A DNA stretch of 64,000 nucleotides from a phage. Both the position numbers and the translations under genes were made by a program. The stretch lies in the sequence record PZ027503.1. One strand, given 5' to 3'. Below, one piece after another: positions 1 through 64,000 of the stretch. Every line of letters begins with the position of its first letter. Positions within the stretch are counted from its first letter, which is position 1. The notes below the pieces were generated by a model that was given only the letters and a program-made list of their open reading frames with translations, did not search any database and was not told the origin of the DNA.

Positions 1-16
1 GAAAACGTGGGAAGAA

Positions 17-298
17 ATGGAGAGACATGCGTATAGCATCAATGAAGCTTTAGATCGTAAAGCTTGGTTTATTGAGGCAGTAAAGGCGGCATACCCCCAA
101 TTCTCATTCTGTGATTTCACTGGTGGCCCAGGATACATTACACATACAGCCTCTTTTGAGTTTCCTGGTTCACGTTATAAGGGTAATGTTTATTGGGACT
201 GGGATGAAAATAAACAACCTTCGGCTCAAGACTTCCGTTGCTATGTTTGTCAAGGCGATCAAGAAGCCCTTGACAAATACCTACAAAGTCTGGTATAG
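17..298 (+). CDS. hypothetical protein (93 aa)
   Basis: ORF track; followed by hairpin plus T-run. Confidence 0.5.
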   Translation: MERHAYSINEALDRKAWFIEAVKAAYPQFSFCDFTGGPGYITHTASFEFPGSRYKGNVYWDWDENKQPSAQDFRCYVCQGDQEALDKYLQSLV

Positions 299-315
299 TG
301 CCAGCATCTGAACAA

Positions 316-345
316 AGCCTCCTGTTTCAGGGGGCTTTTCTTTTA
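316..345 (+). terminator. rho-independent terminator
   Basis: stem AGCCTCCTG/CAGGGGGCT followed by TTTTCTTTT. Confidence 0.5.
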
Positions 346-356
346 TAGGAGGGAAT

Positions 357-842
357 ATGTTTCAAGTAAATGTCAATGTGCATAATAGTTACTCTGATTG
401 TGAAACGTGTGGCTATAATTCATCTAATGTTATTCGTATTAGTGGCGATTTAGGAGAAGCTTCTTTTGGAGAAGAAGCAAGTTGCTTTAGTGGTATGGAT
501 GCAGAATGGAATGATATTGCACATTGGTTAGTGAGCAAACTAAAAGAAAAAGAGAAACCATTTCCTACTCTGCTTGATCGTTCTCTTGTGGAAGATGCAG
601 GTAAAGCATACGCAGACTATGCGTATGCAGACGGGAAATATTTGGAAGATGATAAGGCTAACCATTTGCTTTATGTTTACTATGAAGCTGAATCTGCCTA
701 CGATAATTATTACAGCATGTCTAACATCCTACGTCTGTTTGCAGAGTTTGATATTTATTTCGAAGTAGAATTTTCAGAAGATGATACTTACGAGTACAAT
801 TCTTATGATCCATTTGAGGAGGAAGAATGCCAAGACGAGTGA
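357..842 (+). CDS. strongly acidic D/E/Y-rich hypothetical protein (161 aa), coupled to Sir2 gene
   Basis: ORF track; AGGAGG 5 nt upstream; 16-nt overlap with downstream ORF. Confidence 0.6.
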   Translation: MFQVNVNVHNSYSDCETCGYNSSNVIRISGDLGEASFGEEASCFSGMDAEWNDIAHWLVSKLKEKEKPFPTLLDRSLVEDAGKAYADYAYADGKYLEDDKANHLLYVYYEAESAYDNYYSMSNILRLFAEFDIYFEVEFSEDDTYEYNSYDPFEEEECQDE

Positions 843-1642
843 TTTTTGTAAGCGGTGCAGGTTTAAGTGCAGACAGTGGGATTCGAACATTTAGAACAGA
901 CACAGATAGTGGTCGTGCTTTATGGGAAGAATATGATTTAGAAGAGGTCTGCGATATTGGAGCTTTCCAAGCAGGTTATCGTGTTAGAACATCTCCAGAT
1001 CTTCCAGTGGTCGGTGGTGTAGACGAGAACGGTATGGATTTGTATGCCAAAACACACGAATTTTATAACAAAAGACGTGTTGAGCTTAAAGATGTACAAC
1101 CTAATGCTGCACATATTCAAATAGCAAAGTGGTTTAAGGAATATCCTAACCAAATAGTAAACTTGACAACAAACGTTGATGATCTACTAGAGCGAGCAGG
1201 TGTAGACAGAGATTCTGTTATTCACGTACACGGCTATCTTCCTGAAGTAGTTTACCGTATGCATCCTGGAGATTACAAAACACTGGTAGATATTGGTTAC
1301 AATAGTATAAACATAGATGATTATAACTGGGTGAAGCCTAATGTTGTATTTTTTGGTGAGGCTGCACCTTTGTATGCAGATATGGCTCACTTGTTCGATA
1401 CTTTGACCATGCAAGATTTGGTTGTAGTAGTAGGATGTTCAAACCAAGTTATCAATTTTAATTGGGAATTATTTCCTGCACTTAGTATGGGTACAAAAAT
1501 GGTTGTAGTTAACCCTGGAGTTAATTACGAAGAAACACTTCTCTATGAAGATCGTGGAGTTTTTGTTTACCGAGAAAAAGCTGCAACAGCCTTCAGCAAT
1601 GAAGGTTTCATTAAAATGGTCGAAGACCACTTAAACAAATAA
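827..1642 (+). CDS. Sir2-family (sirtuin-like) NAD-dependent enzyme
   Basis: motifs GAGLSADSGIRTFR, TNVDDLLERAG, HVHG, VVFFGE, VVVGCS; no Zn-ribbon cysteines. Confidence 0.8.
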   Translation: MPRRVIFVSGAGLSADSGIRTFRTDTDSGRALWEEYDLEEVCDIGAFQAGYRVRTSPDLPVVGGVDENGMDLYAKTHEFYNKRRVELKDVQPNAAHIQIAKWFKEYPNQIVNLTTNVDDLLERAGVDRDSVIHVHGYLPEVVYRMHPGDYKTLVDIGYNSINIDDYNWVKPNVVFFGEAAPLYADMAHLFDTLTMQDLVVVVGCSNQVINFNWELFPALSMGTKMVVVNPGVNYEETLLYEDRGVFVYREKAATAFSNEGFIKMVEDHLNK

Positions 1643-1649
1643 ACCACTC

Positions 1650-1675
1650 AAGGGGCTTCGGCCCCTTTCTTATTA
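1650..1675 (+). terminator. rho-independent terminator
   Basis: AAGGGGCTTCGGCCCCTT hairpin then TCTTATT. Confidence 0.55.
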
Positions 1676-1685
1676 GGAGAATAAA

Positions 1686-1958
1686 ATGACTGAAGAAATC
1701 CGTGATTACTACCTTGCACATTACGTTTACTACTTTGCCAATGCTACACAAAAAGGGGAAGGTAATCTTTACTTGGCAACAGGACATGGAACAGGCGTTA
1801 GGAAATCAAATATTGATAATGCCTTGGCTCAAGTGGCTGCGGGGCTAGAAGATAAACTTCAAACACCTGTAGTTGTAGTGATGCAAAATATAAGTTACTT
1901 AGCAAGTTGTACTGAAACCGAATTTAACGCGTCTGAGACGCAATCTAACGAAGAATAA
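1686..1958 (+). CDS. hypothetical protein (90 aa)
   Basis: ORF track; AGGAGA RBS. Confidence 0.55.
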   Translation: MTEEIRDYYLAHYVYYFANATQKGEGNLYLATGHGTGVRKSNIDNALAQVAAGLEDKLQTPVVVVMQNISYLASCTETEFNASETQSNEE

Positions 1959-1963
1959 AACAA

Positions 1964-1992
1964 AGGCACCCACTTGGGTGCCTTTTCTATTT
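1964..1992. terminator. bidirectional terminator between convergent units
   Basis: AGGCACCCACTTGGGTGCCT hairpin with T-runs on both strands. Confidence 0.55.
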
Positions 1993-2027
1993 TAGAGCGT
2001 CTCTGTTCGATTTAGGTGGGTTCTAGC

Positions 2028-2258
2028 TTACTTGTGTAGTGCTCTCTCGTATAACTCAATGATCAATTCATCCTCTACTGTAATACGCGCCATTTGATCC
2101 GTCTTAAGTATTGTTGGTTGGTAGTGGTGCATTTCACTATTGATACTACAATCCCATTCGTCATAACCTAAATACTCTCCTACATGGACCTTAACCATAA
2201 AGGGAAACGGGTTATCTACCAAAAATGCCATACAACCTTCTTCGATTTTATTTAACAC
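2028..2258 (-). CDS. hypothetical protein (76 aa, GTG start)
   Basis: ORF track; AGGAGG-like RBS. Confidence 0.5.
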   Translation of the reverse strand: MLNKIEEGCMAFLVDNPFPFMVKVHVGEYLGYDEWDCSINSEMHHYQPTILKTDQMARITVEDELIIELYERALHK

Positions 2259-2285
2259 ACGACCTCCTATTGCTACAGATATGAA

Positions 2286-2307
2286 AAAACCCGCCGAAGC
2301 GGGTTCT
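2286..2307 (-). terminator. intrinsic terminator or attenuator
   Basis: AAACCCGCCGAAGCGGGTT hairpin followed by T6 on minus strand; identical hairpin at 36238. Confidence 0.45.
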
Positions 2308-2349
2308 ATTGCTACGATAGGATCACTATCCTATAGTATTGTTTCTGTG

Positions 2350-2631
2350 TCAAGCCTTAGCGTAGAAAAACTTCTCATATTCAGATTTTGTTACGATTGT
2401 GGGGCAACCTTTTGTTCCATCCTCGATAACAGGGGCTTCTACCATTCTGGTGTTGAATAAGCAATAAGTTCCACGCATGTAAATACCCAGTTTTGTTTCT
2501 ACGATGTGCTCTTTACTTACGCTTGAAAACTTAATCTCACCATCGGAGTCTCTTATAGCAATAAGCGCATGTTCGGGCCAATCTTTTCCTTTTGCTCCTA
2601 AAGCATTATACAATTCTTGAACGAGTTCCAT
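2350..2631 (-). CDS. hypothetical protein (93 aa)
   Basis: ORF track; same-strand tiling. Confidence 0.55.
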   Translation of the reverse strand: MELVQELYNALGAKGKDWPEHALIAIRDSDGEIKFSSVSKEHIVETKLGIYMRGTYCLFNTRMVEAPVIEDGTKGCPTIVTKSEYEKFFYAKA

Positions 2632-2643
2632 GTGACCTCCTTA

Positions 2644-2817
2644 TTAAATAACAAATTTTTCTTCTTCTGGCTTATCGTAATCTGGAGAATAAACATGTGC
2701 GGGATTAAAACCTTTAAAATTTCCGCGACCTTTACGTGGACAGTTGAATGTGCGAGCTTGATGATCCCCAAAAGATTTCCCACAATGCATACATTTAAAA
2801 TCAGTGCGTTTAGTCAT
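2644..2817 (-). CDS. small Cys-rich (CxxC) protein (57 aa)
   Basis: ORF track frame; start moved to internal ATG with AGGAGA RBS. Confidence 0.5.
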   Translation of the reverse strand: MTKRTDFKCMHCGKSFGDHQARTFNCPRKGRGNFKGFNPAHVYSPDYDKPEEEKFVI

Positions 2818-2869
2818 GCCATATCTCCTTTTAAAAGGCTGCACCTATTGAAGATGCAGCTTTGATAGA

Positions 2870-2971
2870 TTATTTAGATGAGTCTAAAATGTCTTTTACT
2901 TTTGCCGTGATAACGTCTTGATATTTGTTAATAAGATAGCCTACAACTACACCTACGATAAATGAAACCAT
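2870..2971 (-). CDS. small hydrophobic peptide (33 aa)
   Basis: hand-translated MVSFIVGVVVGYLINKYQDVITAKVKDILDSSK; AAGGAG RBS; below ORF-track size cutoff. Confidence 0.4.
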   Translation of the reverse strand: MVSFIVGVVVGYLINKYQDVITAKVKDILDSSK

Positions 2972-2980
2972 TATTTCTCC

Positions 2981-3589
2981 TTATTTAAGTGGTGAGAGAA
3001 CAATCTCTCGGTTTTTTAAGAACCAAAGCATGTCATCTTGATCATAATCTGATCCCTCTGTAGTAGAATTTTTGATAGAATCAAAAAACCAACGAGGTAT
3101 ACCAAAACAACTTCCAGATGACTGCATGTCTTTCTGCGACATTTTAAATGTGATTGGAAAATCACAATTATCAATCTCTCGGATATCTGCTGAAGATAAG
3201 ATTGTAACTTCAACCAGTTCGTCGTTAGATGTAGTATCGTTGTCTTCCTGAATAATGTCAAATGCTTTTTGCACATCTTTTGCATCTAATGTTAAACCTG
3301 TGGCTTTCTGAAAAGCCGAAACAAAAATTAGAGCTTCTTCAGAGCAAGGGGCTTCCAGCAAATGAGCCATAATAGGTGACAAGCAAATGTTAAGATCTTT
3401 GTCATACCAACGAACAATCCACACAGGCGTTGCTCCGTTTTGTTTGTCACGAGCCAAAATTGTAACGTGCTGACCTTCTTCTGGTATATGATACCAACCA
3501 GAAAAACCAGGACCTGTAGTAGATTTTTTGACACGTGCTACGTGTCCAACTTCTAAAGGATCTTTACCATCCCAAATCTTCTCTTCCAT
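2981..3589 (-). CDS. hypothetical protein (202 aa)
   Basis: ORF track; AGGAGG RBS. Confidence 0.6.
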   Translation of the reverse strand: MEEKIWDGKDPLEVGHVARVKKSTTGPGFSGWYHIPEEGQHVTILARDKQNGATPVWIVRWYDKDLNICLSPIMAHLLEAPCSEEALIFVSAFQKATGLTLDAKDVQKAFDIIQEDNDTTSNDELVEVTILSSADIREIDNCDFPITFKMSQKDMQSSGSCFGIPRWFFDSIKNSTTEGSDYDQDDMLWFLKNREIVLSPLK

Positions 3590-3597
3590 ATAACCTC

Positions 3598-3861
3598 CTA
3601 AATAACATCTTTGAAATAGTGAATCACTTCAATATTATGGTACAAAGTGCTTCGCTCTTTTGTGTACTCTGTTTTAGTAACAAACACTTTTGCAATACCG
3701 TACTTATGTGCTGGTAGGTTTGGATTGGTTTGCATAATTTCTTTCACTACACTTATAGTTTCGTGCTCGGATTCCCAATAAGTGAAGTAACCCTCACTAT
3801 CAACGATTAAAGACTCGTTTTCAAGATCTACAAAACAGAAAAATATTGACGGATGGCTCAT
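3598..3861 (-). CDS. hypothetical protein (87 aa)
   Basis: ORF track. Confidence 0.55.
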   Translation of the reverse strand: MSHPSIFFCFVDLENESLIVDSEGYFTYWESEHETISVVKEIMQTNPNLPAHKYGIAKVFVTKTEYTKERSTLYHNIEVIHYFKDVI

Positions 3862-4025
3862 TCTTTTTCTTCAACCTTCCTCAAAGCTTTTTGATCGAAT
3901 ATGGCGTGTTGCAATTCCCCGTTTTCATCGAACCAAGTTACTTTACAAGATTCACCATAACTTTCTATTACTGTCATTTGTTTGTTTGCACCTTTAAGAC
4001 AAACCACATCACCTACTTGCATCAT
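3858..4025 (-). CDS. small protein (55 aa) resembling DUF2158/YodC-like family
   Basis: hand-translated MMQVGDVVCLKGANKQMTVIES...; GDVVxLKxGxxxMTV motif; ATGA overlaps both neighbours. Confidence 0.45.
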   Translation of the reverse strand: MMQVGDVVCLKGANKQMTVIESYGESCKVTWFDENGELQHAIFDQKALRKVEEKE

Positions 4026-4471
4026 GATTGAGTTCCTTTTTGTTTTTCAATGGCTGCACGAATTTCTGCTAAAGGCTCTGCTACCAGATCTTCAACTTCT
4101 TGGATTTGTTCATTCATTACGTCACGAACCATTTGAATCCGCTCTTCAAGGGAAACAGCAAGTTCATCTGCATAAGCCATATTAAGAACGTGGTAGAAAT
4201 TTTCTTGTGCACTTAAAGCACCAGATAACAAATAATCCTGATCTTCCTCTGGTAAAAGCATGTGTTGCTCATATTCAGCAAAAGTGTTTTTGTTAATCTC
4301 AAGCAAAGCACCCATCATAACATCATACTGATAATCTTTATGGCCAGGGTTGTTTAAAATAACATCTTCAAAGATATTAAGAAGAATCTTAGTAACAAAA
4401 GCATTGTTTTCGGCACCTTCCATCTGACGGATTACCGTGATTACTTCTTTTTCTTTAGCGTTTTGGCTCAT
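4022..4471 (-). CDS. hypothetical protein (149 aa)
   Basis: ORF track. Confidence 0.6.
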   Translation of the reverse strand: MSQNAKEKEVITVIRQMEGAENNAFVTKILLNIFEDVILNNPGHKDYQYDVMMGALLEINKNTFAEYEQHMLLPEEDQDYLLSGALSAQENFYHVLNMAYADELAVSLEERIQMVRDVMNEQIQEVEDLVAEPLAEIRAAIEKQKGTQS

Positions 4472-4661
4472 AGTGTTTCTCCTCTGATTCTATTTGGATA
4501 TAACCTGTGGTTTTGCACGGGTTACACTCGTAAATTTGACCTACATCCGCCATAACATATCCTGCACCACCACAATAGGGGCAAGGCATAGGAGAACAAG
4601 GTGTGGACGTAGTGATTGTTACGACATTATCAATTTCCAACATTTTCGCCATTATTACCAT
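4455..4661 (-). CDS. small zinc-ribbon-like protein (68 aa)
   Basis: ORF track; CPYCGG...CNPC. Confidence 0.5.
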   Translation of the reverse strand: MVIMAKMLEIDNVVTITTSTPCSPMPCPYCGGAGYVMADVGQIYECNPCKTTGYIQIESEEKHYEPKR

Positions 4662-4903
4662 TCCGCTATTAACGTCAAACCAAGTGCATCGTTAAAACGC
4701 TCAACATTTGAGTATAGGTATGGAGGGGTTATTTGCTCTAAAATTTGTGCTGCTTCCACTTGGTGTTCTATGTTTTGAGAAGTTCGGGCATAAACTAAGA
4801 CACCCATTTTATTCAAAATAAAAACAGAATCAGACCCATCCAGCTTATCAACGGCTGCATACATTTTAGTCATATTTTCTCCTGGATTACCATTCAGCAA
4901 CAA
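4655..4903 (-). CDS. hypothetical protein (82 aa)
   Basis: ORF track. Confidence 0.5.
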   Translation of the reverse strand: MLLNGNPGENMTKMYAAVDKLDGSDSVFILNKMGVLVYARTSQNIEHQVEAAQILEQITPPYLYSNVERFNDALGLTLIAEW

Positions 4904-5102
4904 GACTGGGATTCATTGCAAAAGCTTTGAAAGTTGTTATGTCATGACTAACATTAAAACTAACACCTTTTACTTTCTCCAGTATTTGAACTTTTGTCTC
5001 TCCGTCCCACGGTAGGATGATAACACCATCTCCTGTGATCAACCACCAATGTTTCTCTCCATCTCGTGAATCTTTTGCTTTGTATAGAAAATTGGAACTC
5101 AT
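4887..5102 (-). CDS. hypothetical protein (71 aa)
   Basis: ORF track; GGAGG RBS. Confidence 0.5.
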   Translation of the reverse strand: MSSNFLYKAKDSRDGEKHWWLITGDGVIILPWDGETKVQILEKVKGVSFNVSHDITTFKAFAMNPSLVAEW

Positions 5103-5304
5103 TCTTCCTCCTGTTCGGTATTATTCACCTGTGAGACACAATGTAACACAAGTTTTGTGAGTTTGTCAAGGATCTAATTACATTCTATAGAAGAAGAGGG
5201 TTAATAACCATAGGAATAATCTTACTATAGGTGCAATACTAGTTAAGAGTTAGATTGATAGGTAAGACTTATCTTAAACAGATAATTGATAGGTGAATCA
5301 GCAT

Positions 5305-5361
5305 TGACTTTTTCAAAAAAATATGGTACCCTAAACATATGTTTACGAGCGATAGCGAGTA
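5305..5361 (+). promoter_or_regulatory. conserved element copy 1 (TTGACT...TACCCT...GAGCGATAGCGAGTA)
   Basis: near-identical to 42177-42234; followed by inverted-repeat hairpin 5382-5416. Confidence 0.4.
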
Positions 5362-5462
5362 GTAGATTTCTATATAATAATGTTTCATGTTACTCACGAT
5401 AGTGAGGTATGAAACGTAAGTGAAGGTAGATAAACTATGATCATCTATCTACCATCTATTAA

Positions 5463-5672
5463 TCAATATAGATCTAATGTTAGACTAACAGTTATCCAAC
5501 AAACAATAGCAGTCCATATAACAAGTAATGATCTACAAACTACATCCCATTCAAATACATTGTATGTTAACCATTCTCCCATCACAACAGAAGAACCCAA
5601 CCAACATCCAACAACAACTATAATCCAATAAAAGAATCCTACAGTAGAGTATACAGCAAAAGCTTTTAACAT
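5463..5672 (-). CDS. small membrane protein (69 aa)
   Basis: ORF track; hydrophobic; GGAGG RBS. Confidence 0.5.
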   Translation of the reverse strand: MLKAFAVYSTVGFFYWIIVVVGCWLGSSVVMGEWLTYNVFEWDVVCRSLLVIWTAIVCWITVSLTLDLY

Positions 5673-6085
5673 CTTTCCTCCAGAAGTTGTTCAACAGTTT
5701 GACGAGTATGATTGTCCCAGTAAACCTTAGTGAAGTCAAGAGTTCCTTGTTCGTTTCTCTTAGTTTCGAAGAAGTATCCGCCTTCTCTTTCTACTCTGTC
5801 TCTAATGTGCTCTATAAGGTGCTTTTTACAAGATGCTGATAAACAATAGTCATACTCCCCACGAAGCAATGCTATAGCTGCAAGTCTGTTATCACCAACT
5901 TGAGATATTGTCCAAGAAAGCATACTACCTTTTATACCTAAAGGTGTTTGTCGAATGGAATATCCACCATGCCGACTGATAGAAATTATGGCAAGTGGTT
6001 CTCCTGTTAGGGATCTTCCTAATGCACCTTCTGTTGGACTTCCTTCAATAACACGTTTGAAAAAAGCTTTGATCTTACCTAACAT
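5666..6085 (-). CDS. hypothetical protein (139 aa)
   Basis: ORF track. Confidence 0.55.
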   Translation of the reverse strand: MLGKIKAFFKRVIEGSPTEGALGRSLTGEPLAIISISRHGGYSIRQTPLGIKGSMLSWTISQVGDNRLAAIALLRGEYDYCLSASCKKHLIEHIRDRVEREGGYFFETKRNEQGTLDFTKVYWDNHTRQTVEQLLEERC

Positions 6086-6103
6086 AAGTCCCCCCTTAAA
6101 AAC

Positions 6104-6238
6104 TTACTTGTTTAAAGTATCTCTTACTTGTTCTGCTTGACGTTTAGTAATAAAAGTCCCAACCGAAACGTTAAATTCATTGACTACAGAGAACGATCCA
6201 TCACGATTCTCACGAATATTAAACAATTTCTTACTCAT
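6104..6238 (-). CDS. small protein (44 aa)
   Basis: hand-translated MSKKLFNIRENRDGSFSVVNEF...; GGAGG RBS. Confidence 0.4.
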   Translation of the reverse strand: MSKKLFNIRENRDGSFSVVNEFNVSVGTFITKRQAEQVRDTLNK

Positions 6239-6434
6239 TTCTACCTCCTTCGATGCTTTGTGCCGTACCATCCCAAGCCATTAGAATATTTGCCAATAGT
6301 TCACGAGGCTCTTTAAACCAAACTTCCATTTCATCAAGAATCTCGTCCGTGTCGTAAGTATAACCTGGAACACCAAGTTCGCATTTCTTAAGATAGCTTT
6401 CTAACCAGCGGTGATAATTCTTAACCCCATTCAT
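6231..6434 (-). CDS. hypothetical protein (67 aa)
   Basis: ORF track. Confidence 0.5.
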   Translation of the reverse strand: MNGVKNYHRWLESYLKKCELGVPGYTYDTDEILDEMEVWFKEPRELLANILMAWDGTAQSIEGGRNE

Positions 6435-6759
6435 ACTGTGCTACCTTTTCTTTTACCCAATCTACACGATCTTTATCATAATGTTGAGTGCCAAGGAAAA
6501 GACCATTGTGGAAACTTTCCTCACCGAAAGGATAAATCGGATCTAAACCATCTTCTTCAAATAACATTTTTAGTCTCTGTGATGTAGATTTCTTAGTTTC
6601 TGAGTTGTAGTTTGTGGTTATAAGCCAATCTTCCAAACAACGACACAAACCTTGACGAGAATCCCAAGGAAAAACGCAATCTCCGACAGGAGCTTGTTCA
6701 GCCCATTTCAACCAGCCTTTAAAAAAGTTATACAGTATGTAGTCTTCAGTGTAATACAT
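6421..6759 (-). CDS. paralog family A member (GLC ... RVDWVKEK motif)
   Basis: ORF track frame; start at internal ATG with AAGGAGG RBS; shared motifs with 6 other ORFs. Confidence 0.6.
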   Translation of the reverse strand: MYYTEDYILYNFFKGWLKWAEQAPVGDCVFPWDSRQGLCRCLEDWLITTNYNSETKKSTSQRLKMLFEEDGLDPIYPFGEESFHNGLFLGTQHYDKDRVDWVKEKVAQYEWG

Positions 6760-6810
6760 TAGCGCCTCCTTTACGTATACAATAACACCCCGAAGAACGG
6801 GGTGCAACTG

Positions 6811-7422
6811 TTATTTAATCTGTTTGAAAATTTCGTTTGGAACGGTACCGTTTAAAATACCTTCTACGATCTCCTGTGCAGACGTGTAAGAGAGTCCAAA
6901 AGAAGCTACGCCTAAAATTGCCTCCTTCAAAGGATCTGGCAGGGGTTCAAAATTACCTGCAACAAAGCCACCTGCACAAGCAGCGCCTTCATCATCCCAG
7001 AAAACAACTGCTACATCGTTACCATGCGAAGTTGTGCGATGTGCAATAACTTCAACTTCGGTGCCTTCTTTAGGAACAGAATAAGAACTGTCCCAAGAAT
7101 ATCTTTCCAAATCAGGAACAAAGATAACCTTTTCACCTACTGGTGGCAGTTCACAACGATAGTACCAAGAATTTTTTTCGTTCATTGTTTTATTTTCCTC
7201 CACGTCTTCAAAAGTAACGATCCAATCGTAGCCGTAAGAAAACGGATATTTTAGATCTAAAGAATAAGTTTGACCTAGATCATCCTCAACAAGAACCATC
7301 CTGTCAAAGTTTGCGATGTTAGGATTATGTTTAATGATAGGGTATGTTTCCCCTACAGTAAATTGTCCCAAATGGTAAAGTTCATCTCTCCAAGTAATTT
7401 GGATATGAGTGCATTGAATCAT
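6811..7422 (-). CDS. hypothetical protein (203 aa)
   Basis: ORF track. Confidence 0.6.
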   Translation of the reverse strand: MIQCTHIQITWRDELYHLGQFTVGETYPIIKHNPNIANFDRMVLVEDDLGQTYSLDLKYPFSYGYDWIVTFEDVEENKTMNEKNSWYYRCELPPVGEKVIFVPDLERYSWDSSYSVPKEGTEVEVIAHRTTSHGNDVAVVFWDDEGAACAGGFVAGNFEPLPDPLKEAILGVASFGLSYTSAQEIVEGILNGTVPNEIFKQIK

Positions 7423-7426
7423 AAAA

Positions 7427-7702
7427 TCACCCCCAAGAAATATTTATATATCTTACAATGTTTGCACTGTCTAAAGCCATGTTTGCACCACACCCACGCT
7501 CGCGCCAGTAACTAACAATACCTTCGCAGATACTTTCTTGTATCTTCTTATCACTTGGCATTTCTAGTATAAGACTTGGGTTGTGGATGTTTATGTTATA
7601 ATATCCTTCCTCTGCGGCTTGAGCTACCAACTTACTTACTTTTTCAAAGTACGGGGAATTAGTAGCATCTGCCATTGTTTTTAAGGTTTGTCTATCCATC
7701 AT
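7427..7702 (-). CDS. hypothetical protein (91 aa)
   Basis: ORF track. Confidence 0.55.
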   Translation of the reverse strand: MMDRQTLKTMADATNSPYFEKVSKLVAQAAEEGYYNINIHNPSLILEMPSDKKIQESICEGIVSYWRERGCGANMALDSANIVRYINISWG

Positions 7703-8064
7703 TCTACCTCATCATAGAAGAAATCCAACTCTTGTTCCAGTTGTTTAACTCGATCCTTAACCCACTGTACACGTTTTTCATTAAACATACAACGTTTTTC
7801 CTTACACTCTTGCTCAAAAGATTTTGCTGTGTTAAATGGGAAAGTTGTATCTAAGCCAGCGTTTTCAAAACTGGCTAATTGCATACCATAAACAGAATAT
7901 GCTAAAGAATGCTCTGCCCGAAATTCATCACTTATATACATACGCAGACCTCGGCATAAGCCAACATCAGCGTAACCACTTTCTCTTGGAAAGAGACGGA
8001 GGTGTTCTAACCAATTATTATAGAAATCTAAAAGAATCCTCTTACACTTCAAATCAATTGTCAT
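7699..8064 (-). CDS. paralog family A member (GLC ... RVQWVKDR motif)
   Basis: ORF track frame; start at internal ATG with GAAGGAG RBS. Confidence 0.6.
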   Translation of the reverse strand: MTIDLKCKRILLDFYNNWLEHLRLFPRESGYADVGLCRGLRMYISDEFRAEHSLAYSVYGMQLASFENAGLDTTFPFNTAKSFEQECKEKRCMFNEKRVQWVKDRVKQLEQELDFFYDEVE

Positions 8065-8464
8065 AAAAAGTTTCTCCTTCATCAAACAAGTTGGCAAGAT
8101 TGTTCATGGCAATCTGGGTGGAAAGAAGACAACTGTTTGCAGACACATAAGCACGAGCTATTTTGTAAACATAGACTTTCGTATTACAATTGTCTAGGAT
8201 CGGAAGGCTTTCGTCGATAGCATCTATAACACTAAACATCACATCTAAAACTTTAATGGTGAGTGTTGTATTTGTATCTTCGTAACCTTTTTCAATCAGA
8301 CCTGAATAGAAGGTATAGTCCTCAACAGTTCGTCGTTTAAATTGGCGCATAAAATCGGAACCATCTGTAGCAGAATTGAACAAATTTTCAAAAAATACGT
8401 CCCATCCGGCAAAAAGGGCTGACAGCATGATTAAGTGATCTACAGATTCATTTTCTTGTTTCAT
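8054..8464 (-). CDS. hypothetical protein (136 aa)
   Basis: ORF track. Confidence 0.55.
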   Translation of the reverse strand: MKQENESVDHLIMLSALFAGWDVFFENLFNSATDGSDFMRQFKRRTVEDYTFYSGLIEKGYEDTNTTLTIKVLDVMFSVIDAIDESLPILDNCNTKVYVYKIARAYVSANSCLLSTQIAMNNLANLFDEGETFYDN

Positions 8465-8472
8465 ATCCTCTC

Positions 8473-9144
8473 CTATTTAATGTTAAGTCTGGCACACAAA
8501 CGAGAAACAGTTTTAGCATCCCATTTACCACCACGTGCTGTTGCTATTTTCTTACTGTTGAATTTTTCAGCAATAGTTTTGTAAGGTGTATTTAAATCTC
8601 TAAGGATCTCCAAACGTTCACGGAATGTCTCTGCAAAAGCATCTGCTTTAACAGAGTTGTATTCCATTTTTCCTTTTCTACGCGCAGCGGCAGTTTTAGG
8701 ATTAGCACTGCCTAATAAAACACCTTTGCTTTTTGCTACAGCAAGACCCTTTTTAATACGATCAGCAATACCTCTAACCTCTTGTTCAGCCAGAACAGAC
8801 AGAAGCTGTATAACCATTTTATCTGCATCTGGCATAATGGCTATCTTAACATCAATCATTTCTAGAAGAGTTGCTACGGAGGCGTTGTTACGACCCAAGC
8901 GGTCAACTTTAGCTACCAATAAAGTTGCTCCGGTAGCTTTACACATTTCAACCGCTTTAACCAGTTCCTTACGTTGCTTCCAATCGCCCTTACCCGAATA
9001 GTATTCAGAAAATTGACCAATAACTTCCGCATCAGGCACAGAGTCTAAGAAGTAACGGATATCGTTCTCTTGGCTCTCCATACCATATTGTGCCTCGCCT
9101 TTTTTCTGTTTAGAAAGACGACTGTAAACAACAAACTTTTTCAT
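8473..9144 (-). CDS. serine recombinase (resolvase/invertase family)
   Basis: VYSRLSKQ catalytic-Ser motif, VAKVDRLGRN motif, C-terminal HTH-like segment; AGGAG RBS; sigma70-like promoter upstream. Confidence 0.75.
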   Translation of the reverse strand: MKKFVVYSRLSKQKKGEAQYGMESQENDIRYFLDSVPDAEVIGQFSEYYSGKGDWKQRKELVKAVEMCKATGATLLVAKVDRLGRNNASVATLLEMIDVKIAIMPDADKMVIQLLSVLAEQEVRGIADRIKKGLAVAKSKGVLLGSANPKTAAARRKGKMEYNSVKADAFAETFRERLEILRDLNTPYKTIAEKFNSKKIATARGGKWDAKTVSRLCARLNIK

Positions 9145-9214
9145 AACCACTCCTAAACCATTGCTGTATTCTCACTTTACAAAATGAATAAACACTTGTC
9201 AAGGTATTTATTAT

Positions 9215-9427
9215 TTACAGCCATTCTACTCTTAAGCAGTATTCCTCGACATGTTGTTTACGCTTGTTTTTGTCTATGTAAGTGTATTCAACAAATGTCC
9301 CAAGATAGTCCTTGTCTACATTGTGTGGGCTATTGATTGGACATTTAGTACGACAAACCCGTTGCCACTGACGAAGAATTACGGCTTTGTTTTTAGGATC
9401 AAACGGATGAGGGTAATATACCTTCAT
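9215..9427 (-). CDS. hypothetical protein (70 aa)
   Basis: ORF track. Confidence 0.5.
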   Translation of the reverse strand: MKVYYPHPFDPKNKAVILRQWQRVCRTKCPINSPHNVDKDYLGTFVEYTYIDKNKRKQHVEEYCLRVEWL

Positions 9428-9751
9428 TCACGCCCCCTGTTTTAGTCGAAAAATATTTTGAATAACTAGAGATGTATAGTTATCACCTAGTCCCATAAGT
9501 TCTACTTCCAAGTTTCGAATATCTTCCACCGTAGGAGGATATGTTGGTAAAAATGCTTGAGCATTGCCAGATCCAACCTCATTGCTGTAAGCAGTTGTAA
9601 AATTGTAAGATACAAAACATGAAACACCTTTTTGTCGGTACCCGATTAATCGACGAATACACCAGATAAGAGCCAAACCTATGAGAACACCTCCTAAACC
9701 AGCTAACAAGAAGGATAAGTTCATAATAGCTTCGTTAACAACTGCTTGCAT
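9428..9751 (-). CDS. membrane protein (107 aa)
   Basis: ORF track; N-terminal TM helix. Confidence 0.5.
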   Translation of the reverse strand: MQAVVNEAIMNLSFLLAGLGGVLIGLALIWCIRRLIGYRQKGVSCFVSYNFTTAYSNEVGSGNAQAFLPTYPPTVEDIRNLEVELMGLGDNYTSLVIQNIFRLKQGA

Positions 9752-9761
9752 TCTTTTCTCC

Positions 9762-10061
9762 TTAGTTATGTAAACCCAAATGTGCTACAACTTCTCTACG
9801 ATAAGATAACTGCATAGCGATTTTATAGCCAGGATGAAAACCATTTACATCAATGTCATCAAACCAAACCTCAAACGAACCGTGCTTAAGAGTCATTAAG
9901 TTGATATACCATTCGATAGTATAATGATCGTCAGCAATACCTTCGATGTAAAACTCTCGGCAACAATGAGATAAATCTTCACTTGTTTCACGTTTCCAGT
10001 CTTTGATAGCACCCTTCTCTTTAGCTTTATTCAGAATGTGGATCAGGTCTTCAACTTGCAT
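9762..10061 (-). CDS. hypothetical protein (99 aa)
   Basis: ORF track. Confidence 0.55.
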   Translation of the reverse strand: MQVEDLIHILNKAKEKGAIKDWKRETSEDLSHCCREFYIEGIADDHYTIEWYINLMTLKHGSFEVWFDDIDVNGFHPGYKIAMQLSYRREVVAHLGLHN

Positions 10062-10113
10062 ATTCTCTCCTTTGTGGTTAATCTTTATATTTTAAATATT
10101 GTACCGTCTTCTG

Positions 10114-10527
10114 TCAAATAGTCTCTTTCTCTAAAACAACTCTTTGGATCACAACATCTTCAATGTTTGCCAAACAATGACCCAAAGTCAATCCCGCCTT
10201 GAAAGGTGCTTGTAGTTTGGATTCGGCTTCTACGCGAACAGAATGTTCCGCTCCGCACATGGTGTAATCTACACGGTAAACGTTTAAACCTAAGAACATA
10301 GATTCTTCTTCCTCACAACAAGGATGAAGTTCAGCCCAGTCCCAAGCATCTCCTTCTAAAGCAAATGGAGTATTGTAATTGAAGAAAGTGCAGCGCGGAT
10401 ATTCCCCGTTGAAAGAATCTTTCAGCAGAATATATTTCTTACCGTTTGCATGGAAGAGTTCTCCTTTGATAACTTTACCTACAAGGATATCACTGTTAGT
10501 GGAACGGGTGCAAATAAACTTTTTCAT
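10114..10527 (-). CDS. hypothetical protein (137 aa)
   Basis: ORF track. Confidence 0.55.
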   Translation of the reverse strand: MKKFICTRSTNSDILVGKVIKGELFHANGKKYILLKDSFNGEYPRCTFFNYNTPFALEGDAWDWAELHPCCEEEESMFLGLNVYRVDYTMCGAEHSVRVEAESKLQAPFKAGLTLGHCLANIEDVVIQRVVLEKETI

Positions 10528-10581
10528 GATTTTCTCCTCTCTGTTTCGATGAGATGATTATGACAAAGACAGATCCTTCTG

Positions 10582-10908
10582 TCAACCAATTATTTCTTCT
10601 GCTACACGTTCTTTTACCCAGTTCACACGATCCACATTCAAATGACAACGGCCTTTTTCCGCTTCTAAGGTGTACTTTCCAAAATTACTGTTGAAAGGCA
10701 ACACCATAACCAAACCTTTGAGGTAGAACTGCTCATGCATTTCATCCAGTACAGGTTCGTATCGTTCGCTTTCTCCTATGTCGTAAAAATCATAGAGGTT
10801 CGTGCACAAACCTGTGCAACGGGTGAACGGTTCACCTTCAGGAGCACCAGCTTCCAACCATGCCAAATACGTGCGGTAAAATGTTAATAGCTCTTCGCTC
10901 ATTTCCAC
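10582..10908 (-). CDS. paralog family A member
   Basis: ORF track; FYRTYLAWL, GLC, VDRVNWVKERV motifs. Confidence 0.6.
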   Translation of the reverse strand: MEMSEELLTFYRTYLAWLEAGAPEGEPFTRCTGLCTNLYDFYDIGESERYEPVLDEMHEQFYLKGLVMVLPFNSNFGKYTLEAEKGRCHLNVDRVNWVKERVAEEIIG

Positions 10909-11111
10909 TCTCCTTCGTGATAGTAAACCTCAAAAGAATAGTAAGTGAACATGCTCATTGTAACACCTGCCATTTCTGGATCAAAGGGGGTGTTGTTATA
11001 CATGTCAACTACTGCCTGACCCGCTGCTTTGGCATGTGCTGCTGAATCACAGGCACAAACATCTTTCTCCCACGGAAACTTGCCATCATACTTAAGACGG
11101 ACAATCCACAT
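10899..11111 (-). CDS. hypothetical protein (70 aa)
   Basis: ORF track. Confidence 0.5.
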   Translation of the reverse strand: MWIVRLKYDGKFPWEKDVCACDSAAHAKAAGQAVVDMYNNTPFDPEMAGVTMSMFTYYSFEVYYHEGEWK

Positions 11112-11113
11112 GC

Positions 11114-11341
11114 TTATTCCTCCATCTCAAACCATTCAGGGAACACTTTATGGAAGACACGGGTTGTTTCCAAAAGGAATTCCAATTCTTTTTCCAGATC
11201 TGCGTTCCAATCGTGCACTTTAACATTGATTGCCAATGCACTTGCACGGCGACTCAATTCTTGACAGATTGGATCACGCAGAACTATTGAGTCATAAAAC
11301 TGACAAACAGCCTCAAGTTCATACCAGTTATAATCCGACAT
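11114..11341 (-). CDS. hypothetical protein (75 aa)
   Basis: ORF track. Confidence 0.5.
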   Translation of the reverse strand: MSDYNWYELEAVCQFYDSIVLRDPICQELSRRASALAINVKVHDWNADLEKELEFLLETTRVFHKVFPEWFEMEE

Positions 11342-11667
11342 TATTCATCCTCCTCTGCAATACGATCTCTTACCCAATTAATCCTGTCCACGTTCAGGTG
11401 ACATACCTCTGCATCTGATTCTAAGACATATGCATCGTAGTTCTCATTGAAAGGGAGTTCTTGACTCAACCCTTTGTGGTAAAACTGTGAGTGCATTTCA
11501 TCTGACAAGGTTGTTATAAGAGGATTGTAGCCATCCGCGTGCACATAGTCGAATAAGTTGGCACACAAACCGCAATCCCGCCGAAAAGGTTTACCATCAG
11601 GAGCACCAACATCAATCCACGCTAGATAAATTTTATAAAACTCCATCAACCTTGCACTTGTTTTCAT
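11341..11667 (-). CDS. paralog family A member
   Basis: ORF track; FYKIYLAWI, GLC, VDRINWVRDRI motifs; GAGGTGG RBS. Confidence 0.6.
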   Translation of the reverse strand: MKTSARLMEFYKIYLAWIDVGAPDGKPFRRDCGLCANLFDYVHADGYNPLITTLSDEMHSQFYHKGLSQELPFNENYDAYVLESDAEVCHLNVDRINWVRDRIAEEDE

Positions 11668-11905
11668 TTAGCCACCTCGTTAGTTTTTCTTGCTCTTTGT
11701 TTGCGCGTTCTAAGCTTCTGAACTTTAAACAGAGGGAACGAGAATCCCTACCCATGCACAAGCTTTCATCTAAGCTGTGCTCCCCAACCAACCAAAGAGA
11801 GTATGTTTGAACATCTAACCCATAGTTTCTGTCTTTCCATAATCTCACCCCAAGAACATCAAAAGGCGCTTCCGCGACTAAAGAAAGAAACCGATCTTTA
11901 TTCAT
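11633..11905 (-). CDS. hypothetical protein (90 aa)
   Basis: ORF track; 35-nt overlap with downstream gene. Confidence 0.45.
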   Translation of the reverse strand: MNKDRFLSLVAEAPFDVLGVRLWKDRNYGLDVQTYSLWLVGEHSLDESLCMGRDSRSLCLKFRSLERANKEQEKLTRWLNENKCKVDGVL

Positions 11906-11967
11906 ATTACACCACCTTGCTCACGTTGATAATGTATGTATACCATACATAAAATAAATGTCAAGGC

Positions 11968-12168
11968 TTATCGACACAGATAGTTGTAACGATCTGCTTT
12001 ATCCTCTGCTTCAGCAAAGTCAGCAATCAAGGAAGTTTTGAGTTCTTCCAACTCTTTCACCCAAGAGTCGTAATCGTTCTGTGTTTCTCCAATAGTTTGG
12101 AGAAAACAATCGTCGTAGCCAATAGACATGGCTAACTCGATAATACGTTCCAGTTTTTCTTCCATCAT
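11968..12168 (-). CDS. hypothetical protein (66 aa)
   Basis: ORF track. Confidence 0.5.
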   Translation of the reverse strand: MMEEKLERIIELAMSIGYDDCFLQTIGETQNDYDSWVKELEELKTSLIADFAEAEDKADRYNYLCR

Positions 12169-12527
12169 TTCTCTCCTTCTACAGGCTTCTGTTTAACATA
12201 AAAGTAAGCACCACGAGCAAGATACAAATCATGTTCAATATCGCTCACAGGAAAACCATCTGGATTTTTAAAACCATCTTCTACAGCCAAAATGAGAGAT
12301 CGTAAACTGATAGCTAACAACTCCATTTGATCTTGTAGTTTTCTATTTTCTGCGTAAAGGTTTTTGCATTTTTGTTCTGCATTTTTCCATTGTTCTAATG
12401 CATGATCATAGCGGTGCATAAGAATAGCTTTTTCTTGTTCACGCTTAAAAGTTTCTTCGCAAATGAAACCTGTGCCTAAACCAGTTTCTTCGTCTTTGAC
12501 AAACACTTCAACAAAATCTTTAGACAT
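12165..12527 (-). CDS. hypothetical coiled-coil protein (120 aa)
   Basis: ORF track frame; start at internal ATG with AGGAGA RBS. Confidence 0.55.
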   Translation of the reverse strand: MSKDFVEVFVKDEETGLGTGFICEETFKREQEKAILMHRYDHALEQWKNAEQKCKNLYAENRKLQDQMELLAISLRSLILAVEDGFKNPDGFPVSDIEHDLYLARGAYFYVKQKPVEGEK

Positions 12528-12528
12528 A

Positions 12529-12819
12529 TTATCTCCTATTTGCTTTAGGATACTCCCAACCCTCTGGGAGATCTTCTTTACACATCCACTCAAAAGGCCA
12601 GCGACAATAACTGTGCCATTTTCCATTGAGATACAAACAATCTTCATCTACTGGTCCACAAGGGTTGATAACTACAACACACCCTTTCGCTCGCCAATAT
12701 TGAACTATTTCAGGGTAAAAACAAGAAACGTCGGTCCACTCCCAAATACGTTCATCATTCAGACGGTAGGCTGCTGGTAATGTTTCTTTCATAGTATTAA
12801 ACCTGAGCCAAGGAGTCAC
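12529..12819 (-). CDS. hypothetical protein (96 aa)
   Basis: ORF track. Confidence 0.55.
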   Translation of the reverse strand: MTPWLRFNTMKETLPAAYRLNDERIWEWTDVSCFYPEIVQYWRAKGCVVVINPCGPVDEDCLYLNGKWHSYCRWPFEWMCKEDLPEGWEYPKANRR

Positions 12820-13252
12820 GCCAATTACGGCTATCTCCTTCTCCTAAATACCAGTAATCCGCAGCATTAAAAACTTGATAAGGAATACGCCACGCATAAG
12901 CGAAATCTGGAATCTCCGGTTTATGACTGTAACCATAACGCTCGCCATTCGAATCTGTTGCAATATAATTAACAAATTCAGGAACCTCTAAAGTTTCACC
13001 TTGATACTCTACACGCTTGAAGCCATCTTCCACTTGTTCCTCCCCTTCTACCAGAAGGGCAAGAAGTTTGATGTGAGGGCAAGTGAAATCTTGTCCTGGA
13101 TAACGTGAACGGATATCAGTTAACAATGCGATCACAGCATCCGATAACTCTTTATAATCCTCATATCTTACAAATGTGCCTTCTGTCGGATCATCAGGAC
13201 ATAAACGCCAAACATCGTTGCAGTTTACAGCATAATGTCGCATTTTAGTCAT
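12797..13252 (-). CDS. hypothetical protein (151 aa)
   Basis: ORF track. Confidence 0.55.
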   Translation of the reverse strand: MTKMRHYAVNCNDVWRLCPDDPTEGTFVRYEDYKELSDAVIALLTDIRSRYPGQDFTCPHIKLLALLVEGEEQVEDGFKRVEYQGETLEVPEFVNYIATDSNGERYGYSHKPEIPDFAYAWRIPYQVFNAADYWYLGEGDSRNWRDSLAQV

Positions 13253-13262
13253 AAATACCCCC

Positions 13263-13661
13263 TTATCGTTGCGTACAATCAGCTTCTAGAGTAAGAACAT
13301 TCGTTATTGTTTTATCATTTTTTAGAAATGCAAACCAAGCCAAAGTGTCTCGATACTCTGTGCGCATCATTACTACTTCAGTAGTGCCAATAAACTGTTG
13401 TGAACCGTACATAGCACTACCATCTTTACTTTTTTCTCCTGTGTATTGCAGAATGCCACTCATCAAAGCACCACCTGAATTTTTAAGGATAAAGGAGTTA
13501 TCTTTGTTAATGACAACAGAAGCCATTTTCTTAGGACCAGAAATAACTTCACCTTTCAGATTTTTAACAACCACCTCTGACACACACTCATAAACTTGAG
13601 ACGCATTTGCTGTTCCAAGTGATGCAATGAGTAACAATAAACCTACAATGATCTTTTTCAT
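13263..13661 (-). CDS. secreted protein with signal peptide (132 aa)
   Basis: ORF track; MKKIIVGLLLLIASLGTANA. Confidence 0.6.
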   Translation of the reverse strand: MKKIIVGLLLLIASLGTANASQVYECVSEVVVKNLKGEVISGPKKMASVVINKDNSFILKNSGGALMSGILQYTGEKSKDGSAMYGSQQFIGTTEVVMMRTEYRDTLAWFAFLKNDKTITNVLTLEADCTQR

Positions 13662-13756
13662 ATAAACTCTCCTCTTTATTTACCCGACGCGCCCCTGTTG
13701 GGCGGAAAGGGTTGTACGCAAAATTTTTAGCTCCAATCGTCGGGTGTCCCGACTCC

Positions 13757-13963
13757 TTACGCTTTTAATGTTTTAACAGAATGACAAGCTTTGCAAACCA
13801 TAACCGGAACAAGTTCATCTCCATTATCCGCATAAATCACTGTTTTCTTCATTCTGCCACCACATGAACAATACTCCGTATGATCCACTGGAATATTAAA
13901 TATTCCGTAATCACTTTCATACTGTTTCTTACATATGGACACTGCTTTTGTAAAACAAGACAT
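13757..13963 (-). CDS. small zinc-ribbon-like protein (68 aa)
   Basis: ORF track; CSCGG...CKAC. Confidence 0.5.
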   Translation of the reverse strand: MSCFTKAVSICKKQYESDYGIFNIPVDHTEYCSCGGRMKKTVIYADNGDELVPVMVCKACHSVKTLKA

Positions 13964-13965
13964 AC

Positions 13966-14187
13966 CTACTCCGAAAGAACATTCACTTCATCAGAGAAAA
14001 ATACGTAATCACAACCTTCCCAAACATCTTCTTCAAACCACTCCCATCCCTCAACTTTGGACATTTCTTCTATCGTAACAAAGAATGTTGTCATGTCATC
14101 GCTAACAAGATGTGCTTCAACAACAAAAGGAATCTGAACATTCTCAAAACCAACATAACCCAATACATCGCAAACTCTAATTTTCAT
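13966..14187 (-). CDS. hypothetical protein (73 aa)
   Basis: ORF track. Confidence 0.5.
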   Translation of the reverse strand: MKIRVCDVLGYVGFENVQIPFVVEAHLVSDDMTTFFVTIEEMSKVEGWEWFEEDVWEGCDYVFFSDEVNVLSE

Positions 14188-14188
14188 A

Positions 14189-14389
14189 TTATGCTCCTTT
14201 GTAGATTATGTTGGTGCGTTCACACTCTGCCACCAGCAAGCGATTAGCAATGTTGTCCATAGGAACATCAATCTCTACGCTCCAGGCATTGATATACACT
14301 TCTTCAATCTTTGCTCCAAGCGTTTGTGCGATCAGAGCAACAGCCCCAGCATATTCAAGTTTAATCTCAATTACCATTTTGCACCTCAA
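14189..14389 (-). CDS. hypothetical protein (66 aa)
   Basis: ORF track. Confidence 0.5.
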   Translation of the reverse strand: MRCKMVIEIKLEYAGAVALIAQTLGAKIEEVYINAWSVEIDVPMDNIANRLLVAECERTNIIYKGA

Positions 14390-14391
14390 GG

Positions 14392-14592
14392 TTATTTATC
14401 TTGCTTGTATCTTACAAGGCGATCACACTCTAGGTCAAGAAATTTCTCCGCATTTCGTTCATGTTTGAGCACAATACATTGTTCTTTCCAGTCTGTAGCT
14501 CTTTGCTGCGCTGCTCCTGGGTCAAAATCCCAAAGCCATGCCGCGAAAAGAACTACCATAACAATTACTAAGAAACTAAACACTATTGGCAT
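14392..14592 (-). CDS. small membrane protein (66 aa)
   Basis: ORF track frame; start at internal ATG with AGGAGG RBS; TM helix. Confidence 0.5.
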   Translation of the reverse strand: MPIVFSFLVIVMVVLFAAWLWDFDPGAAQQRATDWKEQCIVLKHERNAEKFLDLECDRLVRYKQDK

Positions 14593-14897
14593 TGCACATC
14601 CTCCTGTGTGGCATGGTCTTTTACCCATTTTATACGGGCAGCATTCAAATGCAATAGCCCGTTTCTTTGTGCAAAATCATATTTAAACCAGTCTCCGTCA
14701 TCAAACGGGTATTCTTCAGACAATCCTGCCTCACGGAATTGCATTTGCATTTCATAATTTAGATCATCATAACCTCCAGTCCAAAGGTAGAGGCAACTAC
14801 ATAATCCTTTATCATGCCAGAAAGGATTATTATCTGGAGCACCAGCTAACAGCCAGTTATGATATGCTTGATAAAATTCTTTAAGTTCTTCTGACAT
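14583..14897 (-). CDS. paralog family A member
   Basis: ORF track; FYQAYHNWL, GLC, ARIKWVKDH motifs. Confidence 0.6.
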   Translation of the reverse strand: MSEELKEFYQAYHNWLLAGAPDNNPFWHDKGLCSCLYLWTGGYDDLNYEMQMQFREAGLSEEYPFDDGDWFKYDFAQRNGLLHLNAARIKWVKDHATQEDVQCQ

Positions 14898-15074
14898 TTA
14901 ACCTCCTGTGTACAGGGTTGAAAGATACACAGCAAACGCATTCTCGGCTGTTTTCACCTCCTCTTCAAGATCTTCACGCTCTGCTGGCGTTAATGCATTC
15001 CGCACAGCAGCGTCTGCTTCTCGGATTTTTCTTACTAAACGTGAAACATCTTTCAATTGTTGAAAAGTAGCCAT
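14898..15074 (-). CDS. small protein (58 aa)
   Basis: hand-translated MATFQQLKDVSRLVRKIREADAAV...; AGGAGA RBS. Confidence 0.4.
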   Translation of the reverse strand: MATFQQLKDVSRLVRKIREADAAVRNALTPAEREDLEEEVKTAENAFAVYLSTLYTGG

Positions 15075-15088
15075 AATTTTCTCCTGTT

Positions 15089-15448
15089 TTAGTGAGTATC
15101 ACGCCATTCGGCAATCTCTTCGGCTAAACGATCACAAGAATCGAAAGCCACTTTACCTTCACCAGGGTAGTTCCAGAAGACACCCCGTGAATCTGTAATG
15201 TTTATATGATACTTGTCCCACATCTCTTTTGCAAGTGGTCGATCAACATATCCTTCAAAATATATTTCAGTTTCTGCTGAATATGGAGTGTAATCACTGG
15301 CAGCAAAAGCATCCTGGAAGATCACCATCACGTTACGTGTTGTGCTTGGGTACATCAATTGGTGAAATTTCAACAACCTTCCGTTGATCCTAACAACATC
15401 TCCTTCAAACAAGGAGATATCTTTTACTTTACGAAATTCTCCGCTCAT
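15089..15448 (-). CDS. hypothetical protein (119 aa)
   Basis: ORF track. Confidence 0.55.
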   Translation of the reverse strand: MSGEFRKVKDISLFEGDVVRINGRLLKFHQLMYPSTTRNVMVIFQDAFAASDYTPYSAETEIYFEGYVDRPLAKEMWDKYHINITDSRGVFWNYPGEGKVAFDSCDRLAEEIAEWRDTH

Positions 15449-15457
15449 TTTACCCCC

Positions 15458-15649
15458 TTAATACACATCTCCTACAAACCAGATTTCTGGATCGCCATAC
15501 TGATCCTTCTCGTAAGATTTATAGACATTACAGCAATATTTCAAAACACCATCGACAAAGATTGTTGATCTTTCTTCTGGAATCTCTGTGATTTCACCTT
15601 TACGGGTTTCGAAGATGGTATCACCATTTTCAATTAGTCTGATTTTCAT
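15458..15649 (-). CDS. hypothetical protein (63 aa)
   Basis: ORF track. Confidence 0.5.
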   Translation of the reverse strand: MKIRLIENGDTIFETRKGEITEIPEERSTIFVDGVLKYCCNVYKSYEKDQYGDPEIWFVGDVY

Positions 15650-15848
15650 ATCGTACTTCCTTCAATGCGAGTAATGCATTCACCAGATTATCAACACCTT
15701 GATCATCCAGTGCAATAACATCAAAGTTAAACCCTGTATCAGTTGGGACTTTACGTTTTATGGTGTAATAGTCTCCTTCATGACGTTCAACATCCGCGTA
15801 TGGGTAACTGCTGTTTGGATCATGTTTTACGCGAATAGATGTTTTCAT
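15630..15848 (-). CDS. hypothetical protein (72 aa)
   Basis: ORF track. Confidence 0.5.
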   Translation of the reverse strand: MKTSIRVKHDPNSSYPYADVERHEGDYYTIKRKVPTDTGFNFDVIALDDQGVDNLVNALLALKEVRYENQTN

Positions 15849-16318
15849 GTTTTGTTCTCCTCTTTAATTGCAACACGGAACTTATTAGCTTCTCTCACCT
15901 GGTGCATGAAGTCTTTCTTCTTCATAATCCAGATGGACATTTCATCCAGTTCTTCTGGGTGAATCTGAAGATTACGGCGATCAGACAGGAACCAAGTTTT
16001 CTCCCACCAGAAGCGTTGATCCTCCTCTTCGTGATATTTATATGTCTCTTTTTCTTCTTCTGTGAGAAGTTTGAATCGGTTTTTCGCTTCGTACCTCATT
16101 GGGGTATGAAAAGGAATGCCATTATCACCATTATACACCGCAGACGTACCCAGACAATAACCAGTTTCTGCGTCGATCATTTGGTAGTGAAACTCACACT
16201 CCAGTTCAACATACTCTAAATCCCCATAAAAATCACTAATCAAGAAAGCAATGTAAGTTTCACCGTGTTCGGGAACAAATTCTTGCTTTGTCAACATCTC
16301 CAGTTTCAAACCTGCCAT
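15845..16318 (-). CDS. hypothetical protein (157 aa)
   Basis: ORF track. Confidence 0.55.
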   Translation of the reverse strand: MAGLKLEMLTKQEFVPEHGETYIAFLISDFYGDLEYVELECEFHYQMIDAETGYCLGTSAVYNGDNGIPFHTPMRYEAKNRFKLLTEEEKETYKYHEEEDQRFWWEKTWFLSDRRNLQIHPEELDEMSIWIMKKKDFMHQVREANKFRVAIKEENKT

Positions 16319-16330
16319 TGCTTTTTCCTT

Positions 16331-16582
16331 TTAGTCAAACCAGTTGTATTCAGAAGGGTAACGAGCGTAGTTTGGCTTGTACCCCAGCCTTTTCATCTTA
16401 ACAGACATACGAGTGAAGCCAAAGGTTGTTTTGCCCTTAGACATAAACTTCTTCCCACTCTTCATTGGCTTCTTAGGGTCTTTGATCGTCTGGTGTAACG
16501 CTCGCGCAAGCCATAAAGTGTATGCGCTCGGCACTTGATTAACTTTCATCTTGTTACCTTTCATCATTTCACCTCGGACCAA
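16331..16582 (-). CDS. small basic protein (83 aa)
   Basis: ORF track; K/R-rich. Confidence 0.5.
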   Translation of the reverse strand: MVRGEMMKGNKMKVNQVPSAYTLWLARALHQTIKDPKKPMKSGKKFMSKGKTTFGFTRMSVKMKRLGYKPNYARYPSEYNWFD

Positions 16583-16863
16583 TCAATAGTGATCCACTCA
16601 TATGCTCCGTTTAGGTCCATTTCTTTATAAACAACAAGCCCACGCTCACGAAGAATTGCTACTGCTTCATCCATCCACTTCACCTGATTGTAGATCTGCT
16701 CTGGGTGGGTGGGAGAATTATTCAGACCAAAATCAGATGGCGTGAAATTTCTTGAAGAGTTTCCCGCTCGTGCTTCAGCAAAACATGTCTCGATCACTTC
16801 TTCAACAGGGAAGTTGAAGGAAGCTTCTTTTGCAATACGGCGTAACTGTTCGGTCAGATTCAT
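16564..16863 (-). CDS. hypothetical protein (99 aa)
   Basis: ORF track. Confidence 0.55.
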   Translation of the reverse strand: MNLTEQLRRIAKEASFNFPVEEVIETCFAEARAGNSSRNFTPSDFGLNNSPTHPEQIYNQVKWMDEAVAILRERGLVVYKEMDLNGAYEWITIDWSEVK

Positions 16864-16890
16864 CTTATTCTCCTTTCGTTGTGCGAAACA

Positions 16891-17328
16891 TTACAGCAGA
16901 TCTAATGCTTTCAACTCTTCTTTCAATGATTCAGGCAGGTCACATTCAATGTCAATCAGAGATAACAAGTGACCAACAATGCCTTCCAGATGTTGATACT
17001 CACTATAACTTATAAATTCAGAATTGTAAACAGAAACATCCTTAGTTTCTTTCACAACTTCCCCCGCAGACACGCACATAAAAAAGTTACGCTCTCCGCG
17101 AGCTAACAATATCTCCCAACTCCTGAACGGATACTGTCCAGCTTCAATAATATCCCCGCTGTCCAATAAAGTCAATGAGCAAACAGACCCTGATTCACTA
17201 ACATCTTCGACGCGGAAACAAGACCCTTCAATCAAAGCTGCCATTTTGAAATTTTCATCAGAGATCATAGAGAAAGCTTCACATGCAGCTTTACTTTTGA
17301 AACAGTAAACAGCATTAACTTTAAACAT
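16891..17328 (-). CDS. paralog family B member
   Basis: ORF track; MFKVNAVYCF N-terminus shared with two neighbours. Confidence 0.55.
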   Translation of the reverse strand: MFKVNAVYCFKSKAACEAFSMISDENFKMAALIEGSCFRVEDVSESGSVCSLTLLDSGDIIEAGQYPFRSWEILLARGERNFFMCVSAGEVVKETKDVSVYNSEFISYSEYQHLEGIVGHLLSLIDIECDLPESLKEELKALDLL

Positions 17329-17340
17329 AACATTCCCCTT

Positions 17341-17796
17341 TTAAACAAAAGATACGCCGATGGTAGCAACAACCAAACGTTTATAAACTTCAACCTCTTC
17401 TGTAGGATTAGCCATTTTATGCTCTGCTGCTTCTTTCAAAGCTTCTTCATAACTTTCAAATCCAGAAATACAGGTGTCATCAGTCATTACAACATACCAC
17501 TCTTCTTTTGTTGTATCAACAGGTTCTTCTTGGGGTTTTCCACGACCACCACGAATACCACCGTCAACAAAATAATCTATATGAGCAGAATTGATTATGT
17601 AACGATCCCCATCACTAGCAGTGATAATACCGTCTCTCCCTATCACAACAATTGACAAGATATTACCATTTGCATCAGTGCTCAACACCTCGAAAAAATT
17701 CTCTCCAATGATAGCAGCCATACTGTTATCAAAGGTAGAATATAATTGCATATAATCTTCATCCTGGAAACGGTAGACATGACCTTCTTTGAACAT
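17341..17796 (-). CDS. paralog family B member
   Basis: ORF track; MFKEGHVYRF; C-terminal domain shared with 17802-18257. Confidence 0.55.
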   Translation of the reverse strand: MFKEGHVYRFQDEDYMQLYSTFDNSMAAIIGENFFEVLSTDANGNILSIVVIGRDGIITASDGDRYIINSAHIDYFVDGGIRGGRGKPQEEPVDTTKEEWYVVMTDDTCISGFESYEEALKEAAEHKMANPTEEVEVYKRLVVATIGVSFV

Positions 17797-17801
17797 TGGC
17801 T

Positions 17802-18257
17802 TTACTCCTTATCAATAGTGATTGTGGCGTTTGCTACTGCAACACGAGCGTAAATCTCAACCGTCTTCGACGGATAATCCTTCTTAGCTTTTGTAGCGAC
17901 TTCAGAAGCTTTTTCAAAACTAGAACAAACATCTACACACTCTGATCCTACGATCACAACATGCCATTGTGGTTCTGCTTTACCCATTGTTTCCTCCTTT
18001 ACTTCTTCAAAATATTTAAATTCTTCGTTATCAATCAAATAAGTATACGAATTAAACCCTGGGGTAACACCTGCTGTATAGAGGGTACCATTGATATAAA
18101 ACTCAAGAACATGACCATACTTATCATCTGTATTCATAACTTTGAAAACTTCGTTTCCAATTGCTTGACAAACAGCAATATTTGCTTTGTCCTGTGTTGC
18201 CATAGCTCCTTGGTCAGCAACGCTTTTGAATTTATAAGTAAACCCTACTTTAAACAC
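17802..18257 (-). CDS. paralog family B member (GTG start)
   Basis: ORF track frame; start moved to GTG after AAGGAG RBS giving (M)FKVGFTYKF. Confidence 0.5.
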   Translation of the reverse strand: MFKVGFTYKFKSVADQGAMATQDKANIAVCQAIGNEVFKVMNTDDKYGHVLEFYINGTLYTAGVTPGFNSYTYLIDNEEFKYFEEVKEETMGKAEPQWHVVIVGSECVDVCSSFEKASEVATKAKKDYPSKTVEIYARVAVANATITIDKE

Positions 18258-18444
18258 GATGTGCTCCTTCTTGTTCAAGAGTAAAAGGAATGATTTCACC
18301 GTAGCTGTATCGCATAGCATCCACTTCTTCTTCTGCACGTTGTGCTAGTTCTAATGTTGCACAGATTTTGTAAGGGACAGTGCTGCATTGGCTCCAGCCT
18401 GGGGTATTCTTTGTTACTAAATATACAGTAGTTCCTTTATTCAT
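18250..18444 (-). CDS. hypothetical protein (64 aa)
   Basis: ORF track. Confidence 0.5.
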   Translation of the reverse strand: MNKGTTVYLVTKNTPGWSQCSTVPYKICATLELAQRAEEEVDAMRYSYGEIIPFTLEQEGAHRV

Positions 18445-18898
18445 AACTTTCTCCTCCTAGTTCATCATACCATTTCAAAGCGTCTTTTGGAAGCATACCA
18501 AAATCTTCTTTCAGTTCTTTTTCAATCTCTTCTTGCATTTCCATCAGCGTTTTCAGTTGACGGACTTTTTTGTGCATAGCCACATTCCTTTCATTAAGGT
18601 TTGTCACTACATTATTTGCACGACTCGGTGGAAATGACAAAGGTTTCACGGGAAGATAATCTTCGATATTATCTAGTGCGTTACGAAAATTATGATCCAA
18701 GAAACGCACATCTACACGATTGTAATCAGCAGCTACAACAGTGAACACTTTAAACGGCACGTTGGATAAAGTATGTTGCACACAGACAGTACCCATATTA
18801 CCTTCAATTTTACTGGTAACTTCCAGCAAACCTGTATGAGCACTAACATAATCGTGAACACATTGCACATAAGCTGCCAGTATAGTGAATTGTCTCAT
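18437..18898 (-). CDS. hypothetical protein (153 aa)
   Basis: ORF track. Confidence 0.55.
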   Translation of the reverse strand: MRQFTILAAYVQCVHDYVSAHTGLLEVTSKIEGNMGTVCVQHTLSNVPFKVFTVVAADYNRVDVRFLDHNFRNALDNIEDYLPVKPLSFPPSRANNVVTNLNERNVAMHKKVRQLKTLMEMQEEIEKELKEDFGMLPKDALKWYDELGGESYE

Positions 18899-19143
18899 TT
18901 TCTACCTCCCCATAATGCTAACATTTTATTGAAAATGGAAACGCGTCGTGCGCGAGATGCCATATCATAGTTCATTCTTTCCGTCTCTGCAAGAAATTGA
19001 TCTACTGTAATCAACGCTTCTGTTTTCTCTTTCAGAGTTTGCATATTCATCCATTCACATTCGGAGTACCAATTATCGAAATACAAACTATCAAGAAGAT
19101 CCATTGCTGCTTCGTTCTGTTGTGGTGTGATCATTGCACACAA
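18895..19143 (-). CDS. hypothetical protein (82 aa)
   Basis: ORF track. Confidence 0.5.
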   Translation of the reverse strand: MCAMITPQQNEAAMDLLDSLYFDNWYSECEWMNMQTLKEKTEALITVDQFLAETERMNYDMASRARRVSIFNKMLALWGGRK

Positions 19144-19146
19144 CCT

Positions 19147-19377
19147 TTAATAGACAATTTCATATTCGTGAGGAAAGAAAACATAATCTTCCCCTTCTCG
19201 TGCATCTATCTCGTCCCAAAACCACTCCTGCACTTCCATCATCTTCGAGAATCGCACATGAGCAAGCCCACTGTATTCCACTGTAGCTTCCAACACAAGT
19301 GGAAATTTTGCATGTGCCAATCCTTTATAACCACCATCATTCTCAATACGAATTTTCATACGTTTCATGTTATGCAT
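19147..19377 (-). CDS. hypothetical protein (76 aa)
   Basis: ORF track. Confidence 0.5.
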   Translation of the reverse strand: MHNMKRMKIRIENDGGYKGLAHAKFPLVLEATVEYSGLAHVRFSKMMEVQEWFWDEIDAREGEDYVFFPHEYEIVY

Positions 19378-19579
19378 CTTTCATATTCTCCACGAAGTGA
19401 CGAGCAACAGGATTCCCGTGGAAATATTCATTGATGAAATCGATCACACACGTTTCACTGCCTGTCACAACGGACGGTGCGAAGTTTCGGAACTGCACGA
19501 GTACACGACTTGCATTAGCAAGGGTGTGCACACGATCAGTGTTAGCTAAATACAAGGATACAGTTTTCATATTTGACAT
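19370..19579 (-). CDS. hypothetical protein (69 aa)
   Basis: ORF track. Confidence 0.5.
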   Translation of the reverse strand: MSNMKTVSLYLANTDRVHTLANASRVLVQFRNFAPSVVTGSETCVIDFINEYFHGNPVARHFVENMKDA

Positions 19580-19638
19580 TTCAATCTCCTCATTGGCTAT
19601 CTGTTATGTGCGGTATGCAAACCACTATACAGACATTT

Positions 19639-20022
19639 TTATTCAATGCAAGCATTATTTGCATCTTCAATGCGATCTTTCACCCATTGAAGACGTAACG
19701 TGTTGGTATGACACGCCAAGTTTATACACTCTGAAAGGTAATCCATGCAATCTGCATTGAACGGAAGATTGTAGTCCAGCCCTGCACATGTAAATTGTTT
19801 CCTCATTTCATATTTCAAACGGTCTAACAAACTATCCCGCCATCTTCTATCTTCTTCTCTAGTTGTCTCACCAACAAAATCATCTACATAATCTACCAGA
19901 CAACCACATAAGCCACTCGTTGTGCGATTCATTGCAGGATAGTTGGCAATCCATGCTTTATAGAAGCGAAGCAATGTTGCACTACTCAACGGAATATTAT
20001 TTGTCATTTTTCTCTCCTTCAT
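19639..20022 (-). CDS. paralog family A member
   Basis: ORF track; FYKAWI, GLC, RLQWVKDRI motifs. Confidence 0.55.
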   Translation of the reverse strand: MKERKMTNNIPLSSATLLRFYKAWIANYPAMNRTTSGLCGCLVDYVDDFVGETTREEDRRWRDSLLDRLKYEMRKQFTCAGLDYNLPFNADCMDYLSECINLACHTNTLRLQWVKDRIEDANNACIE

Positions 20023-20341
20023 AATCCTGAATTCTATCTAACACCCATTGTATACGATGTTTGTTTTTATGGCAAATATGTTTTTTATGTTCGAAGGTGT
20101 ATTCTTCATAACCACCTTCATTAAACGGGAAATTGTAATCTAGTCCTGCACTAATAAACTGTGATTTCATCTCCTGTTGTAGACGAGGTAACAGTTCATC
20201 AGGGTATGTTCCCTCTACATACTTAATCAAACATATGCACAAACCACTCGTTGTGTGACCTTCTACCTCACCAGTAAGCCAAGCTTTGTAAAACTTCATT
20301 AGACGTAAGCTACTCAACGGAACATTTCTACTCTCTTGCAT
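19997..20341 (-). CDS. paralog family A member
   Basis: ORF track; FYKAWL, GLC, RIQWVLDRI motifs. Confidence 0.55.
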   Translation of the reverse strand: MQESRNVPLSSLRLMKFYKAWLTGEVEGHTTSGLCICLIKYVEGTYPDELLPRLQQEMKSQFISAGLDYNFPFNEGGYEEYTFEHKKHICHKNKHRIQWVLDRIQDYEGEKNDK

Positions 20342-20680
20342 GATAATCTCCTCTCATTCTTAGCCATCTTTCATGGCAATCATCAATCACCAACATCATA
20401 CGATCAATCTTAGGGAATTACAATCGAATTATCATAGGGGATTCCTATCAATTATCCCATATATACCGATTATTTTTGACACCCCACTCTTGTATAAAAA
20501 GTAACCCAAAATATCTACGGGGAGAGATTATTTCGGGACACCCTGTTTCATGGCAATCATGGCAAGAATATCTAATAGAATCAATATGATATGGCAAAAA
20601 TCATGGCGCATACGTAAGAAGTGCTTAACGCGAACTTTCGGGCCGTCAGGTCCACGCAGCGACAATTCCCAAATATCATG

Positions 20681-20703
20681 CGAATGAGAATAATTATCAT
20701 TCG
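20681..20703. promoter_or_regulatory. operator-like palindrome CGAATGA-N9-TCATTCG
   Basis: inverted repeat seen in sequence; related motifs at 20863, 33553, 33625. Confidence 0.4.
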
Positions 20704-21117
20704 TATTCAATGACTTATGCAAGGCTCATGCCAACATAGCGACAAGGTGGGCCACTTGATTATAAATCACACAAACACTTATTTATCAATAGGTTGGCAA
20801 CTTCATCATATGACGGAACAATGTCAACTAATCCCGCTCATAACAGACAGACTATTATTTATATGAGAATGATTATTATTTAAACGTTTATTAACATAAA
20901 ACCAGAATAAATCAAGAATTTTCTGATTTTATTTACGTTTAAGAGAAGATGCTCAACATCCTACCGGATCGCCGTTGGCAATCCTGCGGATATTTACGCC
21001 CCCATGATTAAGGTTTATCTCTTTTCTTAGTGCTCAACATTCCCGCCCGTGGCGGTAACATTTCGCCCCCAAAATTATTGACTTTTATTCTATTATGTGC
21101 ATAGTGTGCAATGTATC

Positions 21118-21136
21118 GGAATGATGATAATCATCC
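21118..21136. promoter_or_regulatory. Fur-box-like palindrome (AATGATGATAATCATC)
   Basis: close match to TGATAATCATT core of enterobacterial Fur boxes. Confidence 0.35.
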
Positions 21137-21928
21137 TCCCATTGCCCCCAATAATTATTGCCATGCTAATGATCTCATATTGTAATTATTACAATGATTA
21201 TTGTTATTGCGCTAATGTTATGATCTTGGTAATTACATATAATGCTAATAATAAGCCAGCGCAATGAGTGTAAGCGTAATTACGCTTGCAATTATTGCAA
21301 GCTACGCAATAACAAGAAATAACCGTCACCGATGGTTATGATTGTTGGGGTGTAGTTGGCTTATTATTAGCTCGCTATGTGTCCGGCATAGCGTGCTAAT
21401 GATGATCCTGGGAATGATTCGTTTTGTAATGATTTCATTCAGTCACTATTATGGCAATAGTTATTATTTTAATGGTTTCGTTTGTTATTGTTCGTTAGTT
21501 GGTTGTTTTGTCGTGTTATCGTTATTTTGCTTAGTATTCATCATGGTTTGATTGTTTGTCGTTATCAATCATCTTGCTATTATTCCTTTGATTATGATTA
21601 GTTTGCTTATTGTTTTATGTTGTTTGTTGGTTAGTTGTTGCGAACTATTATCAACATTATAATTATGCGCTTATATTGCATAGATAATCATGGGTAGATG
21701 ATAATGGTTATCATTGCACTAGAAAGGAGGTAGAAGGGTGTTTTTGATGGTTTGTTGTTGGTTGTTGATCGATTTTAACCGCTATAAATGGCTCTCTAAC
21801 AGCCTGTTACCCTGGGAGGTATGGTTATTCGTTTAATGGTTGATTAGCTCGATACCGCGATTTATTCAATTTTGTTCTGTGTCGGTTTTTCATAGGCGAA
21901 AGCTATCAACATTGTTCGGGCAAAAAGA

Positions 21929-21949
21929 AAGGGCGCTTGGTGCGCCCTT
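21929..21949 (-). terminator. terminator at distal end of island
   Basis: AAGGGCGCTTGGTGCGCCCTT hairpin flanked by T-runs. Confidence 0.5.
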
Positions 21950-21962
21950 GTTTTGTTGTCAA

Positions 21963-22382
21963 TTATAACGCTTCATAGATTGAGTAGATCCGGTTTGCCA
22001 GGTCATTACGAAAGCGGAATTTTTCATCACGTTTGATCATCAGATCCTTAAAACCGCATTCTTTCAGTGCTTCATTAACTTTACTGCGGCATACTTTCAT
22101 ATTGTCCTGCGCGTCACCAATAAACTTGTTACTATGATGCATTGCTTTGATCTCTTCTTCCAGGACCAGGGCAACTACACGGATCGGATCAAGCTGATAC
22201 GCGGTAACATCCATGCGGCATTGTAAACGGCTTTTAACGTCTGCCACCGGATATACTGCAACCTCTTCCCCGTCAACGTTCACAATAACCAATTTACCAT
22301 CGATTTCGAAGCCTTTAGCGGCGCTACCGTGACAAAAAGCGTTGTCGAAGGAGTAAGCTGGATTATTTGATTTAATGTTCAT
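21963..22382 (-). CDS. hypothetical protein (139 aa)
   Basis: ORF track; promoter TTGACA inside hairpin at 22440-22470. Confidence 0.6.
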   Translation of the reverse strand: MNIKSNNPAYSFDNAFCHGSAAKGFEIDGKLVIVNVDGEEVAVYPVADVKSRLQCRMDVTAYQLDPIRVVALVLEEEIKAMHHSNKFIGDAQDNMKVCRSKVNEALKECGFKDLMIKRDEKFRFRNDLANRIYSIYEAL

Positions 22383-22492
22383 GGTGTTGTCCTTTGTTTC
22401 GTTTCGTTGTTTGCTGCCAGTGAGTTAAATATAATATAACGCCGATCCCCTGTCAATAGGGGATAGCGCATTATTTACATTTCTTTACGTTA

Positions 22493-22513
22493 AAGGGCGC
22501 TTAGTGCGCCCCT
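22493..22513 (-). terminator. stem-loop, weak terminator
   Basis: AAGGGCGCTTAGTGCGCCCCTT hairpin after stop at 22523. Confidence 0.4.
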
Positions 22514-22522
22514 TGTACAATC

Positions 22523-22891
22523 TTACTTTGTGCGGTTGTGAACGTTATCGCGTTCAACCATCAGGGCAAGGCGGATCAGTTGATCAGTTGTATCGCGTAA
22601 ATTGTCGGGCCATGTTTTACTGTTCCAGCTATCCATGTTTGATTGTATATAGGTTTCAATGGCTTGATCCATATTATCAAACAAGTTTTCCTCCAGGCTC
22701 TCGGCTGTTTCACACTGGAAAGCATTAGCGACACTATTAATCAATAAGCAAGCCAGTAAATCAGCATTACGCCAATTTTTACGGATAGTTTCATCTGTCA
22801 GATAACCAACGAGATTAACCTTTGCGCCAGTGGTTGACGTTGCGATCACTTCTTGTGCTTTTTCAAGTGCTTTAATTGCTGATTTGCTCAT
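22523..22891 (-). CDS. hypothetical protein (122 aa)
   Basis: ORF track frame; start at internal ATG with AGAGGAAAA RBS downstream of cassette. Confidence 0.55.
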   Translation of the reverse strand: MSKSAIKALEKAQEVIATSTTGAKVNLVGYLTDETIRKNWRNADLLACLLINSVANAFQCETAESLEENLFDNMDQAIETYIQSNMDSWNSKTWPDNLRDTTDQLIRLALMVERDNVHNRTK

Positions 22892-22906
22892 TTTATTTTC
22901 CTCTTT

Positions 22907-22969
22907 GTGGGCTTGCTGTATTGCTCGCCCTACGTGATAAATAATAATGTAAGCGTGATCCGGTGTCAA
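22907..22969 (-). promoter_or_regulatory. promoter plus degenerate 5' stem-loop cassette
   Basis: minus-strand TTGACA-N17-TATTAT then CCCTACGTGATA block. Confidence 0.45.
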
Positions 22970-23144
22970 TAGGTAGCATTGTAAAGATTTGATAGTTTAT
23001 TCCTTTGATGTTTTGTTGTTTGATAGATGTTAGCTATCAATATATGGCGGGGTCGTCCGGTGATTATCTTCCCCTGCTCCCAGGTGCCGCCCGTTCAATA
23101 AGTATAACAAAAAACAGGACAAAAACAAGCCCTGTTTATTTATC

Positions 23145-23264
23145 TTAAAACCAGTTGCCAACCGTTTCCAATAGGTCACTGACTACCAGGACAACATTGA
23201 TCAGCACATATTTAATCAGGAAGGGGATTAGCGCCAGCGCCGCTACTATGATCCCCATTGTCAT
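23145..23264 (-). CDS. membrane micro-protein (39 aa)
   Basis: hand-translated MTMGIIVAALALIPFLIKYVLINVVLVV...; GAGAAAGG RBS. Confidence 0.35.
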   Translation of the reverse strand: MTMGIIVAALALIPFLIKYVLINVVLVVSDLLETVGNWF

Positions 23265-23275
23265 GATTACCTTTC

Positions 23276-23566
23276 TCATTGTTGGCGGTTTACGTAAGCT
23301 TTACCGTTTACGGTCATCTGTATGGCTTCAAGGTCTGGATCTTCCTTAAGGTCGCGTGCAAGCTCACCGCAGCGGATACCCTCGAATCCGTAGTATTCTG
23401 TTTCCCCGTCCTTAAAAGTTTTAGCGGCAAGGCATAGGCGATAATTAACGCCGATCCGGTTTACCGCGTTGATATCGGTTAACGCGATGGATTCAGGCAA
23501 ATCATTAGCCATTACAGGCGCGTTAATACCAACAACCAGGGCAACTACTGCGATCATCTTTTTCAT
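23276..23566 (-). CDS. secreted protein with signal peptide (96 aa)
   Basis: ORF track; MKKMIAVVALVVGINAPVMA; hairpin 23597-23612 upstream. Confidence 0.6.
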   Translation of the reverse strand: MKKMIAVVALVVGINAPVMANDLPESIALTDINAVNRIGVNYRLCLAAKTFKDGETEYYGFEGIRCGELARDLKEDPDLEAIQMTVNGKAYVNRQQ

Positions 23567-23621
23567 GCTTTCTAGCCTCTTCCTATTGCGTTTAATGGGG
23601 CGTTACCGCCCCGCTTATGGT

Positions 23622-23858
23622 TTATTGATTGATGTTATAATGAAAATTATTTTCTTCAATAGCTTTTAAAATAAAAGCCGTGATCGCTTTCGTGTCTACT
23701 TGTTCGAACGTATCGGAATAGCACCAATAATGATCATCCCCTACTTTCGGCGGGTAAACCTGGACAAGGAGATCGCCACCTGGTTGATCTATAAGCTCAA
23801 CATGTAAGCCGGATGATTCAGCGGTTTTAACGGCGTTTAATACTGTTGCAATACTCAT
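23622..23858 (-). CDS. hypothetical protein (78 aa)
   Basis: ORF track; hairpin 23879-23894 upstream of RBS. Confidence 0.55.
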   Translation of the reverse strand: MSIATVLNAVKTAESSGLHVELIDQPGGDLLVQVYPPKVGDDHYWCYSDTFEQVDTKAITAFILKAIEENNFHYNINQ

Positions 23859-23902
23859 AATCTTTTCCTTTCTGATGTGGGGCGTTGCCGCCCCTTTGTT
23901 GA

Positions 23903-24202
23903 TTAGATCGCTGTTTCCAGTAGTTCGGCTAACGTCTTACCGCCTGATAGTTGGTCTAACGTTTGCTCTTCTGGCAAGAAATTAGCTGATATTAATCCGA
24001 CTTGATTCCCTTTGTGCCAATTGGCTTGACGGATGATTCCATCCTTTAAAGATTTTACCGCCATTGTGCAACCGTCGCCAAATGATTCATTTTTATGATC
24101 CATTACTTCATAAGCGCCCAGCTTGCTGCTGTTAGGCACCATCAACGCGAATACATCACCAACAACCAGTTTTTCTACGGTAACAATAGCGATAGTTTCC
24201 AT
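23903..24202 (-). CDS. hypothetical protein (99 aa)
   Basis: ORF track. Confidence 0.55.
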   Translation of the reverse strand: METIAIVTVEKLVVGDVFALMVPNSSKLGAYEVMDHKNESFGDGCTMAVKSLKDGIIRQANWHKGNQVGLISANFLPEEQTLDQLSGGKTLAELLETAI

Positions 24203-24219
24203 TTTACTTTCCTCATTAT

Positions 24220-24278
24220 CGGCGGCACCATTGCCGCCCTACGCATTAAATATAAGTTATCTAAGAGATTAGATCAAG
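24220..24278 (-). promoter_or_regulatory. promoter plus 5' stem-loop cassette
   Basis: hairpin GGCGGCACCATTGCCGCC 24221-24238; minus-strand TTGATC-N17-TATATT. Confidence 0.55.
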
Positions 24279-24280
24279 GA

Positions 24281-24472
24281 TTATTTTGTAAAGATTACAG
24301 CTTCATCAAAATTTTCAACATAGTAAGCAAGCTCCTCATTTGCTGCAACCATTCCTAAAAGTTGGCTATAAGATAAACCTTTGATCCCTTCCTCGTTGTT
24401 TAATGCTTCGATGATTTCATCAACGGGCGCAAAAAACATGTTATTCGATTCCAGGTAGGAGATGGTTTTCAT
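24281..24472 (-). CDS. hypothetical protein (63 aa)
   Basis: ORF track. Confidence 0.5.
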   Translation of the reverse strand: MKTISYLESNNMFFAPVDEIIEALNNEEGIKGLSYSQLLGMVAANEELAYYVENFDEAVIFTK

Positions 24473-24492
24473 AATGTTTACCTTTTTCGGGG

Positions 24493-24549
24493 AGCGGCAC
24501 CATTGCCGCCCTACGTGGTAAATATTAGCACACTGGCGATCTGTGTCAA
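24493..24549 (-). promoter_or_regulatory. promoter plus 5' stem-loop cassette
   Basis: hairpin GCGGCACCATTGCCGC 24494-24509; TTGACA-N16-TAATAT on minus strand. Confidence 0.6.
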
Positions 24550-24555
24550 TACTTT

Positions 24556-24942
24556 TTATTCAATATAAATCAAATTATCTTCACCAATGTAAGCCGACAC
24601 GTTCGGCATAAACTTAGCTGCATTGGTTAGGCGGTTCGCCGTGTTAGTGGTGTATATTTCAGGGCGATCCCAAAAGCCTACGCCGTGACTGTTACGGGTA
24701 AAATGTAAATCATTCCCGATCTGGTTGGCTGTTGCGCCGTCGCTCATTGCCTCAGAGATAGCGGCAAGATTAGCATTAATAAAGGCTGTTACATCCTGGG
24801 CGATCCGTTGATCCGCACTAGGAGAAAAATCATAATCGTCTAAGTTATCAATAAAATTACCTTCATAATCCCTTGCTGATTCAGCAAAAATAAAGGCTTC
24901 TTTATAGCCGTTGATGATTTCAATAATGATTTCTGTTTTCAT
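24556..24942 (-). CDS. hypothetical protein (128 aa)
   Basis: ORF track. Confidence 0.55.
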   Translation of the reverse strand: MKTEIIIEIINGYKEAFIFAESARDYEGNFIDNLDDYDFSPSADQRIAQDVTAFINANLAAISEAMSDGATANQIGNDLHFTRNSHGVGFWDRPEIYTTNTANRLTNAAKFMPNVSAYIGEDNLIYIE

Positions 24943-25154
24943 GCTGTACGCTCGACAATAATAATAGTTTGCGGGATCTCGTTTTCTACTACTAACAAGG
25001 CTTTTTTCTGTGTGATAGATATTTTAACACGTTGTAAAGTAGCGGTAAAATCTTTCATTTCATTATGCGCGGATTTAGTACAATGCCAGATCTCAGGTTT
25101 ACCAACTTGCAAGCCGCGTAAAAATTCCGTTTTACCTGTCTTATTCGTGATCAT
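24939..25154 (-). CDS. hypothetical protein (71 aa)
   Basis: ORF track frame; start at ATG 25154 with AAGGTG RBS. Confidence 0.5.
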   Translation of the reverse strand: MITNKTGKTEFLRGLQVGKPEIWHCTKSAHNEMKDFTATLQRVKISITQKKALLVVENEIPQTIIIVERTA

Positions 25155-25164
25155 TTGTTTCACC

Positions 25165-25269
25165 TTAACCGATACCGTGGGAAGATAGGATCATATTAGC
25201 CATAGTTGCAACTACTCCAACCGATAACGCCAGGCCAACCACTGCAACCGTGAAAATTTTCTCTAACAT
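25165..25269 (-). CDS. membrane micro-protein (34 aa)
   Basis: hand-translated MLEKIFTVAVVGLALSVGVVATMANMILSSHGIG; follows cassette. Confidence 0.35.
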   Translation of the reverse strand: MLEKIFTVAVVGLALSVGVVATMANMILSSHGIG

Positions 25270-25286
25270 GATTCTACCCTCATTAA

Positions 25287-25349
25287 TGGGCGTTGCACCA
25301 TTGCCCCGCCCTACGTAATACACTTTACCAGATAACAAACCATTGTCAA
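25287..25349 (-). promoter_or_regulatory. promoter plus 5' stem-loop cassette (variant)
   Basis: hairpin 25288-25311; TTGACA at 25343-25349 (minus). Confidence 0.5.
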
Positions 25350-25407
25350 GGTTTATTTACTACATCTTTTAAGCTGTATTTTTAAAATACAGCTTTCAGG
25401 CTGTCAA

Positions 25408-25578
25408 TTACTCTTCATCGTCGCCGTTATAGTATTCAATGCCGTTTTCATCGGTTACGGTGATGTTAACGCCACCGATAGCAACACGATCACGGGCAAA
25501 CGTCATAGCTTCGTTTAAATCTTCAGACCAAAAAATATTGTGACCTTTGCGCGATACATAAAACATAGTTGGGATCAT
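25408..25578 (-). CDS. hypothetical protein (56 aa)
   Basis: ORF track frame; start at internal ATG after cassette and AGAAGAGAAA RBS. Confidence 0.5.
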   Translation of the reverse strand: MIPTMFYVSRKGHNIFWSEDLNEAMTFARDRVAIGGVNITVTDENGIEYYNGDDEE

Positions 25579-25600
25579 GATTTGTTTCTCTTCTGTTGTG

Positions 25601-25662
25601 AGCGGTGGACCATTCCGCCGCTCTATGTAATAAACTTTACTACGTTGTTTGCCTACTGTCAA
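25601..25662 (-). promoter_or_regulatory. promoter plus 5' stem-loop cassette
   Basis: hairpin GCGGTGGACCATTCCGCCGC; TTGACA 25657-25662 (minus). Confidence 0.55.
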
Positions 25663-25663
25663 A

Positions 25664-25948
25664 TTATTTTTTAATGTTTTGCCCTACAAAATTGATCACT
25701 TCCTTAAGCTGTCTCTCTGTCATGATCGTACCTGGTAACTCTTCTTTAATTTCTTCCGGTAAATAAATATTACCGCGCCAGGTTAACAAACAACCGTTTT
25801 GATCTTCGCAGATAGAATAAGAAAACATCCACTCGCAATCATTCTCAAGCTCCCAAAAACACAAAAAGTCTTCTTTCCCTAAGTTTTCAACGGTTAAACA
25901 TAATCCGCGACGTGCTGCATAATTAGTTAGGCTTTTTGTGATTTTCAT
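25664..25948 (-). CDS. hypothetical protein (94 aa)
   Basis: ORF track frame; start at internal ATG downstream of hairpin. Confidence 0.55.
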   Translation of the reverse strand: MKITKSLTNYAARRGLCLTVENLGKEDFLCFWELENDCEWMFSYSICEDQNGCLLTWRGNIYLPEEIKEELPGTIMTERQLKEVINFVGQNIKK

Positions 25949-25970
25949 GATTTTTCTCTCTTCTGTTGTG

Positions 25971-26027
25971 AGCGGCACCATTGCCGCCCTACAAGATACA
26001 TATTATCAGACTACGCGGACTTGTCAA
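25971..26027 (-). promoter_or_regulatory. promoter plus 5' stem-loop cassette
   Basis: hairpin GCGGCACCATTGCCGC 25972-25987; TTGACA 26021-26027 (minus). Confidence 0.6.
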
Positions 26028-26028
26028 A

Positions 26029-26139
26029 CTATTTTTTCTTTTTCTTTGCTTCCAACCGTCTAAGGTTACGGCTTGACTTATTGCGCAAGGCGCTTAGATC
26101 GTCGTACCCTTTCCATGCTTGCATATCTTTCGGATTCAT
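26029..26139 (-). CDS. small basic protein (36 aa)
   Basis: ORF track frame; start at internal ATG with GGGGGATAAC RBS; K-rich C-terminus. Confidence 0.35.
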   Translation of the reverse strand: MNPKDMQAWKGYDDLSALRNKSSRNLRRLEAKKKKK

Positions 26140-26149
26140 GTTATCCCCC

Positions 26150-26428
26150 TTAACGATTATAAACATTATGGATGGCTTCAAAGGCAAGATGACCATAAGC
26201 CGCCAAATCGGGATTGATCCAAGCGTTATCCAACATCGTTTCAAGGACTGTGGAATCATCGTATAAAGCATCATAGAAATCTGCACGGATGATCGTTTCA
26301 ATGTCGTCCGGTGTTAGTTTGTCGTTCAACTTGCACACTGTTTCAACGTCAACACCAATTTTCCAATTTTGTAAATTAGTGGTTAACATTGTTTTCATTT
26401 CTTCGGTTGTTAATTTAACGATGGTCAT
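26150..26428 (-). CDS. hypothetical protein (92 aa)
   Basis: ORF track; cassette upstream. Confidence 0.55.
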   Translation of the reverse strand: MTIVKLTTEEMKTMLTTNLQNWKIGVDVETVCKLNDKLTPDDIETIIRADFYDALYDDSTVLETMLDNAWINPDLAAYGHLAFEAIHNVYNR

Positions 26429-26451
26429 GATTTTTTCTCTCTTCTGTTAGG

Positions 26452-26507
26452 CGGGGCGCTTGTCGCCCCTATGTGATACATCTTATCAGGTTGATTCAGC
26501 TTGTCAA
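26452..26507 (-). promoter_or_regulatory. promoter plus 5' stem-loop cassette
   Basis: hairpin GGGGCGCTTGTCGCCCC; TTGACA-N16-TAAGAT (minus). Confidence 0.6.
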
Positions 26508-26508
26508 A

Positions 26509-26670
26509 CTATTTGTTAGCCGGATTATATGCCAGGACCGCGCCGCTTGCTTTCACGCTTTCCGCTTCATAGTTGCGCAGATCGTTTTCTGTAAGATTGA
26601 GCGCGATCACTTCCTCAATCTCAACACCAGCGGCAATGGCGATCTCTTTGATAATGTCTGCTGTTTTCAT
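26509..26670 (-). CDS. hypothetical protein (53 aa)
   Basis: ORF track frame; start at internal ATG (MKTADIIKEI). Confidence 0.5.
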   Translation of the reverse strand: MKTADIIKEIAIAAGVEIEEVIALNLTENDLRNYEAESVKASGAVLAYNPANK

Positions 26671-26680
26671 GGTATGTACC

Positions 26681-26800
26681 TTATAAGATGATTGATAAGA
26701 TAGTGACAACGAAAGCGATTATACTGATGGCAAATGTCATCTTTTTACCTTCGGATACTGCCGGATTTTCTACCGTGTATTCTACTGTGTACTTGCTCAT
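26681..26800 (-). CDS. membrane-anchored micro-protein (39 aa)
   Basis: hand-translated MSKYTVEYTVENPAVSEGKKMTFAISIIAFVVTILSIIL. Confidence 0.35.
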   Translation of the reverse strand: MSKYTVEYTVENPAVSEGKKMTFAISIIAFVVTILSIIL

Positions 26801-26822
26801 CGTGTAATCCTCTCGTTTGCTT

Positions 26823-26880
26823 TGGGAACTATTCCCGCCGCCCTATGAATTAAATATACACTATCTCAAAATGATTGCAA
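26823..26880 (-). promoter_or_regulatory. promoter plus 5' stem-loop cassette (short stem)
   Basis: hairpin GGGAACTATTCCC; TTGCAA at 26875-26880 (minus). Confidence 0.5.
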
Positions 26881-26898
26881 GCCTTTTTCTAAATTATT

Positions 26899-27183
26899 TT
26901 ATGCAGTAAACAAACCATCATTTACAACGGCGGCGATGATCTCCCGTGCCATTGATTCAGGGAAAGGGGCGCTATAGTCCTGGCTTGTCTCATCGGTATC
27001 GGTGATCCAATGATAAGCTAACGAGTAAAAGCCTTTACTAACTGTTTTCAGTGAGATGATGATCACTCGGTCAAGCTTATTGGTGAATGTTGCCGTTAAT
27101 GTGTCACCCTCCTGCGTCATGTTGGACAAGTAAGCGGGATCATTAATCAGGGAAAACATTAGCACGGTGTTAGCTTTACTCAT
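26899..27183 (-). CDS. hypothetical protein (94 aa)
   Basis: ORF track frame; start at internal ATG with GAGGATG RBS. Confidence 0.55.
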   Translation of the reverse strand: MSKANTVLMFSLINDPAYLSNMTQEGDTLTATFTNKLDRVIIISLKTVSKGFYSLAYHWITDTDETSQDYSAPFPESMAREIIAAVVNDGLFTA

Positions 27184-27203
27184 GATTGCATCCTCAAAGG
27201 GGG

Positions 27204-27260
27204 CGCGGCACCATTGCCGCCCTACACGATAACTATAACACAATATAAAACAGGATCAAC
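27204..27260 (-). promoter_or_regulatory. promoter plus 5' stem-loop cassette
   Basis: hairpin GCGGCACCATTGCCGC 27205-27220; TTGATC-N16-TATAGT (minus). Confidence 0.55.
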
Positions 27261-27462
27261 CTTTATTTTTCCACGGTGTCAGCTTGTTAATCATTGGTGA
27301 TAAATAGCGTTTACCAACGTAAAACAGCACGCCAACTGATGCAACGGCGGCGACCTCATGCATAGCCGACGGGAAACGGGTATCATAATAAGATCCAATA
27401 ATAGCAATAGCGGCAACGGCTGCAACGTCGATAATGATTTTTTCTTGTTTTGCGGTGATCAT
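27256..27462 (-). CDS. small membrane protein (68 aa)
   Basis: ORF track; hydrophobic. Confidence 0.5.
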   Translation of the reverse strand: MITAKQEKIIIDVAAVAAIAIIGSYYDTRFPSAMHEVAAVASVGVLFYVGKRYLSPMINKLTPWKNKG

Positions 27463-27481
27463 AATATTTACCTTTTTGTAT

Positions 27482-27541
27482 GGTGGGGAACTATTCCCCG
27501 CCTGATGTAATACAGTTTAACAGGTCCGGTTATGGTGTCAA
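27482..27541 (-). promoter_or_regulatory. promoter plus 5' stem-loop cassette
   Basis: hairpin GGTGGGGAACTATTCCCCGCC; TTGACA 27536-27541 (minus). Confidence 0.55.
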
Positions 27542-27547
27542 CCACTT

Positions 27548-27733
27548 TTAAAGATATTTTATGTTAATGATGTTTTCAGGTTTTACCTTGTTATGATGTG
27601 CATCAACATAGATCAAACCATCGTCAGAAAAGCCCAGGATCACGCCCTGCGCAATAAAACCGTATTCGTCACGGTAACGCACGGCTATTTTTAATGTTGC
27701 GCTGTAGGCTGTTTTAAGCTCGTTTAAAGTCAT
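27548..27733 (-). CDS. hypothetical protein (61 aa)
   Basis: ORF track; GAGGAT RBS. Confidence 0.5.
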   Translation of the reverse strand: MTLNELKTAYSATLKIAVRYRDEYGFIAQGVILGFSDDGLIYVDAHHNKVKPENIINIKYL

Positions 27734-27753
27734 TTTTGTTTATCCTCTACATG

Positions 27754-27774
27754 TAAAAAGAAAGGGCGCTTGGT
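27754..27774 (-). terminator. intra-island terminator
   Basis: AAGGGCGCTTGGTGCGCCCTT hairpin followed by CTTTTTAC on minus strand. Confidence 0.45.
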
Positions 27775-27788
27775 GCGCCCTTGTTATG

Positions 27789-27935
27789 TTAATCCTCTAA
27801 ATCCATCCAATTATATTTGTCACTCTTCCCGCGCTTTGTTTTATTGCGCTTGTCGCCTTTGCGGATCACTTCCTCGTTCCAGGCCTTGCGGATCTTGGAA
27901 GATTGAATTTTTTCTGCGCGATTAGATGTATTCAT
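27789..27935 (-). CDS. small basic protein (48 aa)
   Basis: hand-translated MNTSNRAEKIQSSKIRKAWNEEVIRKGDKRNKTKRGKSDKYNWMDLED; AGAGGAAACA RBS. Confidence 0.4.
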   Translation of the reverse strand: MNTSNRAEKIQSSKIRKAWNEEVIRKGDKRNKTKRGKSDKYNWMDLED

Positions 27936-27954
27936 TTTGTTTCCTCTTTATATG

Positions 27955-28008
27955 AGCGGCACTATTGCCGCTATATTGTTAATTTAAACTGTTTTGTAAA
28001 ATTGTCAA
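27955..28008 (-). promoter_or_regulatory. promoter plus 5' stem-loop cassette
   Basis: hairpin GCGGCACTATTGCCGC 27956-27971; TTGACA 28002-28008 (minus). Confidence 0.55.
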
Positions 28009-28014
28009 GGTTTA

Positions 28015-28368
28015 TCATTCATAAGAGCAAGCAAGGATCACGCCTGCAATATAAAGCCAATAATTTTCCCTTTCTCGTTGGATTTTATCATCGCTGCTAT
28101 TCTCTTTAATGTATCCCCAGGATGTTAACAACCGATCTACTTCCCAATACTCGAAAGCTATATTAATATTTGACGGTAAACCTTGTAACCATGATGCTAT
28201 TGCTCTGATAATGTTATGATCGTAACGTTTTTGATTATCGGTGTACCAATATTCAGATTTAAAACAGCGCATCAATTCCGCGATCTTCTCTTTCTCTTCT
28301 GTGATGCCATACTCGCTATAATCAATTGAGGCCAGAATATAAAGTTTAATTGCATTTTGTGCTTTCAT
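28015..28368 (-). CDS. hypothetical protein (117 aa)
   Basis: ORF track. Confidence 0.55.
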   Translation of the reverse strand: MKAQNAIKLYILASIDYSEYGITEEKEKIAELMRCFKSEYWYTDNQKRYDHNIIRAIASWLQGLPSNINIAFEYWEVDRLLTSWGYIKENSSDDKIQRERENYWLYIAGVILACSYE

Positions 28369-28387
28369 GGTGTCTCTCTTCTGTTGT

Positions 28388-28445
28388 TGGCGGCACCATT
28401 GCCGCCCTATGTGTTACATCTTACCGGATTTTTAAAACTTGTCAA
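28388..28445 (-). promoter_or_regulatory. promoter plus 5' stem-loop cassette
   Basis: hairpin GGCGGCACCATTGCCGCC 28389-28406; TTGACA 28439-28445 (minus). Confidence 0.6.
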
Positions 28446-28667
28446 TCATTTTTCTACTATCATTTGATACCCTGTTTCCAGGTTAGTAAACACCGTGATC
28501 CCGTCCTGGCGTTCACTCATTAGCATACAAGGCGCTAACATCCTTTCTACTGCCTTGCACTCATTGTAAACGGCGGTTATGTCTCCTGCGGCCTTGTCTT
28601 CTGTGGTGAATGTATCGTTTACGTAAACCTGACCAGCGACAACGGCGACAATAGCGAAAGTGATCAT
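28446..28667 (-). CDS. hypothetical protein (73 aa)
   Basis: ORF track; MITFA N-terminus shared with next small ORF. Confidence 0.5.
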   Translation of the reverse strand: MITFAIVAVVAGQVYVNDTFTTEDKAAGDITAVYNECKAVERMLAPCMLMSERQDGITVFTNLETGYQMIVEK

Positions 28668-28700
28668 GGTGTTTCCTTGTTAGTAGTGGTTTCTCTTCTC

Positions 28701-28726
28701 TATAGCGCCCATTGTAAGGCGCTATA
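28701..28726 (-). promoter_or_regulatory. variant 5' stem-loop (TATAGCGCC/GGCGCTATA)
   Basis: inverted repeat immediately upstream of RBS of 28446-28667. Confidence 0.4.
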
Positions 28727-28734
28727 ACGAAAAG

Positions 28735-28908
28735 TCAACGATTATTTTTAAGGCTTAAAGTACCTAACTTGTCAGCATGACGCAGACCAGGGAAGATCCA
28801 TTTGCCTGATTCATCTTTTACAGGTGCTTTAAACGTAGCGCCCAGGTTGGCGGCGTTAATTTTACGGGCAACGTTGCGAGCGGCTTCACGGGTAGCGAAA
28901 GTGATCAT
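28735..28908 (-). CDS. small protein (57 aa)
   Basis: hand-translated MITFATREAARNVARKINAANLGATFKAPVKDESGKWIFPGL... Confidence 0.4.
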   Translation of the reverse strand: MITFATREAARNVARKINAANLGATFKAPVKDESGKWIFPGLRHADKLGTLSLKNNR

Positions 28909-28932
28909 GGTGTTTTCCTCTTCTCTTTGTTA

Positions 28933-28994
28933 GGCGGTGGACCATTCCGCCGCCTTGATGTAATACAGTTTACTTTATTTTTGCAGTATTGCAA
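28933..28994 (-). promoter_or_regulatory. promoter plus 5' stem-loop cassette
   Basis: hairpin GGCGGTGGACCATTCCGCCGCC; TTGCAA 28989-28994 (minus). Confidence 0.45.
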
Positions 28995-29000
28995 GCGGTT

Positions 29001-29213
29001 TTATGAAATAATCGTCAAAGTAAAATTGTAATCACCTGATTGATACAATACTTTATCACCGAACGTTCCAACACGTTTAACATTGCAATATATACCCATA
29101 ACACTTTTTACATCTTTGATATTCTTCACGCCTGTAATATCTTTATTAAAATGATCGTGATCAGAAAATAAAACTTGACTTGCATTTTTTAACAGTGTGC
29201 GGATATTAGCCAT
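29001..29213 (-). CDS. hypothetical protein (70 aa)
   Basis: ORF track. Confidence 0.5.
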   Translation of the reverse strand: MANIRTLLKNASQVLFSDHDHFNKDITGVKNIKDVKSVMGIYCNVKRVGTFGDKVLYQSGDYNFTLTIIS

Positions 29214-29237
29214 CGTAATAATCTCTCTTCTGTTGTG

Positions 29238-29294
29238 AGCGGCACCATTGCCGCCCTACGTAATATAGTTTACTCTTTTTCTTTCCCGTGTCAA
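29238..29294 (-). promoter_or_regulatory. promoter plus 5' stem-loop cassette
   Basis: hairpin GCGGCACCATTGCCGC 29239-29254; TTGACA 29289-29294 (minus). Confidence 0.6.
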
Positions 29295-29303
29295 CAATCT
29301 TTT

Positions 29304-29531
29304 TCAGATTAATTCATCCAGGCATAACAGGCGATCAACGTTGAGATCGGTTAGGCTGATGGTTGGCACCTGGTAGGATTCGATGTACTCGACGCTTGCA
29401 TATTCCCCAAAATTAGCAATAGCCCACTTATTCAAGATCTCACATACATCATTAATCTTTTTGTTTGTTACGACTGCAATAACCTGGGAAGTGCCAACGG
29501 TGCCGGATACGCGAACAATATTGATAGCCAT
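29304..29531 (-). CDS. hypothetical protein (75 aa)
   Basis: ORF track. Confidence 0.5.
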   Translation of the reverse strand: MAINIVRVSGTVGTSQVIAVVTNKKINDVCEILNKWAIANFGEYASVEYIESYQVPTISLTDLNVDRLLCLDELI

Positions 29532-29551
29532 AATCTTTAATCTCTCTGTTT

Positions 29552-29612
29552 TGGCGGGAAACCACTTCCCGCCCTATGTGATACATCTTACACTAATTTT
29601 AAACGTTGTCAA
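29552..29612 (-). promoter_or_regulatory. promoter plus 5' stem-loop cassette
   Basis: hairpin GGCGGGAAACCACTTCCCGCC; TTGACA-N-TAAGAT (minus). Confidence 0.6.
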
Positions 29613-29621
29613 CTGTTTTTA

Positions 29622-29861
29622 TTACATTCCAACCATCGCGGCACGGATCGCAGTAGTGCTATATTTGAAACCGTCTGGCGTTTTATCTTGTCCAGTTTGT
29701 TCCAGAAAAAGCATCATATCCCGCGCCGCATCATTACGATTAGCATTAGCGTTAATAAAATCTTGGGCCAACCGGTATAACGATTCATCGTTATTAATCC
29801 AAAGGCTTACATTCCAATGAGTTTTGTTTTTGTGACCGTTGTACATTTTAGATTTAGCCAT
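29622..29861 (-). CDS. hypothetical protein (79 aa)
   Basis: ORF track. Confidence 0.5.
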   Translation of the reverse strand: MAKSKMYNGHKNKTHWNVSLWINNDESLYRLAQDFINANANRNDAARDMMLFLEQTGQDKTPDGFKYSTTAIRAAMVGM

Positions 29862-29884
29862 GATTTTTCTCTCTTTTTCAGTGA

Positions 29885-29944
29885 GGCGGGAAGTGTTCCC
29901 GCTCTCTATGTAATACAGTTTACTCTTTTTATTCGTGCTGTCAA
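29885..29944 (-). promoter_or_regulatory. promoter plus 5' stem-loop cassette
   Basis: hairpin GCGGGAAGTGTTCCCGC 29886-29902; TTGACA 29939-29944 (minus). Confidence 0.55.
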
Positions 29945-29950
29945 TGCTTT

Positions 29951-30316
29951 TTATAAATCTTTTTTACGTTTTACATCGCTCGCATGACTGTATACAGTGA
30001 TCCCATTGTCACGGCAAAAACGGGAAAGGTAGGCATAATTTGAAAACTCTTTACCTTCCAGGTTGATAACCTTGCTAAACTCTTCTAGGGCAACGGTATC
30101 AAAATGATCACCATAGCCATATTGAAACGGAACGTTAACCACCTCGATCAGTTTACCGCCGATCTCAACGTCAACCATTAAAGAGAAATATGTGTTACCG
30201 TAGGACCGTTGAAACCAGCGACGGGCGCTAATGTGCACCGCTTCAATGCTGGATAATTCAATTTTAGCCGTGTTAGCCAGGGTAGCATAAGCGGAAACAT
30301 TGATATTAATAGCCAT
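29951..30316 (-). CDS. hypothetical protein (121 aa)
   Basis: ORF track. Confidence 0.55.
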   Translation of the reverse strand: MAININVSAYATLANTAKIELSSIEAVHISARRWFQRSYGNTYFSLMVDVEIGGKLIEVVNVPFQYGYGDHFDTVALEEFSKVINLEGKEFSNYAYLSRFCRDNGITVYSHASDVKRKKDL

Positions 30317-30341
30317 GATGATAATCTCTCTTTTTGGTTAG

Positions 30342-30394
30342 TGGGAAGTATTCCCGATAAAAGTTATTATGCTTATACTATCACTCATTGTCAA
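30342..30394 (-). promoter_or_regulatory. promoter plus 5' stem-loop cassette (short stem)
   Basis: hairpin GGGAAGTATTCCC; TTGACA 30389-30394 (minus). Confidence 0.5.
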
Positions 30395-30413
30395 TAGTAT
30401 AAGACTAAAACTT

Positions 30414-30593
30414 TTAACGATAATCGTTATAGGCTTTATTGACCTGGCGAATGTAACATTCGAAAGCAAGATCAATGTATTCGTATTCACGCACATAATC
30501 ACCATAGGTCACTACATACATTTTTAAAGTTTCCTCATAAGCCAGGAGGATCGAATCTAAACCTATAATCTCAGTTTTTGCAATGATAGCCAT
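30414..30593 (-). CDS. small protein (59 aa)
   Basis: hand-translated MAIIAKTEIIGLDSILLAYEETLKMYVVTYGDYVREYEYIDLAFECYIRQVNKAYNDYR. Confidence 0.4.
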   Translation of the reverse strand: MAIIAKTEIIGLDSILLAYEETLKMYVVTYGDYVREYEYIDLAFECYIRQVNKAYNDYR

Positions 30594-30612
30594 GATGTTA
30601 ACCTTTTATTGT

Positions 30613-30670
30613 TGGCGGCACCATTGCCGCCCTACGTGATAAACTATACCAGAAGTTTAAACAGTGTCAA
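30613..30670 (-). promoter_or_regulatory. promoter plus 5' stem-loop cassette
   Basis: hairpin GGCGGCACCATTGCCGCC 30614-30631; TTGACA 30665-30670 (minus). Confidence 0.6.
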
Positions 30671-30676
30671 CCGTTT

Positions 30677-31039
30677 TTATTCGTAAATTTTACCGCTTTC
30701 GGCCCATACCATAACGCGGCGCATACTATCCCAAGTGTTTTGATCCAGGTTTAAGCCGTGCAACTCTTCGGTACTTCCCAGACCAGGTACCGCTTTGTTG
30801 TAAGTCGCATATAAGCGCCCTTGATACTCATACGCCAGAGTAAGATCCGTTTGAATCATCTTTTTAAGCATAGCATTAAGCATCATATTAGCGGCATGTT
30901 GATCACGTTTTAGCGGTAACATATCAATAAGGGCGCGATAAGCTGAAACATGGATATCAACCGTTTCACGTGGTAAATTTTTCATATCATCGCGGAAAGA
31001 TACCAGATTAAATATGATAGTATTGATTTGCTTGCTCAT
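30677..31039 (-). CDS. hypothetical protein (120 aa)
   Basis: ORF track. Confidence 0.55.
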   Translation of the reverse strand: MSKQINTIIFNLVSFRDDMKNLPRETVDIHVSAYRALIDMLPLKRDQHAANMMLNAMLKKMIQTDLTLAYEYQGRLYATYNKAVPGLGSTEELHGLNLDQNTWDSMRRVMVWAESGKIYE

Positions 31040-31059
31040 TGTGTTACCCTTTTTTGTTT

Positions 31060-31121
31060 TGGCGGGGAAGTATTCCGCCGCCCTATGTGATACATCTTAT
31101 CAGATTAAAAAACGTTGTCAA
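31060..31121 (-). promoter_or_regulatory. promoter plus 5' stem-loop cassette
   Basis: hairpin GGCGGGGAAGTATTCCGCCGCC; TTGACA-N-TAAGAT (minus). Confidence 0.6.
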
Positions 31122-31129
31122 GAATATTT

Positions 31130-31225
31130 TTAGAAAATAATATCCGCTACTACAACCCAAAATGGAACGGCTAGAATGATAGCGTTAATCGTTCCAACCG
31201 TCAAGCTATTTTCTTTATTAATCAT
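31130..31225 (-). CDS. membrane micro-protein (31 aa)
   Basis: hand-translated MINKENSLTVGTINAIILAVPFWVVVADIIF; sits between two cassettes. Confidence 0.3.
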   Translation of the reverse strand: MINKENSLTVGTINAIILAVPFWVVVADIIF

Positions 31226-31253
31226 TGTAAGCCTCTTGCATAATTTCACTATG

Positions 31254-31311
31254 AGCGGCACCATTGCCGCCCTACGTGGTAAATATTATGCCAGTGGCGG
31301 CGATATGTCAA
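31254..31311 (-). promoter_or_regulatory. promoter plus 5' stem-loop cassette
   Basis: hairpin GCGGCACCATTGCCGC 31255-31270; TTGACA 31306-31311 (minus). Confidence 0.6.
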
Positions 31312-31865
31312 AGACTATTTTCAAAGTTTTCTAGTGCGATCCTTTTTTCTTCCTCTGTCGGCTGATAATCAGGAAAAGCATCAACACACAACAACGGCGG
31401 GATCTCTTCGTACTCTTCCTCTTCCGTTGTCTCCTCGTCTTCCTCCTGGGCTATGGCTGCAATTTTGGCTAATTTTCTTTCGGCTTGAATCAATTTACCA
31501 TCAAGTACGTTTTTTGCCATGTTGTAAGCGGTCCAGGTGATGCGCTTACTTTCCAACGCTTCATCAAGCGCCGCTATCTTGCTGGGGTATTCATCCAGGA
31601 CACGAAAAGCCGGATCAATTTTGTACAAAGGATTATCTTTCGCGCCGTCGCTTGCATCTTCCGCACTGGATAAATCAGCGTTACCATTTGCCAGCCAGCC
31701 AGGGCGCACATAACGCGCTTTTACGTTGCCGTTACTACGTGCTAATCTGTTACCTATTTGCTCACCGCTATATCCCGTGGATTCATCGATAAGATGATCG
31801 GGAATGATGCGCGGATCATCTGCTTCATGTTTTACCCAAGACTGGATCACATATTCGCGGCCCAT
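31308..31865 (-). CDS. hypothetical protein with acidic C-terminus (185 aa)
   Basis: ORF track frame; start at ATG 31865 with AAGGTGG RBS. Confidence 0.6.
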   Translation of the reverse strand: MGREYVIQSWVKHEADDPRIIPDHLIDESTGYSGEQIGNRLARSNGNVKARYVRPGWLANGNADLSSAEDASDGAKDNPLYKIDPAFRVLDEYPSKIAALDEALESKRITWTAYNMAKNVLDGKLIQAERKLAKIAAIAQEEDEETTEEEEYEEIPPLLCVDAFPDYQPTEEEKRIALENFENSL

Positions 31866-31866
31866 A

Positions 31867-32124
31867 TTAACCACCTTTTTTCAACAATTGGCATACTTTA
31901 AAAAGACTTGCTGAATCCTTGCAAGGGTAGAAAGATGTACGATAATCACGTACGCCAACCTTGCGGATCTCGATGTTCTCGCATGTTGTTTGATCAAAGA
32001 TATTTATTTCATCACGCCCCCTTATATAAACATAGTGGGGATGTATTAACGCATATTTTGCTAATCTGTAAAAAGCGTTATCTTTGAACGCGATCACGTG
32101 ACCTTTTAATTTGATGTAAAACAT
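31867..32124 (-). CDS. hypothetical protein (85 aa)
   Basis: ORF track. Confidence 0.5.
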   Translation of the reverse strand: MFYIKLKGHVIAFKDNAFYRLAKYALIHPHYVYIRGRDEINIFDQTTCENIEIRKVGVRDYRTSFYPCKDSASLFKVCQLLKKGG

Positions 32125-32141
32125 TCTACCACCTTACAAAT

Positions 32142-32197
32142 AGCGGGAACTATTCCCGCTTTATGTAACATATTAACAAATTATTCGTTAATGTCAA
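32142..32197 (-). promoter_or_regulatory. promoter plus 5' stem-loop cassette
   Basis: hairpin AGCGGGAACTATTCCCGCT; TTGACA 32192-32197 (minus). Confidence 0.55.
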
Positions 32198-32200
32198 GCC

Positions 32201-32473
32201 TTAAAGCAAAAACGCTACATCTTGCGCTTTTAGTGTAGTATCAACCATTTTCGGGCTTTTATAATCAACAAAGCGCGCGGTTTTTTCAATAGCGAAACCG
32301 AGATAATCTTGCTTGTTGAAATTACACTCTTTCTTAAATGTTTCCCGTGCAATGGCAATCGCTGCGTCCAGGGATAAACGCCCGTCAATATTGATATTAG
32401 CGAAAGATCCGCCACCGCTCATAGGTTTACCAGTTGTGCCAGCTACGATCATTGTTGCGCTATATGATGCCAT
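32201..32473 (-). CDS. hypothetical protein (90 aa)
   Basis: ORF track. Confidence 0.55.
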   Translation of the reverse strand: MASYSATMIVAGTTGKPMSGGGSFANINIDGRLSLDAAIAIARETFKKECNFNKQDYLGFAIEKTARFVDYKSPKMVDTTLKAQDVAFLL

Positions 32474-32497
32474 GATGATAATCTCTCTTCTGTTACG

Positions 32498-32557
32498 AGC
32501 GGGAAACCACTTCCCGCCCTATGTGATACATCTTATCAGGTTGTTGTTTGTTGTCAA
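32498..32557 (-). promoter_or_regulatory. promoter plus 5' stem-loop cassette
   Basis: hairpin GCGGGAAACCACTTCCCGC; TTGACA-N-TAAGAT (minus). Confidence 0.6.
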
Positions 32558-32563
32558 TACTTT

Positions 32564-32761
32564 TTATTCTATCCCTGCAATTTGATTAACGCGCTTGCAT
32601 TTTGTAGCGTGCTGGTCTTCTGTAATGACTCCCATTTCTAACAGGGAATCAATGAAAGATAAAACCGTTTCATGATCATCCTGGGGATGACTGAACTCAG
32701 TAAAACCGTTTACCACGACGCTGATTTGTCCTGCTTTCGCCACAATGTGCAATGTTGCCAT
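32564..32761 (-). CDS. hypothetical protein (65 aa), first gene of island
   Basis: ORF track; GGAG RBS. Confidence 0.5.
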   Translation of the reverse strand: MATLHIVAKAGQISVVVNGFTEFSHPQDDHETVLSFIDSLLEMGVITEDQHATKCKRVNQIAGIE

Positions 32762-33036
32762 GATTTTAACTCCAGGTGATGAATGATGTTTTTTGTTGGT
32801 GGACGGTGGATTATGGAGATCCTCACCTTTGCCCGTCCTGCATTGCGCCCCTCCTGTTGTTTATTGTCGTTGTGCCGCGCCCCCCTCGACAAGATGAATA
32901 CTACGCCACCAGGTGAGGAACGTCAACCACTTTTTCAATCTTTTTTATTTTCTTTTTTGCTTGCTGTATATGAAGGAAACGGCTATCATCTTTCTACCGC
33001 GCCAACCAGGGCGCACAACAAAGAAAGGGCGATACC

Positions 33037-33303
33037 ATGACAAATACTACATTACACCTTATGCACTCATTGGGCTGGCAAGGCGGCACGGTGCACCAGG
33101 TAGCAAGCGCAACGGGCTTAAAGGTTGAAACAGTTCTCAACCTGGGCGATCATAAGGTGGAAGAGATAGATCATTTTGATTCGTTCGCTGATGGTTATTT
33201 ATGGGCTTGCAGTGGCGGCGGGGAAAGCAAGATACCGCCAGGGGAGCGGGGTAATATGTATTTTTGGTTAGGTGTCCTATCCTGGCAAGAAGATAAAAAA
33301 TAA
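33037..33303 (+). CDS. hypothetical protein (88 aa)
   Basis: ORF track; isolated rightward ORF in hub, weak RBS. Confidence 0.35.
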   Translation: MTNTTLHLMHSLGWQGGTVHQVASATGLKVETVLNLGDHKVEEIDHFDSFADGYLWACSGGGESKIPPGERGNMYFWLGVLSWQEDKK

Positions 33304-33552
33304 TCTTGACAAGCCCAGGGATCGGGCTTATACTGTTTTACATACAGAAGAGGAAGCGCCACCCCACGGCGTAAAGGCGGGGCTAACATACCAGGGCGCT
33401 GGTTGGAAGGTTGATCGCCGGTAGGCTGGGCGCTATATATTTGTAAAGAAATGTAAAGATAAAATAATCGCTTGCTTTCCTGGCTGGATCTGTTATTCTT
33501 ATTACATGGCGAGGGGACACGGGAGCGCGAGACAAACACCACCCCTGCGCGT

Positions 33553-33670
33553 CATTCTCTAGATGAGAATGATTATCATTCACCTTATTAAATAAGAATC
33601 AATCTCATTTATAAACTTAAATGCGAATCATTATCATTTGCATTTCCATATGAGAACTCTTCTCATTCTC
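33553..33670. promoter_or_regulatory. cluster of operator-like palindromes (TCATTCTC/GAGAATGA, GAATGATTATCATTC, GAATCATTATCATT)
   Basis: overlapping inverted repeats seen in sequence; same motif family as 20681 and 20863. Confidence 0.45.
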
Positions 33671-33686
33671 ACCTGCATAAATTTTT

Positions 33687-33863
33687 GTAAACTTTAAATT
33701 TTGCTTTTGTACTTTCATTTTTGTAAAAGCAAAAAAACTTTAAATACTGTGGGCGCGCAAAATTTTTAAAATTTTCCTTGACTTTTGAGTTTTGTTTTGT
33801 ATCTAACATTTTAAGATAATTTTCCTAAACTTTAAATTTTGGTTTTCAACTTTCACTTTTGTA
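33687..33863. repeat. two 39-bp direct repeats (35/39 identical) plus partial copies, iteron-like
   Basis: AAACTTTAAATTTTGCTTTTGTACTTTCATTTTTGTAAA at 33687 and 33825; AT-rich. Confidence 0.5.
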
Positions 33864-34024
33864 AATTCTTAAAAAGTTTAAATAATTTGAGGGATTTTTG
33901 AGATAATGGATAGTGGGAATTTGATATAACCTTTAATCTTATTAGTAGACCTTCAGGAACCCACTTAGATCGAATCCTAGTGATGCAAACTGAAAAAGAT
34001 AAGGGTTTGTATAGGACAAAATAA

Positions 34025-34055
34025 CAGGCTCTCTACGGTGCTGTAGGAGCCTTAT
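34025..34055. terminator. bidirectional terminator
   Basis: GGCTCTCTACGGTGCTGTAGGAGCC hairpin with T-rich flanks. Confidence 0.5.
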
Positions 34056-34107
34056 TTCTATGCTACAAAGTGACACCTTTGTTCTAAAAATGAAAAAAGT
34101 TAAAATA

Positions 34108-34650
34108 TCACAAATATCGTCTTTGCGGTATTTTGTCTGGGAAAAGTATTTCGATCAGTTTATTATGATATTTACCTAAAAGATTCTGCCCTTTCCAGGT
34201 GGCAGGGTTTAGCACCCCTGGTTCATACATCCCCATTCCAATTCCGTAAACCTTATCGTAGGGGCTTGCTTCAACAAACGTTTTGTATTGGTAAAGGTGT
34301 AAGTCTGCATACAAATCTGGATTCTGTACATATTTCAAGCATAAACCTCGCATAACAATACGCTCACGGTTCTCTTCCCATACGTTGTTATCAAAATCCG
34401 ACACTGCCCTACCCATACGTTTGTAATAAGCTTGGATCTTCTCATCTTTCCGTATCAAACTATGAGTCAGAATAGCCTGTGCAGTGTTGTGATCATTAAA
34501 AAGCAAAGCTTTACGCCACATCATGTATTGTTCGACACAATTAAATGTCTGATTGTAACCTGGTTCGGTTTCTGTAAAGGGTGCAATATACCAATTACTA
34601 AAAACATCTTTATGTGAAAAGAAGAATACATAATCATCAGTTATTCGCAT
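34108..34650 (-). CDS. NADAR (YbiA-like) domain protein
   Basis: FFFSHKDVFSNWYIAPF and CVEQYMMWRKALLF motifs typical of YbiA/NADAR. Confidence 0.75.
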   Translation of the reverse strand: MRITDDYVFFFSHKDVFSNWYIAPFTETEPGYNQTFNCVEQYMMWRKALLFNDHNTAQAILTHSLIRKDEKIQAYYKRMGRAVSDFDNNVWEENRERIVMRGLCLKYVQNPDLYADLHLYQYKTFVEASPYDKVYGIGMGMYEPGVLNPATWKGQNLLGKYHNKLIEILFPDKIPQRRYL

Positions 34651-34861
34651 TTTTCATACTCTCCAAAATTTCACGTTGCCCTTGCTGATAGGCTTTCATC
34701 AGAACTACTTTAAGGTTTGTCTCCAAGAGGTCTTCATTGTAATTATACCGCTCCACAACATATGTCAATTCATCATAAAGATCAAGAACGGGGTAGAATA
34801 CAGGGTTATCTGCTAAACGTGCCATAATTTCTCCTTTGTTAGTCCATCCACCAGTAGCCAT
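34637..34861 (-). CDS. hypothetical protein (74 aa)
   Basis: ORF track. Confidence 0.5.
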   Translation of the reverse strand: MATGGWTNKGEIMARLADNPVFYPVLDLYDELTYVVERYNYNEDLLETNLKVVLMKAYQQGQREILESMKNANN

Positions 34862-35204
34862 AAACTGCGTCTGCGTCGATGAGTTTGTGTTTGTTGTTTC
34901 GCATGTAGTCTAAGATAAGTAGACGTTTATTGTATCTGGAGAGATTATGACCCTCTTTTCCGCCATAGTCAAAATATTTTGCAAGATCTTTGCACTCAAA
35001 CAAAATTAGTTCGGGAGTTTCTTCACACTGGTCTGTCTGGTACACTTGACGAATGATCATGTATACATCATCGTCTTCCGCTAAATGCTCTACTGGTCCA
35101 CATCCAGCAGGAACAAATTCATAGTCCCATCTGATCAGATGTTTCTCTACTGCTTCAAAGAAGTCCATTCTTTCGTTGCGCATAATTTGAACGTCAACTA
35201 ACAT
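34839..35204 (-). CDS. hypothetical protein (121 aa)
   Basis: ORF track. Confidence 0.55.
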   Translation of the reverse strand: MLVDVQIMRNERMDFFEAVEKHLIRWDYEFVPAGCGPVEHLAEDDDVYMIIRQVYQTDQCEETPELILFECKDLAKYFDYGGKEGHNLSRYNKRLLILDYMRNNKHKLIDADAVYGYWWMD

Positions 35205-36205
35205 GTTTCCTCCTGTAATATTCCACCATAAAGTTTATAAATGTTTTGTATTGATGCCAGACAAGATAGCTCCACTGTTTCTGTGTAGCCGTCTGGCATA
35301 GCATATTTGCTCACTGCTTCTGTGTCTAACACCTTTTTGCAATACTTTTCTGAATTTTTGCACTGCTTCACAGTGGGGAACTGCCACACTTGAACTTGTC
35401 TCATAGTAAACACATTGCGGCTATTCTGTTCTTTGATACGGCGATCACTACTATTGGCAATACCAAACTTCAGTGCACAAAGAATACCATCTTCATCATA
35501 AATATGATTAATGTAACATTGTTGTTGGTTTTGGCCCCCGCACTGCGGACACCCACTCCCCTTATGTAGCAAACCATCTGCACGCCCTATCTGTTCCCCG
35601 TGCTCCTTACATCCATATTTAAACTTACCCATTGTTGAAGGTTTACCGATCCATCCTACCCATATATATCCTCTCCTTTCTACTTCCTTTCTTGTTCTAT
35701 AGGTGGTCTGATCCTCTGTGTATTTGTAACTTGTAGAACAGCGGCAAGGGAGACACCCACGTTTAAGATGACTTCCGGTAGCATAGAATTTACCATCACA
35801 CACCCCAGCTTCCACATATTCATCATGAGAGCAAACAGGACATTCAACCATCCATACTATATCACACCCTTTACGTTCCCCTGTATTGGTGAAAATAGTG
35901 CCTTCCTTAAATTTACCTACCTTCATAAAATCTTGTATGTGTTGCTGGTCTGGAATAGTGATAGCTTTGCTTCTCTTTTTCGAACGTTCCCTGTAGGCGC
36001 ACTTAGGACAACCTCGACCATCTTTAAAACTGTGAAACGTTGTAGTATTCCATTCATGACCATGCTCACAACGATTGATCATCTTCGTATGCACACCTTT
36101 ATCTTCTCCATACGTGCCGAGAATGGTAATCCCTTTAGCCTCAGCTATCGGCTTACATTCTTCCATATATGTTTCAATACTCTTCTTTACTGGCATATCT
36201 AACAA
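35198..36205 (-). CDS. protein with three zinc-ribbon repeats and C-terminal GIY-YIG/T5orf172-like segment (possible nuclease)
   Basis: three CxxHG...GxGCPxC repeats; C-terminal HIY...KFGIANSSDRRIKEQN. Confidence 0.5.
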   Translation of the reverse strand: MLDMPVKKSIETYMEECKPIAEAKGITILGTYGEDKGVHTKMINRCEHGHEWNTTTFHSFKDGRGCPKCAYRERSKKRSKAITIPDQQHIQDFMKVGKFKEGTIFTNTGERKGCDIVWMVECPVCSHDEYVEAGVCDGKFYATGSHLKRGCLPCRCSTSYKYTEDQTTYRTRKEVERRGYIWVGWIGKPSTMGKFKYGCKEHGEQIGRADGLLHKGSGCPQCGGQNQQQCYINHIYDEDGILCALKFGIANSSDRRIKEQNSRNVFTMRQVQVWQFPTVKQCKNSEKYCKKVLDTEAVSKYAMPDGYTETVELSCLASIQNIYKLYGGILQEETC

Positions 36206-36237
36206 TTCTCTTCCTATTAAACTGAAATCAATATAAC

Positions 36238-36257
36238 AAAACCCGCCGAAGCGGGTT
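36238..36257 (-). terminator. intrinsic terminator or attenuator
   Basis: AAACCCGCCGAAGCGGGTTT hairpin, identical stem to 2286-2307. Confidence 0.45.
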
Positions 36258-36274
36258 TAGCTATTTGTGCTGTA

Positions 36275-37414
36275 TCAGAATACGCTACCCAGTGTGGTAG
36301 ATCGCTGCGTTACAGGCTCCAGCACCACTCGCAGAGTGTTTCCTGGTGTAGTGCTCATCACCAGGATCTTACCACCTTCAATCAGATCACAAGTTAGACC
36401 ATCAGCAGTTGCACATAGATCAATATGTGGGTCGCCATCTTCGTCTAGGATAACATAACTATTGGTTTCCATTGCTTCCACTTCATCATCTTTCAAGCTT
36501 TGTAGATAGATGTTCAAGGAACAAGCACCCGACAAAAACTTAGTAGGGGTAAAGTCGTGCCAGTTATTGATCCAATTCACCTTCAAGGTTTTACCATTAG
36601 CTACAATAGAAGCCACATTCCATTTAGCATCATTGCCTAAAGAAATACCCATCATTTCAAGACATTCTTTAAAAGTCATTTTTGGATAGAAATTCAATTC
36701 TTCTACAATGCCTTGAATAACATCGAAAGACAACTCTGTGCTAACATCCCATAAACGTTGGAAGTTATCTACGTGTTTTTTATTTACCAAGTTCTTATCC
36801 AAGTAATCTAACATAGTTTCACTAGACAGTTTATCGTAATTGAAACTGTAGTAGATACGACTAGGACGGTTTACAAAATATTCCGAGATATAGCCACTAT
36901 TTTTAGTGAGGATGTAAAGTTTATTCCCACTTCCTGTTCCATCCAACAAGGTCAACAGTGCTTCCTGATCTTCTTTCTTAGCGTACACTTTATCAAATTC
37001 GTCAAATAAAACAACAGCACGATCTGTAATTTTACTCATAAATTCTAAGAAGCCAGCATCTGTGTAAGGCTGTGTAACCAAAATGGTTGGAATACCTAAA
37101 CCTTCTGTGGACATTAGAGACATGCTAATCAGTTTAGCTAACATCGTCTTACCACTGCCTTTTGTCCCTGTCAGTAACACCCCAGTATTTTTACCTTCTT
37201 TACTACGACGAGCAAATGTTTTAATAACATGTGCGGCGCGATCTTTAGTTTCCCCATAAAGAGTGTTCGGAAGAGAGAAACTTTCGCCACGCACTAAAGA
37301 GTAGTTACCGTGCGGATCGCAGTTGACAACCCAAACTCCAGCAGGAAGTTTATTAGCTTCAACACCATATTCCTTATTTACAACAGCCACATCTCCAAAA
37401 ATAGTGTATTTCAT
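36275..37414 (-). CDS. P-loop NTPase (AAA-type ATPase)
   Basis: Walker A LLTGTKGSGKT; Walker B AVVLFDEFDK. Confidence 0.7.
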   Translation of the reverse strand: MKYTIFGDVAVVNKEYGVEANKLPAGVWVVNCDPHGNYSLVRGESFSLPNTLYGETKDRAAHVIKTFARRSKEGKNTGVLLTGTKGSGKTMLAKLISMSLMSTEGLGIPTILVTQPYTDAGFLEFMSKITDRAVVLFDEFDKVYAKKEDQEALLTLLDGTGSGNKLYILTKNSGYISEYFVNRPSRIYYSFNYDKLSSETMLDYLDKNLVNKKHVDNFQRLWDVSTELSFDVIQGIVEELNFYPKMTFKECLEMMGISLGNDAKWNVASIVANGKTLKVNWINNWHDFTPTKFLSGACSLNIYLQSLKDDEVEAMETNSYVILDEDGDPHIDLCATADGLTCDLIEGGKILVMSTTPGNTLRVVLEPVTQRSTTLGSVF

Positions 37415-37770
37415 TAGAACGTTTCTCCTTTTAAAATAATTACTGTAAACTTTGCAGTTTTTTCACTCTTAATATTCTTGATTAATAAGTACTCTCCTCC
37501 AGGGGCATCTTTGTATTGTTTAATAGCTACTATTTCATTTTTGCAAGTAGCTATAATCGAATAAAAAGGACGTTCCGTGTTATCTTCTTTTCCTGTATAT
37601 GCCTCAACATCTTGGCACTCTTCTAGAACACCATTTCCAGGTGTATAGTAAAATTTGTTGCCTGTGATCACAACATCTTTACCAATATCTGTTTTAACTG
37701 CTACAAATTTTTGAGCGTAAGTGGTGAAGCTTACGGTAGCCAGCAATGTGGCTAAGATTAATTTTTTCAT
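37414..37770 (-). CDS. secreted protein with signal peptide (118 aa)
   Basis: ORF track frame; start at ATG with GGAGGG RBS; MKKLILATLLATVSFTTYA. Confidence 0.6.
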   Translation of the reverse strand: MKKLILATLLATVSFTTYAQKFVAVKTDIGKDVVITGNKFYYTPGNGVLEECQDVEAYTGKEDNTERPFYSIIATCKNEIVAIKQYKDAPGGEYLLIKNIKSEKTAKFTVIILKGETF

Positions 37771-37781
37771 AAACTTCCCTC

Positions 37782-37946
37782 CTATTCCCACAACATACAA
37801 ATCGCAGCGACAAACATATTAGCAATAGCTGCACCAAGAACTATAAACATCGCCAGTTCAGAACAATATTCACCAACCAGAGGGGATACTATTGCACAGA
37901 GTAGTCCCAATGTCAAACACAAGTTGATGATGAAGTTTAAAATCAT
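37782..37946 (-). CDS. membrane micro-protein (54 aa)
   Basis: hand-translated MILNFIINLCLTLGLLCAIVSPLVGEYCSELAMFIVLGAAIANMFVAAICMLWE; AAGGAG RBS. Confidence 0.4.
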   Translation of the reverse strand: MILNFIINLCLTLGLLCAIVSPLVGEYCSELAMFIVLGAAIANMFVAAICMLWE

Positions 37947-37955
37947 ATTCTCTCC

Positions 37956-38147
37956 TTACAACCAACCCTTTGCCTGGTAGCCTTTAGAAAATCCATTTTC
38001 CCATTCTTCGAATTCCTTTTTGTGTGTCATTGGACAGTATGGATTTACTTTATTAAACATACCAAACTTGAACCCTGCGGTATACCCTTTCTTAAAAGCT
38101 ATTGATTCTAAAGAGATCATATTCTTTCTCCTCTTAGAACTCGACAA
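37956..38147 (-). CDS. hypothetical protein (63 aa)
   Basis: ORF track. Confidence 0.5.
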   Translation of the reverse strand: MSSSKRRKNMISLESIAFKKGYTAGFKFGMFNKVNPYCPMTHKKEFEEWENGFSKGYQAKGWL

Positions 38148-38385
38148 TGATTTTGTCTAAGTGTTCTGCTTCAACTTGGGATAATGTTAACACCTGCACC
38201 AAACCTCTGTCAATGCCTAATTTGATCACTTGCAAATAATCACCGAAAAGATCAGAGATTTCAATCTGGTGTTCAGTAACCACCACGACCTCGTTACCCT
38301 TGGTATACTCTCTCCAGATTCGTCCACACTTGTAAATGAAATCTTTCTGGTCTTCACTGATCATCTTAGGCTTAACGCTTAACAT
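38134..38385 (-). CDS. hypothetical protein (83 aa)
   Basis: ORF track. Confidence 0.5.
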   Translation of the reverse strand: MLSVKPKMISEDQKDFIYKCGRIWREYTKGNEVVVVTEHQIEISDLFGDYLQVIKLGIDRGLVQVLTLSQVEAEHLDKIIVEF

Positions 38386-38741
38386 TACATACTCCCGTAT
38401 TCTGGTTCAATATTATGTTTACGACAAATGGTATCCCAACGTTCATTACCAAAACTTCTTCCATGTAGAGCGTTAAATGCGAAATGCTCTGCCAACCACA
38501 ATACTACATCATCAGGATCTGTGTCAAGAGGAATTCTAAACTCTCGATCATAACGCATACGCAGAATAAAATCCTTATCATCTTCAAGGAGATACATGTG
38601 ACTTTTAGCCCGTGATGCCAAATCAAAGAAAGGAGGCTCATCTTTCCAAACGTGACGCTCAACTTCAACACCATGATCAACTACCAGAGTAGCGATTACC
38701 TCTCTCATTTCTTTACTAAACATATTACCTCCATTAACCAA
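38385..38741 (-). CDS. hypothetical protein (118 aa)
   Basis: ORF track. Confidence 0.55.
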   Translation of the reverse strand: MVNGGNMFSKEMREVIATLVVDHGVEVERHVWKDEPPFFDLASRAKSHMYLLEDDKDFILRMRYDREFRIPLDTDPDDVVLWLAEHFAFNALHGRSFGNERWDTICRKHNIEPEYGSM

Positions 38742-38922
38742 TTAGTTCAACCGATTTGCAAATGTAAATCCAAACTGGAGTGAGCATAAGAGCTATACCG
38801 AATGCACAATTCCACTTAATTCCCATTTCCTCTATTAGAGACATGATTAAGCCAACAGCACTAATAATCAGATAGATCCCTAAGAAAGCCATTGTGAAGA
38901 ATTCAGACATATTTAGCTCCAA
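38734..38922 (-). CDS. small membrane protein (62 aa)
   Basis: ORF track; two TM helices. Confidence 0.5.
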   Translation of the reverse strand: MELNMSEFFTMAFLGIYLIISAVGLIMSLIEEMGIKWNCAFGIALMLTPVWIYICKSVELIG

Positions 38923-39269
38923 AGATTATCAAAATAACTAGCGAATAAAAGACGGCCCTCTAACCGTGCCTTCCTTTGATCTTCAGCATACACGATTTCT
39001 GGATTACCACTATCAATAAAAGCATTCTCCATCTTTTCTAAAATATTTAACCACTCTCTTCTACCTGTCTCCTCTTCTTCATCTGTATACGGCGCACTTC
39101 TATTTGGATACAAAACACGCATCAGTTTAGTGGGGATCATGACAAACGTGCTATTGTTTGCCTTCTCACGGAAGGCTTTAATTCCTGCATAGATTACCTT
39201 CCCCAAAGCTGCATCCAAATCCATCAGGTCACTTTCTTCTATTTGAATTTCATCGTGTACAATTTTCAT
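38913..39269 (-). CDS. hypothetical protein (118 aa)
   Basis: ORF track. Confidence 0.55.
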   Translation of the reverse strand: MKIVHDEIQIEESDLMDLDAALGKVIYAGIKAFREKANNSTFVMIPTKLMRVLYPNRSAPYTDEEEETGRREWLNILEKMENAFIDSGNPEIVYAEDQRKARLEGRLLFASYFDNLWS

Positions 39270-39553
39270 CGTGCCTTCTCCCGATCTGCATCTAATTTCA
39301 ACAAGAAAGCTGTATACTCTTCCGAACCTTGGTGTAAAAACATGTGATAAGAGCTTACCAGTTTCTTCGTTGTCGTATAACGTTCCATTTCCCCAACAAC
39401 ACCTCCACCTAGTGTGTAGAGCACAATACCTTCAACTCCAACATAGGTTACTACTTCAACCAAGTCTGTGTTATCCCAATAGTAGTTAGGTGACACAATA
39501 AGATCGCCAACTGCCAGTTTAATGTTTGCTACTTCATCTTGTGAATAATACAT
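39266..39553 (-). CDS. hypothetical protein (95 aa)
   Basis: ORF track frame; start at internal ATG with GAGAGGAGAA RBS. Confidence 0.55.
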   Translation of the reverse strand: MYYSQDEVANIKLAVGDLIVSPNYYWDNTDLVEVVTYVGVEGIVLYTLGGGVVGEMERYTTTKKLVSSYHMFLHQGSEEYTAFLLKLDADREKAR

Positions 39554-39590
39554 TTGGTTCTCCTCTCTTAATTGATGGAAATAGTATACC

Positions 39591-40082
39591 TTACCACATA
39601 ATCTCGCGCAACTCTTTTTCTTCTTTAAAATTACGCAAGTTTTCCAGTGCACGGTTTAGGTCTTCTTCCGTCTCTGCTTTCTGGACTTTTTCCATCATTT
39701 TCGCAACAATATTTTTCTTAACTTGCAAATCTGGAACAGGCATACGTTTTTCCATTTCATAAACTTCTCGTTTATGACGTTCCTCCATCTCTGCTTTTTC
39801 TTTTACCCAATCCGCCTCGTCCATTGCACCTTTGCAGACACAAGTGTAACCTTTAATAGTATAATCACCATGTTCAATACCAGGTTGAAGAGCTAAGGCT
39901 TCATTACCACAATACGCGCACAACGGACGACCTGGCATTTTCAAAGTTTTGGTAGCCTTAGCGCCACATTGACTATCCCAGCTTGTTTTATAACTGGAAC
40001 CGTTGTCTCCGTGAGAACGACCAACCAAGAAGTTACGGAAGAAACCCATAGCACGTTCGTCAATGTAATCAGGGTAAGCCAT
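39591..40082 (-). CDS. Cys-rich protein with coiled-coil C-terminus (163 aa)
   Basis: ORF track; CAYCG...CVCKG. Confidence 0.55.
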   Translation of the reverse strand: MAYPDYIDERAMGFFRNFLVGRSHGDNGSSYKTSWDSQCGAKATKTLKMPGRPLCAYCGNEALALQPGIEHGDYTIKGYTCVCKGAMDEADWVKEKAEMEERHKREVYEMEKRMPVPDLQVKKNIVAKMMEKVQKAETEEDLNRALENLRNFKEEKELREIMW

Positions 40083-40094
40083 TATATTCTCCTT

Positions 40095-40388
40095 TCACAT
40101 TAAGACACGTTTTGTGTCGATGGGTGCATTATCAAACATGTTAAGAACATTGTCAAGCAGTTTTACTAATTCGTTTGTAATTTGTTCCTTTGAACGGGAG
40201 GAAGTGAGCACTTTGCTTTCACCAACAATATGCATAACTTTTATAGGAGCGTCTAAAATGATGTTGTGCTGACGATCCTCTTCAAAAGAAGCCAACCATT
40301 TCTCATTGTTACCGTGCAAGGCTATAATCACACCAAAACCGTTAATTGTTTCAGAAATATTCTTAGTTGCTAAAGTAATGTTCATCAT
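40095..40388 (-). CDS. hypothetical protein (97 aa)
   Basis: ORF track. Confidence 0.55.
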   Translation of the reverse strand: MMNITLATKNISETINGFGVIIALHGNNEKWLASFEEDRQHNIILDAPIKVMHIVGESKVLTSSRSKEQITNELVKLLDNVLNMFDNAPIDTKRVLM

Positions 40389-40443
40389 CTACCTCTCTTG
40401 TTAATGTTCATACATGATACCTGAAAATAATTTCAGATCAAGT

Positions 40444-40471
40444 GTTGACATGCTTTTTAGTCCTGTTAAGA
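40444..40471 (+). promoter_or_regulatory. sigma70-like promoter for rightward operon
   Basis: TTGACA-N16-TAAGAT, then GAGGAG RBS and ATG 40503. Confidence 0.55.
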
Positions 40472-40502
40472 TCAACTCATACAAAACGAGAGGAGAAAAC
40501 AA

Positions 40503-40931
40503 ATGCAAAACATGACTTGGACCGAAGCTAAAGAAGCGATGCAGAATGGCAAACGTGTGAAGCACGAATACTTCTGTAGTGATGAGTGGTTTGAGATGCA
40601 ATACGGTGTTATTCTGGATGAGCATGGCTACAATATGTCAAACTGGTTCCGAGGGGAAGCTTGGCAGGAACAGGGTTGGTTTGTAATTGAAAAAGAAGAC
40701 AGTAAGGAAGAAGGCGTGTTGTCTAATGTAGAACGCGAGATGAGGGAAACAAAGATACCTGCTTTGGATTTTGTATACCTGGAAGAACTTGTGGCAGCAT
40801 CTTTTGTAGCAGGAAACCTTTGGAATACACCTGTTAGCCGACTGGAGAACCAAAATAACCCGTCTGCTCGTAATCACAAGCTTTATAAGGGTAAAGGTCA
40901 CAACAAATTAAAGAAAGGAAAGAAGAAATGA
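40503..40931 (+). CDS. protein with DUF2829-like (Tad2-like) N-terminal domain and basic tail
   Basis: WTEAKEAMQNGKRVKHEYF...WFRGEAWQEQGWFVIE pattern; function call tentative. Confidence 0.45.
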   Translation: MQNMTWTEAKEAMQNGKRVKHEYFCSDEWFEMQYGVILDEHGYNMSNWFRGEAWQEQGWFVIEKEDSKEEGVLSNVEREMRETKIPALDFVYLEELVAASFVAGNLWNTPVSRLENQNNPSARNHKLYKGKGHNKLKKGKKK

Positions 40932-41074
40932 TCTACAAAAACAAGTTCACTGGTTGTCTCCGTAAATTTATCGATAAGAAAGGGTATGTTTCTCTTGACA
41001 ACGGGGCTACATGGATAGAGAATGGTGCTTCAGAACAATTGATTAAAGCTTTGCCTTACTACGAGGAGGTTTAA
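40928..41074 (+). CDS. small protein (48 aa)
   Basis: hand-translated MIYKNKFTGCLRKFIDKKGYVSLDNGATWIENGASEQLIKALPYYEEV; ATGA overlap upstream. Confidence 0.4.
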   Translation: MIYKNKFTGCLRKFIDKKGYVSLDNGATWIENGASEQLIKALPYYEEV

Positions 41075-41398
41075 ATGTCAAACAGCCTGTTTAGCGTGTC
41101 AATTGCACCACGTGTCAACATCCGTTGTCAGTTTGTTACTTTACCTGGTGTAACGCATATCACATTAGAATACGATCCTCGTTCACGAGAGAACCCAATT
41201 ACAGGTAAGATTGATTCAGCCTACGGCGACTTCCTGATGGATCACCAAGCGATCTTATGTTGTGTGCAACGCTTACAGGCAGGGTCTTTATACATCTTTA
41301 AGAAAACGGTGTTCCAAGAGATTGCTCAAGCAGTTGAAAGTGGTATGGAGACTCTTAACGCTATGATTGAAGCAGCCAACAAGAAGGAGGTTTTATGA
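41075..41398 (+). CDS. hypothetical protein (107 aa)
   Basis: ORF track. Confidence 0.55.
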   Translation: MSNSLFSVSIAPRVNIRCQFVTLPGVTHITLEYDPRSRENPITGKIDSAYGDFLMDHQAILCCVQRLQAGSLYIFKKTVFQEIAQAVESGMETLNAMIEAANKKEVL

Positions 41399-41655
41399 CA
41401 CTTTATCACGTAACTACAGAAGGCGACTGTGAAGGCCGCACTACAAAAGATTTGGGGTATGTTGAAGCAGATTCACCTGAACATGCTATCAAATACCTGC
41501 ATTCCATCGGGAAGTATGCGGGTTATGAGTATACTATCTACGAGGTTGAAATTATTAACCTTATACAAGTGGCAACTCCTATGGCAGAGTTGAAACATCT
41601 TAAGGCAAAAGTAAGACCTGGTATAGTGTCCGATTACAAAGGGGAAGTAAAGTGA
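41395..41655 (+). CDS. hypothetical protein (86 aa)
   Basis: ORF track. Confidence 0.55.
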   Translation: MTLYHVTTEGDCEGRTTKDLGYVEADSPEHAIKYLHSIGKYAGYEYTIYEVEIINLIQVATPMAELKHLKAKVRPGIVSDYKGEVK

Positions 41656-41864
41656 GTGGATGGATTAAAGTATCTGGTACTGAGGATGTTCCTATCGGAG
41701 AGTGGCTTGTAATCATGGCAAACGGCAAGAAGGGATTCTGTGAGGTTAACAAAACACGCAATGGCACGATAGCTGTTATCAATGGTCATTTTTATTTTGA
41801 CTTGGCACCTGTGATCGCATACCATGAACTACCAACATATGAAGAGGAGATTAACAATGGCTAA
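41652..41864 (+). CDS. hypothetical protein (70 aa)
   Basis: ORF track. Confidence 0.5.
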   Translation: MSGWIKVSGTEDVPIGEWLVIMANGKKGFCEVNKTRNGTIAVINGHFYFDLAPVIAYHELPTYEEEINNG

Positions 41865-41866
41865 CA

Positions 41867-42180
41867 AAGAACCACATGTATATACTGCACTGGTAAAACA
41901 TTTGAACAAAGAACGTAACAGGATCATTGCAGATTATCGTAAATTTAAACGTAGTAGTCTAAATCGTAAATACATGCCACATGCAGCTTTTGACGCTACA
42001 CGTGCAGTATTTCGTGCAAAGATTGCGGAAATGGATAATCTGCTTAAGCTTGCACGATTATCTATTCATGCATCCAAAGTAACAGGAGTCACTCACTTCT
42101 TTGACTTCGATACTAAAGCACTATATGCACCAGAAGCAGGTGAACAATTGATTTATCTACTTACCAAAAATAAGTGTTGA
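41867..42180 (+). CDS. hypothetical protein (104 aa)
   Basis: ORF track frame; start at ATG after GAGGAG RBS. Confidence 0.55.
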
Positions 42181-42234
42181 CTTTTTTCAAAAAATATGCT
42201 ACCCTAACCCCGAAGGGTCGAGCGATAGCGAGTA
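42177..42234 (+). promoter_or_regulatory. conserved element copy 2 (TTGACT...TACCCT...GAGCGATAGCGAGTA)
   Basis: near-identical to 5305-5361; followed by ~115-nt inverted-repeat-rich leader. Confidence 0.4.
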
Positions 42235-42349
42235 TAGATTATGTAATAGATTAATCTCTATCGTTAGATGTTCGAAGAACAGAGATTTAAGTACTTGTTC
42301 TTATCGGTAGATGATCGTAAGATCAAGAACAATAATAGGAGAGTGTGTT

Positions 42350-42547
42350 ATGTTAGTCAGTGAAATACTACCTGACTCTAATGGTAATCAGATCACTGTT
42401 GATTGGTTTCCTGGTACTGGTACACTAGATCTAACTGCTGAATGGTCTGGTGATATTTATGGAGAAGGTGTATTATCATTGTCTACAGAACAAATGATCA
42501 TCCTTCGTGACTTCTTAATTAGTTTAGATCTAGGAGAAAACAAATGA
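42350..42547 (+). CDS. hypothetical protein (65 aa)
   Basis: ORF track frame; start at ATG with AGGAGAG RBS. Confidence 0.5.
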   Translation: MLVSEILPDSNGNQITVDWFPGTGTLDLTAEWSGDIYGEGVLSLSTEQMIILRDFLISLDLGENK

Positions 42548-42813
42548 GTAAAACTTCTGTCGAGTTTATCGAGAAATCCCCTGTTCCAAAGTTATACCGT
42601 TTATCTGAAATTGAACCTATGTCTGTTTTCTACTACTACGATTCAGAAGTAAGTGAACAAGAACGGGACTACTACTTAGCTACAGATACAGGTGCAGTGT
42701 GCTTAACAGGTTCTCGTGCAGGAGAATACATTGTGACTAGTCGTTTTAATGAAGCAGATTACTGTTGGGCTAAGGTTGAAACTAAGATTGTCATCAACAT
42801 CACTAATCATTAA
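42544..42813 (+). CDS. hypothetical protein (89 aa)
   Basis: ORF track. Confidence 0.55.
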   Translation: MSKTSVEFIEKSPVPKLYRLSEIEPMSVFYYYDSEVSEQERDYYLATDTGAVCLTGSRAGEYIVTSRFNEADYCWAKVETKIVINITNH

Positions 42814-42835
42814 GACTAATCTGACAAAGAGTTAC

Positions 42836-42865
42836 TTGACATGTGCAAAGCTCTTTGTGTAGAAT
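42836..42865 (+). promoter_or_regulatory. sigma70-like promoter
   Basis: TTGACA-N18-TAGAAT upstream of AAGGAG RBS. Confidence 0.45.
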
Positions 42866-42895
42866 AAAGATTCACTTACTAAGGAGATTTTATAA

Positions 42896-43093
42896 ATGGC
42901 TACAAAGAAACAGAAAATGAAATGTCTTACTCTCACTGAACTGGGTCAAGCTTCCAACTGCGTTACTGTTGGTAAGATTTATTCTACAGTTTTTGATAAA
43001 GACAACAACAGTTTTACTTTCAAAGATGATAACGGAAACCCTCAAGTTGGAATCTACCCTTCCTGTGCTTTTGGTACTTGGGAAAAAGTGTAA
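42896..43093 (+). CDS. hypothetical protein (65 aa)
   Basis: ORF track. Confidence 0.5.
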   Translation: MATKKQKMKCLTLTELGQASNCVTVGKIYSTVFDKDNNSFTFKDDNGNPQVGIYPSCAFGTWEKV

Positions 43094-43136
43094 CTAATTA
43101 GAGGGTATACTTGTAAACAAGATTAAGGAGGCATTT

Positions 43137-43310
43137 ATGGGAGATAAACAAAGTAACATCCGTTACGCGCTTTATGGAAGAATGGGTGCAGATTGTGAAT
43201 GGATGCTTCTGTCGCAACGTATACCCTCTTACAAAGAGGCTCTTGAAAAAAGAGACTATTATAAACAAACATGGCGTTTTGTCATTTGTAAACACTATTT
43301 GGAGGCGTGA
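43137..43310 (+). CDS. small protein (57 aa)
   Basis: hand-translated MGDKQSNIRYALYGRMGADCEWMLLSQRIPSYKEALEKRDYYKQTWRFVICKHYLEA; AAGGAGG RBS. Confidence 0.45.
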   Translation: MGDKQSNIRYALYGRMGADCEWMLLSQRIPSYKEALEKRDYYKQTWRFVICKHYLEA

Positions 43311-43618
43311 TGAGTACATTATCATTAGCAGTTACGGTGCACCAGTATTACGAAGAAGCTGTAAAAGATTCAGAAAACCCATCTACATTGGTGTTTGAAG
43401 ATCGGACTGGTCTTAAATGGGTAGAATCTGGGGATGAACTCTACTTTTGGTATCCACAAGGTTGCACAAGTAATTCTAATTTGTATAGTTATGAACTGGA
43501 GTATCGTGCGCCTGTAGACGAAGATGACAATTACATCATGTATTATGTTAATAATGGTTGCGGTGAAACGTTTAATGTAGTATTCTCTAAAGCCTTGAAG
43601 TCCGACGAGGAGATGTAA
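43310..43618 (+). CDS. paralog family C member (102 aa)
   Basis: ORF track; TLSLAV...EDD.(F/Y)IM(F/Y) shared with next ORF. Confidence 0.55.
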   Translation: MSTLSLAVTVHQYYEEAVKDSENPSTLVFEDRTGLKWVESGDELYFWYPQGCTSNSNLYSYELEYRAPVDEDDNYIMYYVNNGCGETFNVVFSKALKSDEEM

Positions 43619-43923
43619 TGCGGCACAATACGACTTTAAGTTTGGCAGTTGCAGCCCACACGCTGTACAATGATTCTGTGAAGGATGAGTTGTCGCCTGT
43701 GAGTTTAGCTTTCTATCTGATAGATAGGGATTGGATGTTCTCTGGTGAGGATGAAATCTACTACGTAAATTCACGCGGTTTTATTGAAAGTTTTGAACTT
43801 GAACATCGCGCACCAACAGCAGAAGATGATCGTTTTATTATGTTCTGTGTAAATGATGGTTACGGAGAGGTGTATGACGTAGTATTCTTCAAAAACCGAC
43901 AGAAGACTGAAGAGGAATTCTAA
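43618..43923 (+). CDS. paralog family C member (101 aa)
   Basis: ORF track; tandem duplicate of 43310-43618. Confidence 0.55.
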   Translation: MRHNTTLSLAVAAHTLYNDSVKDELSPVSLAFYLIDRDWMFSGEDEIYYVNSRGFIESFELEHRAPTAEDDRFIMFCVNDGYGEVYDVVFFKNRQKTEEEF

Positions 43924-44286
43924 ATGAAAAGGCTACTTTGTATCCTGATGTTGATGATTGCCACCAATGCTACAGCCGCCCGTGATGGTTTCAAGATTGG
44001 GGTGGAAGGTAGCCAATTCTTCACTTGGTATGGTGGTGAAGCTGTCTACCAGGTGGATGATAAAAAGTATAACTGCAAGTTTGATCGTATAGATCGTGGA
44101 GTGGATAATTGGGGTGACGCTTACAAAGCCACAGGTTTCTATTGCACAAAAGATTTATATATTACAGTCAAAGAACCACAAGACAATAGAAAGGTGTTGT
44201 TCATTGTGGTAAACCCTGCTAAATTTGAAGAACGTAAAGCTTACTATGCAGATATGTTCATTGAATACAAAAAGGAGGAAAAATGA
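43924..44286 (+). CDS. secreted protein with signal peptide (120 aa)
   Basis: ORF track; MKRLLCILMLMIATNATA. Confidence 0.6.
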   Translation: MKRLLCILMLMIATNATAARDGFKIGVEGSQFFTWYGGEAVYQVDDKKYNCKFDRIDRGVDNWGDAYKATGFYCTKDLYITVKEPQDNRKVLFIVVNPAKFEERKAYYADMFIEYKKEEK

Positions 44287-44645
44287 GAGAAACAATCGTA
44301 GATGTTGTTATTAATGGTCAACGTTATGTGCCTGTTGTAGAGAAAGCTGAACCAGATGCTTTAGATGTTGTTTTTGAAGACGATGATCTTGGCACTGTTA
44401 CTGTGCGTGAATATTTCAGACGACTGCTCTCTACGCTTTGGGAAGAAGAAGATAGTTTCAGTGGAAAACGCCCTTTCGGTAACTCTTGCTGGCAGTTCGA
44501 TTTGATTATTGGTTTGATCGATGCTGGGTACCTGGAAGGTAAAGTTTATCGTGACGAAGATGGTGGTATAGAAGATACCGACTATGATCGGGAAGAAGCA
44601 GATAAACTCATCCAGGGTCTGATCGCACGTATGTGTTTAGGTTAA
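44283..44645 (+). CDS. hypothetical acidic protein (120 aa)
   Basis: ORF track. Confidence 0.55.
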   Translation: MRETIVDVVINGQRYVPVVEKAEPDALDVVFEDDDLGTVTVREYFRRLLSTLWEEEDSFSGKRPFGNSCWQFDLIIGLIDAGYLEGKVYRDEDGGIEDTDYDREEADKLIQGLIARMCLG

Positions 44646-44646
44646 T

Positions 44647-45015
44647 ATGAAGGTATTAAACTTTTACCATTTAGGCAAAACAATCCCAGAAGGTGCTGTT
44701 TATATTGGTAGAGCAATGCCACACATGGGATTAAAAGCCTCTAAGTTTGCAAACCCTTTTAAGTTAAAAGATGATGAACCACGAGGATCAACTATACAAA
44801 GGTATAAAGAGTGGTTGTGGGAGCAAATTCGTTGTGGTAAGATCACTCTTGAAGATTTATTAGAGTTAGAAGGGAAAGATTTAGTTTGCTTCTGCTCACC
44901 TCAACCTTGTCATGGAGATGTATTGGTAGCAGCCGTAGCTTGGGCTAGAAAAGAGTGGGACAAAAGGCATCCTACTTATGTAGACAATTATTGGATTTGG
45001 GAGGAGAATTTTTGA
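44647..45015 (+). CDS. conserved protein with CFCSPQPCHGD motif (possibly DUF4326-like)
   Basis: ORF track; family assignment from memory only. Confidence 0.5.
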   Translation: MKVLNFYHLGKTIPEGAVYIGRAMPHMGLKASKFANPFKLKDDEPRGSTIQRYKEWLWEQIRCGKITLEDLLELEGKDLVCFCSPQPCHGDVLVAAVAWARKEWDKRHPTYVDNYWIWEENF

Positions 45016-45365
45016 AAAATATTATTGATGTAGATGTGTTTGGTATCACAGCACTACAAGACAAACAAGCAACATTATACTACCATAAAAAAGAGGACCA
45101 AGCTTACATCTACATCGGGGCAGAAAAGTTTGGTGTCGGAGATATGGTTTTAAATGTTGAAGGAGATCTTCCTTTAGAACAAAAGTTGAAAGTTTTTCGT
45201 TTCACAGGAGATGTTAAACTAGACGGCGTTATCGCAATCCTACAAGAAGACCATTATTATATGGTAACTTTCGTTACTCCTGCTTTCTCTGGCCTTAATG
45301 GAGAAGACGCTCTTAATGATGTTATTATCTTAAAGATTGGTAATGCTCTAAACGATGTAAACTAA
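45012..45365 (+). CDS. hypothetical protein (~117 aa, TTG start uncertain)
   Basis: ORF track frame; GGAGGAG RBS then TTG. Confidence 0.45.
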   Translation: MKNIIDVDVFGITALQDKQATLYYHKKEDQAYIYIGAEKFGVGDMVLNVEGDLPLEQKLKVFRFTGDVKLDGVIAILQEDHYYMVTFVTPAFSGLNGEDALNDVIILKIGNALNDVN

Positions 45366-45378
45366 AGGGGGAGTGAGT

Positions 45379-45888
45379 ATGTTTTTTGATGCAAATTCTC
45401 TTTTTGTATCTACAGCAGGGCAGTCTGCTGTTAATGCAGAATTTGAGGAAAGAGAAGAATGGATTGATAATCACAACTACGATCCAAGTAATTTAAACTG
45501 GTGCAGTTTGGATGTTGGTAATCTTAGTAGAGATAATGCACTTAGAGCATACTACTCTGTATATACTGTTGACAATCTTTATCAATACTACGTGTTTCGT
45601 AGTCTTATTGTTAATCTTAATTTAGCTGGACGTTTAAAGAACAATAAGGCATTCACATTGGGACATTATATTCCCTTCCGTAAAGGTGGTGTGCATTTTC
45701 CATGTAATTGGATCATTCAAACACGAAAAGAAAACAGTTTAGCAGGAGACACCATGCCAAGATTTAAAGATAAGTGGACATGGGAAAAACAAATGGGGTA
45801 CATTAATGCACATTTGCCACCTAATCTAAAAGAACCTTACGCCAGCAGAGCTAAGGAAATGATGAGGATTGTCAAGAGTTTTTATTAA
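45379..45888 (+). CDS. hypothetical protein (169 aa)
   Basis: ORF track frame; ATG after AAGGGGGAG. Confidence 0.55.
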   Translation: MFFDANSLFVSTAGQSAVNAEFEEREEWIDNHNYDPSNLNWCSLDVGNLSRDNALRAYYSVYTVDNLYQYYVFRSLIVNLNLAGRLKNNKAFTLGHYIPFRKGGVHFPCNWIIQTRKENSLAGDTMPRFKDKWTWEKQMGYINAHLPPNLKEPYASRAKEMMRIVKSFY

Positions 45889-45902
45889 GAGAGGAGAAAT
45901 AC

Positions 45903-47495
45903 GTGTCTACACAATTGAGTTTTACACCTACCGAGGAACAATACGCTATTGAAAGCGGGTATAAAGAAAATCGTTTCGTTACAATTCAAGCTAAATCTGG
46001 ATCAGGTAAAACGTCAACACTGTATATGTTGGCTAATGGCACAAATGATAGTATTCTATACTTGGCGTTTAACAAAAGTATGGCAGAGGAAGCTCGACGT
46101 AAAATGCCGCCTAACGTTATGTGCCGAACGCTACATTCAATCTGTTACCAGCGTCTTCCACAAAACCTTCGACACAAATTGTCTCGTCCAGAAGGTCAAT
46201 ATGTTAACGTAGCTGGAACTGGTAGTGAGATTGCCAAAAAATTCAAGATTCAGAACTTGATTGATAAGAATGGTAAAGTGCTACTGACTCGTGCAATGAT
46301 CGGGTTAATGGTAAAACAAACTTTAGCTAAATATGAGTTTTCTGACGATGAACATATTGGACATAAACATTTTCCTAAAGTGCATATGTCAGATCTTAAA
46401 CGTAAGAACATCAACGAACAAAAACTTATTAACGAAGTTGTTAAATATGCGAAGCAACTTTGGCGTGAGCGTATTGATCCTAAATCAGAAACCATTATGA
46501 CTCATGACACCTATGTGAAACTCTTTGAATTGAGCAAAGAAGACTTAGGATATGATATTATTTTTGGAGATGAATTCCAGGATGTTAACCCTGCATTCCT
46601 GTCTATCCTTCGCAATGCTAAATCGGCTAAACGTATTGTTGTTGTGGGTGATGAATTTCAGAGTATTTATCAGTTCCGTGGAAGCCAGAACATGATGAAG
46701 CAAACGGCTACATATGGGGTTGAGTTGCCTCTGACAGCTTGTTTTCGCTTTGGTCCTAAAGTTGCGGACATTGCTAATGCGATCCTTTCTGATCGCTCAC
46801 CTCTGAAGCATCCGCTGGTAGGCAAAGGTTATGATACTGTCACTGGAAGTTTTCATTCTGATGTGGTAGATTATAGTAAACCTTACACCATTATTTTCCG
46901 TAAGAATTTGACTCTGTTGCTCGAAGCTATGGACCGAATCGCTAACGGAGAAGAGATTATTATTAACGTAGATACCAAAGATTTCATTTCTATGGTTGAT
47001 AGTGTTAATGCTTTACGTAGAGGTGATTTGGACAAAGTTAAGCATGAGACAGTTCTCCCTTACACTTCTTGGGAAGAATTTGTAGAGTGTGCAGAATCAG
47101 ATCCTGATGCAAAACGACTTTTAAACATTGTTGTTTCTGGTAAAGCTAATAATATTGCATACACTTTACGTATGCACCGTAACTCTCCAACGGCTAAAGT
47201 TACTTTAACTACAGCCCACAAATCAAAAGGTTTGGAATGGGATCAGGTTATTGTTGCAAATGACTTTCCTTCTAATTATGATAAGAAGGGTGAGTGGGTA
47301 GGTCTTGAAGAATCAGAACGAAATCTTCTGTATGTTGCACATACACGTTGTATTAAATGTCTACAATGGAACCGAACTGTTCAAGAGATTTTAGACATGC
47401 ATCGTTTAGGTAAGAGCACGGCTCCTGTGTCTGAAGAAGATAAGCTTATAGCTGCCCTTGCTCGTAAGATTAATCAAATCAGAGAGGATCGTTAA
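45903..47495 (+). CDS. UvrD/Rep-type superfamily 1 DNA helicase
   Basis: motif I AKSGSGKTS, motif II FGDEFQDV, motif III VVVGDEFQSIYQFRGS, motif VI TTAHKSKGLEWDQV; GTG start with GAGGAG RBS. Confidence 0.8.
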   Translation: MSTQLSFTPTEEQYAIESGYKENRFVTIQAKSGSGKTSTLYMLANGTNDSILYLAFNKSMAEEARRKMPPNVMCRTLHSICYQRLPQNLRHKLSRPEGQYVNVAGTGSEIAKKFKIQNLIDKNGKVLLTRAMIGLMVKQTLAKYEFSDDEHIGHKHFPKVHMSDLKRKNINEQKLINEVVKYAKQLWRERIDPKSETIMTHDTYVKLFELSKEDLGYDIIFGDEFQDVNPAFLSILRNAKSAKRIVVVGDEFQSIYQFRGSQNMMKQTATYGVELPLTACFRFGPKVADIANAILSDRSPLKHPLVGKGYDTVTGSFHSDVVDYSKPYTIIFRKNLTLLLEAMDRIANGEEIIINVDTKDFISMVDSVNALRRGDLDKVKHETVLPYTSWEEFVECAESDPDAKRLLNIVVSGKANNIAYTLRMHRNSPTAKVTLTTAHKSKGLEWDQVIVANDFPSNYDKKGEWVGLEESERNLLYVAHTRCIKCLQWNRTVQEILDMHRLGKSTAPVSEEDKLIAALARKINQIREDR

Positions 47496-47747
47496 ATGGC
47501 AGGGTATCACATAACAGACATTAAGAAACAACCTTATGGCAGCATAGAAAAGATTAAAGAGGAAGTAGAAGAACTTTTTGATGCTGTTGAACAGGATTGC
47601 AAAATAATGCAACTTGTTGAATTATCAGATATTATAGGTGCTGTTGAGGGAGTTTTAGAACAACAGTTCCCAGATATGACTTTACAAGACTTAATCATTA
47701 TGTCCAACATTACTAAACGCGCTTTCCGCACAGGAGGAAGATCATGA
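47496..47747 (+). CDS. MazG-like nucleotide pyrophosphohydrolase domain protein
   Basis: EEVEELFDAV ... ELSDIIGAV pattern. Confidence 0.45.
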   Translation: MAGYHITDIKKQPYGSIEKIKEEVEELFDAVEQDCKIMQLVELSDIIGAVEGVLEQQFPDMTLQDLIIMSNITKRAFRTGGRS

Positions 47748-48298
47748 ACGTAGCTGTTATTGCTCAAGCTATTGATTACTACGGGCGATTTGCGGAGATG
47801 TTGGAAGTCCCTTATCTTGTAGATGCGGATATCCTTGCATATACATTACCAGAAGGTAAAGAGGATCGCCCCTTGGGGCATCCTAATGGTAAGTTCTACG
47901 TAGCCAGTGCAGAGCAGTCTTTCCTCCAGATGGAGAAAGATGGGTTTGAATTTTCAACAGATCATCCTTATATGGCTCTAACACCTTGCTACCGAACAGA
48001 AGAAGAGTTGGATGATGCTCATTTTAACATTTTCTTAAAGTTGGAAATTATTGAGTTTTATCCAGGAGCGTCCGTCAAAGAATATGCCGAAACTATGCGC
48101 TATTTCTTTTGGACGTATTACAAAGTTCAAACTCAAATCATAGAGACAGATATTGGTCTTGACGTGGAAGATATGTATGGGTTAGAATTAGGTTCGTTTG
48201 GGATGAGAACTTCTCCACAAGGTCATCCATATTTATACGCCACTGGTATCGCAGAGCCTAGGGCATCTATTGCAATAAAACGAGGAGGGTTATTATGA
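47744..48298 (+). CDS. hypothetical protein (184 aa)
   Basis: ORF track. Confidence 0.55.
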   Translation: MNVAVIAQAIDYYGRFAEMLEVPYLVDADILAYTLPEGKEDRPLGHPNGKFYVASAEQSFLQMEKDGFEFSTDHPYMALTPCYRTEEELDDAHFNIFLKLEIIEFYPGASVKEYAETMRYFFWTYYKVQTQIIETDIGLDVEDMYGLELGSFGMRTSPQGHPYLYATGIAEPRASIAIKRGGLL

Positions 48299-49641
48299 AT
48301 GTATATGCACATAAGCAAGATTTGGTAACAGCGGCAAACAATCGGGGCTTGTTCGATAGGCTTTGCAAAGCTATTGAGATTGCATATGGTTGGACTAAAG
48401 AGACAGATCCTAAACTTACAGGACAATATGCTCTTTTACACGGTTGCACAAATTTTCCATACATCTGTCACACAGTCGGGACCGATGAATTTACTGGAGA
48501 GCCGACAGTAGGAGATAATGAACTACGTTTTACAGGAGATGCAATGCTAGATTTAATTTTTAAGAAAACTAAAATGCTAAAAATTGAAGATGTTTACACA
48601 GACACTAGTAACCTTTCTGAAGAAGAAATTGGAGAAATGATTACTACTTTCAATAATACAACAGGGAAGAGTTTTTGGACTAAAAGCGATGCTTCCCGTC
48701 TTAAACGAGTAGACCCTGCTATTCCAGAAGACGGTAAGAAGTATCGAAAAGTTATCTTTTACGATAAAATGGCAGGTCTGGATGCTCTACATCTTGAGTG
48801 TGGAAGCCTTGTGCCTCCGGCTGTTAGAGAACATGAATTTGCAGTTGAGGTTGAAGCACAGGAGTTTAAAGATATGTTTTATACTAAGCATGTAAGAAAA
48901 GTGGAAGATGTGGAACAACAAAAAGAGACTTTTGAACCAGAAGACACAGAGCCTACCTATATTCCTAATACAGGTATTCAACCTTGTGAGGACTTTGTTC
49001 AAGTCCGTTACAAAAATGGTGTTTTAGAAGTATGCAAAGCCAACCACTTCGAATGGGAGAAATACGACAGTGAATGGCAGATTGAAGAATATTTTGTTCT
49101 CCCAAGAACAGCAAAATACCAAGCCCACATCGGAGGTAGACGCCCTTGTGATGGTCCTGTTAATGTCCTTTTTCGAAATGGGGACAAAGGAAAAGGTTTG
49201 GCAGAGACGTTTTATTGGAGCCACTCTGGAGATGGGTCAGATATTGTAGGTTATATTCAACTTAACCCGTCTCCACGTTACCGCAAGCGTCGTCAGAAGC
49301 CGCCAGTAGGTAAGAAGAGTGTCGTTCGTGTCCTTTACACTACACAGCAGACATACACATTTAAAAATGTGGTAGACGTGCAAGTGACCGAGGAGCGAGT
49401 TTATATCCAATATGATCGTGAAGTTACAGAGGGTATTAAAGAATCGGTTACTACCGAAATTGAAAATAAGCTTGTTATGGCAATCATTGTGGAAGAAAGT
49501 AAAGTAGAGAACGGTAAAGCCTACATTGTTCGTGATAGCTTCTTGCGTAACATTGATGGAACTTGGGATTATAATGGACACGATGGGACCGCTGTAAAGA
49601 ACGGTAAGATCATGGGAAGACAATTCCTCTCCAAACGATAA
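48295..49641 (+). CDS. hypothetical protein (448 aa)
   Basis: ORF track; no recognised motif. Confidence 0.6.
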   Translation: MNVYAHKQDLVTAANNRGLFDRLCKAIEIAYGWTKETDPKLTGQYALLHGCTNFPYICHTVGTDEFTGEPTVGDNELRFTGDAMLDLIFKKTKMLKIEDVYTDTSNLSEEEIGEMITTFNNTTGKSFWTKSDASRLKRVDPAIPEDGKKYRKVIFYDKMAGLDALHLECGSLVPPAVREHEFAVEVEAQEFKDMFYTKHVRKVEDVEQQKETFEPEDTEPTYIPNTGIQPCEDFVQVRYKNGVLEVCKANHFEWEKYDSEWQIEEYFVLPRTAKYQAHIGGRRPCDGPVNVLFRNGDKGKGLAETFYWSHSGDGSDIVGYIQLNPSPRYRKRRQKPPVGKKSVVRVLYTTQQTYTFKNVVDVQVTEERVYIQYDREVTEGIKESVTTEIENKLVMAIIVEESKVENGKAYIVRDSFLRNIDGTWDYNGHDGTAVKNGKIMGRQFLSKR

Positions 49642-49647
49642 AACTTA

Positions 49648-49675
49648 AAGGCGCACTTTGCGCCTTTTTTGATTT
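49648..49675 (+). terminator. rho-independent terminator
   Basis: AAGGCGCACTTTGCGCCTT hairpin then TTTTTGATTTT. Confidence 0.6.
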
Positions 49676-49741
49676 TCCTCAAAGCTTTTTTCGGTTGGAA
49701 GAGGTAGAATAATAGTTCTACTCACAAAATAAGGATTAATA

Positions 49742-51556
49742 ATGAAAGATTTGTACCAAGATGTTTTTTCTTTTTTAGATCGCACTTCAGAAACATACAC
49801 TAGAGAGAATGCAAACAAACCTTCCCACCTCGTTAACACGCACAGGGATCTCTTGGCGGGGATTTTAAGCAAACATATGGCAATGACACAGATACTGCCA
49901 AAAAACTTGTCAGAATGGCATACAGAAGGTTTTGGACATATTCACGACTTGGATTATCTACTCTCTCCTCTTACAAACTGTTGTCTTGTTAATTATCAAG
50001 ATATGTTAGAGAATGGTTTTAAGATCGGAGCCGCACAGATAGAAAAACCAAAATCTATTGGGGTAGCTACTACAGTGCTAACTCAAATCATTCAAGCTGT
50101 TGCCTCCAGTCAGTATGGAGGTCAAACGTGTGCGCACATTGATAAAGGTCTTAGTCCTTATGTTGAAGCTAGTTTCCTTAAAAACATGGAGATAACCAAA
50201 CGTCGCTACGGTTGTTATGCAAGGAAAGAAGCCCTGGAAATGACCGAACAAGATGTATATGATGCTATGCAAACTCTCTTGTATCAGGTTAATACTTTAA
50301 TGAGTGTTAATGGACAATCTCCTTTTATTACAATCAGTATGGGTCTGGATACCTCTGTTTTTGGCAGAATGATCACAGCTAACTATCTTAAAGTGCATAG
50401 TAACGGTCTAGGCAAAGATCATGTAACACCTGTATTCCCTAAAGTTATTTTCTTTTTACAAGAAGGTGTTAACATGAAACCTAATGATCCTAACTATGAC
50501 CTTAAGCAACAAGCTTTGGCATGTTGTGCTGATCGTATTTATCCAGACTTTATTTCTGTTCCTTTGAACAAAGAAGTTACGGGATCAGCAGATGGTACTG
50601 TTACGAGTATGGGTTGTCGTTCCTTTTTGTCGTACTATGCCACCGAGCAAGGAGAAAAATATGATGGACGATTCAACCTTGGAGTAGTTTCTATCAACTT
50701 GCCTCTGATTGCTGCGGAAGCGAGAAGTAAAGGAGAATCTTTCACCGATCTTCTTAATAAACATATGGAGATAGCCTACGATGCTCACATGCTACGTGTA
50801 AACCGTATCAGACATACCAAAGCATCTGAAAACCCTATTCTTTTCATGGAAGGGGCTTTAGCGCGTTTAAATGCCAACGATGAAATTGGTGTTTTGTTTG
50901 AAGGTGGTTATGCTTCTATTAGTATTGGTTATGTAGGTCTTGCCGAAGCTTTGGAAATCCTTTATCCAGAAGAAAAAGATAAAAAGGAACTTGGTAAAAA
51001 CATTCTGCAACATATGAAAGATGTGTGTGCTGTGTTTAAAGAACGATCTAATTTGGCGTTTAGTCTCTATGGAACTCCAGCAGAATCTTTGTGCTATAAG
51101 TTTGCAACAGCTTTAAATGAAAAATACCCAGGTTTGGTAGAAAGAGACTATCTTACCAACTCTTTTCACCAACCTGTATGGTTGGTAACAAATCCTTTTG
51201 AAAAATGGGATTATGAAGCAGGTTTTGCACAGATTAGCAATGGTGGTAACATAAGTTATGTCGAAACACCAAACTTAAAGAATAACTTAGAAGCTTTGGA
51301 GACTTTAGTAGACTACGCTTATGAACATATTCACTATTTTGGTATTAATCAGCCCGTGGATCAATGCTTTAAGTGTGGTTTTCATGGAGAATTTAAGGCA
51401 ACGGCTAAAGGGTTTGAGTGTCCTGATTGTGGCAATCATGAAGAAGAAACTATTTCTGTAGTTAGACGTGTATCAGGGTATCTTTCTGCCCCTAATTCAC
51501 GGCCTTACAACAAAGGTAAAATGCAGGAAGTTTTGCAAAGGGAGAAACATCTTTGA
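49742..51556 (+). CDS. nrdD: anaerobic ribonucleoside-triphosphate reductase (class III RNR)
   Basis: 604 aa; C-terminal Zn ribbon CFKCG...CPDCG and glycyl-radical motif RRVSGYL. Confidence 0.85.
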   Translation: MKDLYQDVFSFLDRTSETYTRENANKPSHLVNTHRDLLAGILSKHMAMTQILPKNLSEWHTEGFGHIHDLDYLLSPLTNCCLVNYQDMLENGFKIGAAQIEKPKSIGVATTVLTQIIQAVASSQYGGQTCAHIDKGLSPYVEASFLKNMEITKRRYGCYARKEALEMTEQDVYDAMQTLLYQVNTLMSVNGQSPFITISMGLDTSVFGRMITANYLKVHSNGLGKDHVTPVFPKVIFFLQEGVNMKPNDPNYDLKQQALACCADRIYPDFISVPLNKEVTGSADGTVTSMGCRSFLSYYATEQGEKYDGRFNLGVVSINLPLIAAEARSKGESFTDLLNKHMEIAYDAHMLRVNRIRHTKASENPILFMEGALARLNANDEIGVLFEGGYASISIGYVGLAEALEILYPEEKDKKELGKNILQHMKDVCAVFKERSNLAFSLYGTPAESLCYKFATALNEKYPGLVERDYLTNSFHQPVWLVTNPFEKWDYEAGFAQISNGGNISYVETPNLKNNLEALETLVDYAYEHIHYFGINQPVDQCFKCGFHGEFKATAKGFECPDCGNHEEETISVVRRVSGYLSAPNSRPYNKGKMQEVLQREKHL

Positions 51557-52023
51557 ATTTTGCAGGATATGAACCTGTAGATCTTATTAATGGTGAGGGA
51601 GTTAGGTGCTCCCTCTGGGTTAGTGGTTGTAGCCACGGTTGTCGTGGCTGTTTTAACCAAAAAGCCTGGTCTTATTCTTATGGGAAACCGTTTACTCACG
51701 AAAATGTAGAGCAAGTTTTAAAAGATTTGTCAAGACCGTTTGTAAAAGGTTTAACAATTTTAGGAGGAGAGCCATTAGATCCGCAGAATATTTACAATGT
51801 TAAAAACCTTATAGAAAAGGTGAGAGACGTTTATGGGTCAAGCAAAGATATAATGGTGTATACAGGATATACTTTTGAGGAAGTGCCTTTGTATATTAAA
51901 AATCTTGTTGACATTATTGTAGACGGAAAGTATGAAATAAACAATCCAACTACAAAACCTTTCAGAGGGTCAGATAATCAAAGATTATGGACCAAAACGG
52001 CAAGTGGTTGGCAGTCAGATTAA
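51553..52023 (+). CDS. nrdG: anaerobic RNR activating radical-SAM enzyme
   Basis: CSHGCRGC (Cx3Cx2C) motif; ATGA-coupled to nrdD. Confidence 0.85.
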   Translation: MNFAGYEPVDLINGEGVRCSLWVSGCSHGCRGCFNQKAWSYSYGKPFTHENVEQVLKDLSRPFVKGLTILGGEPLDPQNIYNVKNLIEKVRDVYGSSKDIMVYTGYTFEEVPLYIKNLVDIIVDGKYEINNPTTKPFRGSDNQRLWTKTASGWQSD

Positions 52024-52036
52024 CTTAGGAGGTTTC

Positions 52037-52228
52037 ATGGTTACATATTTTGCTGTAGGAGATAGAGTAGGGACGGCAGGAGAACTTTTGAAGAACAGTG
52101 ATCGGGACGTTAAGGACATTCTTGCAACCCTTGTGGATATTTTACAAAGAAAAGAGTTGCTTTCTGATCGAGATGTTGCTAAATTACTTGATATCGGAGG
52201 AGATGAACTTCAAAGACTTCCATTTTAA
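52037..52228 (+). CDS. hypothetical protein (63 aa)
   Basis: ORF track frame; ATG after TTAGGAGG. Confidence 0.45.
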   Translation: MVTYFAVGDRVGTAGELLKNSDRDVKDILATLVDILQRKELLSDRDVAKLLDIGGDELQRLPF

Positions 52229-52243
52229 GTGAGGAGATAAGTA

Positions 52244-52849
52244 ATGCAACATAGTGTAGTAGTCAACATGCCGAATAGTGGGGATAAATCTTTTGGTGCC
52301 CCTGCTAAAAAAGTGTGGAAAGCCCATTTTCATCTTACTTTATCTAACGTTAGTTCTGAAGAGTTGATGAAAGCAGCTAAGATTATTGGTGCCAAATGCA
52401 CAACAATTGATTTACATCGGGATACAAAGTCTCAACGTGATCGTATGTTAACAAAGTATCAAAGCGATCTCGACACTACTTTAATGTTGCAGTGTGTAGA
52501 AAAACTTGAGAAGGCAGGTTTCAATGTTGTTCGTTACAAACTGGAACGAATGTTTAAACATGTTGCCTGTGTTCTTTTCATGGATCTAAGCAAAGAAAAT
52601 TATGGAGAAGTTCACATTAAGACTTCAGCAAGTGATCCCGAAGTAGAAACAAACTTCTTCCGTATTTCTTCTAATGCTGAAGAAATTGATTACCGATTTT
52701 ATAATGCTCGCTTATATTCCGCAGAAGATAAGTTGCGTTTCAATGAAGCGTATGAGATGCTCTTGAACAGTGGGATACAGATAAAAGGCTACCACATAGA
52801 ACAAGTGGTAGTGGACAGTAATCTTAATTTAGACGCATGGTGGGCTTAA
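52244..52849 (+). CDS. hypothetical protein (201 aa)
   Basis: ORF track. Confidence 0.55.
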   Translation: MQHSVVVNMPNSGDKSFGAPAKKVWKAHFHLTLSNVSSEELMKAAKIIGAKCTTIDLHRDTKSQRDRMLTKYQSDLDTTLMLQCVEKLEKAGFNVVRYKLERMFKHVACVLFMDLSKENYGEVHIKTSASDPEVETNFFRISSNAEEIDYRFYNARLYSAEDKLRFNEAYEMLLNSGIQIKGYHIEQVVVDSNLNLDAWWA

Positions 52850-52850
52850 T

Positions 52851-53507
52851 ATGACTATTAAACATATCTCTTTTGATGTATGGAACACACTGATCACAGC
52901 AAACTCCAATTACGCAGATATGCGAGCCTGGACTATCGCAAAATATGGAGATATTACGGAAGTGGAAGCAAGAGCAGCTTATAAGAAGATCAAAAAGGAA
53001 CTGGATAATGCAGCACTTCAAGGCAAAGCTGAGTGTGCAGCATACGCCTGGGAAAGACTTGGTTCTGAACTTGGGATAACCCCTTGGAAGTCTGCAAAGC
53101 TTCGTTTCGAGTGTGAACAGTGGTTCCTTAAGTTTCCACCACACGTAGCCGTGGATCTGCCGATGTACTTGCTGTATCTTTCGGGGCGTTATGATTTGAG
53201 TATTAAGAGCAATACCAACTTCATATCAGGGGATATCCTGCGTCGTGCTTGTAAGTTTGATAGTTGGAATTGTTTTGAGTTCACCCATTTCTCGGATGAA
53301 GCTTTACTTTGTAAACCAGATCCGCGATTCTTTGCTCGCACGCTCACGTATTCTCCGATCCCTCTGTTAGGGCACGAAGTATTGCACGTAGGCGATAGTG
53401 AAGAATATGATGGAAAATGTGTTGACTTAGGATTTAACTTCTGTCATATTAAGAACCCTAACGACTTACTAGAGAAACTTAAAAGAGGAGAAATTGTAAA
53501 TGCGTAA
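52851..53507 (+). CDS. HAD-superfamily hydrolase
   Basis: motif I FDVWNTLI, motif III CKPDPRFF, motif IV HVGDSEEYD. Confidence 0.65.
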   Translation: MTIKHISFDVWNTLITANSNYADMRAWTIAKYGDITEVEARAAYKKIKKELDNAALQGKAECAAYAWERLGSELGITPWKSAKLRFECEQWFLKFPPHVAVDLPMYLLYLSGRYDLSIKSNTNFISGDILRRACKFDSWNCFEFTHFSDEALLCKPDPRFFARTLTYSPIPLLGHEVLHVGDSEEYDGKCVDLGFNFCHIKNPNDLLEKLKRGEIVNA

Positions 53508-54327
53508 TCAAACTCAAATTTTTGCAAATAAATTTGATGACCTGGAAACTGCTACTTTTGATATTAAAGATTATTCAAAATTGAAATTTGGTAGTAACCA
53601 GGCTGCGCGTCGTATGGGTAAAGAATTGGCACTTCAGTTTTTTGCTCAAGTGGCAATGGAACATATTGGGGAACAATTTGTTATCATCCCTTCTCCTTAC
53701 AACCATGTGCATAATGCTGCAACAATGATGACAGATCATTTTATTAATTACTTTAATATGTTGCAATCACAATATGATCAAGGTCGTTCAGCAGAACTGG
53801 ATATTATTCATCGTAAAGTTAGCTATATCAACGATTATGGTTTCTTGGATAAAGCTAGTCGTAAGAAACTTATTGATGGGGATACATTCTACTGCAACAA
53901 AGAATTCTGGGGTGATAAGAAGCTTGTGTTTATTGATGATGTAAATATCACTGGAACTCATGAAGACAAACTGATTGAGATCCTTGATGAAAATCAAGTT
54001 AAAAATGATGTTTACTTCTTGTATTTTGCAAAATATGAAGGTAATCAAGCAGATACCGAAGCTAAACTGAATTTTAACTACATTAAGACACCAGAAGCGT
54101 TTGTTAAAATGATTAATGAAGAACGTGATGCACAGTGCCTTGTTCGTCCTATTAAGTATCTTATGGGCCAAAATCACGAAGACTTCAAAATCATTCTTAG
54201 CCAATTGCCACACTACTATGTAGAGCAACTTTTCTTCGGATGCTTGGGAGAAGGTTACAACCGAATTTCAAAGTATGCTGAAAACTTTGAATTCTTGGAT
54301 CGTTACACAAAACAACACATTCTGTAA
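53500..54327 (+). CDS. phosphoribosyltransferase (type I PRTase fold) family protein
   Basis: PRPP-binding loop LVFIDDVNITGTH. Confidence 0.65.
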   Translation: MRNQTQIFANKFDDLETATFDIKDYSKLKFGSNQAARRMGKELALQFFAQVAMEHIGEQFVIIPSPYNHVHNAATMMTDHFINYFNMLQSQYDQGRSAELDIIHRKVSYINDYGFLDKASRKKLIDGDTFYCNKEFWGDKKLVFIDDVNITGTHEDKLIEILDENQVKNDVYFLYFAKYEGNQADTEAKLNFNYIKTPEAFVKMINEERDAQCLVRPIKYLMGQNHEDFKIILSQLPHYYVEQLFFGCLGEGYNRISKYAENFEFLDRYTKQHIL

Positions 54328-54339
54328 TAAGGAGCTAAA

Positions 54340-54813
54340 ATGCTTAAAATGAAAACAGGTAATCTTATTGATGCCGCTAAAGCAGGTGAAGTAACTGTTA
54401 TTGCTCATTGTTGCAACTGTATGTGTAATATGGGGGCAGGTATTGCCCCACAAATCAAACAAGCATTTCCTTACGCATATGCAGCAGACTTAGACACAAT
54501 GGCTGGTGATCAAAGTAAACTAGGTTGTTTTAGTTTAGGGGTGCCAGACGAACAATCAGACCCTTTGGTATATAATCTATACGGGCAATACCGTTACGGA
54601 TACAATGCTAAAGGTCGTCAGTTGGACTATGATGCACTTTACGATGCACTAATAGCTATGGCTAATGATTTGCTTCTCCGTGACCAAAAATGTAAGATCG
54701 GCTTACCTATGATTGGCGCTGGATATGCTGGAGGTAATTGGGCTATCATCCAAGTGATGATTGAAGAAACTTTAGTAAAAACAGGTCACGATGTGACTAT
54801 TTATAAACTTTAA
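54340..54813 (+). CDS. macro-domain protein (ADP-ribose binding/processing)
   Basis: VIAHCCNCMCNMGAGIA and KIGLPMIGAGYAGG motifs. Confidence 0.7.
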   Translation: MLKMKTGNLIDAAKAGEVTVIAHCCNCMCNMGAGIAPQIKQAFPYAYAADLDTMAGDQSKLGCFSLGVPDEQSDPLVYNLYGQYRYGYNAKGRQLDYDALYDALIAMANDLLLRDQKCKIGLPMIGAGYAGGNWAIIQVMIEETLVKTGHDVTIYKL

Positions 54814-54825
54814 GAGGAGATTAGT

Positions 54826-55047
54826 ATGGGTGTTTTTGCAGGTATTGTTGCAGTGGTAAGCTTTTTTGTTATTGCTTTTATGCTTAGTTTGATTCCAGCT
54901 TGGTTACTGTTGCTGGCTTACAACTATGTTGCTGAAGTTATGGGTCATGCAGATATCACTGTCCCAGTAACCTTCTGGACCGTGGTTTGTGTTTCGTTTA
55001 TTCTGGCTGTATTACGAGGAATCTTTTCCTCTCATTCAACAAAATAA
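54826..55047 (+). CDS. small membrane protein (73 aa)
   Basis: ORF track; two TM helices. Confidence 0.5.
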   Translation: MGVFAGIVAVVSFFVIAFMLSLIPAWLLLLAYNYVAEVMGHADITVPVTFWTVVCVSFILAVLRGIFSSHSTK

Positions 55048-55050
55048 GTG

Positions 55051-55109
55051 TTGACATAGTTCTTAAAAAGAGTAAGATATATCACATGAAGCGGGGAATA
55101 GTTCCCCGC
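55051..55109 (+). promoter_or_regulatory. promoter plus 5' stem-loop cassette (same family as island cassettes, plus orientation)
   Basis: TTGACA-N16-TAAGAT, then hairpin GCGGGGAATAGTTCCCCGC, then GAGAGGAG RBS. Confidence 0.6.
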
Positions 55110-55126
55110 AAAGAGAGGAGAAAAGA

Positions 55127-56101
55127 ATGCAACTTGGTTTCCCAATTATTGATGTAGTTGTTTTAGTTGGTATTTTAGCATTGTCTATTGGTATCGATTT
55201 CTTTGGTCATAAAGAGAATAAAGAAATTGGAATTAAATCTGCTTTGCTTTGGTCTGTTTTTTGGATTGCTTTAGCTTTAGGATATTACGCATTCATTTGG
55301 GTAGAACATGGTAAAGAGTTTGCCGCGCTTTTCCTAAGTGGCTATGTGTTGGAAAAGAGTCTTTCTGTAGATAACCTGATGGTGTTCATGGCGATTTTTG
55401 CAAGCTTTGGAATTAAGAGCACACATCTCCAACATAAGATTCTACTTTGGGGGATTGCAGGAGCCATTGTCTTCCGAGGTATTTTTGTTGCAGCAGGGAC
55501 CGCTTTGTTTAACCTTCATTGGTCGGTCCAAGTGTTGTTCGGTTTGATTGTAGCTTGGTCTGCCGTGGCTATCATCAAAGGTGGTGACGAAGAAGAGGAT
55601 ATTGATTACTCTAAACATTGGGCTGTTCGTTTAGTAGGTAAAGTTCTGCCTGTGCACAATGCACTAGATGGTGAAAAGTTCATTACCATTAAGAATGGTA
55701 TTAAATATGCAACTCCTGCTCTTCTTTGTGTGTTTGTTATTGAGCTTACAGATATTGTCTTCTCTTTTGATTCAGTTCCGGCTGTGATCGGTGTGACACA
55801 AGAACCTCTGCTAGTTTATTCTGCAATGCTGATGGCTGTTCTTGGTTTACGTGCACTTTTCTTTGTGTTAAGTGTAGCTGTGAAATATCTGGTTCACTTA
55901 GAGAAAGCTGTTGCTGTGGTTCTGGTGTTTGTCGGTGCTAAACTTATGTATCACCCGTTCGGTGAAACACTTCATGCCAAGTGGTCATTCCTCCCGCATG
56001 ATATTTCCCCTAACGTAAGTCTGATGATTGTTCTAGGCACATTAGCTCTTGGTGTTATTGCAAGCTTTATCTTCCCTGAAAAAGAAGAAGCTGCTATTTA
56101 A
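55127..56101 (+). CDS. TerC-family integral membrane protein
   Basis: multi-TM; duplicated signature VLEKSLSVDNLMVF and IELTDIVFSFDSVPAV. Confidence 0.8.
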   Translation: MQLGFPIIDVVVLVGILALSIGIDFFGHKENKEIGIKSALLWSVFWIALALGYYAFIWVEHGKEFAALFLSGYVLEKSLSVDNLMVFMAIFASFGIKSTHLQHKILLWGIAGAIVFRGIFVAAGTALFNLHWSVQVLFGLIVAWSAVAIIKGGDEEEDIDYSKHWAVRLVGKVLPVHNALDGEKFITIKNGIKYATPALLCVFVIELTDIVFSFDSVPAVIGVTQEPLLVYSAMLMAVLGLRALFFVLSVAVKYLVHLEKAVAVVLVFVGAKLMYHPFGETLHAKWSFLPHDISPNVSLMIVLGTLALGVIASFIFPEKEEAAI

Positions 56102-56107
56102 TAGATG

Positions 56108-56130
56108 AGCCTCCTTCGGGAGGCTATTTT
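56108..56130 (+). terminator. rho-independent terminator
   Basis: AGCCTCCTTCGGGAGGCT hairpin then ATTTTAT. Confidence 0.6.
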
Positions 56131-56143
56131 ATAGGAGAGACTT

Positions 56144-56494
56144 ATGAATAATTTTGATGAAATTCAAGAACTTGTTTGGGATTTGCCTGGTGATGTGGAT
56201 TACATTTCAGATTATCTTTCAAAAGTTTACCCTGGGGTAAGCGTTATGATTGTGACCAAAGATCCGATTAATTTGCCTCCTAATGTGGTAGCTTGTTGTG
56301 GAAGTGGTTCAGGAGAAGTAGAGCCTGTATCTCGTTGGGAATTAACTAAAGCTGTTTCAAAACGAAACGGTGAAGTTTTGAATATTGATATTGAACAAAT
56401 ATGGACTTCTCCAGCAGCCAAATGGAATGATCCGAATGGTTGGGATTTGTTCTTCTGGGATAATGAAACTGATGATGAGGTATTTTTAAAATGA
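56144..56494 (+). CDS. hypothetical protein (116 aa)
   Basis: ORF track. Confidence 0.55.
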   Translation: MNNFDEIQELVWDLPGDVDYISDYLSKVYPGVSVMIVTKDPINLPPNVVACCGSGSGEVEPVSRWELTKAVSKRNGEVLNIDIEQIWTSPAAKWNDPNGWDLFFWDNETDDEVFLK

Positions 56495-56736
56495 AATACT
56501 TGTTGGTTGTGTTTGAAAATATCTGTTTTGCAATAGGGTTGTTTGTTGTAATTTTTGTATTGACAAGCGTAATCAACGGCAGTAAAGTGAGTTTATACCG
56601 AGATGGAGAGCAACTTTATTGCTTCTCTGGAGATTTCAAACACAGATGTATTAATAGCCAAAACGAGGAAAGCAAATATGAAAAAACTAGCCCTGATTTT
56701 AATTGGTTGTATCTTTTTAACAGCTTGCGAGGATGA
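56491..56736 (+). CDS. small membrane protein (81 aa)
   Basis: ORF track; overlaps start of next gene, end uncertain. Confidence 0.4.
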   Translation: MKYLLVVFENICFAIGLFVVIFVLTSVINGSKVSLYRDGEQLYCFSGDFKHRCINSQNEESKYEKTSPDFNWLYLFNSLRG

Positions 56737-57115
56737 AACAAATCCTGCACAATACCAACAACCTCCTCAACAATACGCTCAACAAAGATCTGACGGAGAT
56801 ACAACTATTATCAACAATGGTGGCGGTTCTAGTAGTAGCGGTGTTGGTGAGTTTGCTACAGGTATGTTGTTAGGGCATATGATGAGTGGCGGTAGTAATC
56901 GTAGCAGTGGGGATTATAACGATAACAGAACGATTATTAATAAGCATTATAATACACCTAAACCGAAAACTAATTTTTATGGTAAGCCTAAACAAGAGAT
57001 AAAAACTTATGAAAAGCCGAGACAAACTTTTAAAACAAATAGTAGCTATACAACTCGTAAATCTTACAATAGCCCTTTAAGTAAAAAGAGTTCATCTCGT
57101 AGCAAGCGACGTTAA
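56678..57115 (+). CDS. lipoprotein (145 aa), Q/P/G/S-rich
   Basis: ORF track frame; start MKKLALILIGCIFLTAC (lipobox) after GAGGAAAG RBS. Confidence 0.55.
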   Translation: MKKLALILIGCIFLTACEDETNPAQYQQPPQQYAQQRSDGDTTIINNGGGSSSSGVGEFATGMLLGHMMSGGSNRSSGDYNDNRTIINKHYNTPKPKTNFYGKPKQEIKTYEKPRQTFKTNSSYTTRKSYNSPLSKKSSSRSKRR

Positions 57116-57129
57116 TAAGGAGAAAAACA

Positions 57130-57723
57130 ATGACAATTTCTATCCGTACTTCCATTACAGGTGTTAAAAGTTTGCCTAATGCTTTGCAAATTACACGCGC
57201 TTTGAGGGATACGTTCTCTGCTGTGGATGAGCATAAGATGCTCGATAATCTCTCAAATTGGCCCTATTTTCATTATTTTAAAAATGAAGACGACGAGTTT
57301 ATAGATGCTGTTTCTTATGGTTATGATTTCGGTAAGGAGGTTTCTCCTGAAGAATTTGTAGCTACGGTATTTCCAAATGGTTTTCCTACTCGCAATAAGC
57401 GTAAAAAAGGACCAAAAAACAAGAAACGTGCTACTAATAAAGCTACCATTTTCTTTACTGATGGGACACAGTATACGATTAAAGATTTTGAAGAAGTATC
57501 TTATACAGCAGGTGGGAATCTTTCTTTCTACACCATCAAAAAACAAAACTATACGTTCAGCCATGTTTCTAACATGATTGAAATGTTAGTAGAAGATATT
57601 GAAAGCGTGGCTGTGTTAGGTATGCATAAAAGCTTTTTAATTACAAATATTTCAGATTTCAGTGCAAGTTTATCTGGCCCTGATTTTGAAGCCACGACCA
57701 CGCATTTCGCTTTTAAGGTGTAA
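57130..57723 (+). CDS. hypothetical protein (197 aa)
   Basis: ORF track. Confidence 0.55.
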   Translation: MTISIRTSITGVKSLPNALQITRALRDTFSAVDEHKMLDNLSNWPYFHYFKNEDDEFIDAVSYGYDFGKEVSPEEFVATVFPNGFPTRNKRKKGPKNKKRATNKATIFFTDGTQYTIKDFEEVSYTAGGNLSFYTIKKQNYTFSHVSNMIEMLVEDIESVAVLGMHKSFLITNISDFSASLSGPDFEATTTHFAFKV

Positions 57724-57725
57724 GT

Positions 57726-58316
57726 ATGCATACCGAGAGAGACTTGCAACTCTTGTGGTGGGAAGTGATGCAGGAAATAAAAGAAGATTTTCCTGTTTAC
57801 TACAACATGTTACGTGAAGCAGGATATAAAGCTTGTGTTAGAAACAAAGTGAATAACTCTTTCGGTTGGTGCAACTACCGAGATAAAATTGTTGTTGTAA
57901 ATTGGCACTTGCATAAGAACTCTACAAGAGATATGATCGTGGATACAATGAAGCACGAAATTGCTCACGCTATTGATGGTTGTATGGGTAAGTTTAGTAG
58001 GCACGGTGCTCATTGGCAAAAACTGGCAGCAGAGTTAGGGGCTAATCCTAAAGCCACTTCCAAAGAGCCGTTGAACCACGAGTATAAATATGTTCTTGTT
58101 CTGGTAGATAGGTTTGCGACAAGATGTGTTAGAGGTTATAATCGTAAACCTAATCGCATGTACCCAGGCAAGCAACCTAACATGTGGTTGAAATCAGATA
58201 AAGAAGGAACTGAAGGAAAATTATGGTTGTATAAATGGGATGATTGGGTTAAAGTAGCTAAAGAGTACGGTGTTTCACCATATATAAGAGATGCAGAAGA
58301 GGAGAATGAAGAATGA
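57726..58316 (+). CDS. SprT-like zinc metalloprotease domain protein
   Basis: HEIAHAIDG ... HGAHW motifs. Confidence 0.6.
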   Translation: MHTERDLQLLWWEVMQEIKEDFPVYYNMLREAGYKACVRNKVNNSFGWCNYRDKIVVVNWHLHKNSTRDMIVDTMKHEIAHAIDGCMGKFSRHGAHWQKLAAELGANPKATSKEPLNHEYKYVLVLVDRFATRCVRGYNRKPNRMYPGKQPNMWLKSDKEGTEGKLWLYKWDDWVKVAKEYGVSPYIRDAEEENEE

Positions 58317-59425
58317 CAAGTCCATTTTTAAAAGTAGCTACTGGTGGTCAGAAGAAGTCTGAAATGAGTGTATTCGCTGCAACAACAGATGCAAGTAAAT
58401 CTGTATTCGCTCCAAGCGTGTTAGATGCCAGTCCTGTTTATGCACCAGCGGCACCGCAAGAAGTTCCAGTTTTGCCTTCTATGACCCGACAAGAGATTGA
58501 AGAGATTGGGGCAGAGGCAGGAACAACCTTGCGTTCCTTGAATGCCGAGGTGTTAAAACATCAACGTAGTAATCAAGGCGATCAGATGAGTGAACGACTT
58601 ACAGCTTTGATTAAACAGGCAAAACAACTTGATCCAAACTCTATTAAACAAAGCAAGGGTATTACTAAACTCATTAAAAAAGTTATGGGTATGAAAGAAG
58701 ACCTGTTCGGGGAGTTTGATAATGTTAATAACCGTATTGAAGAGTTGGTAAAGAACCTTCAAATGGATATTCGCAAAGAAGAAGATTCCTTGGTATATCT
58801 TGAAAAGCTACATCAAGCTATTGGACAATATGCTGCAAGTTTGAACCGAGATATGCAGCTTCTAACAGCAACCTATGAAAAAGAAGAACAAGCTTTGGCT
58901 GCTCTTCCAGAAGATGCAGTAGAACAGCGACAAGTGATCCGAGATACTTTGGATCTTCTGGAGATTCGTATTGCAGATTTAAAAGCATTGCGCCTACTGT
59001 GTGTCCAAATGGGACCGCGTGTACAAGGTATGCAAAAAGTTTCTGCAAGCTTAATGCGATCTGCGCGTAACATAGTAAATAATGTTATTCCTGCTTACTC
59101 TGCTAACTTCTCAATGTATATCGAGAGCTTACGTCAAATGAAAGCAGCAGAGACGCAGAATAACGTTCTTGATGAATTTAACCTGGCAATTAAACTGGGT
59201 AGCGATCTTGCCACACAGAATCAGATCGAAGCAGCAGCACTGGCTAACCGTCAAGTGTTGGATATTGAAACTCTGCGTCACGATCAGGAAAACTTGGTTA
59301 AGATGCTGGAAGAAACTAACCGCATCAATACGGAAGCCCGTGCTGCTCGTGTTGATTATATTAATGAAGTTCAATCTCTGGAAGACGGGATGGTAGCTGC
59401 TGTGAAACGAGGGCTTGGTAAATGA
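58313..59425 (+). CDS. alpha-helical/coiled-coil protein (370 aa), possibly TelA-like
   Basis: ORF track; TelA suggestion from size and Ter context only. Confidence 0.5.
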   Translation: MTSPFLKVATGGQKKSEMSVFAATTDASKSVFAPSVLDASPVYAPAAPQEVPVLPSMTRQEIEEIGAEAGTTLRSLNAEVLKHQRSNQGDQMSERLTALIKQAKQLDPNSIKQSKGITKLIKKVMGMKEDLFGEFDNVNNRIEELVKNLQMDIRKEEDSLVYLEKLHQAIGQYAASLNRDMQLLTATYEKEEQALAALPEDAVEQRQVIRDTLDLLEIRIADLKALRLLCVQMGPRVQGMQKVSASLMRSARNIVNNVIPAYSANFSMYIESLRQMKAAETQNNVLDEFNLAIKLGSDLATQNQIEAAALANRQVLDIETLRHDQENLVKMLEETNRINTEARAARVDYINEVQSLEDGMVAAVKRGLGK

Positions 59426-59619
59426 GAATCCGTATCTATATAATTGATGAAGACATTGGTGTCCGTTATGATGACGAAAAACGATTCGCACCGATGGGAG
59501 GCATATATCCCCCAAGTGTTCTAGCAGTTTGTCGTGATTGTTATATTTATGAAGGTTGTCGTAACTTCCGTAAATTCGAACTCCTTGCAGATATTGACTT
59601 CAATGAGGAGGAGGAGTAA
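59422..59619 (+). CDS. hypothetical protein (65 aa)
   Basis: ORF track. Confidence 0.5.
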   Translation: MRIRIYIIDEDIGVRYDDEKRFAPMGGIYPPSVLAVCRDCYIYEGCRNFRKFELLADIDFNEEEE

Positions 59620-59791
59620 TGAAAATATTACGGGTGAATATTGAAACTGCTTGGTGTGGATGCAATGAGGTTGTGGATATCGAAATTGAAGATGATATGT
59701 CTCAAGAGGATATAGAAGATCTTGCACACGAAACCTTTCAGGATTATTGTAATTACGGGTTCCATATTTTAGAGGAGGAAGAAGATGTATA
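59619..59791 (+). CDS. small acidic protein (57 aa)
   Basis: hand-translated MKILRVNIETAWCGCNEVVDIEIEDDMSQEDIEDLAHETFQDYCNYGFHILEEEEDV. Confidence 0.4.
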
Positions 59792-60183
59792 ATCCAACAG
59801 GTATTCTTTTAAAACTTACAGTAACAGACCCTACTCTTTTCACTAATTTGGCAAGTGGTGAAGTTTATGAAGTAATGAAAGATGATGACGGTTGGTGTTA
59901 TCTTTGTGGCTACTTCCTCTGTGATGCAGAAGAGTTAGAATCCATTATAACTAAAGGTTTTTATGAAGAACCAGGGTTCCGTGTGGAAACTACGCAGAAA
60001 CCTGATACCATTACGTTGACTCGACAGGAACTGATCACAATCATTGAAGATGCTTTTATAGATGGCTGGAATACACAAGATAATGACTGGGGTGGACCCG
60101 AAGCTTTTCTGGAACATCATAAAGCTTATGGAGAATTTTGTGAAACCACTGTAGCTCTTGATAATCTGAAGGAGGGTTTGTAA
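59785..60183 (+). CDS. hypothetical protein (132 aa)
   Basis: ORF track. Confidence 0.55.
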   Translation: MYNPTGILLKLTVTDPTLFTNLASGEVYEVMKDDDGWCYLCGYFLCDAEELESIITKGFYEEPGFRVETTQKPDTITLTRQELITIIEDAFIDGWNTQDNDWGGPEAFLEHHKAYGEFCETTVALDNLKEGL

Positions 60184-60746
60184 TGGGTTGTTTTAGCTTT
60201 TTGTGCAAAGAATCGGGCAAAGCTGCCCTTTCTACTTCTTTCGACGGATCACCTTGCTACCTCTTTCTTTTGAAGGACGGTGTTGTTATTGAAGAGATGT
60301 ATGGCAACTATGATAGTTATGGTTGTGTTTTCTCTGGAAAGGAGGATGAAAATGGTGTTCGTGAACGATTTGAATGGGCTATGGATTGGAGTAAGGTTTG
60401 TGATTTGATGCATTCCTCAAATCCAAGGGACGGTATCGCTATGGTGCTGGAAGAGTACTTTACAGGTGAAATCCCTACAGAACAATCTGACGGAGATCCT
60501 AACCAAGGTTGGGGTGATGGTGAAGAAGATCCAGATTGTTTTTTCAGCACAGAAAAGAATAAGTTTAAACGTGTTGACAACCCTTATCACAAAGTGCATA
60601 ATACTCTCATTGAAACAGAAGATGACAAGATGGAAATTGAAGAAGATGATCCTCTTGTAACACTTCCTATAAGTGAGTTACAAAAGATCACTAAGGAAGC
60701 TTACGATTTGGGCTTCAAAATTGGTAGAGGAGGTATGCGTGTTTAG
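60183..60746 (+). CDS. hypothetical protein (187 aa)
   Basis: ORF track. Confidence 0.55.
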   Translation: MGCFSFLCKESGKAALSTSFDGSPCYLFLLKDGVVIEEMYGNYDSYGCVFSGKEDENGVRERFEWAMDWSKVCDLMHSSNPRDGIAMVLEEYFTGEIPTEQSDGDPNQGWGDGEEDPDCFFSTEKNKFKRVDNPYHKVHNTLIETEDDKMEIEEDDPLVTLPISELQKITKEAYDLGFKIGRGGMRV

Positions 60747-61017
60747 ATTCAATATTCAAGAAGAAAAAAGTCAGGATTTACCTATTGCTTTCGAAGATCT
60801 TGACGTAGGGGCCACATTCATGTATTATGATGCCTATGAAGACGCAGGGTTGGATACCTACCGTAACTTGGTGTTCATTAAAAATTCCACAAACAGTGCG
60901 ATTTGTATTAATGGATCACTAGCACAACGAGGCTATACTCATTGCATCCCACCAGATACAAATATGGTGGAAGTAGATTTAGAAGTTACCAATATTACAC
61001 TTAAGAAGGAGAAATAA
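60739..61017 (+). CDS. paralog family D member (92 aa, GTG start)
   Basis: ORF track frame; start set by alignment to 62039 paralog and GGAGG RBS. Confidence 0.45.
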   Translation: MFRFNIQEEKSQDLPIAFEDLDVGATFMYYDAYEDAGLDTYRNLVFIKNSTNSAICINGSLAQRGYTHCIPPDTNMVEVDLEVTNITLKKEK

Positions 61018-61018
61018 T

Positions 61019-61813
61019 ATGTCCGAGAAAATCAGCCTGAAAAAACGTCAAGAAAACCTTGCTTTCTCTCTGAAAAAGAATAAGAACCTGAATGAAGGTA
61101 AGATTGTTCTTCGTGTAGCATGTGCTCTAGATATTTCTGGTAGTATGCATGGTCTATATTCTAGTGGGGTAGTGAGTGATTTTGTAGGTAAACTGCTTCC
61201 TTTTGGTATGCTGTTCGACGATAATCAACAAATTGATATGTGGGCCTTCAATACGAGTTCCCAAGAGCTTACTCCAGCAACAGCAGACGTTTACGATGAC
61301 TATGTTGGTAAATGTATGCGCAATGTTCGTATCGGAGGTGGAACAAATTACGCCCCTGTAATGGCAGATATCTACGATGAGTATTTTGGCACTGTTACCA
61401 AATATATTACCACTAAACAAGTGGTACAAGAGGAGGCTCCAAAGAAAGGCTTCTTTAATCGTCTGCTTGGTAAAACTGAAACAGTGTCTGTAGAGCGTGA
61501 AAAAGTTGTAGCTGTATCTGAACCAGGTGCTGACGTTACCCCTGGTGTTGTATTCTTCCAGACGGATGGTGAGAATGGTGATCCTAGTGCTGTTCGTCGT
61601 CTTATTGAAGAGAATAAGAATAAACCTATTTATTGGTTCATGGTTGGCGTTGGTAATGAGAAGTTTGGCTTCCTGAAAGAACTGGCAAATGCTTATGATA
61701 ATGTTGGTTTTATTGGCATTAAAGATTTAGACTTGACAGATTCAGAGCTTTATGACAAACTTTTATCTGAAGAGTTCGGAGAGTGGGTTGTTAAAGTAGG
61801 TGCTAAAAAATGA
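61019..61813 (+). CDS. vWA-domain protein with KISLKK N-terminus
   Basis: MIDAS-like DISGSM motif. Confidence 0.65.
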   Translation: MSEKISLKKRQENLAFSLKKNKNLNEGKIVLRVACALDISGSMHGLYSSGVVSDFVGKLLPFGMLFDDNQQIDMWAFNTSSQELTPATADVYDDYVGKCMRNVRIGGGTNYAPVMADIYDEYFGTVTKYITTKQVVQEEAPKKGFFNRLLGKTETVSVEREKVVAVSEPGADVTPGVVFFQTDGENGDPSAVRRLIEENKNKPIYWFMVGVGNEKFGFLKELANAYDNVGFIGIKDLDLTDSELYDKLLSEEFGEWVVKVGAKK

Positions 61814-62058
61814 TCGACAAGCTTGCCTCTCAAGTCGTAGAAAATTATTGGCGCGAGAGAGAAGCTTTCATTATGCGCAGTCTCAAAGAGTATTTCATTG
61901 GGACTGTGCGAATGGAAGATATTGTAAGTAGAGTAGAGATTCATGTATGGCCCGATTATGAAGAATGGGTTGACAAAGAAAATGAAAATGCTATAATTCT
62001 TCGTATATACAAACCGGAGATAACATTAGGAGGAAGAAGTGTTAAACTTCGAAATTGA
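61810..62058 (+). CDS. hypothetical protein (82 aa)
   Basis: ORF track. Confidence 0.5.
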   Translation: MIDKLASQVVENYWREREAFIMRSLKEYFIGTVRMEDIVSRVEIHVWPDYEEWVDKENENAIILRIYKPEITLGGRSVKLRN

Positions 62059-62308
62059 TGAGCAAAAAGTAAATAAACGATGCCTTACCATTAAAGATTT
62101 GGATGTAGGAGATACTTTCGTCTATGAAAATGCATTTGATGAAAATGGTTTAGACCTTAGTGAAATCATTGTTTATTTAAAAGTAGACGATGGGGAGAAT
62201 GATTATTCCGCTGTAGAACTAAACCATCATGCACAATTAGTATCAATCCAAAACACATCTAAGCTTTTGGAAGTAGAATTGACTGTAACTGGTATTACAC
62301 TTAAATAA
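62039..62308 (+). CDS. paralog family D member (89 aa, GTG start)
   Basis: ORF track; LDVGDTF(V/M)Y motif shared with 60739. Confidence 0.5.
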   Translation: MLNFEIDEQKVNKRCLTIKDLDVGDTFVYENAFDENGLDLSEIIVYLKVDDGENDYSAVELNHHAQLVSIQNTSKLLEVELTVTGITLK

Positions 62309-62323
62309 TAGAGGAGACAAAAG

Positions 62324-62926
62324 ATGACTGATAAAATTTCCCTGAAAAAAGGCTCTAGCGAAAAAATTTCCCTGAAGAAAGTTGCTCCGGCTCTGAAAGA
62401 ACTGCGCCTGGAATTCTCTTGGAAATCTGATTCTAAACTGGATCTGGATGTAAGTGCACTGGTTTGTCGTCATAATGCCGCTGGCAATCCTGAAATGCTG
62501 TCTGCACGTCATCTGGTTTGCTACGCTAACAAGTTTGATCCTGAACGTTCTACCTTCGCTGGTGACGATGTTCGTGATGGGACTGGCAGCATGGAGCAGA
62601 TTGATATTACTCTGGCTAAAATTTCTCCTGATGCACAAGAGATTGCCTTTGTTCTGACCATTGATGATGATACAGGTCTGAAACGTTTTGGTCATGCTTC
62701 TGAAGGTATGCTTAAAATCTTTGACTCCGAACGCAATGTGGAAATTCTGGATTTTGACTTCCTGGCTCCTGAAGTAGCTGGTAACACAATCTGCCACGTG
62801 GCTTCCTTGGTTCGTGAAGATGGGGAATGGAAGCTGAAAGCATATGGTGTAGGTAAAGCTGGTCTGGATATTTGCGATGTGGTGATGGCCTTCGGTGGTA
62901 AAAAAGAATGGTATGAATGTCCATAA
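62324..62926 (+). CDS. TerD-family protein
   Basis: 200 aa; duplicated KISLKK N-terminus, LDLDVSALV, EIAFVLTID, C-terminal GEWKLKAYGVG. Confidence 0.7.
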   Translation: MTDKISLKKGSSEKISLKKVAPALKELRLEFSWKSDSKLDLDVSALVCRHNAAGNPEMLSARHLVCYANKFDPERSTFAGDDVRDGTGSMEQIDITLAKISPDAQEIAFVLTIDDDTGLKRFGHASEGMLKIFDSERNVEILDFDFLAPEVAGNTICHVASLVREDGEWKLKAYGVGKAGLDICDVVMAFGGKKEWYECP

Positions 62927-62944
62927 TAATTAACAAATGATTTT

Positions 62945-62964
62945 GAGGGGGAGAAATCCCCCTC
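62945..62964 (+). terminator. probable terminator hairpin
   Basis: GAGGGGGAGAAATCCCCCTC; weak T-run. Confidence 0.4.
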
Positions 62965-62993
62965 TTGCAATAAAGCCTCTATCGTGTTATACT
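62965..62993 (+). promoter_or_regulatory. sigma70-like promoter
   Basis: TTGCAA-N17-TATACT upstream of AAAGGAGG RBS. Confidence 0.45.
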
Positions 62994-63025
62994 AGAAATT
63001 CGTTAACTTAAAAAGGAGGCAAAAT

Positions 63026-63547
63026 TTGCTGATAAAAAACTTTGTAACAGTTGCGTTACTATCCTTAACTGCTTTTACATTTACACCTGTTGTGGCGAAA
63101 GCCGAAGCTGCAAACGTAAAAACCGCTAAAGTAGTTCACAAATGTACAAAGCAATATAATGATAAAATTCTATTAGCTTGTGCAATTTACGCAGAAGGTC
63201 GAGGTCTGGGTAAAAAAGGAATGAATGCCGTTGGGAATGTGGTAATCAACAGAAGAAATGATACCTACTTCCCTAACACAGTCAGAGGAGTCTTGTTCCA
63301 GAAAGGGCAATTCTCATATGCGAAAACTTTTAACGTAACAGAGAAAGATAAGTGGCAAGAAGCAAAAGCAATAGCGGAGCGTTTACTTTATTTAGAGAAA
63401 CATTTTCCTGAATTGCGGTCTGTTTTAGATGTTACTAAAGGTGCTCTATACTTCAAGAAACGGAATATAAGGACACACTGGGAACGTGATATGCGTCTTG
63501 TTTATCGAGATAAAGTGCATGGTTTCTATCTACCAAAGGGGAGTTAA
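63026..63547 (+). CDS. secreted SleB-like cell-wall hydrolase (TTG start)
   Basis: signal peptide; AIYAEGRG ... AVGNVVINR ... VRGVLFQKGQFS motifs. Confidence 0.65.
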   Translation: MLIKNFVTVALLSLTAFTFTPVVAKAEAANVKTAKVVHKCTKQYNDKILLACAIYAEGRGLGKKGMNAVGNVVINRRNDTYFPNTVRGVLFQKGQFSYAKTFNVTEKDKWQEAKAIAERLLYLEKHFPELRSVLDVTKGALYFKKRNIRTHWERDMRLVYRDKVHGFYLPKGS

Positions 63548-63548
63548 A

Positions 63549-63833
63549 ATGCAAGAAGATAATACTGTTGTTGTAGCAAGTTACCTGGTTGTCGGTCTTA
63601 CTGAAGAGGATGTATACTACACCCGTAAGCATTTAGAAGCATATGCTACTTTGTTTATGGAAGATGAAAAGGATGTAGATAAATATAGCATTGACATGAT
63701 CAACGACAGTATTTATCCTTGTATGGTTCTTAAAGTAGATGCTGTATTGTGGGAGCGTTTTGCAAGGACTCATGATGCTGTAGAATGCTCCGCAGTAATG
63801 TCTCAAAACAATATTTTAGGGGAGATTCACTGA
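63549..63833 (+). CDS. hypothetical protein (94 aa)
   Basis: ORF track frame; ATG after AAGGGGAG. Confidence 0.55.
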   Translation: MQEDNTVVVASYLVVGLTEEDVYYTRKHLEAYATLFMEDEKDVDKYSIDMINDSIYPCMVLKVDAVLWERFARTHDAVECSAVMSQNNILGEIH

Positions 63834-64000
63834 TGGGAGAAGTCATTGAAGTCAATTTTCGCACTAAACAGAAAGTGCAAAAATATGTCGTTATTAAAAA
63901 CATTTGCGTTGTCTGCTTCAATACAGTAATATACGACTCACGACGCGGAGAAAACGAAAATGAACCTTACATTGAAATTTCTAAGAACAAAGGTCAATGT
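63833..64000 (+). CDS. hypothetical protein, 3' end beyond window
   Basis: open frame from ATG 63833 to window edge. Confidence 0.4.
   Translation, partial: MGEVIEVNFRTKQKVQKYVVIKNICVVCFNTVIYDSRRGENENEPYIEISKNKGQC

Follow-up and report, generated by a model that had tools for sequence, protein, structure and literature searches.

Several families of site-specific recombinases are relevant to the gene described here. Resolvases such as those of Tn3 and gamma-delta, Sin and beta join a catalytic domain to the long E-helix, which in serine recombinases provides both oligomerisation and DNA contacts; autoregulation is common among them. The invertases of the Gin/Hin/Cin/Pin group, of which Gin belongs to phage Mu and Cin to P1, are of the same size class and act on an invertible segment between inverted crossover sites. 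The large serine recombinases (e.g., Bxb1, TP901-1, PhiC31, and SPbeta SprA) typically exceed 400 aa and continue into a recombinase domain, a zinc ribbon and a coiled coil, the parts that give serine integrases their discrimination between att sites and their directionality. In the IS607-type transposases the DNA-binding domain is N-terminal. Cre of phage P1 is a tyrosine recombinase that acts at one site per genome, cyclises terminally redundant DNA and resolves dimers; P1 itself is temperate and is maintained as a plasmid.

The recombinase we investigated is encoded in a 64-kb window, the whole stretch of DNA analysed, from a Phapecoctavirus (phAPEC8-like, Stephanstirmvirinae), a virulent E. 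coli myovirus of about 150 kb. The nearest record is phage anhysbys, with 99% identity, and the window is collinear throughout with the reverse strand of ETEC-TG, a relative whose complete genome we put together from five loci. According to the ORF list and the sequence, the reading frame lies on the minus strand, starts with ATG at 9144, ends with TAG at 8475-8473, and encodes 223 aa. An alternative GTG start at 9150 would add two residues; the homologues begin with MKKF. The features of the locus are as follows.

8473..9144, minus strand: serine recombinase coding sequence, 223 aa plus stop (Pfam Resolvase, PHROG 125, identical protein in 63 records)
8830..9144, minus strand: catalytic domain, residues 1-105, nucleophile S11 with R9, Q25, R58, D81, R82 and R85
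8707..8829, minus strand: long E-helix, residues ~106-146, predicted helix 109-139, aligning with Tn3, gamma-delta and Gin
8476..8706, minus strand: C-terminal DNA-binding domain of five helices, residues 147-223, like the first sub-domain of the 'Recombinase' domain
9152..9156, minus strand: ribosome-binding site AGGAG, 7 nt 5' of the ATG, read from the sequence
9174..9202, minus strand: promoter-like site of the sigma70 type, TTGACA, 17-nt spacer, TAAAGT, 10 of 12 consensus positions
9187..9212, no strand assigned: imperfect palindrome of 26 bp, AATAAACACTTGTCAAGGTATTTATT, covering the -35 hexamer, a weak candidate operator or binding site

The gene is already known and annotated in databases, and its presence is nothing out of the ordinary, leaving one modest question open. 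GenBank names identical proteins variously as DNA invertase, resolvase, serine recombinase or hypothetical protein; many GenBank and RefSeq records instead carry 'methionine ABC transporter ATP-binding protein' or 'putative ABC transporter ATP-binding protein', a label that is a propagated misannotation. One report guesses at a 'resolvase for concatemers' and gives no data (PMC10282059), and two others overlooked the gene and stated that such phages have no recombinase (PMC5374246, PMC10269720). We found no functional study of this gene in the literature.

Residues 5-142 of the protein match the Pfam Resolvase profile (PF00239; E=5.2e-18, 66 bits against a cut-off of 23.3), as do 54 of 54 relatives, and the protein matches PHROG 125 ('DNA invertase') with E=2.6e-32. 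By sequence, the closest solved structures are the Tn3 and gamma-delta resolvases. Y7, R9, S11, Q25, R58, D81, R82 and R85 are invariant in a 30-member alignment that extends to ~29% identity, and the same set is invariant among 54 members. The counterparts in gamma-delta resolvase, whose sequence was part of the smaller alignment, are Y6, R8, S10, Q19, R45, D67, R68 and R71; the DRLGR block and the E-helix were confirmed by HMMER alignments to deposited PDB sequences. The initial annotation had called the protein a small serine recombinase on the basis of two motifs, and both are present: YSRLSKQ contains Y7, R9 and S11, which align with Y6/R8/S10 of gamma-delta/Tn3, and DRLGRN contains D81, R82 and R85, which align with D67/R68/R71. 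A dead catalytic serine had been named as a refutation, and this fails, the serine being invariant on alignment. Given that all catalytic residues are invariant, the enzyme is predicted to be catalytically competent.

An AlphaFold2 model computed from the family alignment (mean pLDDT 88) shows a mixed alpha/beta catalytic domain, the E-helix, and five helices at residues 149-219. In Foldseek searches the catalytic domain matches Sin, gamma-delta and TP901-1; the whole chain aligns only with the large serine recombinases Bxb1 and SPbeta, a result that the family profile repeats. When that profile is compared to solved structures the best match is Gin, for the catalytic domain only. PF07508 ('Recombinase') matches residues 187-216 at profile positions 19-48 of 102, which is below its cut-off for this protein; the profile is matched by 25 of the 54 family members, a 'recombinase-like HTH' family by two, and HTH_7, the Hin/resolvase type, by none. 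The helical C-terminal tail proposed earlier is thus present, albeit not as a helix-turn-helix of the Hin/resolvase type. The nucleophile and the conserved glutamine are spaced as in large recombinases. No curated NCBIfam subfamily model scored near its cut-off (the Mpi invertase model reached 22.6 bits against 272), and none of the PADLOC defence-system models matched. Judged from these comparisons, the protein is a small serine recombinase that has, as its DNA-binding domain, the first sub-domain of the region with which large recombinases bind DNA, and it belongs to an uncharacterised clade of 'short, large-recombinase-like' proteins common to plasmids, prophages and large virulent phages.

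The same gene encodes phi92 gp053 (57% identity) and the identical or near-identical proteins of phAPEC8, ESCO13 and ETEC-TG. With the resolvases of Tn3/gamma-delta, Sin and beta the protein shares the catalytic domain, the catalytic residues and the E-helix; the gene also shares an own promoter with a dyad and, in the reading proposed below, co-linear recombination at one site per replicon. Unlike in these enzymes, the DNA-binding domain is of another fold family, and, unlike in Tn3/gamma-delta, the serine and the conserved glutamine are separated by a longer N-terminal loop, which large serine recombinases also have. A three-subsite res region of the Tn3 type would hardly fit into the intergenic DNA, which is only 70 bp long, and there is no transposon. 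The gene is not linked to a transposase or plasmid replicon; its neighbours are small phage ORFs. The large serine recombinases have the same N-terminal motif spacing, S-x4-Q...G-x-S/G-L-x-x-Q, and the C-terminal domain here has its homologue in the first part of their recombinase domain; however, at 223 aa the protein is without most of the recombinase domain and without zinc ribbon and coiled coil. Whereas IS607-type transposases have an N-terminal DNA-binding domain and occur in several or variably inserted copies, the domain is C-terminal here, and the genus has the gene once, always at one locus. In the defining features that were tested, the recombinase does not qualify as a Hin/Gin invertase, a Tn3-type resolvase, a large serine integrase or an IS607 transposase. 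Cre/loxP is a functional analogue and not a homologue; it serves as a model for the proposed role, and no lox-like site was found here.

The label 'DNA invertase' of PHROG 125 and of several GenBank records, the match of the family profile to Gin (in the catalytic domain only), and a homologue that adjoins a baseplate-domain gene in one prophage could be taken to mean that the enzyme flips a tail-fibre or promoter segment, as Gin and Cin do. We consider this very unlikely, as it is largely refuted in silico. The enzyme is phage-borne and has the catalytic domain of the Gin/Hin/Cin/Pin group, but it is without HTH_7, scores far below the invertase family cut-offs, and is accompanied by neither inverted crossover sites nor an invertible segment nor isoforms. 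No inverted pair stands out in the 64-kb window or, within 4 kb, in the window and 86 kb of ETEC-TG, where the inverted repeats seen are short with 70-85% identity. A search of the complete relative genome for palindromes with 12-bp arms, followed by comparison of half-sites, revealed no recurring palindromic half-sites; the scan returned terminators, AT-rich chance pairs and a record-end duplicate. Two candidate pairs, one of 20 nt around the promoter (9114-9133/9252-9271) and one of 38 nt around the gene (7444-7481/9580-9617), were rejected: both lie in coding sequence and are in the 74-80% match range, which is chance level.

The comparison of genomes points in the same direction. Among the matches listed (~64 Phapecoctavirus genomes), the 25-kb baseplate/tail-fibre region shows no inversion isoforms and occupies one same-strand place per genome; the gaps correspond to replacements of receptor-binding modules, and the one record listed with two places has a match that stops at the record's last base. 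A tail-fibre inversion switch was rejected on these grounds, i.e., the 25 kb are collinear and differ by module replacements. The 4 kb around the recombinase are found in a single place in 76 of 76 matching records, with no isoform. In the genome-wide tiling, early-region and replication tiles were only sampled and gave many extra places, some of which are matches cut by record ends and others possibly repeated sequence. The inversion switch, one of the two roles that had been suggested for the gene, finds no support in convincing inverted sites, isoforms or a DNA-binding domain of the Hin/Gin type. The finding in silico that the genome contains no paired sites, which had been named as a refutation, is not decisive: the ~329-bp terminal repeat is reduced to one copy in assemblies, and for a system of the resolvase type a single site on each genome copy is enough.

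Small ORFs that form a co-directional array, transcribed away from the left genome end, surround the gene, which is located 11.8 kb inward of the left direct terminal repeat. The initial annotation had proposed an own sigma70-like promoter and placed it at about 9185; the promoter is present at 9202-9174, ~15 bp away, and recurs in other lineages. A consensus promoter scan alone is not significant, with 27 sites against 21.3 +/- 4.5 in shuffled sequences. The promoter is supported instead by the recurrence of an equivalent site upstream of the homologues in five other phage lineages, namely phi92, FKP3, DRC-type ICP1, phiWec186 and KP13-16, such that a TTGACA-type promoter precedes the recombinase homologue in every lineage examined (six including the window). 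In KP13-16 a terminator stands immediately before this promoter. No conserved partner gene was found: the small ORF downstream varies among lineages, and the neighbours match only PHROGs of unknown function. With promoter, ribosome-binding site and gene, the recombinase behaves as a self-contained, autonomous cassette. Of the early-gene array described previously, the co-directional array of small ORFs is observed, and early expression is something we infer from the promoter type alone. The recombinase promoter is not of the class represented by sixteen copies of a conserved early promoter unit on the minus strand at 22900-32600. This unit, which has 17 matches against 0.8 expected, consists of TTGACA, a 17-nt spacer, and TAAGAT/TAAACT, followed by TATCACATAGGGCGG; at least two copies have a G+C-rich inverted repeat after the motif. 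The units recall the promoter-stem-loop repeats that are a feature of T4-type hyperplastic regions.

The dyad over the -35 hexamer has 11-bp arms, a 4-bp spacer and 2 mismatches, and is the only one in the 70 bp of adjacent intergenic DNA. Palindromes of this quality occur about once per 360 bp, which is chance level. No second copy exists at six or fewer mismatches in the window or the complete relative genome; the half-site AATAAAYAC occurs once more in the 64-kb window, at 53934, and is not clustered; and phiWec186 retains only the left arm. As a repeated crossover site the dyad was therefore rejected, being unique and half lost in phiWec186, and we keep it as a weak operator candidate. Its overlap with the recombinase's own -35 hexamer would suit a DNA-binding regulator that no longer catalyses recombination. 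We find this scarcely credible, as no family member deviates at the nucleophile or at any catalytic Arg or Asp residue, a constancy that would not be expected if only binding mattered.

A hint as to the function comes from small plasmids. Full-length homologues with 35-40% identity over 95-99% coverage are encoded on 110 plasmids, many of them 5.8-7 kb in size with replication and partition genes, a long non-coding stretch 5' of the recombinase, and little else. Examples are Klebsiella plasmids of 5.8-6.5 kb, the Marinovum plasmid pMaD11 (5.8 kb, with RepA and ParA), and a Synechococcus plasmid of 6.4 kb. Dyads are located directly 5' of the recombinase in the Klebsiella and Synechococcus plasmids; no dyad stood out upstream of the gene in pMaD11. 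In plasmid biology, a recombinase on a small replicon is the setting of multimer resolution at one site per replicon. This context suggests that the plasmid homologues probably resolve multimers, and of the two roles suggested in the initial annotation the resolution of replication intermediates is the likelier one.

By analogy with these small-plasmid relatives, and considering the presence of one cassette per genome, we tentatively propose, with somewhat less than even confidence, that the phage enzyme works in the way of a resolvase, with each genome copy providing one cognate site. The cassette would be transcribed by host RNA polymerase without the help of phage factors, and a dimer would bind the site on each copy. 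Two sites would then synapse as a tetramer, all four strands would be cut through phosphoserine links to Ser11, one half would rotate by 180 degrees, and the ends would be religated. The partner could be the same site in head-to-tail arrangement within replicating concatemers or circular multimers, or the site on a co-infecting genome, and the products would be monomer circles or exchanged arms. Inversion of a segment is disfavoured as an outcome because inverted sites and isoforms are absent. Both the substrate and the benefit to the phage are what we infer from this analogy, and several observations speak against it. The only dyad beside the gene is at chance level and half lost in phiWec186; a virulent phage whose DNA is packaged from concatemers has no evident reason to reduce them to monomers; the copy in one isolate record, Schickermooser, is disrupted; and the different loci in Phapecoctavirus and Justusliebigvirus, together with the accessory status of the gene in ICP1, fit a dispensable passenger as well.

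Practically every Phapecoctavirus record contains the recombinase, which the sister genus has as well. Homologues have 74% identity in phiWec186-like phages, 57% in Justusliebigvirus (including phi92 gp053), 51-55% in Klebsiella relatives, 35-38% in Vibrio and Shewanella myoviruses of ~130 kb, and 30% in the DRC lineage of ICP1. Phi92 and FKP3 carry the gene within the block for replication and nucleotide metabolism, with a methyltransferase and two small ORFs on one side and a HisRS-like, NinI and DprA group on the other. In Phapecoctavirus this block is intact without the recombinase, and the gene is found in the left arm after the homologue of phi92 gp013. The divergence of the recombinase between the two genera (57%) nevertheless resembles that of flanking orthologues (59-85%). 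In ICP1 the homologue is accessory and resides in lineage-specific DNA; 10.6 kb of novel sequence harbours it in the DRC lineage (PMC9707599).

This distribution could be explained by a selfish or passenger cassette of plasmid or prophage origin that persists and occasionally relocates without benefit to the phage, its activity serving its own movement. The change of locus between sister genera at ordinary divergence, the own promoter wherever the gene is found, the patchy presence in ICP1, and the relatives on plasmids and in prophages all agree with such an origin. So does the copy in Schickermooser (MK373788.1, 11286-11955), which has seven small deletions (1, 1, 7, 1, 2, 3 and 4 nt) in the first 300 bp of the gene and is intact beyond; this disrupted copy is either a natural knock-out or a local sequence error. 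However, more than 60 isolates all have the gene once, in the same position, no terminal repeats or target duplications flank it, and its domain order is unlike that of the IS607-type serine transposases. The substitutions, too, argue against a passenger. The protein is 100% identical in 63 public phage records; the gene differs from that of ETEC-TG by 6 synonymous and 0 non-synonymous substitutions and from that of WPEC2 by 16 synonymous and 0 non-synonymous ones, and the comparison with phiWec186 gives a dN/dS of 0.16-0.2. These values indicate that the gene is under strong purifying selection in the phage, and a passenger without benefit is, in our estimation, unlikely.

The comparison with phiWec186-type proteins also reveals that the divergence is unevenly distributed: in comparison with the window protein, the catalytic domain is 94% and the E-helix 98% identical, whereas identity is only 36% for the C-terminal domain, the fastest-diverging part across the family. 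Because the remainder of the protein is so similar, this contrast indicates that the DNA-binding module was exchanged in the phiWec186-type lineage. A binding domain that evolves much faster than the catalytic one, and was swapped wholesale in one lineage, might be tracking targets outside the phage genome (host chromosome, prophage, satellite, plasmid or competing phage), with the enzyme serving as an early tool of conflict or takeover. A host-type promoter would permit expression straight after entry, no cognate site was found in the phage genome, and the homologue is accessory in ICP1, inside novel DNA of the DRC lineage; ICP1 is known for arms races that involve recombinases (PMC9707599; PMC9638900). 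On the other hand, no candidate target emerged, known defence-system models do not match, and the protein is 100% conserved in Phapecoctavirus isolated on very different hosts, where a fast arms race predicts otherwise. We therefore regard a target in non-phage DNA as an improbable explanation. Its more specific version, a conflict recombinase of virulent phages that is made at once and whose binding domain is exchanged between phages to retarget it to host, prophage, satellite, plasmid or co-infecting DNA, is more improbable still; if true, it would mean that strictly virulent phages use a site-specific recombinase in conflicts between genomes.

The resolvase-like action on concatemers or multimers that we prefer has to be weighed against one further possibility, which involves the ends of the genome. 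Members of the Stephanstirmvirinae have short direct terminal repeats, of 328 bp in Schickermooser (PMC6563267) and 342 bp in BME3 (PMC12210895); in phi92 the repeat is annotated at 1-343. The Schickermooser repeat maps to a single copy of ~329 bp at 20626-20953 of the window, and the physical genome ends therefore lie inside the window. A recombinase site in both copies of the repeat would allow the incoming linear genome to be circularised in the manner of Cre/loxP. The second site would be hidden in assemblies that collapse the repeat, the repeat holds dyads conserved between the two genera, and a host-type promoter suits a function needed right after entry. Yet no motif in the repeat is linked to the recombinase, the conserved dyads are reminiscent of Fur boxes and of terminase or end-recognition sequences, lineages with strongly different DNA-binding domains share a conserved repeat, and the gene is 11.8 kb (window) or 19.5 kb (phi92) from the end. 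Circularisation through the repeat consequently appears doubtful in the extreme, if not quite as implausible as an invertase.

The terminal repeat is part of a non-coding, repeat-rich stretch of ~1.7 kb (20400-22000). The motif GTTRAGCAYCTTCT is found in similar form where the repeat starts and shortly after it ends; it is conserved in phi92 and may be an end-cutting signal. A 17-bp palindrome, ATGAGAATnATTATCAT, which we take to resemble the E. coli Fur box, has 20 matches against 1.9 expected. Two copies are inside the terminal repeat and conserved in phi92, and four others follow each other at an exact 29-bp spacing, like iterons or a Fur-regulated region. Copies noted include the following.

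20684-20700: palindrome copy
20863-20879: palindrome copy
21124-21140: palindrome copy
21698-21714: palindrome copy
33563, 33592, 33621 and 33650: array of four palindrome copies

When candidate phages for therapy are screened, a recombinase gene is flagged because it may point to lysogeny, and phages of the phAPEC8 type are in therapeutic use or proposed for it. The gene described here is a genuine, selected and active-looking recombinase without the domains that make serine integrases. Integration receives no support, because a search of 5,426 complete E. coli genomes with the recombinase gene region gave no match, the PLSDB plasmids contain no close (high-identity) match to the phage recombinase, and integrase domains are absent. 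The role of site-specific recombinases in strictly virulent phages is a small open question, for which experiments could start from the promoter belonging to the gene, its different loci in the two genera, and the exchanged DNA-binding domain.

Further homologues are found in prophages. The prophage with homologue P0071 also has a separate large serine integrase and contains three palindromic elements (1587-1620, 2021-2049 and 2905-2938 of its locus) of the form CTGAAATA...TATTTCAG, i.e., CGTCTGAAATA-N6-TATTTCAGAYGG; they are situated in a small-gene region ~5-6 kb from the recombinase and are probably operators.

Some public records of this phage genus call for caution. Phage records named for Campylobacter, Acinetobacter, Klebsiella and Pseudomonas are 97-99% identical to this E. 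coli phage genus, and these host labels may be unreliable or the cultures contaminated. The WPEC2 record (PV691511.1) is rearranged at 100001-150000, where the equivalent of window 58.3-61.5 kb is inverted inside the right-arm early region. This record is without the terminal-repeat region, and four WPEC records are 5-10 kb larger than their relatives; the WPEC2 rearrangement may be a mis-assembly.

Seven small ORFs of one paralogous family (PHROG 2510), homologous to phi92 gp006 and gp010, are also scattered over the left arm to either side of the recombinase; several of them share a C-terminal motif resembling LPFN...C.LN.DRVNWVKERV.

6421-6807, minus strand: PHROG 2510 paralogue
7699-8097, minus strand: PHROG 2510 paralogue
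10582-10908, minus strand: PHROG 2510 paralogue
11341-11667, minus strand: PHROG 2510 paralogue
14583-14897, minus strand: PHROG 2510 paralogue
19639-20022, minus strand: PHROG 2510 paralogue
19997-20341, minus strand: PHROG 2510 paralogue

Follow-up and report, generated by a model that had tools for sequence, protein, structure and literature searches.

A gene-free stretch of a phAPEC8-like phage genome holds a terminal repeat placed by homology and a covarying plus-strand element

Coding content and flanks of the stretch

What does a phage keep in 1.6 kb of DNA in which no gene can be recognised? The question is raised by one locus of a Phapecoctavirus, a phAPEC8-like myovirus of approximately 150 kb that infects E. 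coli. The window analysed here is a 64,000-nucleotide stretch (64 kb) of sequence record PZ027503.1 from this phage. Its longest gap without an ORF of at least 100 aa lies between 20342 and 21962 (1621 nt), in agreement with a first-pass annotation of the letters, which had called the region gene-free and had put forward three possible identities for it, namely an origin, a packaging or terminal region, and a border between modules of transcription. Each of the 21 ORFs of at least 25 aa in the region is either interrupted by in-frame stops in relatives or missing from other genera, and hidden small protein genes were thus rejected (0/21 survive the comparison with relatives). Likewise, the low-complexity pseudo-ORFs that had been noticed at the outset are present and none of them is kept open across relatives. 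A 39-aa ORF at 21482-21601 stays open in Wec179 and Wec188 alone, where it falls in the near-identical mosaic block, and a 32-aa ORF at 21738, which has a strong Shine-Dalgarno sequence, was rejected because it is interrupted by a stop in both of these phages and has no conserved start. Scanning the region for tRNA and tmRNA genes returned none, and a search of the region against Rfam 15 returned nothing at the gathering threshold, the two snoRNA matches seen at E up to 5 being at the level of chance. The region is 94-98% identical in approximately 50 relatives, nearly all of which carry no annotation there. The ~95% identity of its right half to phiWec179 and phiWec188 was dropped as evidence of function because the mosaic block continues into the flanking genes. 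The stretch is non-coding.

Besides the absence of genes, the repeats, the palindromes and the T/G-rich tract of the initial description stood, and its clusters of GATC sites did not. In the whole window there are just two copies of TTTCATGGCAATCAT (20369 and 20546), and palindromes are numerous in the region. The composition of 21340-21660 is T 0.49, G 0.21, A 0.19 and C 0.11. When the 64 kb are read in 200-nt windows, this tract is their extreme, with the most negative AT skew (-0.54) and the highest T content (0.55), and it holds all eight of the top T+G windows (0.745, against a mean of 0.504 and a standard deviation of 0.050). GATC, on the other hand, is found at 6 sites in the region, or 3.8 per kb vs 5.1 per kb in the window.

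A decayed coding sequence or a neutral spacer, with a skew produced by mutation bias alone, might be expected to contain such low-complexity pseudo-ORFs, and the lag-3 periodicity of the tract in this phage (z 3.9) would fit a coding past. However, the periodicity is absent in other genera, period-3 and helical periodicity of the tract both being rejected as inconsistent across genera, and the ORFs are not conserved. Several blocks are moreover invariant across subfamilies, one fold is kept by covariation, and the region is kept as a unit while recombination exchanges its flanks. We consider this explanation highly improbable.

The suggestion of a boundary between transcription units was borne out on both flanks (Table 1). 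At the right, a predicted intrinsic terminator ends the minus-strand genes that lie upstream. The terminator is kept across genera together with its minus-strand tail, the plus-strand T-rich tail that is present here is lost in Justusliebigvirus, and the same hairpin appears again at 27755-27790 and 22492-22516. At the left, a block at approximately 20440-20500 is nearly invariant across genera, and the conserved part at approximately 20450-20500 probably serves as the promoter for the next minus-strand small genes, which read away from the terminal repeat described below. Between the tract and the terminator, the operator- and promoter-like arrangement at 21664-21715 is kept in Justusliebigvirus, the Klebsiella phages and Av-05 of the Vequintavirinae, and we found no supported fold at 21839-21908. 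A structured small RNA spanning 21676-21958 was rejected, since an alignment of 11 sequences did not support it (covariation term +0.27) and the plus-strand T-tail is not conserved.

Table 1. Features of the gene-free stretch, in window coordinates (a slash in a boundary motif marks the edge of the repeat)
Feature	Position	Strand	Remarks
Spacer between terminal repeat and first small gene (ORF 20341..19997, minus)	20342..20626	-	twice-repeated TTTCATGGCAATCAT, tandem repeat, near-invariant block
24-nt tandem repeat	20407-20456		in left spacer
Sigma-70-like promoter (putative)	TCAAAA 20479-20474, GATAAT 20456-20451	-	17-nt spacer; consensus match and conservation
Alternative promoter reading	20496-20469	-	TATACA-16-AATAAT
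Left boundary motif TGCTT/AAC	20622..20629	+	repeat begins at 20627
Direct terminal repeat unit (by homology)	20627..20953	none	327 bp; expected at both ends of linear virion DNA
Palindromic box 1, AATGAGAATAATTATCATT	20683..20701	none	one mismatch to Fur 7-1-7 core TGATAATNATTATCA
Match to IHF core consensus TATCAATAGGTTG, WATCAANNNNTTR	20784-20796	+	centre of repeat; sequence match
Palindromic box 2, TATGAGAATGATTATTATT	20862..20880	none	two mismatches to Fur 7-1-7 core
Right boundary motif TGCT/CAAC	20950..20957	+	repeat ends at 20953
Variable repeat-rich segment	20954..21242	+	cut-site-like repeat, GC hairpin, CGCCCCCA..ATTA boxes, GCTAATRAT repeats
Three CGCCCCCA..ATTA boxes	~20997, 21064, 21143		
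Second cut-site-like TGCTCAAC	21031	+	followed by GC hairpin
Additional Fur-like match	21120-21138		in variable right-hand segment
Conserved folded element	21243..21395	+	~155 nt; covariation; a GCTAATRAT repeat on either side (21244, 21395)
15-bp long-range helix	21243-21257 with 21357-21371		hairpin arms lie inside it, 21321-21342 among them
GGTGTAGTTG	21345-21354		invariant, single-stranded in fold
External hairpin	21373-21393		3' of long-range helix
T/G-rich, C-poor, AT-rich tract	21400..21660	+	GC 0.28-0.30; no conserved ORF
Operator/promoter-like cluster	21664..21715	+	inverted repeat TTATGC..GCATA, TTGCAT-18-GATAAT, box 3
Promoter-like pair	TTGCAT 21676-21681, GATAAT 21700-21705	+	18-nt spacer
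Palindromic box 3, GATGATAATGGTTATCATT	21697-21715		overlaps -10-like GATAAT
Sequence-conserved blocks TTGATTAGCTCGATACCGCGATTTATTCA and palindrome CATAGGCGAAAGCTATCA	21839..21908	none	also conserved in Av-05
Intrinsic terminator hairpin (predicted)	21949-21929	-	8 pairs, 6 of them G-C; tail TCTTTTT

The terminal repeat and the sites within it

We placed the direct terminal repeat (DTR) of this phage at 20627-20953 by homology to close relatives. The linear record of Schickermooser has identical 329-bp copies at both of its ends, which align to 20626/20627-20953 with 97% identity, and that of Mt1B1_P17 has identical 328-bp copies at both ends, which align to 20627-20953, also with 97% identity. 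The annotation of phi92 includes a 'right end direct terminal repeat' (343 bp) whose boundaries are homologous, the BME3 record begins at the same base as the DTR boundary, and the linear record of the Klebsiella phage phi1_175008 ends at the same base as the DTR boundary. Previous reports give a terminal repeat of 328 bp for Schickermooser (Korf et al., PMC6563267) and one of 342 bp for BME3, derived with PhageTerm (PMC12210895), and Stephanstirmvirinae genomes have been described as having DTR ends (PMC12695924). The linear records of relatives therefore have defined ends that align inside the gene-free stretch, and the end copies of these records, the phi92 annotation and the PhageTerm repeat of BME3 share both boundaries, which bears out the packaging or terminal-region proposal of the first-pass annotation. 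This reading is well supported, and it is already known for the subfamily.

The boundaries are fixed, the same two being used in Phapecoctavirus, in Justusliebigvirus (phi92 and BME3) and in phi1_175008. Both are conserved in the five Stephanstirmvirinae groups compared, each carries the motif TGCTYAAC, and the two motifs lie 320-343 bp apart in all genera compared. The sequence that flanks the left boundary, GTGCTTAACGCGA, is kept across genera. On the plus strand of the 64 kb the motif has five copies, and three of the five are found here, at 20622, 20950 and 21031. The window holds a single copy of the repeat, as expected of any circularised assembly, and the repeat lies in its interior since the source record, being permuted, does not open at a physical end.

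Matches to the IHF core consensus number only 8 in 64 kb. The match at the centre of the repeat recurs in Mt1B1_P17, BME3 and phi1_175008 with position (158-162 nt from the repeat start) and strand unchanged, and Wec179 and Tr1 have one same-strand match each within the repeat. The boxes on either side of it resemble Fur sites, for which 7-1-7 and 9-1-9 units are the accepted minimal forms (PMC2189734). Matches to the Fur 7-1-7 core with one or two mismatches are present at 20685, 20864 and 21699. Allowing at most two mismatches, the core occurs six times in 64 kb, three times in the region and twice in a second gene-free region, and the number expected in resamples of the region is 0.07 vs the 3 observed. 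Box 1 is conserved in Justusliebigvirus, the BME3 homologue of box 2 is a perfect TGATAATGATTATCA, and the boxes are conserved as far as Vequintavirinae (Av-05). A pattern scan for Fur-like boxes within the repeat found none in the Klebsiella phages or Tr1. Repeats that might conceivably serve as sites of the small terminase subunit are the boxes at 20683 and 20862, TGCTCAAC with three copies and GCTAATRAT with four.

Since the boxes are nearly perfect matches to the host Fur box and recur elsewhere, they are more probably operators, of host Fur or of a phage regulator that shares its specificity, than terminase sites. Their recurrence 13 kb away, at 33560-33667, argues against a role that is specific to packaging. 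They might constitute an iron-sensing switch, in which host Fur would bind the boxes at 20683, 20862, 21120, 21697 and 33560-33667 and repress the promoters that they overlap, such as TTGCAT-18-GATAAT at 21676-21705, or in which phage DNA, as it replicates, would titrate Fur and derepress iron uptake by the host. The boxes match the Fur 7-1-7 core at 12-13 of its 14 specified positions, the BME3 box being perfect; box 3 overlaps a conserved -10-like hexamer in the classical geometry of repression; and conservation extends into Vequintavirinae. This is evidence from resemblance, however, AT-rich palindromes are common as operators, and a phage regulator could own the boxes. There is no iron-related gene downstream, and our literature searches turned up no mention of Fur sites for this phage group. 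We regard an iron switch as rather doubtful.

Taken together, these findings make it probable that the stretch is where the linear genomes of a short-DTR myovirus begin and end, or are joined in the concatemer. By analogy with the T7-type scheme, terminase would cut the concatemer at both boundary motifs and the 327 bp between them would be duplicated, leaving one copy at each genome end. A bend of the IHF type midway along the repeat, with boxes approximately 80-100 bp to each side of it, may fold the repeat and bring the two cuts together. The gene-free 1-kb side, with its cut-site-like and GCTAATRAT repeats, the folded element and the C-poor tract, would be the cis side from which packaging, replication or both start, the terminator would shield it from incoming transcription, and the opposite side would provide the promoter for the first-expressed genes.

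A covarying plus-strand element and the C-poor tract

The segment to the right of the repeat is rich in repeated motifs. Extra copies of GCTCAACA are found also in tuntematon, Tr1, KP2025 and KP13-26. The direct repeats GCTAATRAT occur on the plus strand only, with four copies here (21165, 21211, 21244 and 21395) and up to nine in KP13-26. The last two of these copies flank an element that keeps its base pairs through compensatory changes, and does so on the plus strand only. Across alignments of the element, the number of pairs is 48-61 and the share of paired cells is 93-100%; 12-16 of the pairs show compensatory changes, and none of 500 shuffles scores as high. At 48 pairs, 100% of 576 cells are paired and 12 pairs have changed on both sides, and alignments slid out of register as controls are 26-55% paired. 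The non-Watson-Crick cells comprise 51 G.T, which would be G.U in a plus-strand RNA, and 0 A.C. As RNA, the plus strand has a minimum free energy of -77.6 kcal/mol (z -9.8), compared with -52.6 kcal/mol for the other strand; with DNA parameters, the plus strand gives -42.6 kcal/mol (z -8.1).

The element is present in one copy per genome in every Stephanstirmvirinae group examined. A covariance model of it found no match in Av-05 (Vequintavirinae). Pattern scans of IMG/VR returned only 2 and 4 contigs, and those that were read with the covariance model carry the same element; on these scans, a wider distribution was rejected. Literature searches produced no description of the folded element, and it has no Rfam family. 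A conserved RNA gene could have been an explanation for the whole gene-free region; the covarying ~155-nt element provides one only locally, as it covers one-tenth of the region.

The spacing between the right cut and the element is not fixed, ranging from 190 to 465 bp across relatives, which makes a rigid geometric link between the cut and the fold unlikely. In addition, a strand-specific fold needs single-stranded nucleic acid, and this is not supplied by the recognition of double-stranded DNA by terminase. As a separate observation, simple models of resection or strand displacement would not expose the plus strand at the element.

The element, with or without the C-poor tail, may be a plus-strand non-coding RNA gene that acts on host or phage expression, as a sponge for an RNA-binding protein, a primer RNA or a regulator, with its proximity to the repeat being incidental. 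The covariation (all 576 cells paired, 12 compensatory pairs, no shuffle in 500 as high) is of the strength usual for structured RNAs, the non-Watson-Crick cells are all G.U on the plus strand, the RNA free energy is far lower on that strand than on the other, and a single copy is kept in each group of the subfamily. A promoter-like TTGACT-16-CATAGT lies 166 nt upstream of the element in this phage, and the hairpin at 21929-21949 could terminate a plus-strand RNA here as well. Against this, no plus-strand promoter upstream of the element is conserved in position across genera, no terminator directly follows the element, and the distal plus-strand tail is lost in Justusliebigvirus. The lack of an Rfam family also counts against an RNA gene, as do our literature searches, in which no transcript data for these phages were found. 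We therefore hold such a gene to be possible, and not very likely. An antitoxin-mimic RNA of the pseudo-ToxI type was rejected, since there are no tandem repeats of ~36 nt and the arrays detected by Tandem Repeats Finder have 2-4 copies with periods of 7-24 nt. The pseudo-ToxI locus of phiTE sits in a different intergenic region (PMC3475682).

The tract that follows the element was tested for conservation between phages, as had been proposed for it. All genera share a depletion of C on the plus strand, which leaves 1-8 C per 60 nt along 250-400 nt, and richness in T and G is not conserved. An excess of G over C and of T over A is the direction of skew expected for a strand that is frequently single-stranded.

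The skew of the tract fits such a strand, and the right-hand kilobase (approximately 21160-21660) might be mainly a replication origin, with GCTAATRAT as iterons for an initiator, the C-poor tract as the unwinding element and hairpins that form on the unwound plus strand and recruit a primase-helicase; an origin of this kind would be compatible with the adjacent DTR. Direct repeats in one orientation (four here, up to nine in KP13-26) lie beside an AT-rich, strand-asymmetric tract (28-30% GC) whose property is kept in all genera, and the strand-specific fold is stable with DNA parameters. On the other side, we found neither DnaA boxes (TTWTNCACA) nor Chi sites in the region, and the flanking proteins include no recognisable initiator or replication gene and no Pfam match. 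The cumulative GC skew of the window tracks transcription and does not turn here, and the second gene-free region, at 33300-34107, is an equally good candidate with its long direct repeats. We hold an origin as the main function of this kilobase to be possible, though rather unlikely.

A further possibility, less likely than not, is that the element, perhaps together with the C-poor tail of 250-400 nt, represents an undescribed structured family restricted to Stephanstirmvirinae that works as single-stranded plus-strand RNA or ssDNA in the start of replication or in the processing of junctions, and that host Fur and IHF may take part at the DTR.

Relation to known terminal regions and meaning

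Phages T7 and T3 have direct terminal repeats of 160-230 bp; one genome end has its pac signals immediately inside, and the other carries early promoters. The arrangement described here is similar in that a short exact repeat with fixed boundaries stands at both genome ends and is flanked by non-coding cis elements, first-expressed small genes read inward from one end, and inverted repeats lie near the junction. It differs in that the phage is a 150-kb myovirus that has no RNA polymerase of its own. Its repeat has roughly double the length, the same motif marks the two boundaries, an IHF-consensus site is conserved midway between them, and the neighbouring structure is a multi-branch covarying fold rather than a simple palindrome; similarity in sequence is not expected. 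Compared with the terminal repeats of other Stephanstirmvirinae (phi92, Schickermooser, BME3 and Mt1B1_P17), the locus and boundaries are homologous, with 97% identity to the Phapecoctavirus members; Justusliebigvirus shares both boundary motifs with this DTR, and we see no substantive difference from the annotated repeats.

In cosB of lambda, the sites R3-R1 of the small terminase subunit are arranged around the IHF site I1 beside the cut, and the likeness is an IHF-consensus site flanked by repeated boxes resembling protein sites near the cuts. Here, however, two cuts lie 327 bp apart, vs a stagger of 12 nt in lambda, and the boxes are Fur-like and recur elsewhere in the genome. Relative to the Fur box of Enterobacteria (GATAATGATAATCATTATC; core TGATAATNATTATCA), the boxes agree at 12-14 of the 14 specified positions of the core, with a -10-like hexamer overlapped by one box, but the putative boxes belong to the terminal repeat and regulatory regions of a virulent phage and do not lie upstream of iron genes. 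Phage T5 has an injection-stop region, a non-coding segment rich in repeats and palindromes inside its terminal repeat. The likeness is a gene-free, repeat-rich kilobase near a genome end, and the difference is that the segment in this phage lies outside a very short repeat and has no DnaA boxes, and that its group is not known to have two-step DNA entry.

For the rV5-like phages (Vequintavirinae), a gene-free 'non-coding' box has been drawn in Figure 2 of the rV5 report (PMC3606486). Av-05 has a gene-free gap of approximately 1.9 kb with the same distal blocks beside a homologous terminator, the shared blocks being TTGCAT-N18-GAGAAT with a box, a TTAGCTCGATACCGCG block and the palindrome TGATA..TATCA. 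It differs from the phage described here in having no match to the folded element and long-range inverted repeats of its own instead.

A DTR at 20627-20953 would fix the true ends and the orientation of this genome; of the approximately 70 related GenBank records, most are arbitrarily permuted and leave the region blank. Its anatomy of boundary motifs, IHF-type bend and boxes may serve as a model of how a short-repeat terminase coordinates two cuts 327 bp apart. The functions of the element, the tract and the boxes are inferred. The covarying plus-strand fold may be a phage RNA or single-strand DNA element of a new kind, situated where signals for packaging and replication are expected, and recruitment of Fur and IHF to the terminal repeat would, if true, tie end processing or early transcription to the iron status of the host. 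These are broad-host-range phages used in therapy work, and their ends, their packaging signals and any control by iron matter for engineering them and for predicting their behaviour in the gut.

Gene content and genome ends

The first-pass annotation had described a gene-free region of about 1.6 kb, and we confirmed that 20342-21962 holds no ORF of at least 100 aa; no gap of this kind elsewhere in the window is as long. Within this non-coding stretch there are 21 ORFs of at least 25 aa. None stays open in other genera, and in most of them stop codons already appear in the closest of the divergent relatives. Searches of the stretch for tRNAs and Rfam families gave no match. Decayed coding sequence is ruled out by the pattern of conservation. 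The earlier observation was largely correct: the reported repeat is a 15-mer, TTTCATGGCAATCAT, present at 20369 and 20546 and nowhere else, although the clustering of GATC sites did not hold up (3.8 per kb in the stretch vs 5.1 per kb, no enrichment).

Some 50 Phapecoctavirus records (phAPEC8-like myoviruses of ~150 kb, subfamily Stephanstirmvirinae) match the stretch at 94-98% identity, and in almost all of these it is unannotated. A more sensitive search revealed partial matches in Justusliebigvirus (phi92-like) and in unclassified phages of Klebsiella and Citrobacter belonging to this subfamily; in Av-05, a Vequintavirinae phage, and in two further coliphage records, the match covers the final 80-110 nt. 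The region is also present in MG065650, MG065645 and MG065689, labelled 'Campylobacter phage', in OP562383, labelled 'Acinetobacter phage', and in one 'Pseudomonas' record. MG065650 and OP562383 are 95-98% identical to the stretch, and MG065645 and MG065689 match it partially at ~79%, as in Justusliebigvirus; these non-enterobacterial host names are probably mistaken, unless the isolates were contaminants. Mosaic junctions occur at ~21228, where identity to phiWec179 and phiWec188 jumps from ~62% to ~95%, at ~21942, from which the right-hand flank is replaced in SF1-1, and at 20960-20980, where an 18-nt indel immediately past the right cut site tells sublineages apart.

Several linear records start or stop within the stretch at one common base. 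At each end of the Schickermooser record stands the same 329-bp sequence, aligning with 97% identity to window 20626-20947; Korf et al. give this repeat as 328 bp (PMC6563267). Likewise, the Mt1B1_P17 record has identical terminal copies of 328 bp, starting AACGCGAATTTTCGG and ending TTTAAGAGAAGATGCT, exactly window 20627 and 20953. The annotation of phi92, from the sister genus, lists a 343-bp 'right end direct terminal repeat', and the PhageTerm-derived repeat of BME3 is 342 bp (PMC12210895); both phages have the boundaries GTGCTT/AACGCGA and GCT/CAACA (slash, boundary). The record of Klebsiella phage phi1_175008, also linear, stops at the same base, and the two boundary motifs are 320-343 bp apart in all genera examined. 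Because the terminal copies and boundaries of relatives align there, the repeat unit of this phage is assigned by alignment to 20627-20953, which would locate the genome ends in the gene-free stretch. The suggestion of a terminal or packaging region is thus borne out.

From BME3 (PP239276) we used the boundaries only, given that the duplication at its right end extends beyond the repeat, with 788 nt identical to the record start. The deposited ends look partly misassembled, in view of this recurrence of the first 788 nt near the right end and of the 73 nt that separate the repeat annotated 'DTR-L' from the end of the record.

The plan of the repeat is symmetric, with a shared boundary motif, a central IHF-type site and a box on each side. 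The motif common to both boundaries, TGCTYAAC, has five plus-strand copies in the 64 kb, three of them in the region. The IHF core consensus has eight copies in the 64 kb; it recurs on the same strand 158-162 nt into the repeat in Mt1B1_P17, BME3 and phi1_175008, and Wec179 and Tr1 each have one same-strand match inside the repeat. The boxes at 20685, 20864 and 21699 are one or two positions off the Fur 7-1-7 core TGATAATNATTATCA, and the homologous BME3 box matches it perfectly; 7-1-7 and 9-1-9 units have been reviewed as the minimal Fur site (PMC2189734). In the box array of a second gene-free region (33300-34107), two copies fit this core within two mismatches and the remaining members are weaker. 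Because the family recurs at another regulatory region, the boxes look like candidate operators for host Fur or a phage protein of the same specificity. We infer that terminase would cut at both motif-bearing boundaries and that the repeat would be duplicated in the manner of T7, a central IHF-type bend and the flanking boxes drawing the two cut sites together.

Features of the gene-free regions and their flanks
Feature	Position	Strand	Remarks
Downstream gene set	begins 20341	-	
Left-side block of highest conservation	~20440-20500		within 20342-20626
Palindromic boxes AATGAGAATAATTATCATT and TATGAGAATGATTATTATT	~98 and ~81 bp either side of repeat centre		
Candidate IHF site	20784-20796		core consensus, sequence match; repeat centre
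CGCCCCCA..ATTA boxes	20954-21242		three copies
Second TGCTCAAC	21031		GC hairpin follows
Folded element	21243-21395		
T/G tract	21400-21660		
Inverted repeat and TTGCAT-18-GATAAT	21664-21715		-10-like hexamer within box 3
Further palindromic box (box 3)	21697-21715		same box family
Invariant blocks (TTGATTAGCTCGATACCGCGAT) and TGATAG..CTATCA-type palindrome	21839-21908		blocks invariant across genera
Upstream gene set	ends 21963	-	closed by hairpin terminator 21949-21929
Near-consensus promoter-like TTGACA-17-TATACT	33307-33335	+	
Palindromic box array	33560-33667		~29-bp period; second gene-free region
Two 72-nt direct repeats	33680-33751 and 33818-33889		82% alike

Flanking genes and the right-hand kilobase

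Both flanking gene sets lie on the minus strand and encode small proteins without assigned function. Downstream, the first two genes (20341..19997 and 20022..19639) are paralogous to each other, and both match phrog_2510 (unknown function); this block, 19639-20341, is present in one or two copies in relatives and is exchanged between lineages. One and the same terminator hairpin (AAAGAAAGGGCGC..GCGCCC) appears in at least three places in the minus-strand gene block (21929-21949, 22492-22516 and 27755-27790). In the Schickermooser/phi92 orientation, the left-end repeat is followed by 284 bp and then by the small genes of the downstream set, reading inward, and the right end consists of ~970 gene-free bp and then the repeat. 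The most conserved left-side block reads TCAAAA-17-GATAAT, alternatively TATACA-16-AATAAT, on the minus strand, and is a putative promoter of the inward-reading genes.

The least conserved segment, 20954-21242, is made of repeats. Its TGCTCAAC and GC hairpin unit is also found in tuntematon, Tr1, KP2025 and KP13-26, and GCTAATRAT repeats, all in a single orientation, number four in this phage and as many as nine in KP13-26. The T/G tract, reported earlier for its skew, is indeed the compositional extreme of the entire 64 kb, with the most negative AT skew, the top T content and, for T+G purity, all eight of the highest-ranking 200-nt windows (0.745 vs a mean of 0.504, sd 0.050). Across genera, the shared trait is that the plus strand has almost no C (1-8 per 60 nt over 250-400 nt), and not the T/G richness; in other genera, the homologous tract is rich in A, T and G and exceeds this one by up to 110 nt, and lag-3 periodicity is confined to this phage. 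Beyond the tract, the arrangement at 21664-21715 is kept even in Av-05. An alignment of 11 sequences gave no supported fold for 21839-21908, whose blocks are probably protein sites on DNA.

A strand-specific folded element

In an alignment of 12 sequences from five subfamily groups, no cell is broken in the 48 consensus pairs of the folded element, 12 of which change on both sides. Its 15-bp long-range helix occurs in four complementary versions (AAGCCA/TGGCTT, AACGCA/TGCGTT, ACCGCA/TGCGGT and AACACA/TGTGTT), hairpin 21321-21342 in five and hairpin 21373-21393 in four; one apical hairpin has unrelated sequence in Justusliebigvirus and KP2025, again forming a hairpin. None of 500 column shuffles reached the observed pairing or covariation, and sliding the partners by 1-3 columns lowered pairing to 26-55%. 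These controls support a genuine fold. We make no claim on exact junction topology, because a variant in which one long arm replaces the two hairpins has support as well. Scanning with a covariance model gave exactly one copy in each genome and no match in Av-05. The Klebsiella phages L020 (1819-2010) and L018 (490-630) have several GCTAATAATACC repeats, with a partial inverted copy (GGTTATTAG) after each, forming a row of small hairpins like the long-range helix minus its insert.

The fold is strand-specific. Its RNA folding energy is -77.6 kcal/mol (z -9.8) on the plus strand vs -52.6 on the minus strand, and DNA parameters give -42.6 vs -33.0. Across 17 distinct sequences, whose alignment was fitted to the model and so biased toward pairing but not toward G.T over A.C, there are 765 Watson-Crick cells, 51 G.T and no A.C; eight pairs switch between Watson-Crick and G.T, and none between Watson-Crick and A.C. 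This pattern argues that the element must act as single-stranded plus-strand RNA or DNA, since a protein site in duplex DNA would give both mismatches equally. The covariation also fits a trans-acting non-coding RNA, but such a gene lacks a mapped promoter and terminator, and we found no plus-strand promoter conserved in position. By our own reasoning, simple end-resection or strand-displacement schemes would leave the plus strand unexposed here.

A replication origin in the region is likewise compatible with its direct repeats, AT-rich skewed tract and single-strand structure; however, DnaA boxes are absent, no initiator gene adjoins, and 33300-34107 is an equally good candidate. The 200-nt segment with the lowest GC in the window (0.22 at 33681) falls in that second region, which may serve as a regulatory hub or as an origin. 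For the gene-free kilobase, we propose a cis-acting role in the start of packaging and/or replication, in which the terminator, and possibly also the G-poor minus-strand tract, would shield it; the opposite side would drive the earliest-expressed genes.

Relation to known phages

The terminal repeat has been annotated or reported in phi92, Schickermooser, BME3 and Mt1B1_P17, which makes the core finding established knowledge for the subfamily. In the literature searched, we found no description of the boundary motif and central IHF-type site, the Fur-like boxes and GCTAATRAT repeats, or the covarying fold and conserved C depletion; the rV5 genome paper marks merely a 'non-coding' box (PMC3606486). 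Av-05 has a ~1.9-kb gene-free gap (1222-3138) that shares the distal promoter, box and terminator blocks with this window. The folded element is replaced there by long-range inverted repeats particular to Av-05, GCGACACAATAACGC .. GCGTTATTGTGTCGC (~2617-2697), which may be an analogous structure. As the genome ends of a phage with short repeats, the region is of an ordinary kind; its set of cis elements is unusually rich and well conserved, and among these elements the plus-strand fold merits experimental follow-up.

Follow-up and report, generated by a model that had tools for sequence, protein, structure and literature searches.

Fur-box-like palindromes in two non-coding regions of a Phapecoctavirus genome as candidate binding sites of host Fur

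The palindromes found in two non-coding regions of a phAPEC8-like coliphage (Phapecoctavirus, total genome about 151 kb) are the only strong matches to a Fur matrix in the whole genome, and they fit this matrix, derived from host operators, at least as well as genuine operators do. The DNA considered here, hereafter the window, is a stretch of 64,000 nucleotides that contains both regions, called hub 1 and hub 2, which are AT-rich and repeat-rich (Table 1). Judging from the sequences, Fur quite probably binds these phage sites. The best explanation that we can offer, at somewhat less than an even chance, is that they are high-affinity sites for the host Fur protein, organised as arrays in two cis-acting regions and gating transcription; that such a gate would be the main role of the arrays is a more tentative proposal.

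Prediction of Fur binding sites

The Fur matrix was built by unseeded EM on 12 Fur-controlled intergenic regions of E. coli K-12, from which AATGATAATCATTATCATT was recovered; the best site of each region (n=12) scores between 6.1 and 20.5 bits, with a median of 18.1. When the 64-kb window was scanned, the top six sites all fell in the two hubs, five of them at 18.7-20.3 bits, and the best site elsewhere in the window reached 15.2 bits. Outside the window, in the other 90.5 kb of the genome, no site exceeds 12.6 bits, and E. coli control DNA (53 kb) has none that reaches 12 bits. Five palindromes and their likeness to the Fur box had been listed in a first-pass annotation, which suggested a whole-genome matrix check: all five are present at the coordinates given, the hub sites decisively beat random AT-rich DNA both in the window and in the genome, and the likeness is stronger than had been supposed; the phage sites have one or two mismatches to the 7-1-7 consensus.

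The 7-1-7 Fur consensus TGATAATNATTATCA, with at most two mismatches tolerated, was found six times in the 64 kb, five times in the two hubs, while dinucleotide-shuffled hubs contained on average 0.07 such sites (maximum 1, 300 shuffles); genuine operators carry from one to five mismatches. The signal resides in the full 19-mer, and the bare octamer GAGAATGA is modestly enriched (8 observed vs 2.8 expected, a count reached in 2 of 100 shuffles).

The consensus of the phage sites is aAATGA[G/T]AATnATT[C/A]TCATTt. At position 6 of the matrix they have G (0.60) or T (0.40), whereas Fur operators prefer T (0.66), and at position 14 they prefer C, unlike the Fur matrix; the preference for G leaves room for a different protein of closely related specificity. 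The half-sites TGAGAAT/ATTCTCA are nevertheless present in the real operators of fecI, ryhB, fhuA and exbB. The two halves of the strongest phage sites differ at the G/T position (TGAGAAT...ATTATCA), an asymmetry that breaks a hairpin and is tolerated by the matrix, indicating that the sites are not an RNA or cruciform feature.

In the operators described by Chen et al. 2007 (PMC2189734), Fur sites overlap with an offset of 3 or 6 bp, typically 6. Pairs offset by 6 bp occur in the window at 20683/20689 and 33620/33626, and phage arrays show this spacing more often than any other (73 times), which is partly a product of the internal periodicity of the motif. We also followed the reverse path in bacteria: of 120 bacterial matches to the exact phage-type palindrome AATGAGAATNATTCTCATT, 114 are intergenic and, among the first 30 genes that these face, 15 encode Fur, TonB-dependent receptors, Fe(III)-type binding proteins, FTR1, FecB-like or ZnuA-like proteins or ECF sigma factors.

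Table 1. Features of the two non-coding hubs (window coordinates; scores from the Fur matrix)
Feature	Position	Strand	Sequence	Bits	Remarks
Hub 1	20342..21962				1.6-kb non-coding region holding the physical genome end
Direct terminal repeat equivalent	20626..20953				328/329 bp, mapped from Schickermooser
Candidate Fur box A	20683..20701		AATGAGAATAATTATCATT	20.3	57 bp inside one terminal-repeat edge
Candidate Fur box B	20862..20880		TATGAGAATGATTATTATT	18.7	73 bp inside the other terminal-repeat edge
Candidate Fur box	21697..21715		GATGATAATGGTTATCATT	20.1	overlooked in the first-pass annotation
Hub 2	32762..34107				non-coding module kept across Stephanstirmvirinae and Vequintavirinae
Promoter P1, rightward	33306..33334	+	TTGACA-17-TATACT		11/12 consensus positions; kept across genera
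GC-rich conserved element, candidate non-coding RNA	33342..33440	+			downstream of P1; nearly invariant in alignment A1
Promoter P2, rightward, extended -10	33472..33499	+	TTGCTT-16-(TGt)TATTCT		
Half-site	33553..33560		TCATTCTC		ahead of the first full box; ATTC columns invariant
Candidate Fur box D, array unit 1	33562..33580		GATGAGAATGATTATCATT	19.5	
Degenerate box, array unit 2	33591..33609		AATAAGAATCAATCTCATT	13.5	
Candidate Fur box E, array unit 3	33620..33638		AATGCGAATCATTATCATT	19.8	
Box F, array unit 4	33649..33667		TATGAGAACTCTTCTCATT	15.6	
AT-rich 72-nt direct repeats	33680..33889		AAACTTTAAAT motifs		right of the array; similar repeats in muut

Organisation of the two regions

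The ends of the Schickermooser record map inside hub 1: its positions 1-329 recur with 100% identity as its last 329 bp, defining the repeat reported in Table 1, in agreement with the 328-bp terminal repeat given by Korf et al. 2019 (PMC6563267). Many related records begin at window position ~20954, and relatives have no annotated ORF in this hub. Boxes A and B lie within ~100 bp of the repeat boundary, as would be expected of cos/pac accessory host-factor sites. Both are retained, together with the site at 21697-21715, in phiWec186, where box A and the 21697 site (one mismatch to the 7-1-7 consensus) are identical and box B scores 17.0 bits; A and B show 33/38 identical positions versus 61% identity in the rest of the repeat region. 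The phage boxes are conserved as islands amid diverging flanks. The 19-mer of box A is also identical in the T5-like phage pork29. Concerning the previously listed palindromes, four of the five hold as Fur-like sites, while we reject the one at 21118-21136 (site C) as a Fur box: it is missing from phiWec186 through a deletion, and the best score between positions 21105 and 21140 is a weak 7.2 bits. The list had missed the 21697 site, the weak second unit of the hub 2 array and the fourth unit.

Hub 2 is unique sequence, neither terminal nor within a repeat, with ~12.9 kb (8.6%) between its array and the right physical end. The element following P1 has a predicted fold of 16 pairs, two of them covarying, and no match in Rfam. 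P2 scores under the threshold of a simple promoter scan, although its cTTG and TGnTAnnnT columns are invariant in the alignment. Box D spans about +57 to +75 from the P2 start and occupies the same column in all eight aligned phages, which belong to two subfamilies; the 19-mer of box E is identical in pork29, and the box is matched in BLAST by left terminal repeats of T5-like phages. The four boxes follow each other in an exact 29-bp tandem register, a regular spacing that is foreign to known Fur operators and speaks against the proposed explanation.

It had been proposed that the palindromes sit where leftward transcription must start, and this placement was not borne out in either hub. In hub 2 the array is located 57 nt downstream of the conserved rightward P2, and the candidate leftward promoters lie well to the left of the boxes. 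In hub 1, where A and B are inside the terminal repeat, the promoter scan revealed no convincing promoter over them, and none leftward; box A overlaps a weak plus-strand promoter-like site (9/12), boxes B and 21697 overlap none, and the best leftward promoter-like site near the boxes (20556->20527) is found ~130 bp further in. It should be noted that, contrary to classical Fur operators, the boxes overlap no -35 or -10 of a good promoter, which also counts against the proposed explanation.

Distribution in other phages

Equivalent arrays were found in Justusliebigvirus, in four lineages of Vequintavirinae (rV5-like) and in T5-like phages, and the same family of sites also occurs in unrelated IMG/VR contigs whose GC content ranges from 21% to 53%. 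Scores in relatives reach 22.3-23.6 bits. The T5 equivalents are the annotated palindromes E, G (22.3 bits) and I, at 9473-9636 inside the left terminal repeat (GenBank AY587007); they straddle the first-step-transfer shear point calculated by Davison, 9618 (bioRxiv 10.1101/866236), and lie directly before the 7.9% nick at 9661-9668. In the literature that we searched, the T5 palindromes were not connected with Fur. The T5 GenBank record annotates no promoter closer to the arrays than ~1.9 kb (T5P5, at 7476-7565, comes nearest), which argues against transcription control as the function shared by these phages.

We did not find a Fur homologue encoded by the phage, nor any protein that also occurs in T5 between 4.5 and 12 kb (no tblastx match), nor a homologue of T5 A1, A2 or dmp in the phage genome. 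Since there is neither a phage Fur homologue nor a protein in common with the T5 region, a host factor is suggested rather than a phage one. The earlier idea of a phage repressor also finds no support: the 11 ORFs flanking the hubs, scanned with Pfam and/or PHROGs, contain no regulator domain (most of the small ones are without assigned function), and the motif is common to families without a shared relevant protein.

Possible role of the arrays

If the arrays work as a gate, in iron-replete cells pre-existing Fe2+-Fur dimers would occupy them on DNA entry, forming a protein roadblock. In hub 2 this roadblock would keep rightward transcripts from P1 and P2 out of the AT-rich repeats and of the convergent gene block, and would likewise prevent leftward transcription from reading through into the island. 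At the genome ends Fur would mark both boundaries of the repeat. Iron limitation, or loss of Fur, would then open the gate. Iron-dependent early expression, which the first-pass annotation had also put forward, is possible. Repression when iron is plentiful offers no obvious gain to a virulent phage.

Fur, as an abundant host protein already present in the cell, might also bind these sites for a purpose linked to the genome ends, such as a stop (as in T5 injection) or architecture of DNA entry, terminase cutting or packaging at the terminal repeat, or an end insulator; we regard this reading as rather unlikely. It agrees with the distances of boxes A and B from the repeat boundaries, with the position of the hub 2 array relative to the right end and with the location of T5 E/G/I in the left terminal repeat, at the shear point and near the nick. 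First-step transfer of T5 halts without phage protein synthesis, so that the stop must use pre-existing factors. In IMG/VR, a TerL-like gene lies no further than 3 kb from at least 30 of the 120 loci with sites, a count from short contigs with no matched control; 28 of 36 cases have the sites upstream of TerL, and five of the eight densest arrays adjoin TerL. However, hub 2 is neither at an end nor in a repeat, and the hubs are without the DnaA boxes of the T5 injection-stop region. We know of no report that E. coli fur mutants are resistant to T5, and Fur therefore cannot be essential for such a function.

It is less likely still that the sites are operators of a phage-encoded or other non-Fur protein whose specificity (TGAGAAT-N-ATTCTCA) only resembles that of Fur. 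The preferences for G and C at positions 6 and 14, respectively, would fit such a protein, the 29-bp register recalls iterons or operator arrays, and a regulator could hide among the mostly unassigned genes flanking the hubs. Nevertheless the sites follow the host-operator matrix at 18 of 19 positions, AAT/ATT flanks and C/G centre among them, and the same sites occur in T5-like siphoviruses, in two myovirus subfamilies and in unrelated IMG/VR contigs. These phages have in common the Fur-type regulators of their hosts and not proteins of their own (tblastx; A1, A2, dmp), and in bacteria exact copies of the phage-type palindrome face genes for iron uptake.

We consider it improbable that the arrays, once replicated, act as a sponge that titrates Fur and de-represses host iron uptake in favour of iron-dependent enzymes such as ribonucleotide reductase, whose large subunit is encoded by the phage. 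Multicopy Fur boxes do titrate Fur, as exploited in the Fur titration assay (FURTA), and the phage sites outscore most host operators, even more so in relatives. But a sponge needs no fixed position, while the boxes keep set distances from P2 and from the edges of the repeat; moreover T5 degrades host DNA early, which would make de-repression of host genes pointless there. Finally, chance palindromes, or RNA or DNA hairpins without a protein partner, would suit AT-rich, repeat-rich hubs but are effectively refuted by the excess over shuffled sequences (5 vs 0.07), by the lack of such sites elsewhere in the AT-rich or non-coding DNA of the phage, and by a conservation that concerns the sequence itself beyond pairing and includes asymmetric sites that would break a hairpin.

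Comparison with known systems

The E. coli Fur operators (GATAATGATAATCATTATC, or 7-1-7 TGATAATnATTATCA; fecI, ryhB, entC, fiu) share with the phage sites the same 19-bp palindrome, with its flanks and C/G centre, overlapping partners 6 bp away and, in fecI and ryhB, TGAGAAT half-sites, and their matrix scores are equalled or exceeded by those of the phage. The phage sites, which are predicted, differ in being located in non-coding DNA of a virulent phage with no iron gene nearby, off the -35 and -10 elements, in a 29-bp array and with G at position 6.

Host Fur sites on phage DNA are already represented by the Fur boxes of prophage cargo genes, namely sitABCD in lambdoid phages (PMC6969025) and stx1. 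Those are single operators on the promoters of iron-related cargo in temperate phages, whereas the phage of the window is virulent, is without such cargo and has arrays in non-coding hubs.

In lambda cosB, the IHF site I1 places a host protein tens of bp from the terminase cut. The distances of boxes A and B from the repeat edges, 57 and 73 bp, may be comparable, and arrays are found upstream of terS/terL in other viral contigs, although protein and motif are different and a packaging role would be suggested here by analogy only.

Another close parallel is with Repeat Region 3 of T5, the injection-stop (iss) region. Two 19-mers of the window are identical in the T5-like pork29, and the cluster of E/G/I-type palindromes with half-sites of direct repeat C (DRC) is recognised by BLAST at 81-87% over 55-59 bp; in both cases a large untranslated repeat region lies near or in a terminal repeat, ~8% from an end. 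The paired DnaA boxes (IRD'-spacer-IRC') and DRD repeats of T5 are absent from the hubs, neither of which has a match to TTWTNCACA; the T5 repeat measures 10 kb versus 328 bp here, and two-step injection is on record for T5 and not for Phapecoctavirus. Fur would represent a testable host factor both for the two hubs and for the still unexplained injection-stop region of T5.

Fur-like palindromes in the non-coding hubs

The window is a segment of a Phapecoctavirus (phAPEC8-like, Stephanstirmvirinae) that shares 96-98% identity with, for example, ECO340P1 and Schickermooser; in it, a run of small minus-strand genes is broken by two long non-coding regions, hub 1 and hub 2. A tRNA scan of the window found none, and Rfam returned no family for the whole window at the gathering threshold or for hub 2 at E<=1. 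The five palindromes that the first-pass annotation had compared to Fur boxes are all present. Searching the 64 kb with the 7-1-7 Fur consensus TGATAATNATTATCA and at most two mismatches (genuine E. coli operators have 1-5) gave six sites, five of which fall within the 3 kb that the hubs span; one of these, in hub 1 (21699-21713), had been overlooked. Dinucleotide-shuffled hubs contained on average 0.07 such sites, with a maximum of one, which excludes a chance origin for the five; the bare octamer GAGAATGA is mildly enriched (8 observed, 2.8 expected).

A Fur matrix was then learned by unseeded palindromic EM from 12 E. coli K-12 intergenic regions classically known to be under Fur control (fepA-fes, fepD-entS, fepB-entC, fhuA, fecI, fecA, cirA, fiu, tonB, exbB, ryhB and fur), and the motif returned was AATGATAATCATTATCATT. 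The best site of each training promoter scored 6.1-20.5 bits (median 18.1). The six top matrix positions of the window are all in the hubs (15.6-20.3 bits), against at most 15.2 bits elsewhere in the window; the other 90.5 kb of the genome, taken from ECO340P1, have no site above 12.6 bits, and 53 kb of E. coli control DNA outside Fur promoters have none of at least 12 bits. From these scores and controls, the proposed resemblance to Fur boxes holds well beyond what random AT-rich DNA would give. One of the original palindromes, 21118-21136, was dropped as a Fur box since its score is just 7.2 bits and the relative phiWec186 carries a deletion there. Further palindromes of hub 1 are located at 21272-21287 (AAGCGTAATTACGCTT) and 21286-21300.

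Features of the two hubs, with the annotated palindromes of T5 (AY587007)
Feature	Position	Strand	Fur matrix (bits)	Remarks
Hub 1	about 20342-21962			long non-coding region
Box A	20683-20701		20.3	hub 1
Box B	20862-20880		18.7	hub 1
21697 site	21697-21715		20.1	hub 1
Bidirectional intrinsic terminator	21929-21949			AAGGGCGC-loop-GCGCCCTT
Hub 2	about 32762-34107			long non-coding region
Leftward promoter candidate	32926 to 32898			further left than the boxes
Lone ORF, 88 aa	33037-33303	+		ends just before P1
Leftward promoter candidate	33288 to 33260			further left than the boxes
Promoter P1	33306-33334	+		TTGACA-17-TATACT; strong, conserved
GC-rich element, about 100 nt	to 33440	+		3' of P1
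Promoter P2	33472-33499	+		invariant columns exactly cTTG and TGnTAnnnT
Box D	33562-33580		19.5	hub 2
Box E	33620-33638		19.8	hub 2
Box F	33649-33667		15.6	hub 2
Two 72-nt AT-rich direct repeats	33680-33889			138 bp apart; recurring AAACTTTAAAT motifs
T5 palindrome E	9473-9491		17.3	Repeat Region 3
T5 palindrome G	9577-9595		22.3	Repeat Region 3; maximum possible 23.6
T5 palindrome I	9612-9636		match	Repeat Region 3

Organization of the hubs

An alignment of eight phages revealed a fixed order of modules in hub 2: P1, the GC-rich element, P2, a conserved leader, a first Fur box, boxes in a 29-bp register (33564, 33593, 33622 and 33651) and the AT-rich repeats. The first box occupies a fixed alignment column, at about +57 from the P2 start. 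The first-pass annotation had placed the palindromes where leftward transcription of two gene blocks, the early array and the island, must start; from the module order, the boxes of hub 2 instead lie downstream of conserved rightward promoters and away from the leftward candidates. A tie to early promoters firing leftward finds no support. The GC-rich element hardly varies across Stephanstirmvirinae and Vequintavirinae and has no Rfam match; its predicted fold is plausible (16 pairs, 2 of them covarying), making it a candidate phage non-coding RNA. The AT-rich repeats, which have similar counterparts in Justusliebigvirus muut, could possibly be an unwinding element or unusual promoters. The lone ORF lies amid minus-strand genes and is annotated in several relatives, with no Pfam match.

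Hub 1 corresponds to the physical end of the genome, because Schickermooser begins and ends with the same 329 bp, which correspond to 20626-20953 of the window, a terminal repeat of 328 bp has been reported (Korf et al. 2019, PMC6563267), and many database records start at window position ~20954. With the terminus (20953/20954) and the direct terminal repeat inside it, the window represents a linear genome in circularly joined or permuted form. Box A is 57 bp in from one boundary of the repeat and box B 73 bp in from the opposite one, while the 21697 site is in the 1-kb non-coding tail adjoining the right-hand repeat copy. The intrinsic terminator closes the last gene of the island, and one is annotated at the corresponding place in Schickermooser. 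Between the hub 2 array and the right end lie about 12.9 kb, or 8.6% of the genome.

Conservation and distribution of the sites

Identity to phiWec186 falls to about 61-68% over the left part of hub 1; boxes A and B and the 21697 site are kept as islands scoring 20.3, 17.0 and 20.1 bits, respectively, with 33 of the 38 positions of A and B identical. The right part (21400-21960), a T/G-rich non-coding tail beside the right physical end, is ~97% identical by eye and is strongly constrained. The core of hub 2 has matches in 383 phage records. We compared the equivalent hubs of muut, a Klebsiella stephanstirmvirus, Vequintavirus inoa, a Cronobacter Seunavirus, a Serratia vequintavirus, a Pectobacterium Certrevirus and three IMG/VR contigs, and each of these nine contains one to six strong boxes, often spaced by exactly 29 bp. 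The distant IMG/VR relative L007, whose flanking protein is 36% identical, has no site of at least 13 bits in its 8.3-kb locus; searching IMG/VR with the NADAR protein of hub 2 retrieved five loci only, and with the flanking protein of hub 1 none. Two entries labelled as Campylobacter jejuni phages also carry these regions: hub 1 of MG065650 is ~95% identical to that of these coliphages, and MG065647 shares the hub 2 core with rV5-like phages at ~71% identity. The "Campylobacter phage" host labels of these and other entries are probably wrong.

The exact site form AATGAGAATNATTATCATT is present in more than 120 IMG/VR contigs. Among the 120 listed, 74 have at least two sites of at least 15 bits within 400 bp, 36 have at least three and one has 11, with spacings peaking at 6 bp and 29 bp. 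The eight densest arrays, on contigs of 21% to 53% GC, are all non-coding; they match GenBank phages by BLAST through the boxes alone, and the large terminase gene adjoins five of them. A TerL gene is found within 3 kb in 30 of the 120 listed loci, and the sites precede it in 28 of 36 cases; these counts are lower bounds from a homology-based detector, biased by short contigs and lacking a random-intergenic control; we consider this association a lead. Several unrelated, uncultured contigs (L151, L181, L191, L210, L223 and others) each have 5-7 strong matrix sites in non-coding stretches that precede terS/terL(-portal) operons by 0.3-2 kb.

The binding protein and its possible role

A logo built from 40 distinct phage sites departs from the Fur matrix only at position 6 (G 0.60 and T 0.40 in the phage sites, T 0.66 for Fur); the agreement at all other positions includes the C/G centre and reaches the flanking A/T. 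Half-sites TGAGAAT/ATTCTCA are used by the genuine operators of fecI, ryhB, fhuA and exbB. The exact phage-type palindrome AATGAGAATNATTCTCATT has more than 120 matches in bacterial genomes, 114 of the 120 listed being intergenic. By raw count, with no matched control set, 15 of the first 30 genes facing outward from it belong to iron/metal, Fur or ECF classes: Fur (2), TonB-dependent receptors (2), SBP_bac_6 Fe(III)-type binding proteins (4), FTR1, a FecB/FhuD-type binding protein, ZnuA/SitA-type proteins (2) and ECF sigma factors (3), the last of which we infer to be FecI-like. We rejected a hairpin or terminator because the strongest sites lack symmetry at the variable position. Among the top five, three (A, B and D) combine a TGAGAAT left arm with ATTATCA or ATTATTA on the right, arms that would mispair in a hairpin; the constraint is therefore on duplex sequence and not on RNA or cruciform structure.

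The palindromes are best read, on in silico grounds, as probable high-affinity sites for host Fur. No Fur homologue was found in the phage, and no regulator among the 11 hub-flanking ORFs scanned with Pfam and/or PHROGs; those genes match a NADAR-domain protein, an AAA ATPase and an endonuclease-like protein (PHROG endonuclease families and the Pfam CapR homology domain PF21817), the rest being unknowns. That a protein other than Fur, of similar specificity, uses the sites appears improbable. ArgR, DeoR, Cra and Zur of E. coli, which recognize AT-rich palindromes, were provisionally set aside because their half-site spacing differs.

Regarding function, Fur bound at the hubs might act as a gate or roadblock on transcription through them. 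We favor this role, tentatively, because the promoter-leader-box arrangement of hub 2 is fixed. A role in genome-end biology (entry stop, packaging or insulator) is somewhat less likely, but it is a serious rival given the symmetric placement of the boxes in the terminal repeat, the boundary in T5 and the terminase association. That the arrays serve as a Fur sponge is very unlikely.

Comparison with known systems

Phage Fur boxes described so far belong to iron-related cargo genes of temperate phages, such as the "Fur box" of the sit operon in lambdoid phages (PMC6969025). Here they are the dominant conserved motif of large non-coding regions in several virulent enterobacterial phage families used in therapy (phAPEC8-like, rV5-like and T5-like). 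We found no published link of Fur boxes to T5 or to virulent phages. If Fur binds, infection would be wired to the iron status of the host, which is relevant to the iron-limited gut, blood and urinary tract, and the arrays would be a simple annotation marker for terminal or control regions of unannotated phage genomes.

About 55 bp around box E are 81-87% identical to T5-like phages, within their left terminal repeat. The region of the T5-like pork29 contains AATGAGAATGATTCTCATT, AATGCGAATCATTATCATT and AATGAGAATAATTATCATT, the second identical to box E and the third to box A. In T5 itself the matrix matches coincide with annotated palindromes (E, G and I) of the candidate injection-stop region (iss), Repeat Region 3, and direct repeat C is a source of half-sites. 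Two weaker T5 sites lie outside Repeat Region 3, one where inverted repeat C begins (6022-6040, 14.1 bits) and one inside dmp (231-249, 16.7 bits), 231 bp from the left end; as the latter is the sole site at the extreme left end, boxes right at every terminus were rejected as a general rule. The phage and T5 differ in that DnaA boxes flank the T5 arrays, while a search of hubs 1 and 2 found none; tblastx of the phage against T5 positions 4.5-12 kb gave no match, and homologues of T5 A1, A2 and dmp were not found in the phage.

Davison calculated the first-step-transfer shear point of T5 at 9618; the 7.9% nick occupies 9661-9668. The same study lists the palindromes and names neither a binding protein for them nor Fur (bioRxiv 10.1101/866236). 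It is conceivable, although rather unlikely, that arrays of host Fur sites are a widespread, unrecognised class of phage cis-elements at terminal repeats and packaging-proximal non-coding DNA, with pre-existing Fur as the trans-factor that events at the genome ends have so far lacked; the T5 injection-stop signal, where the 7.9% boundary is spanned by E, G and I, would be one such case. In Phapecoctavirus and rV5-like phages, hub 2 would then be an iss-like element, 8.6% from the genome end. Since the calculated boundary falls inside a cluster of near-perfect Fur boxes, the injection-stop region of T5, unexplained since the 1960s, would gain, if Fur binds, a concrete and easily tested host factor.
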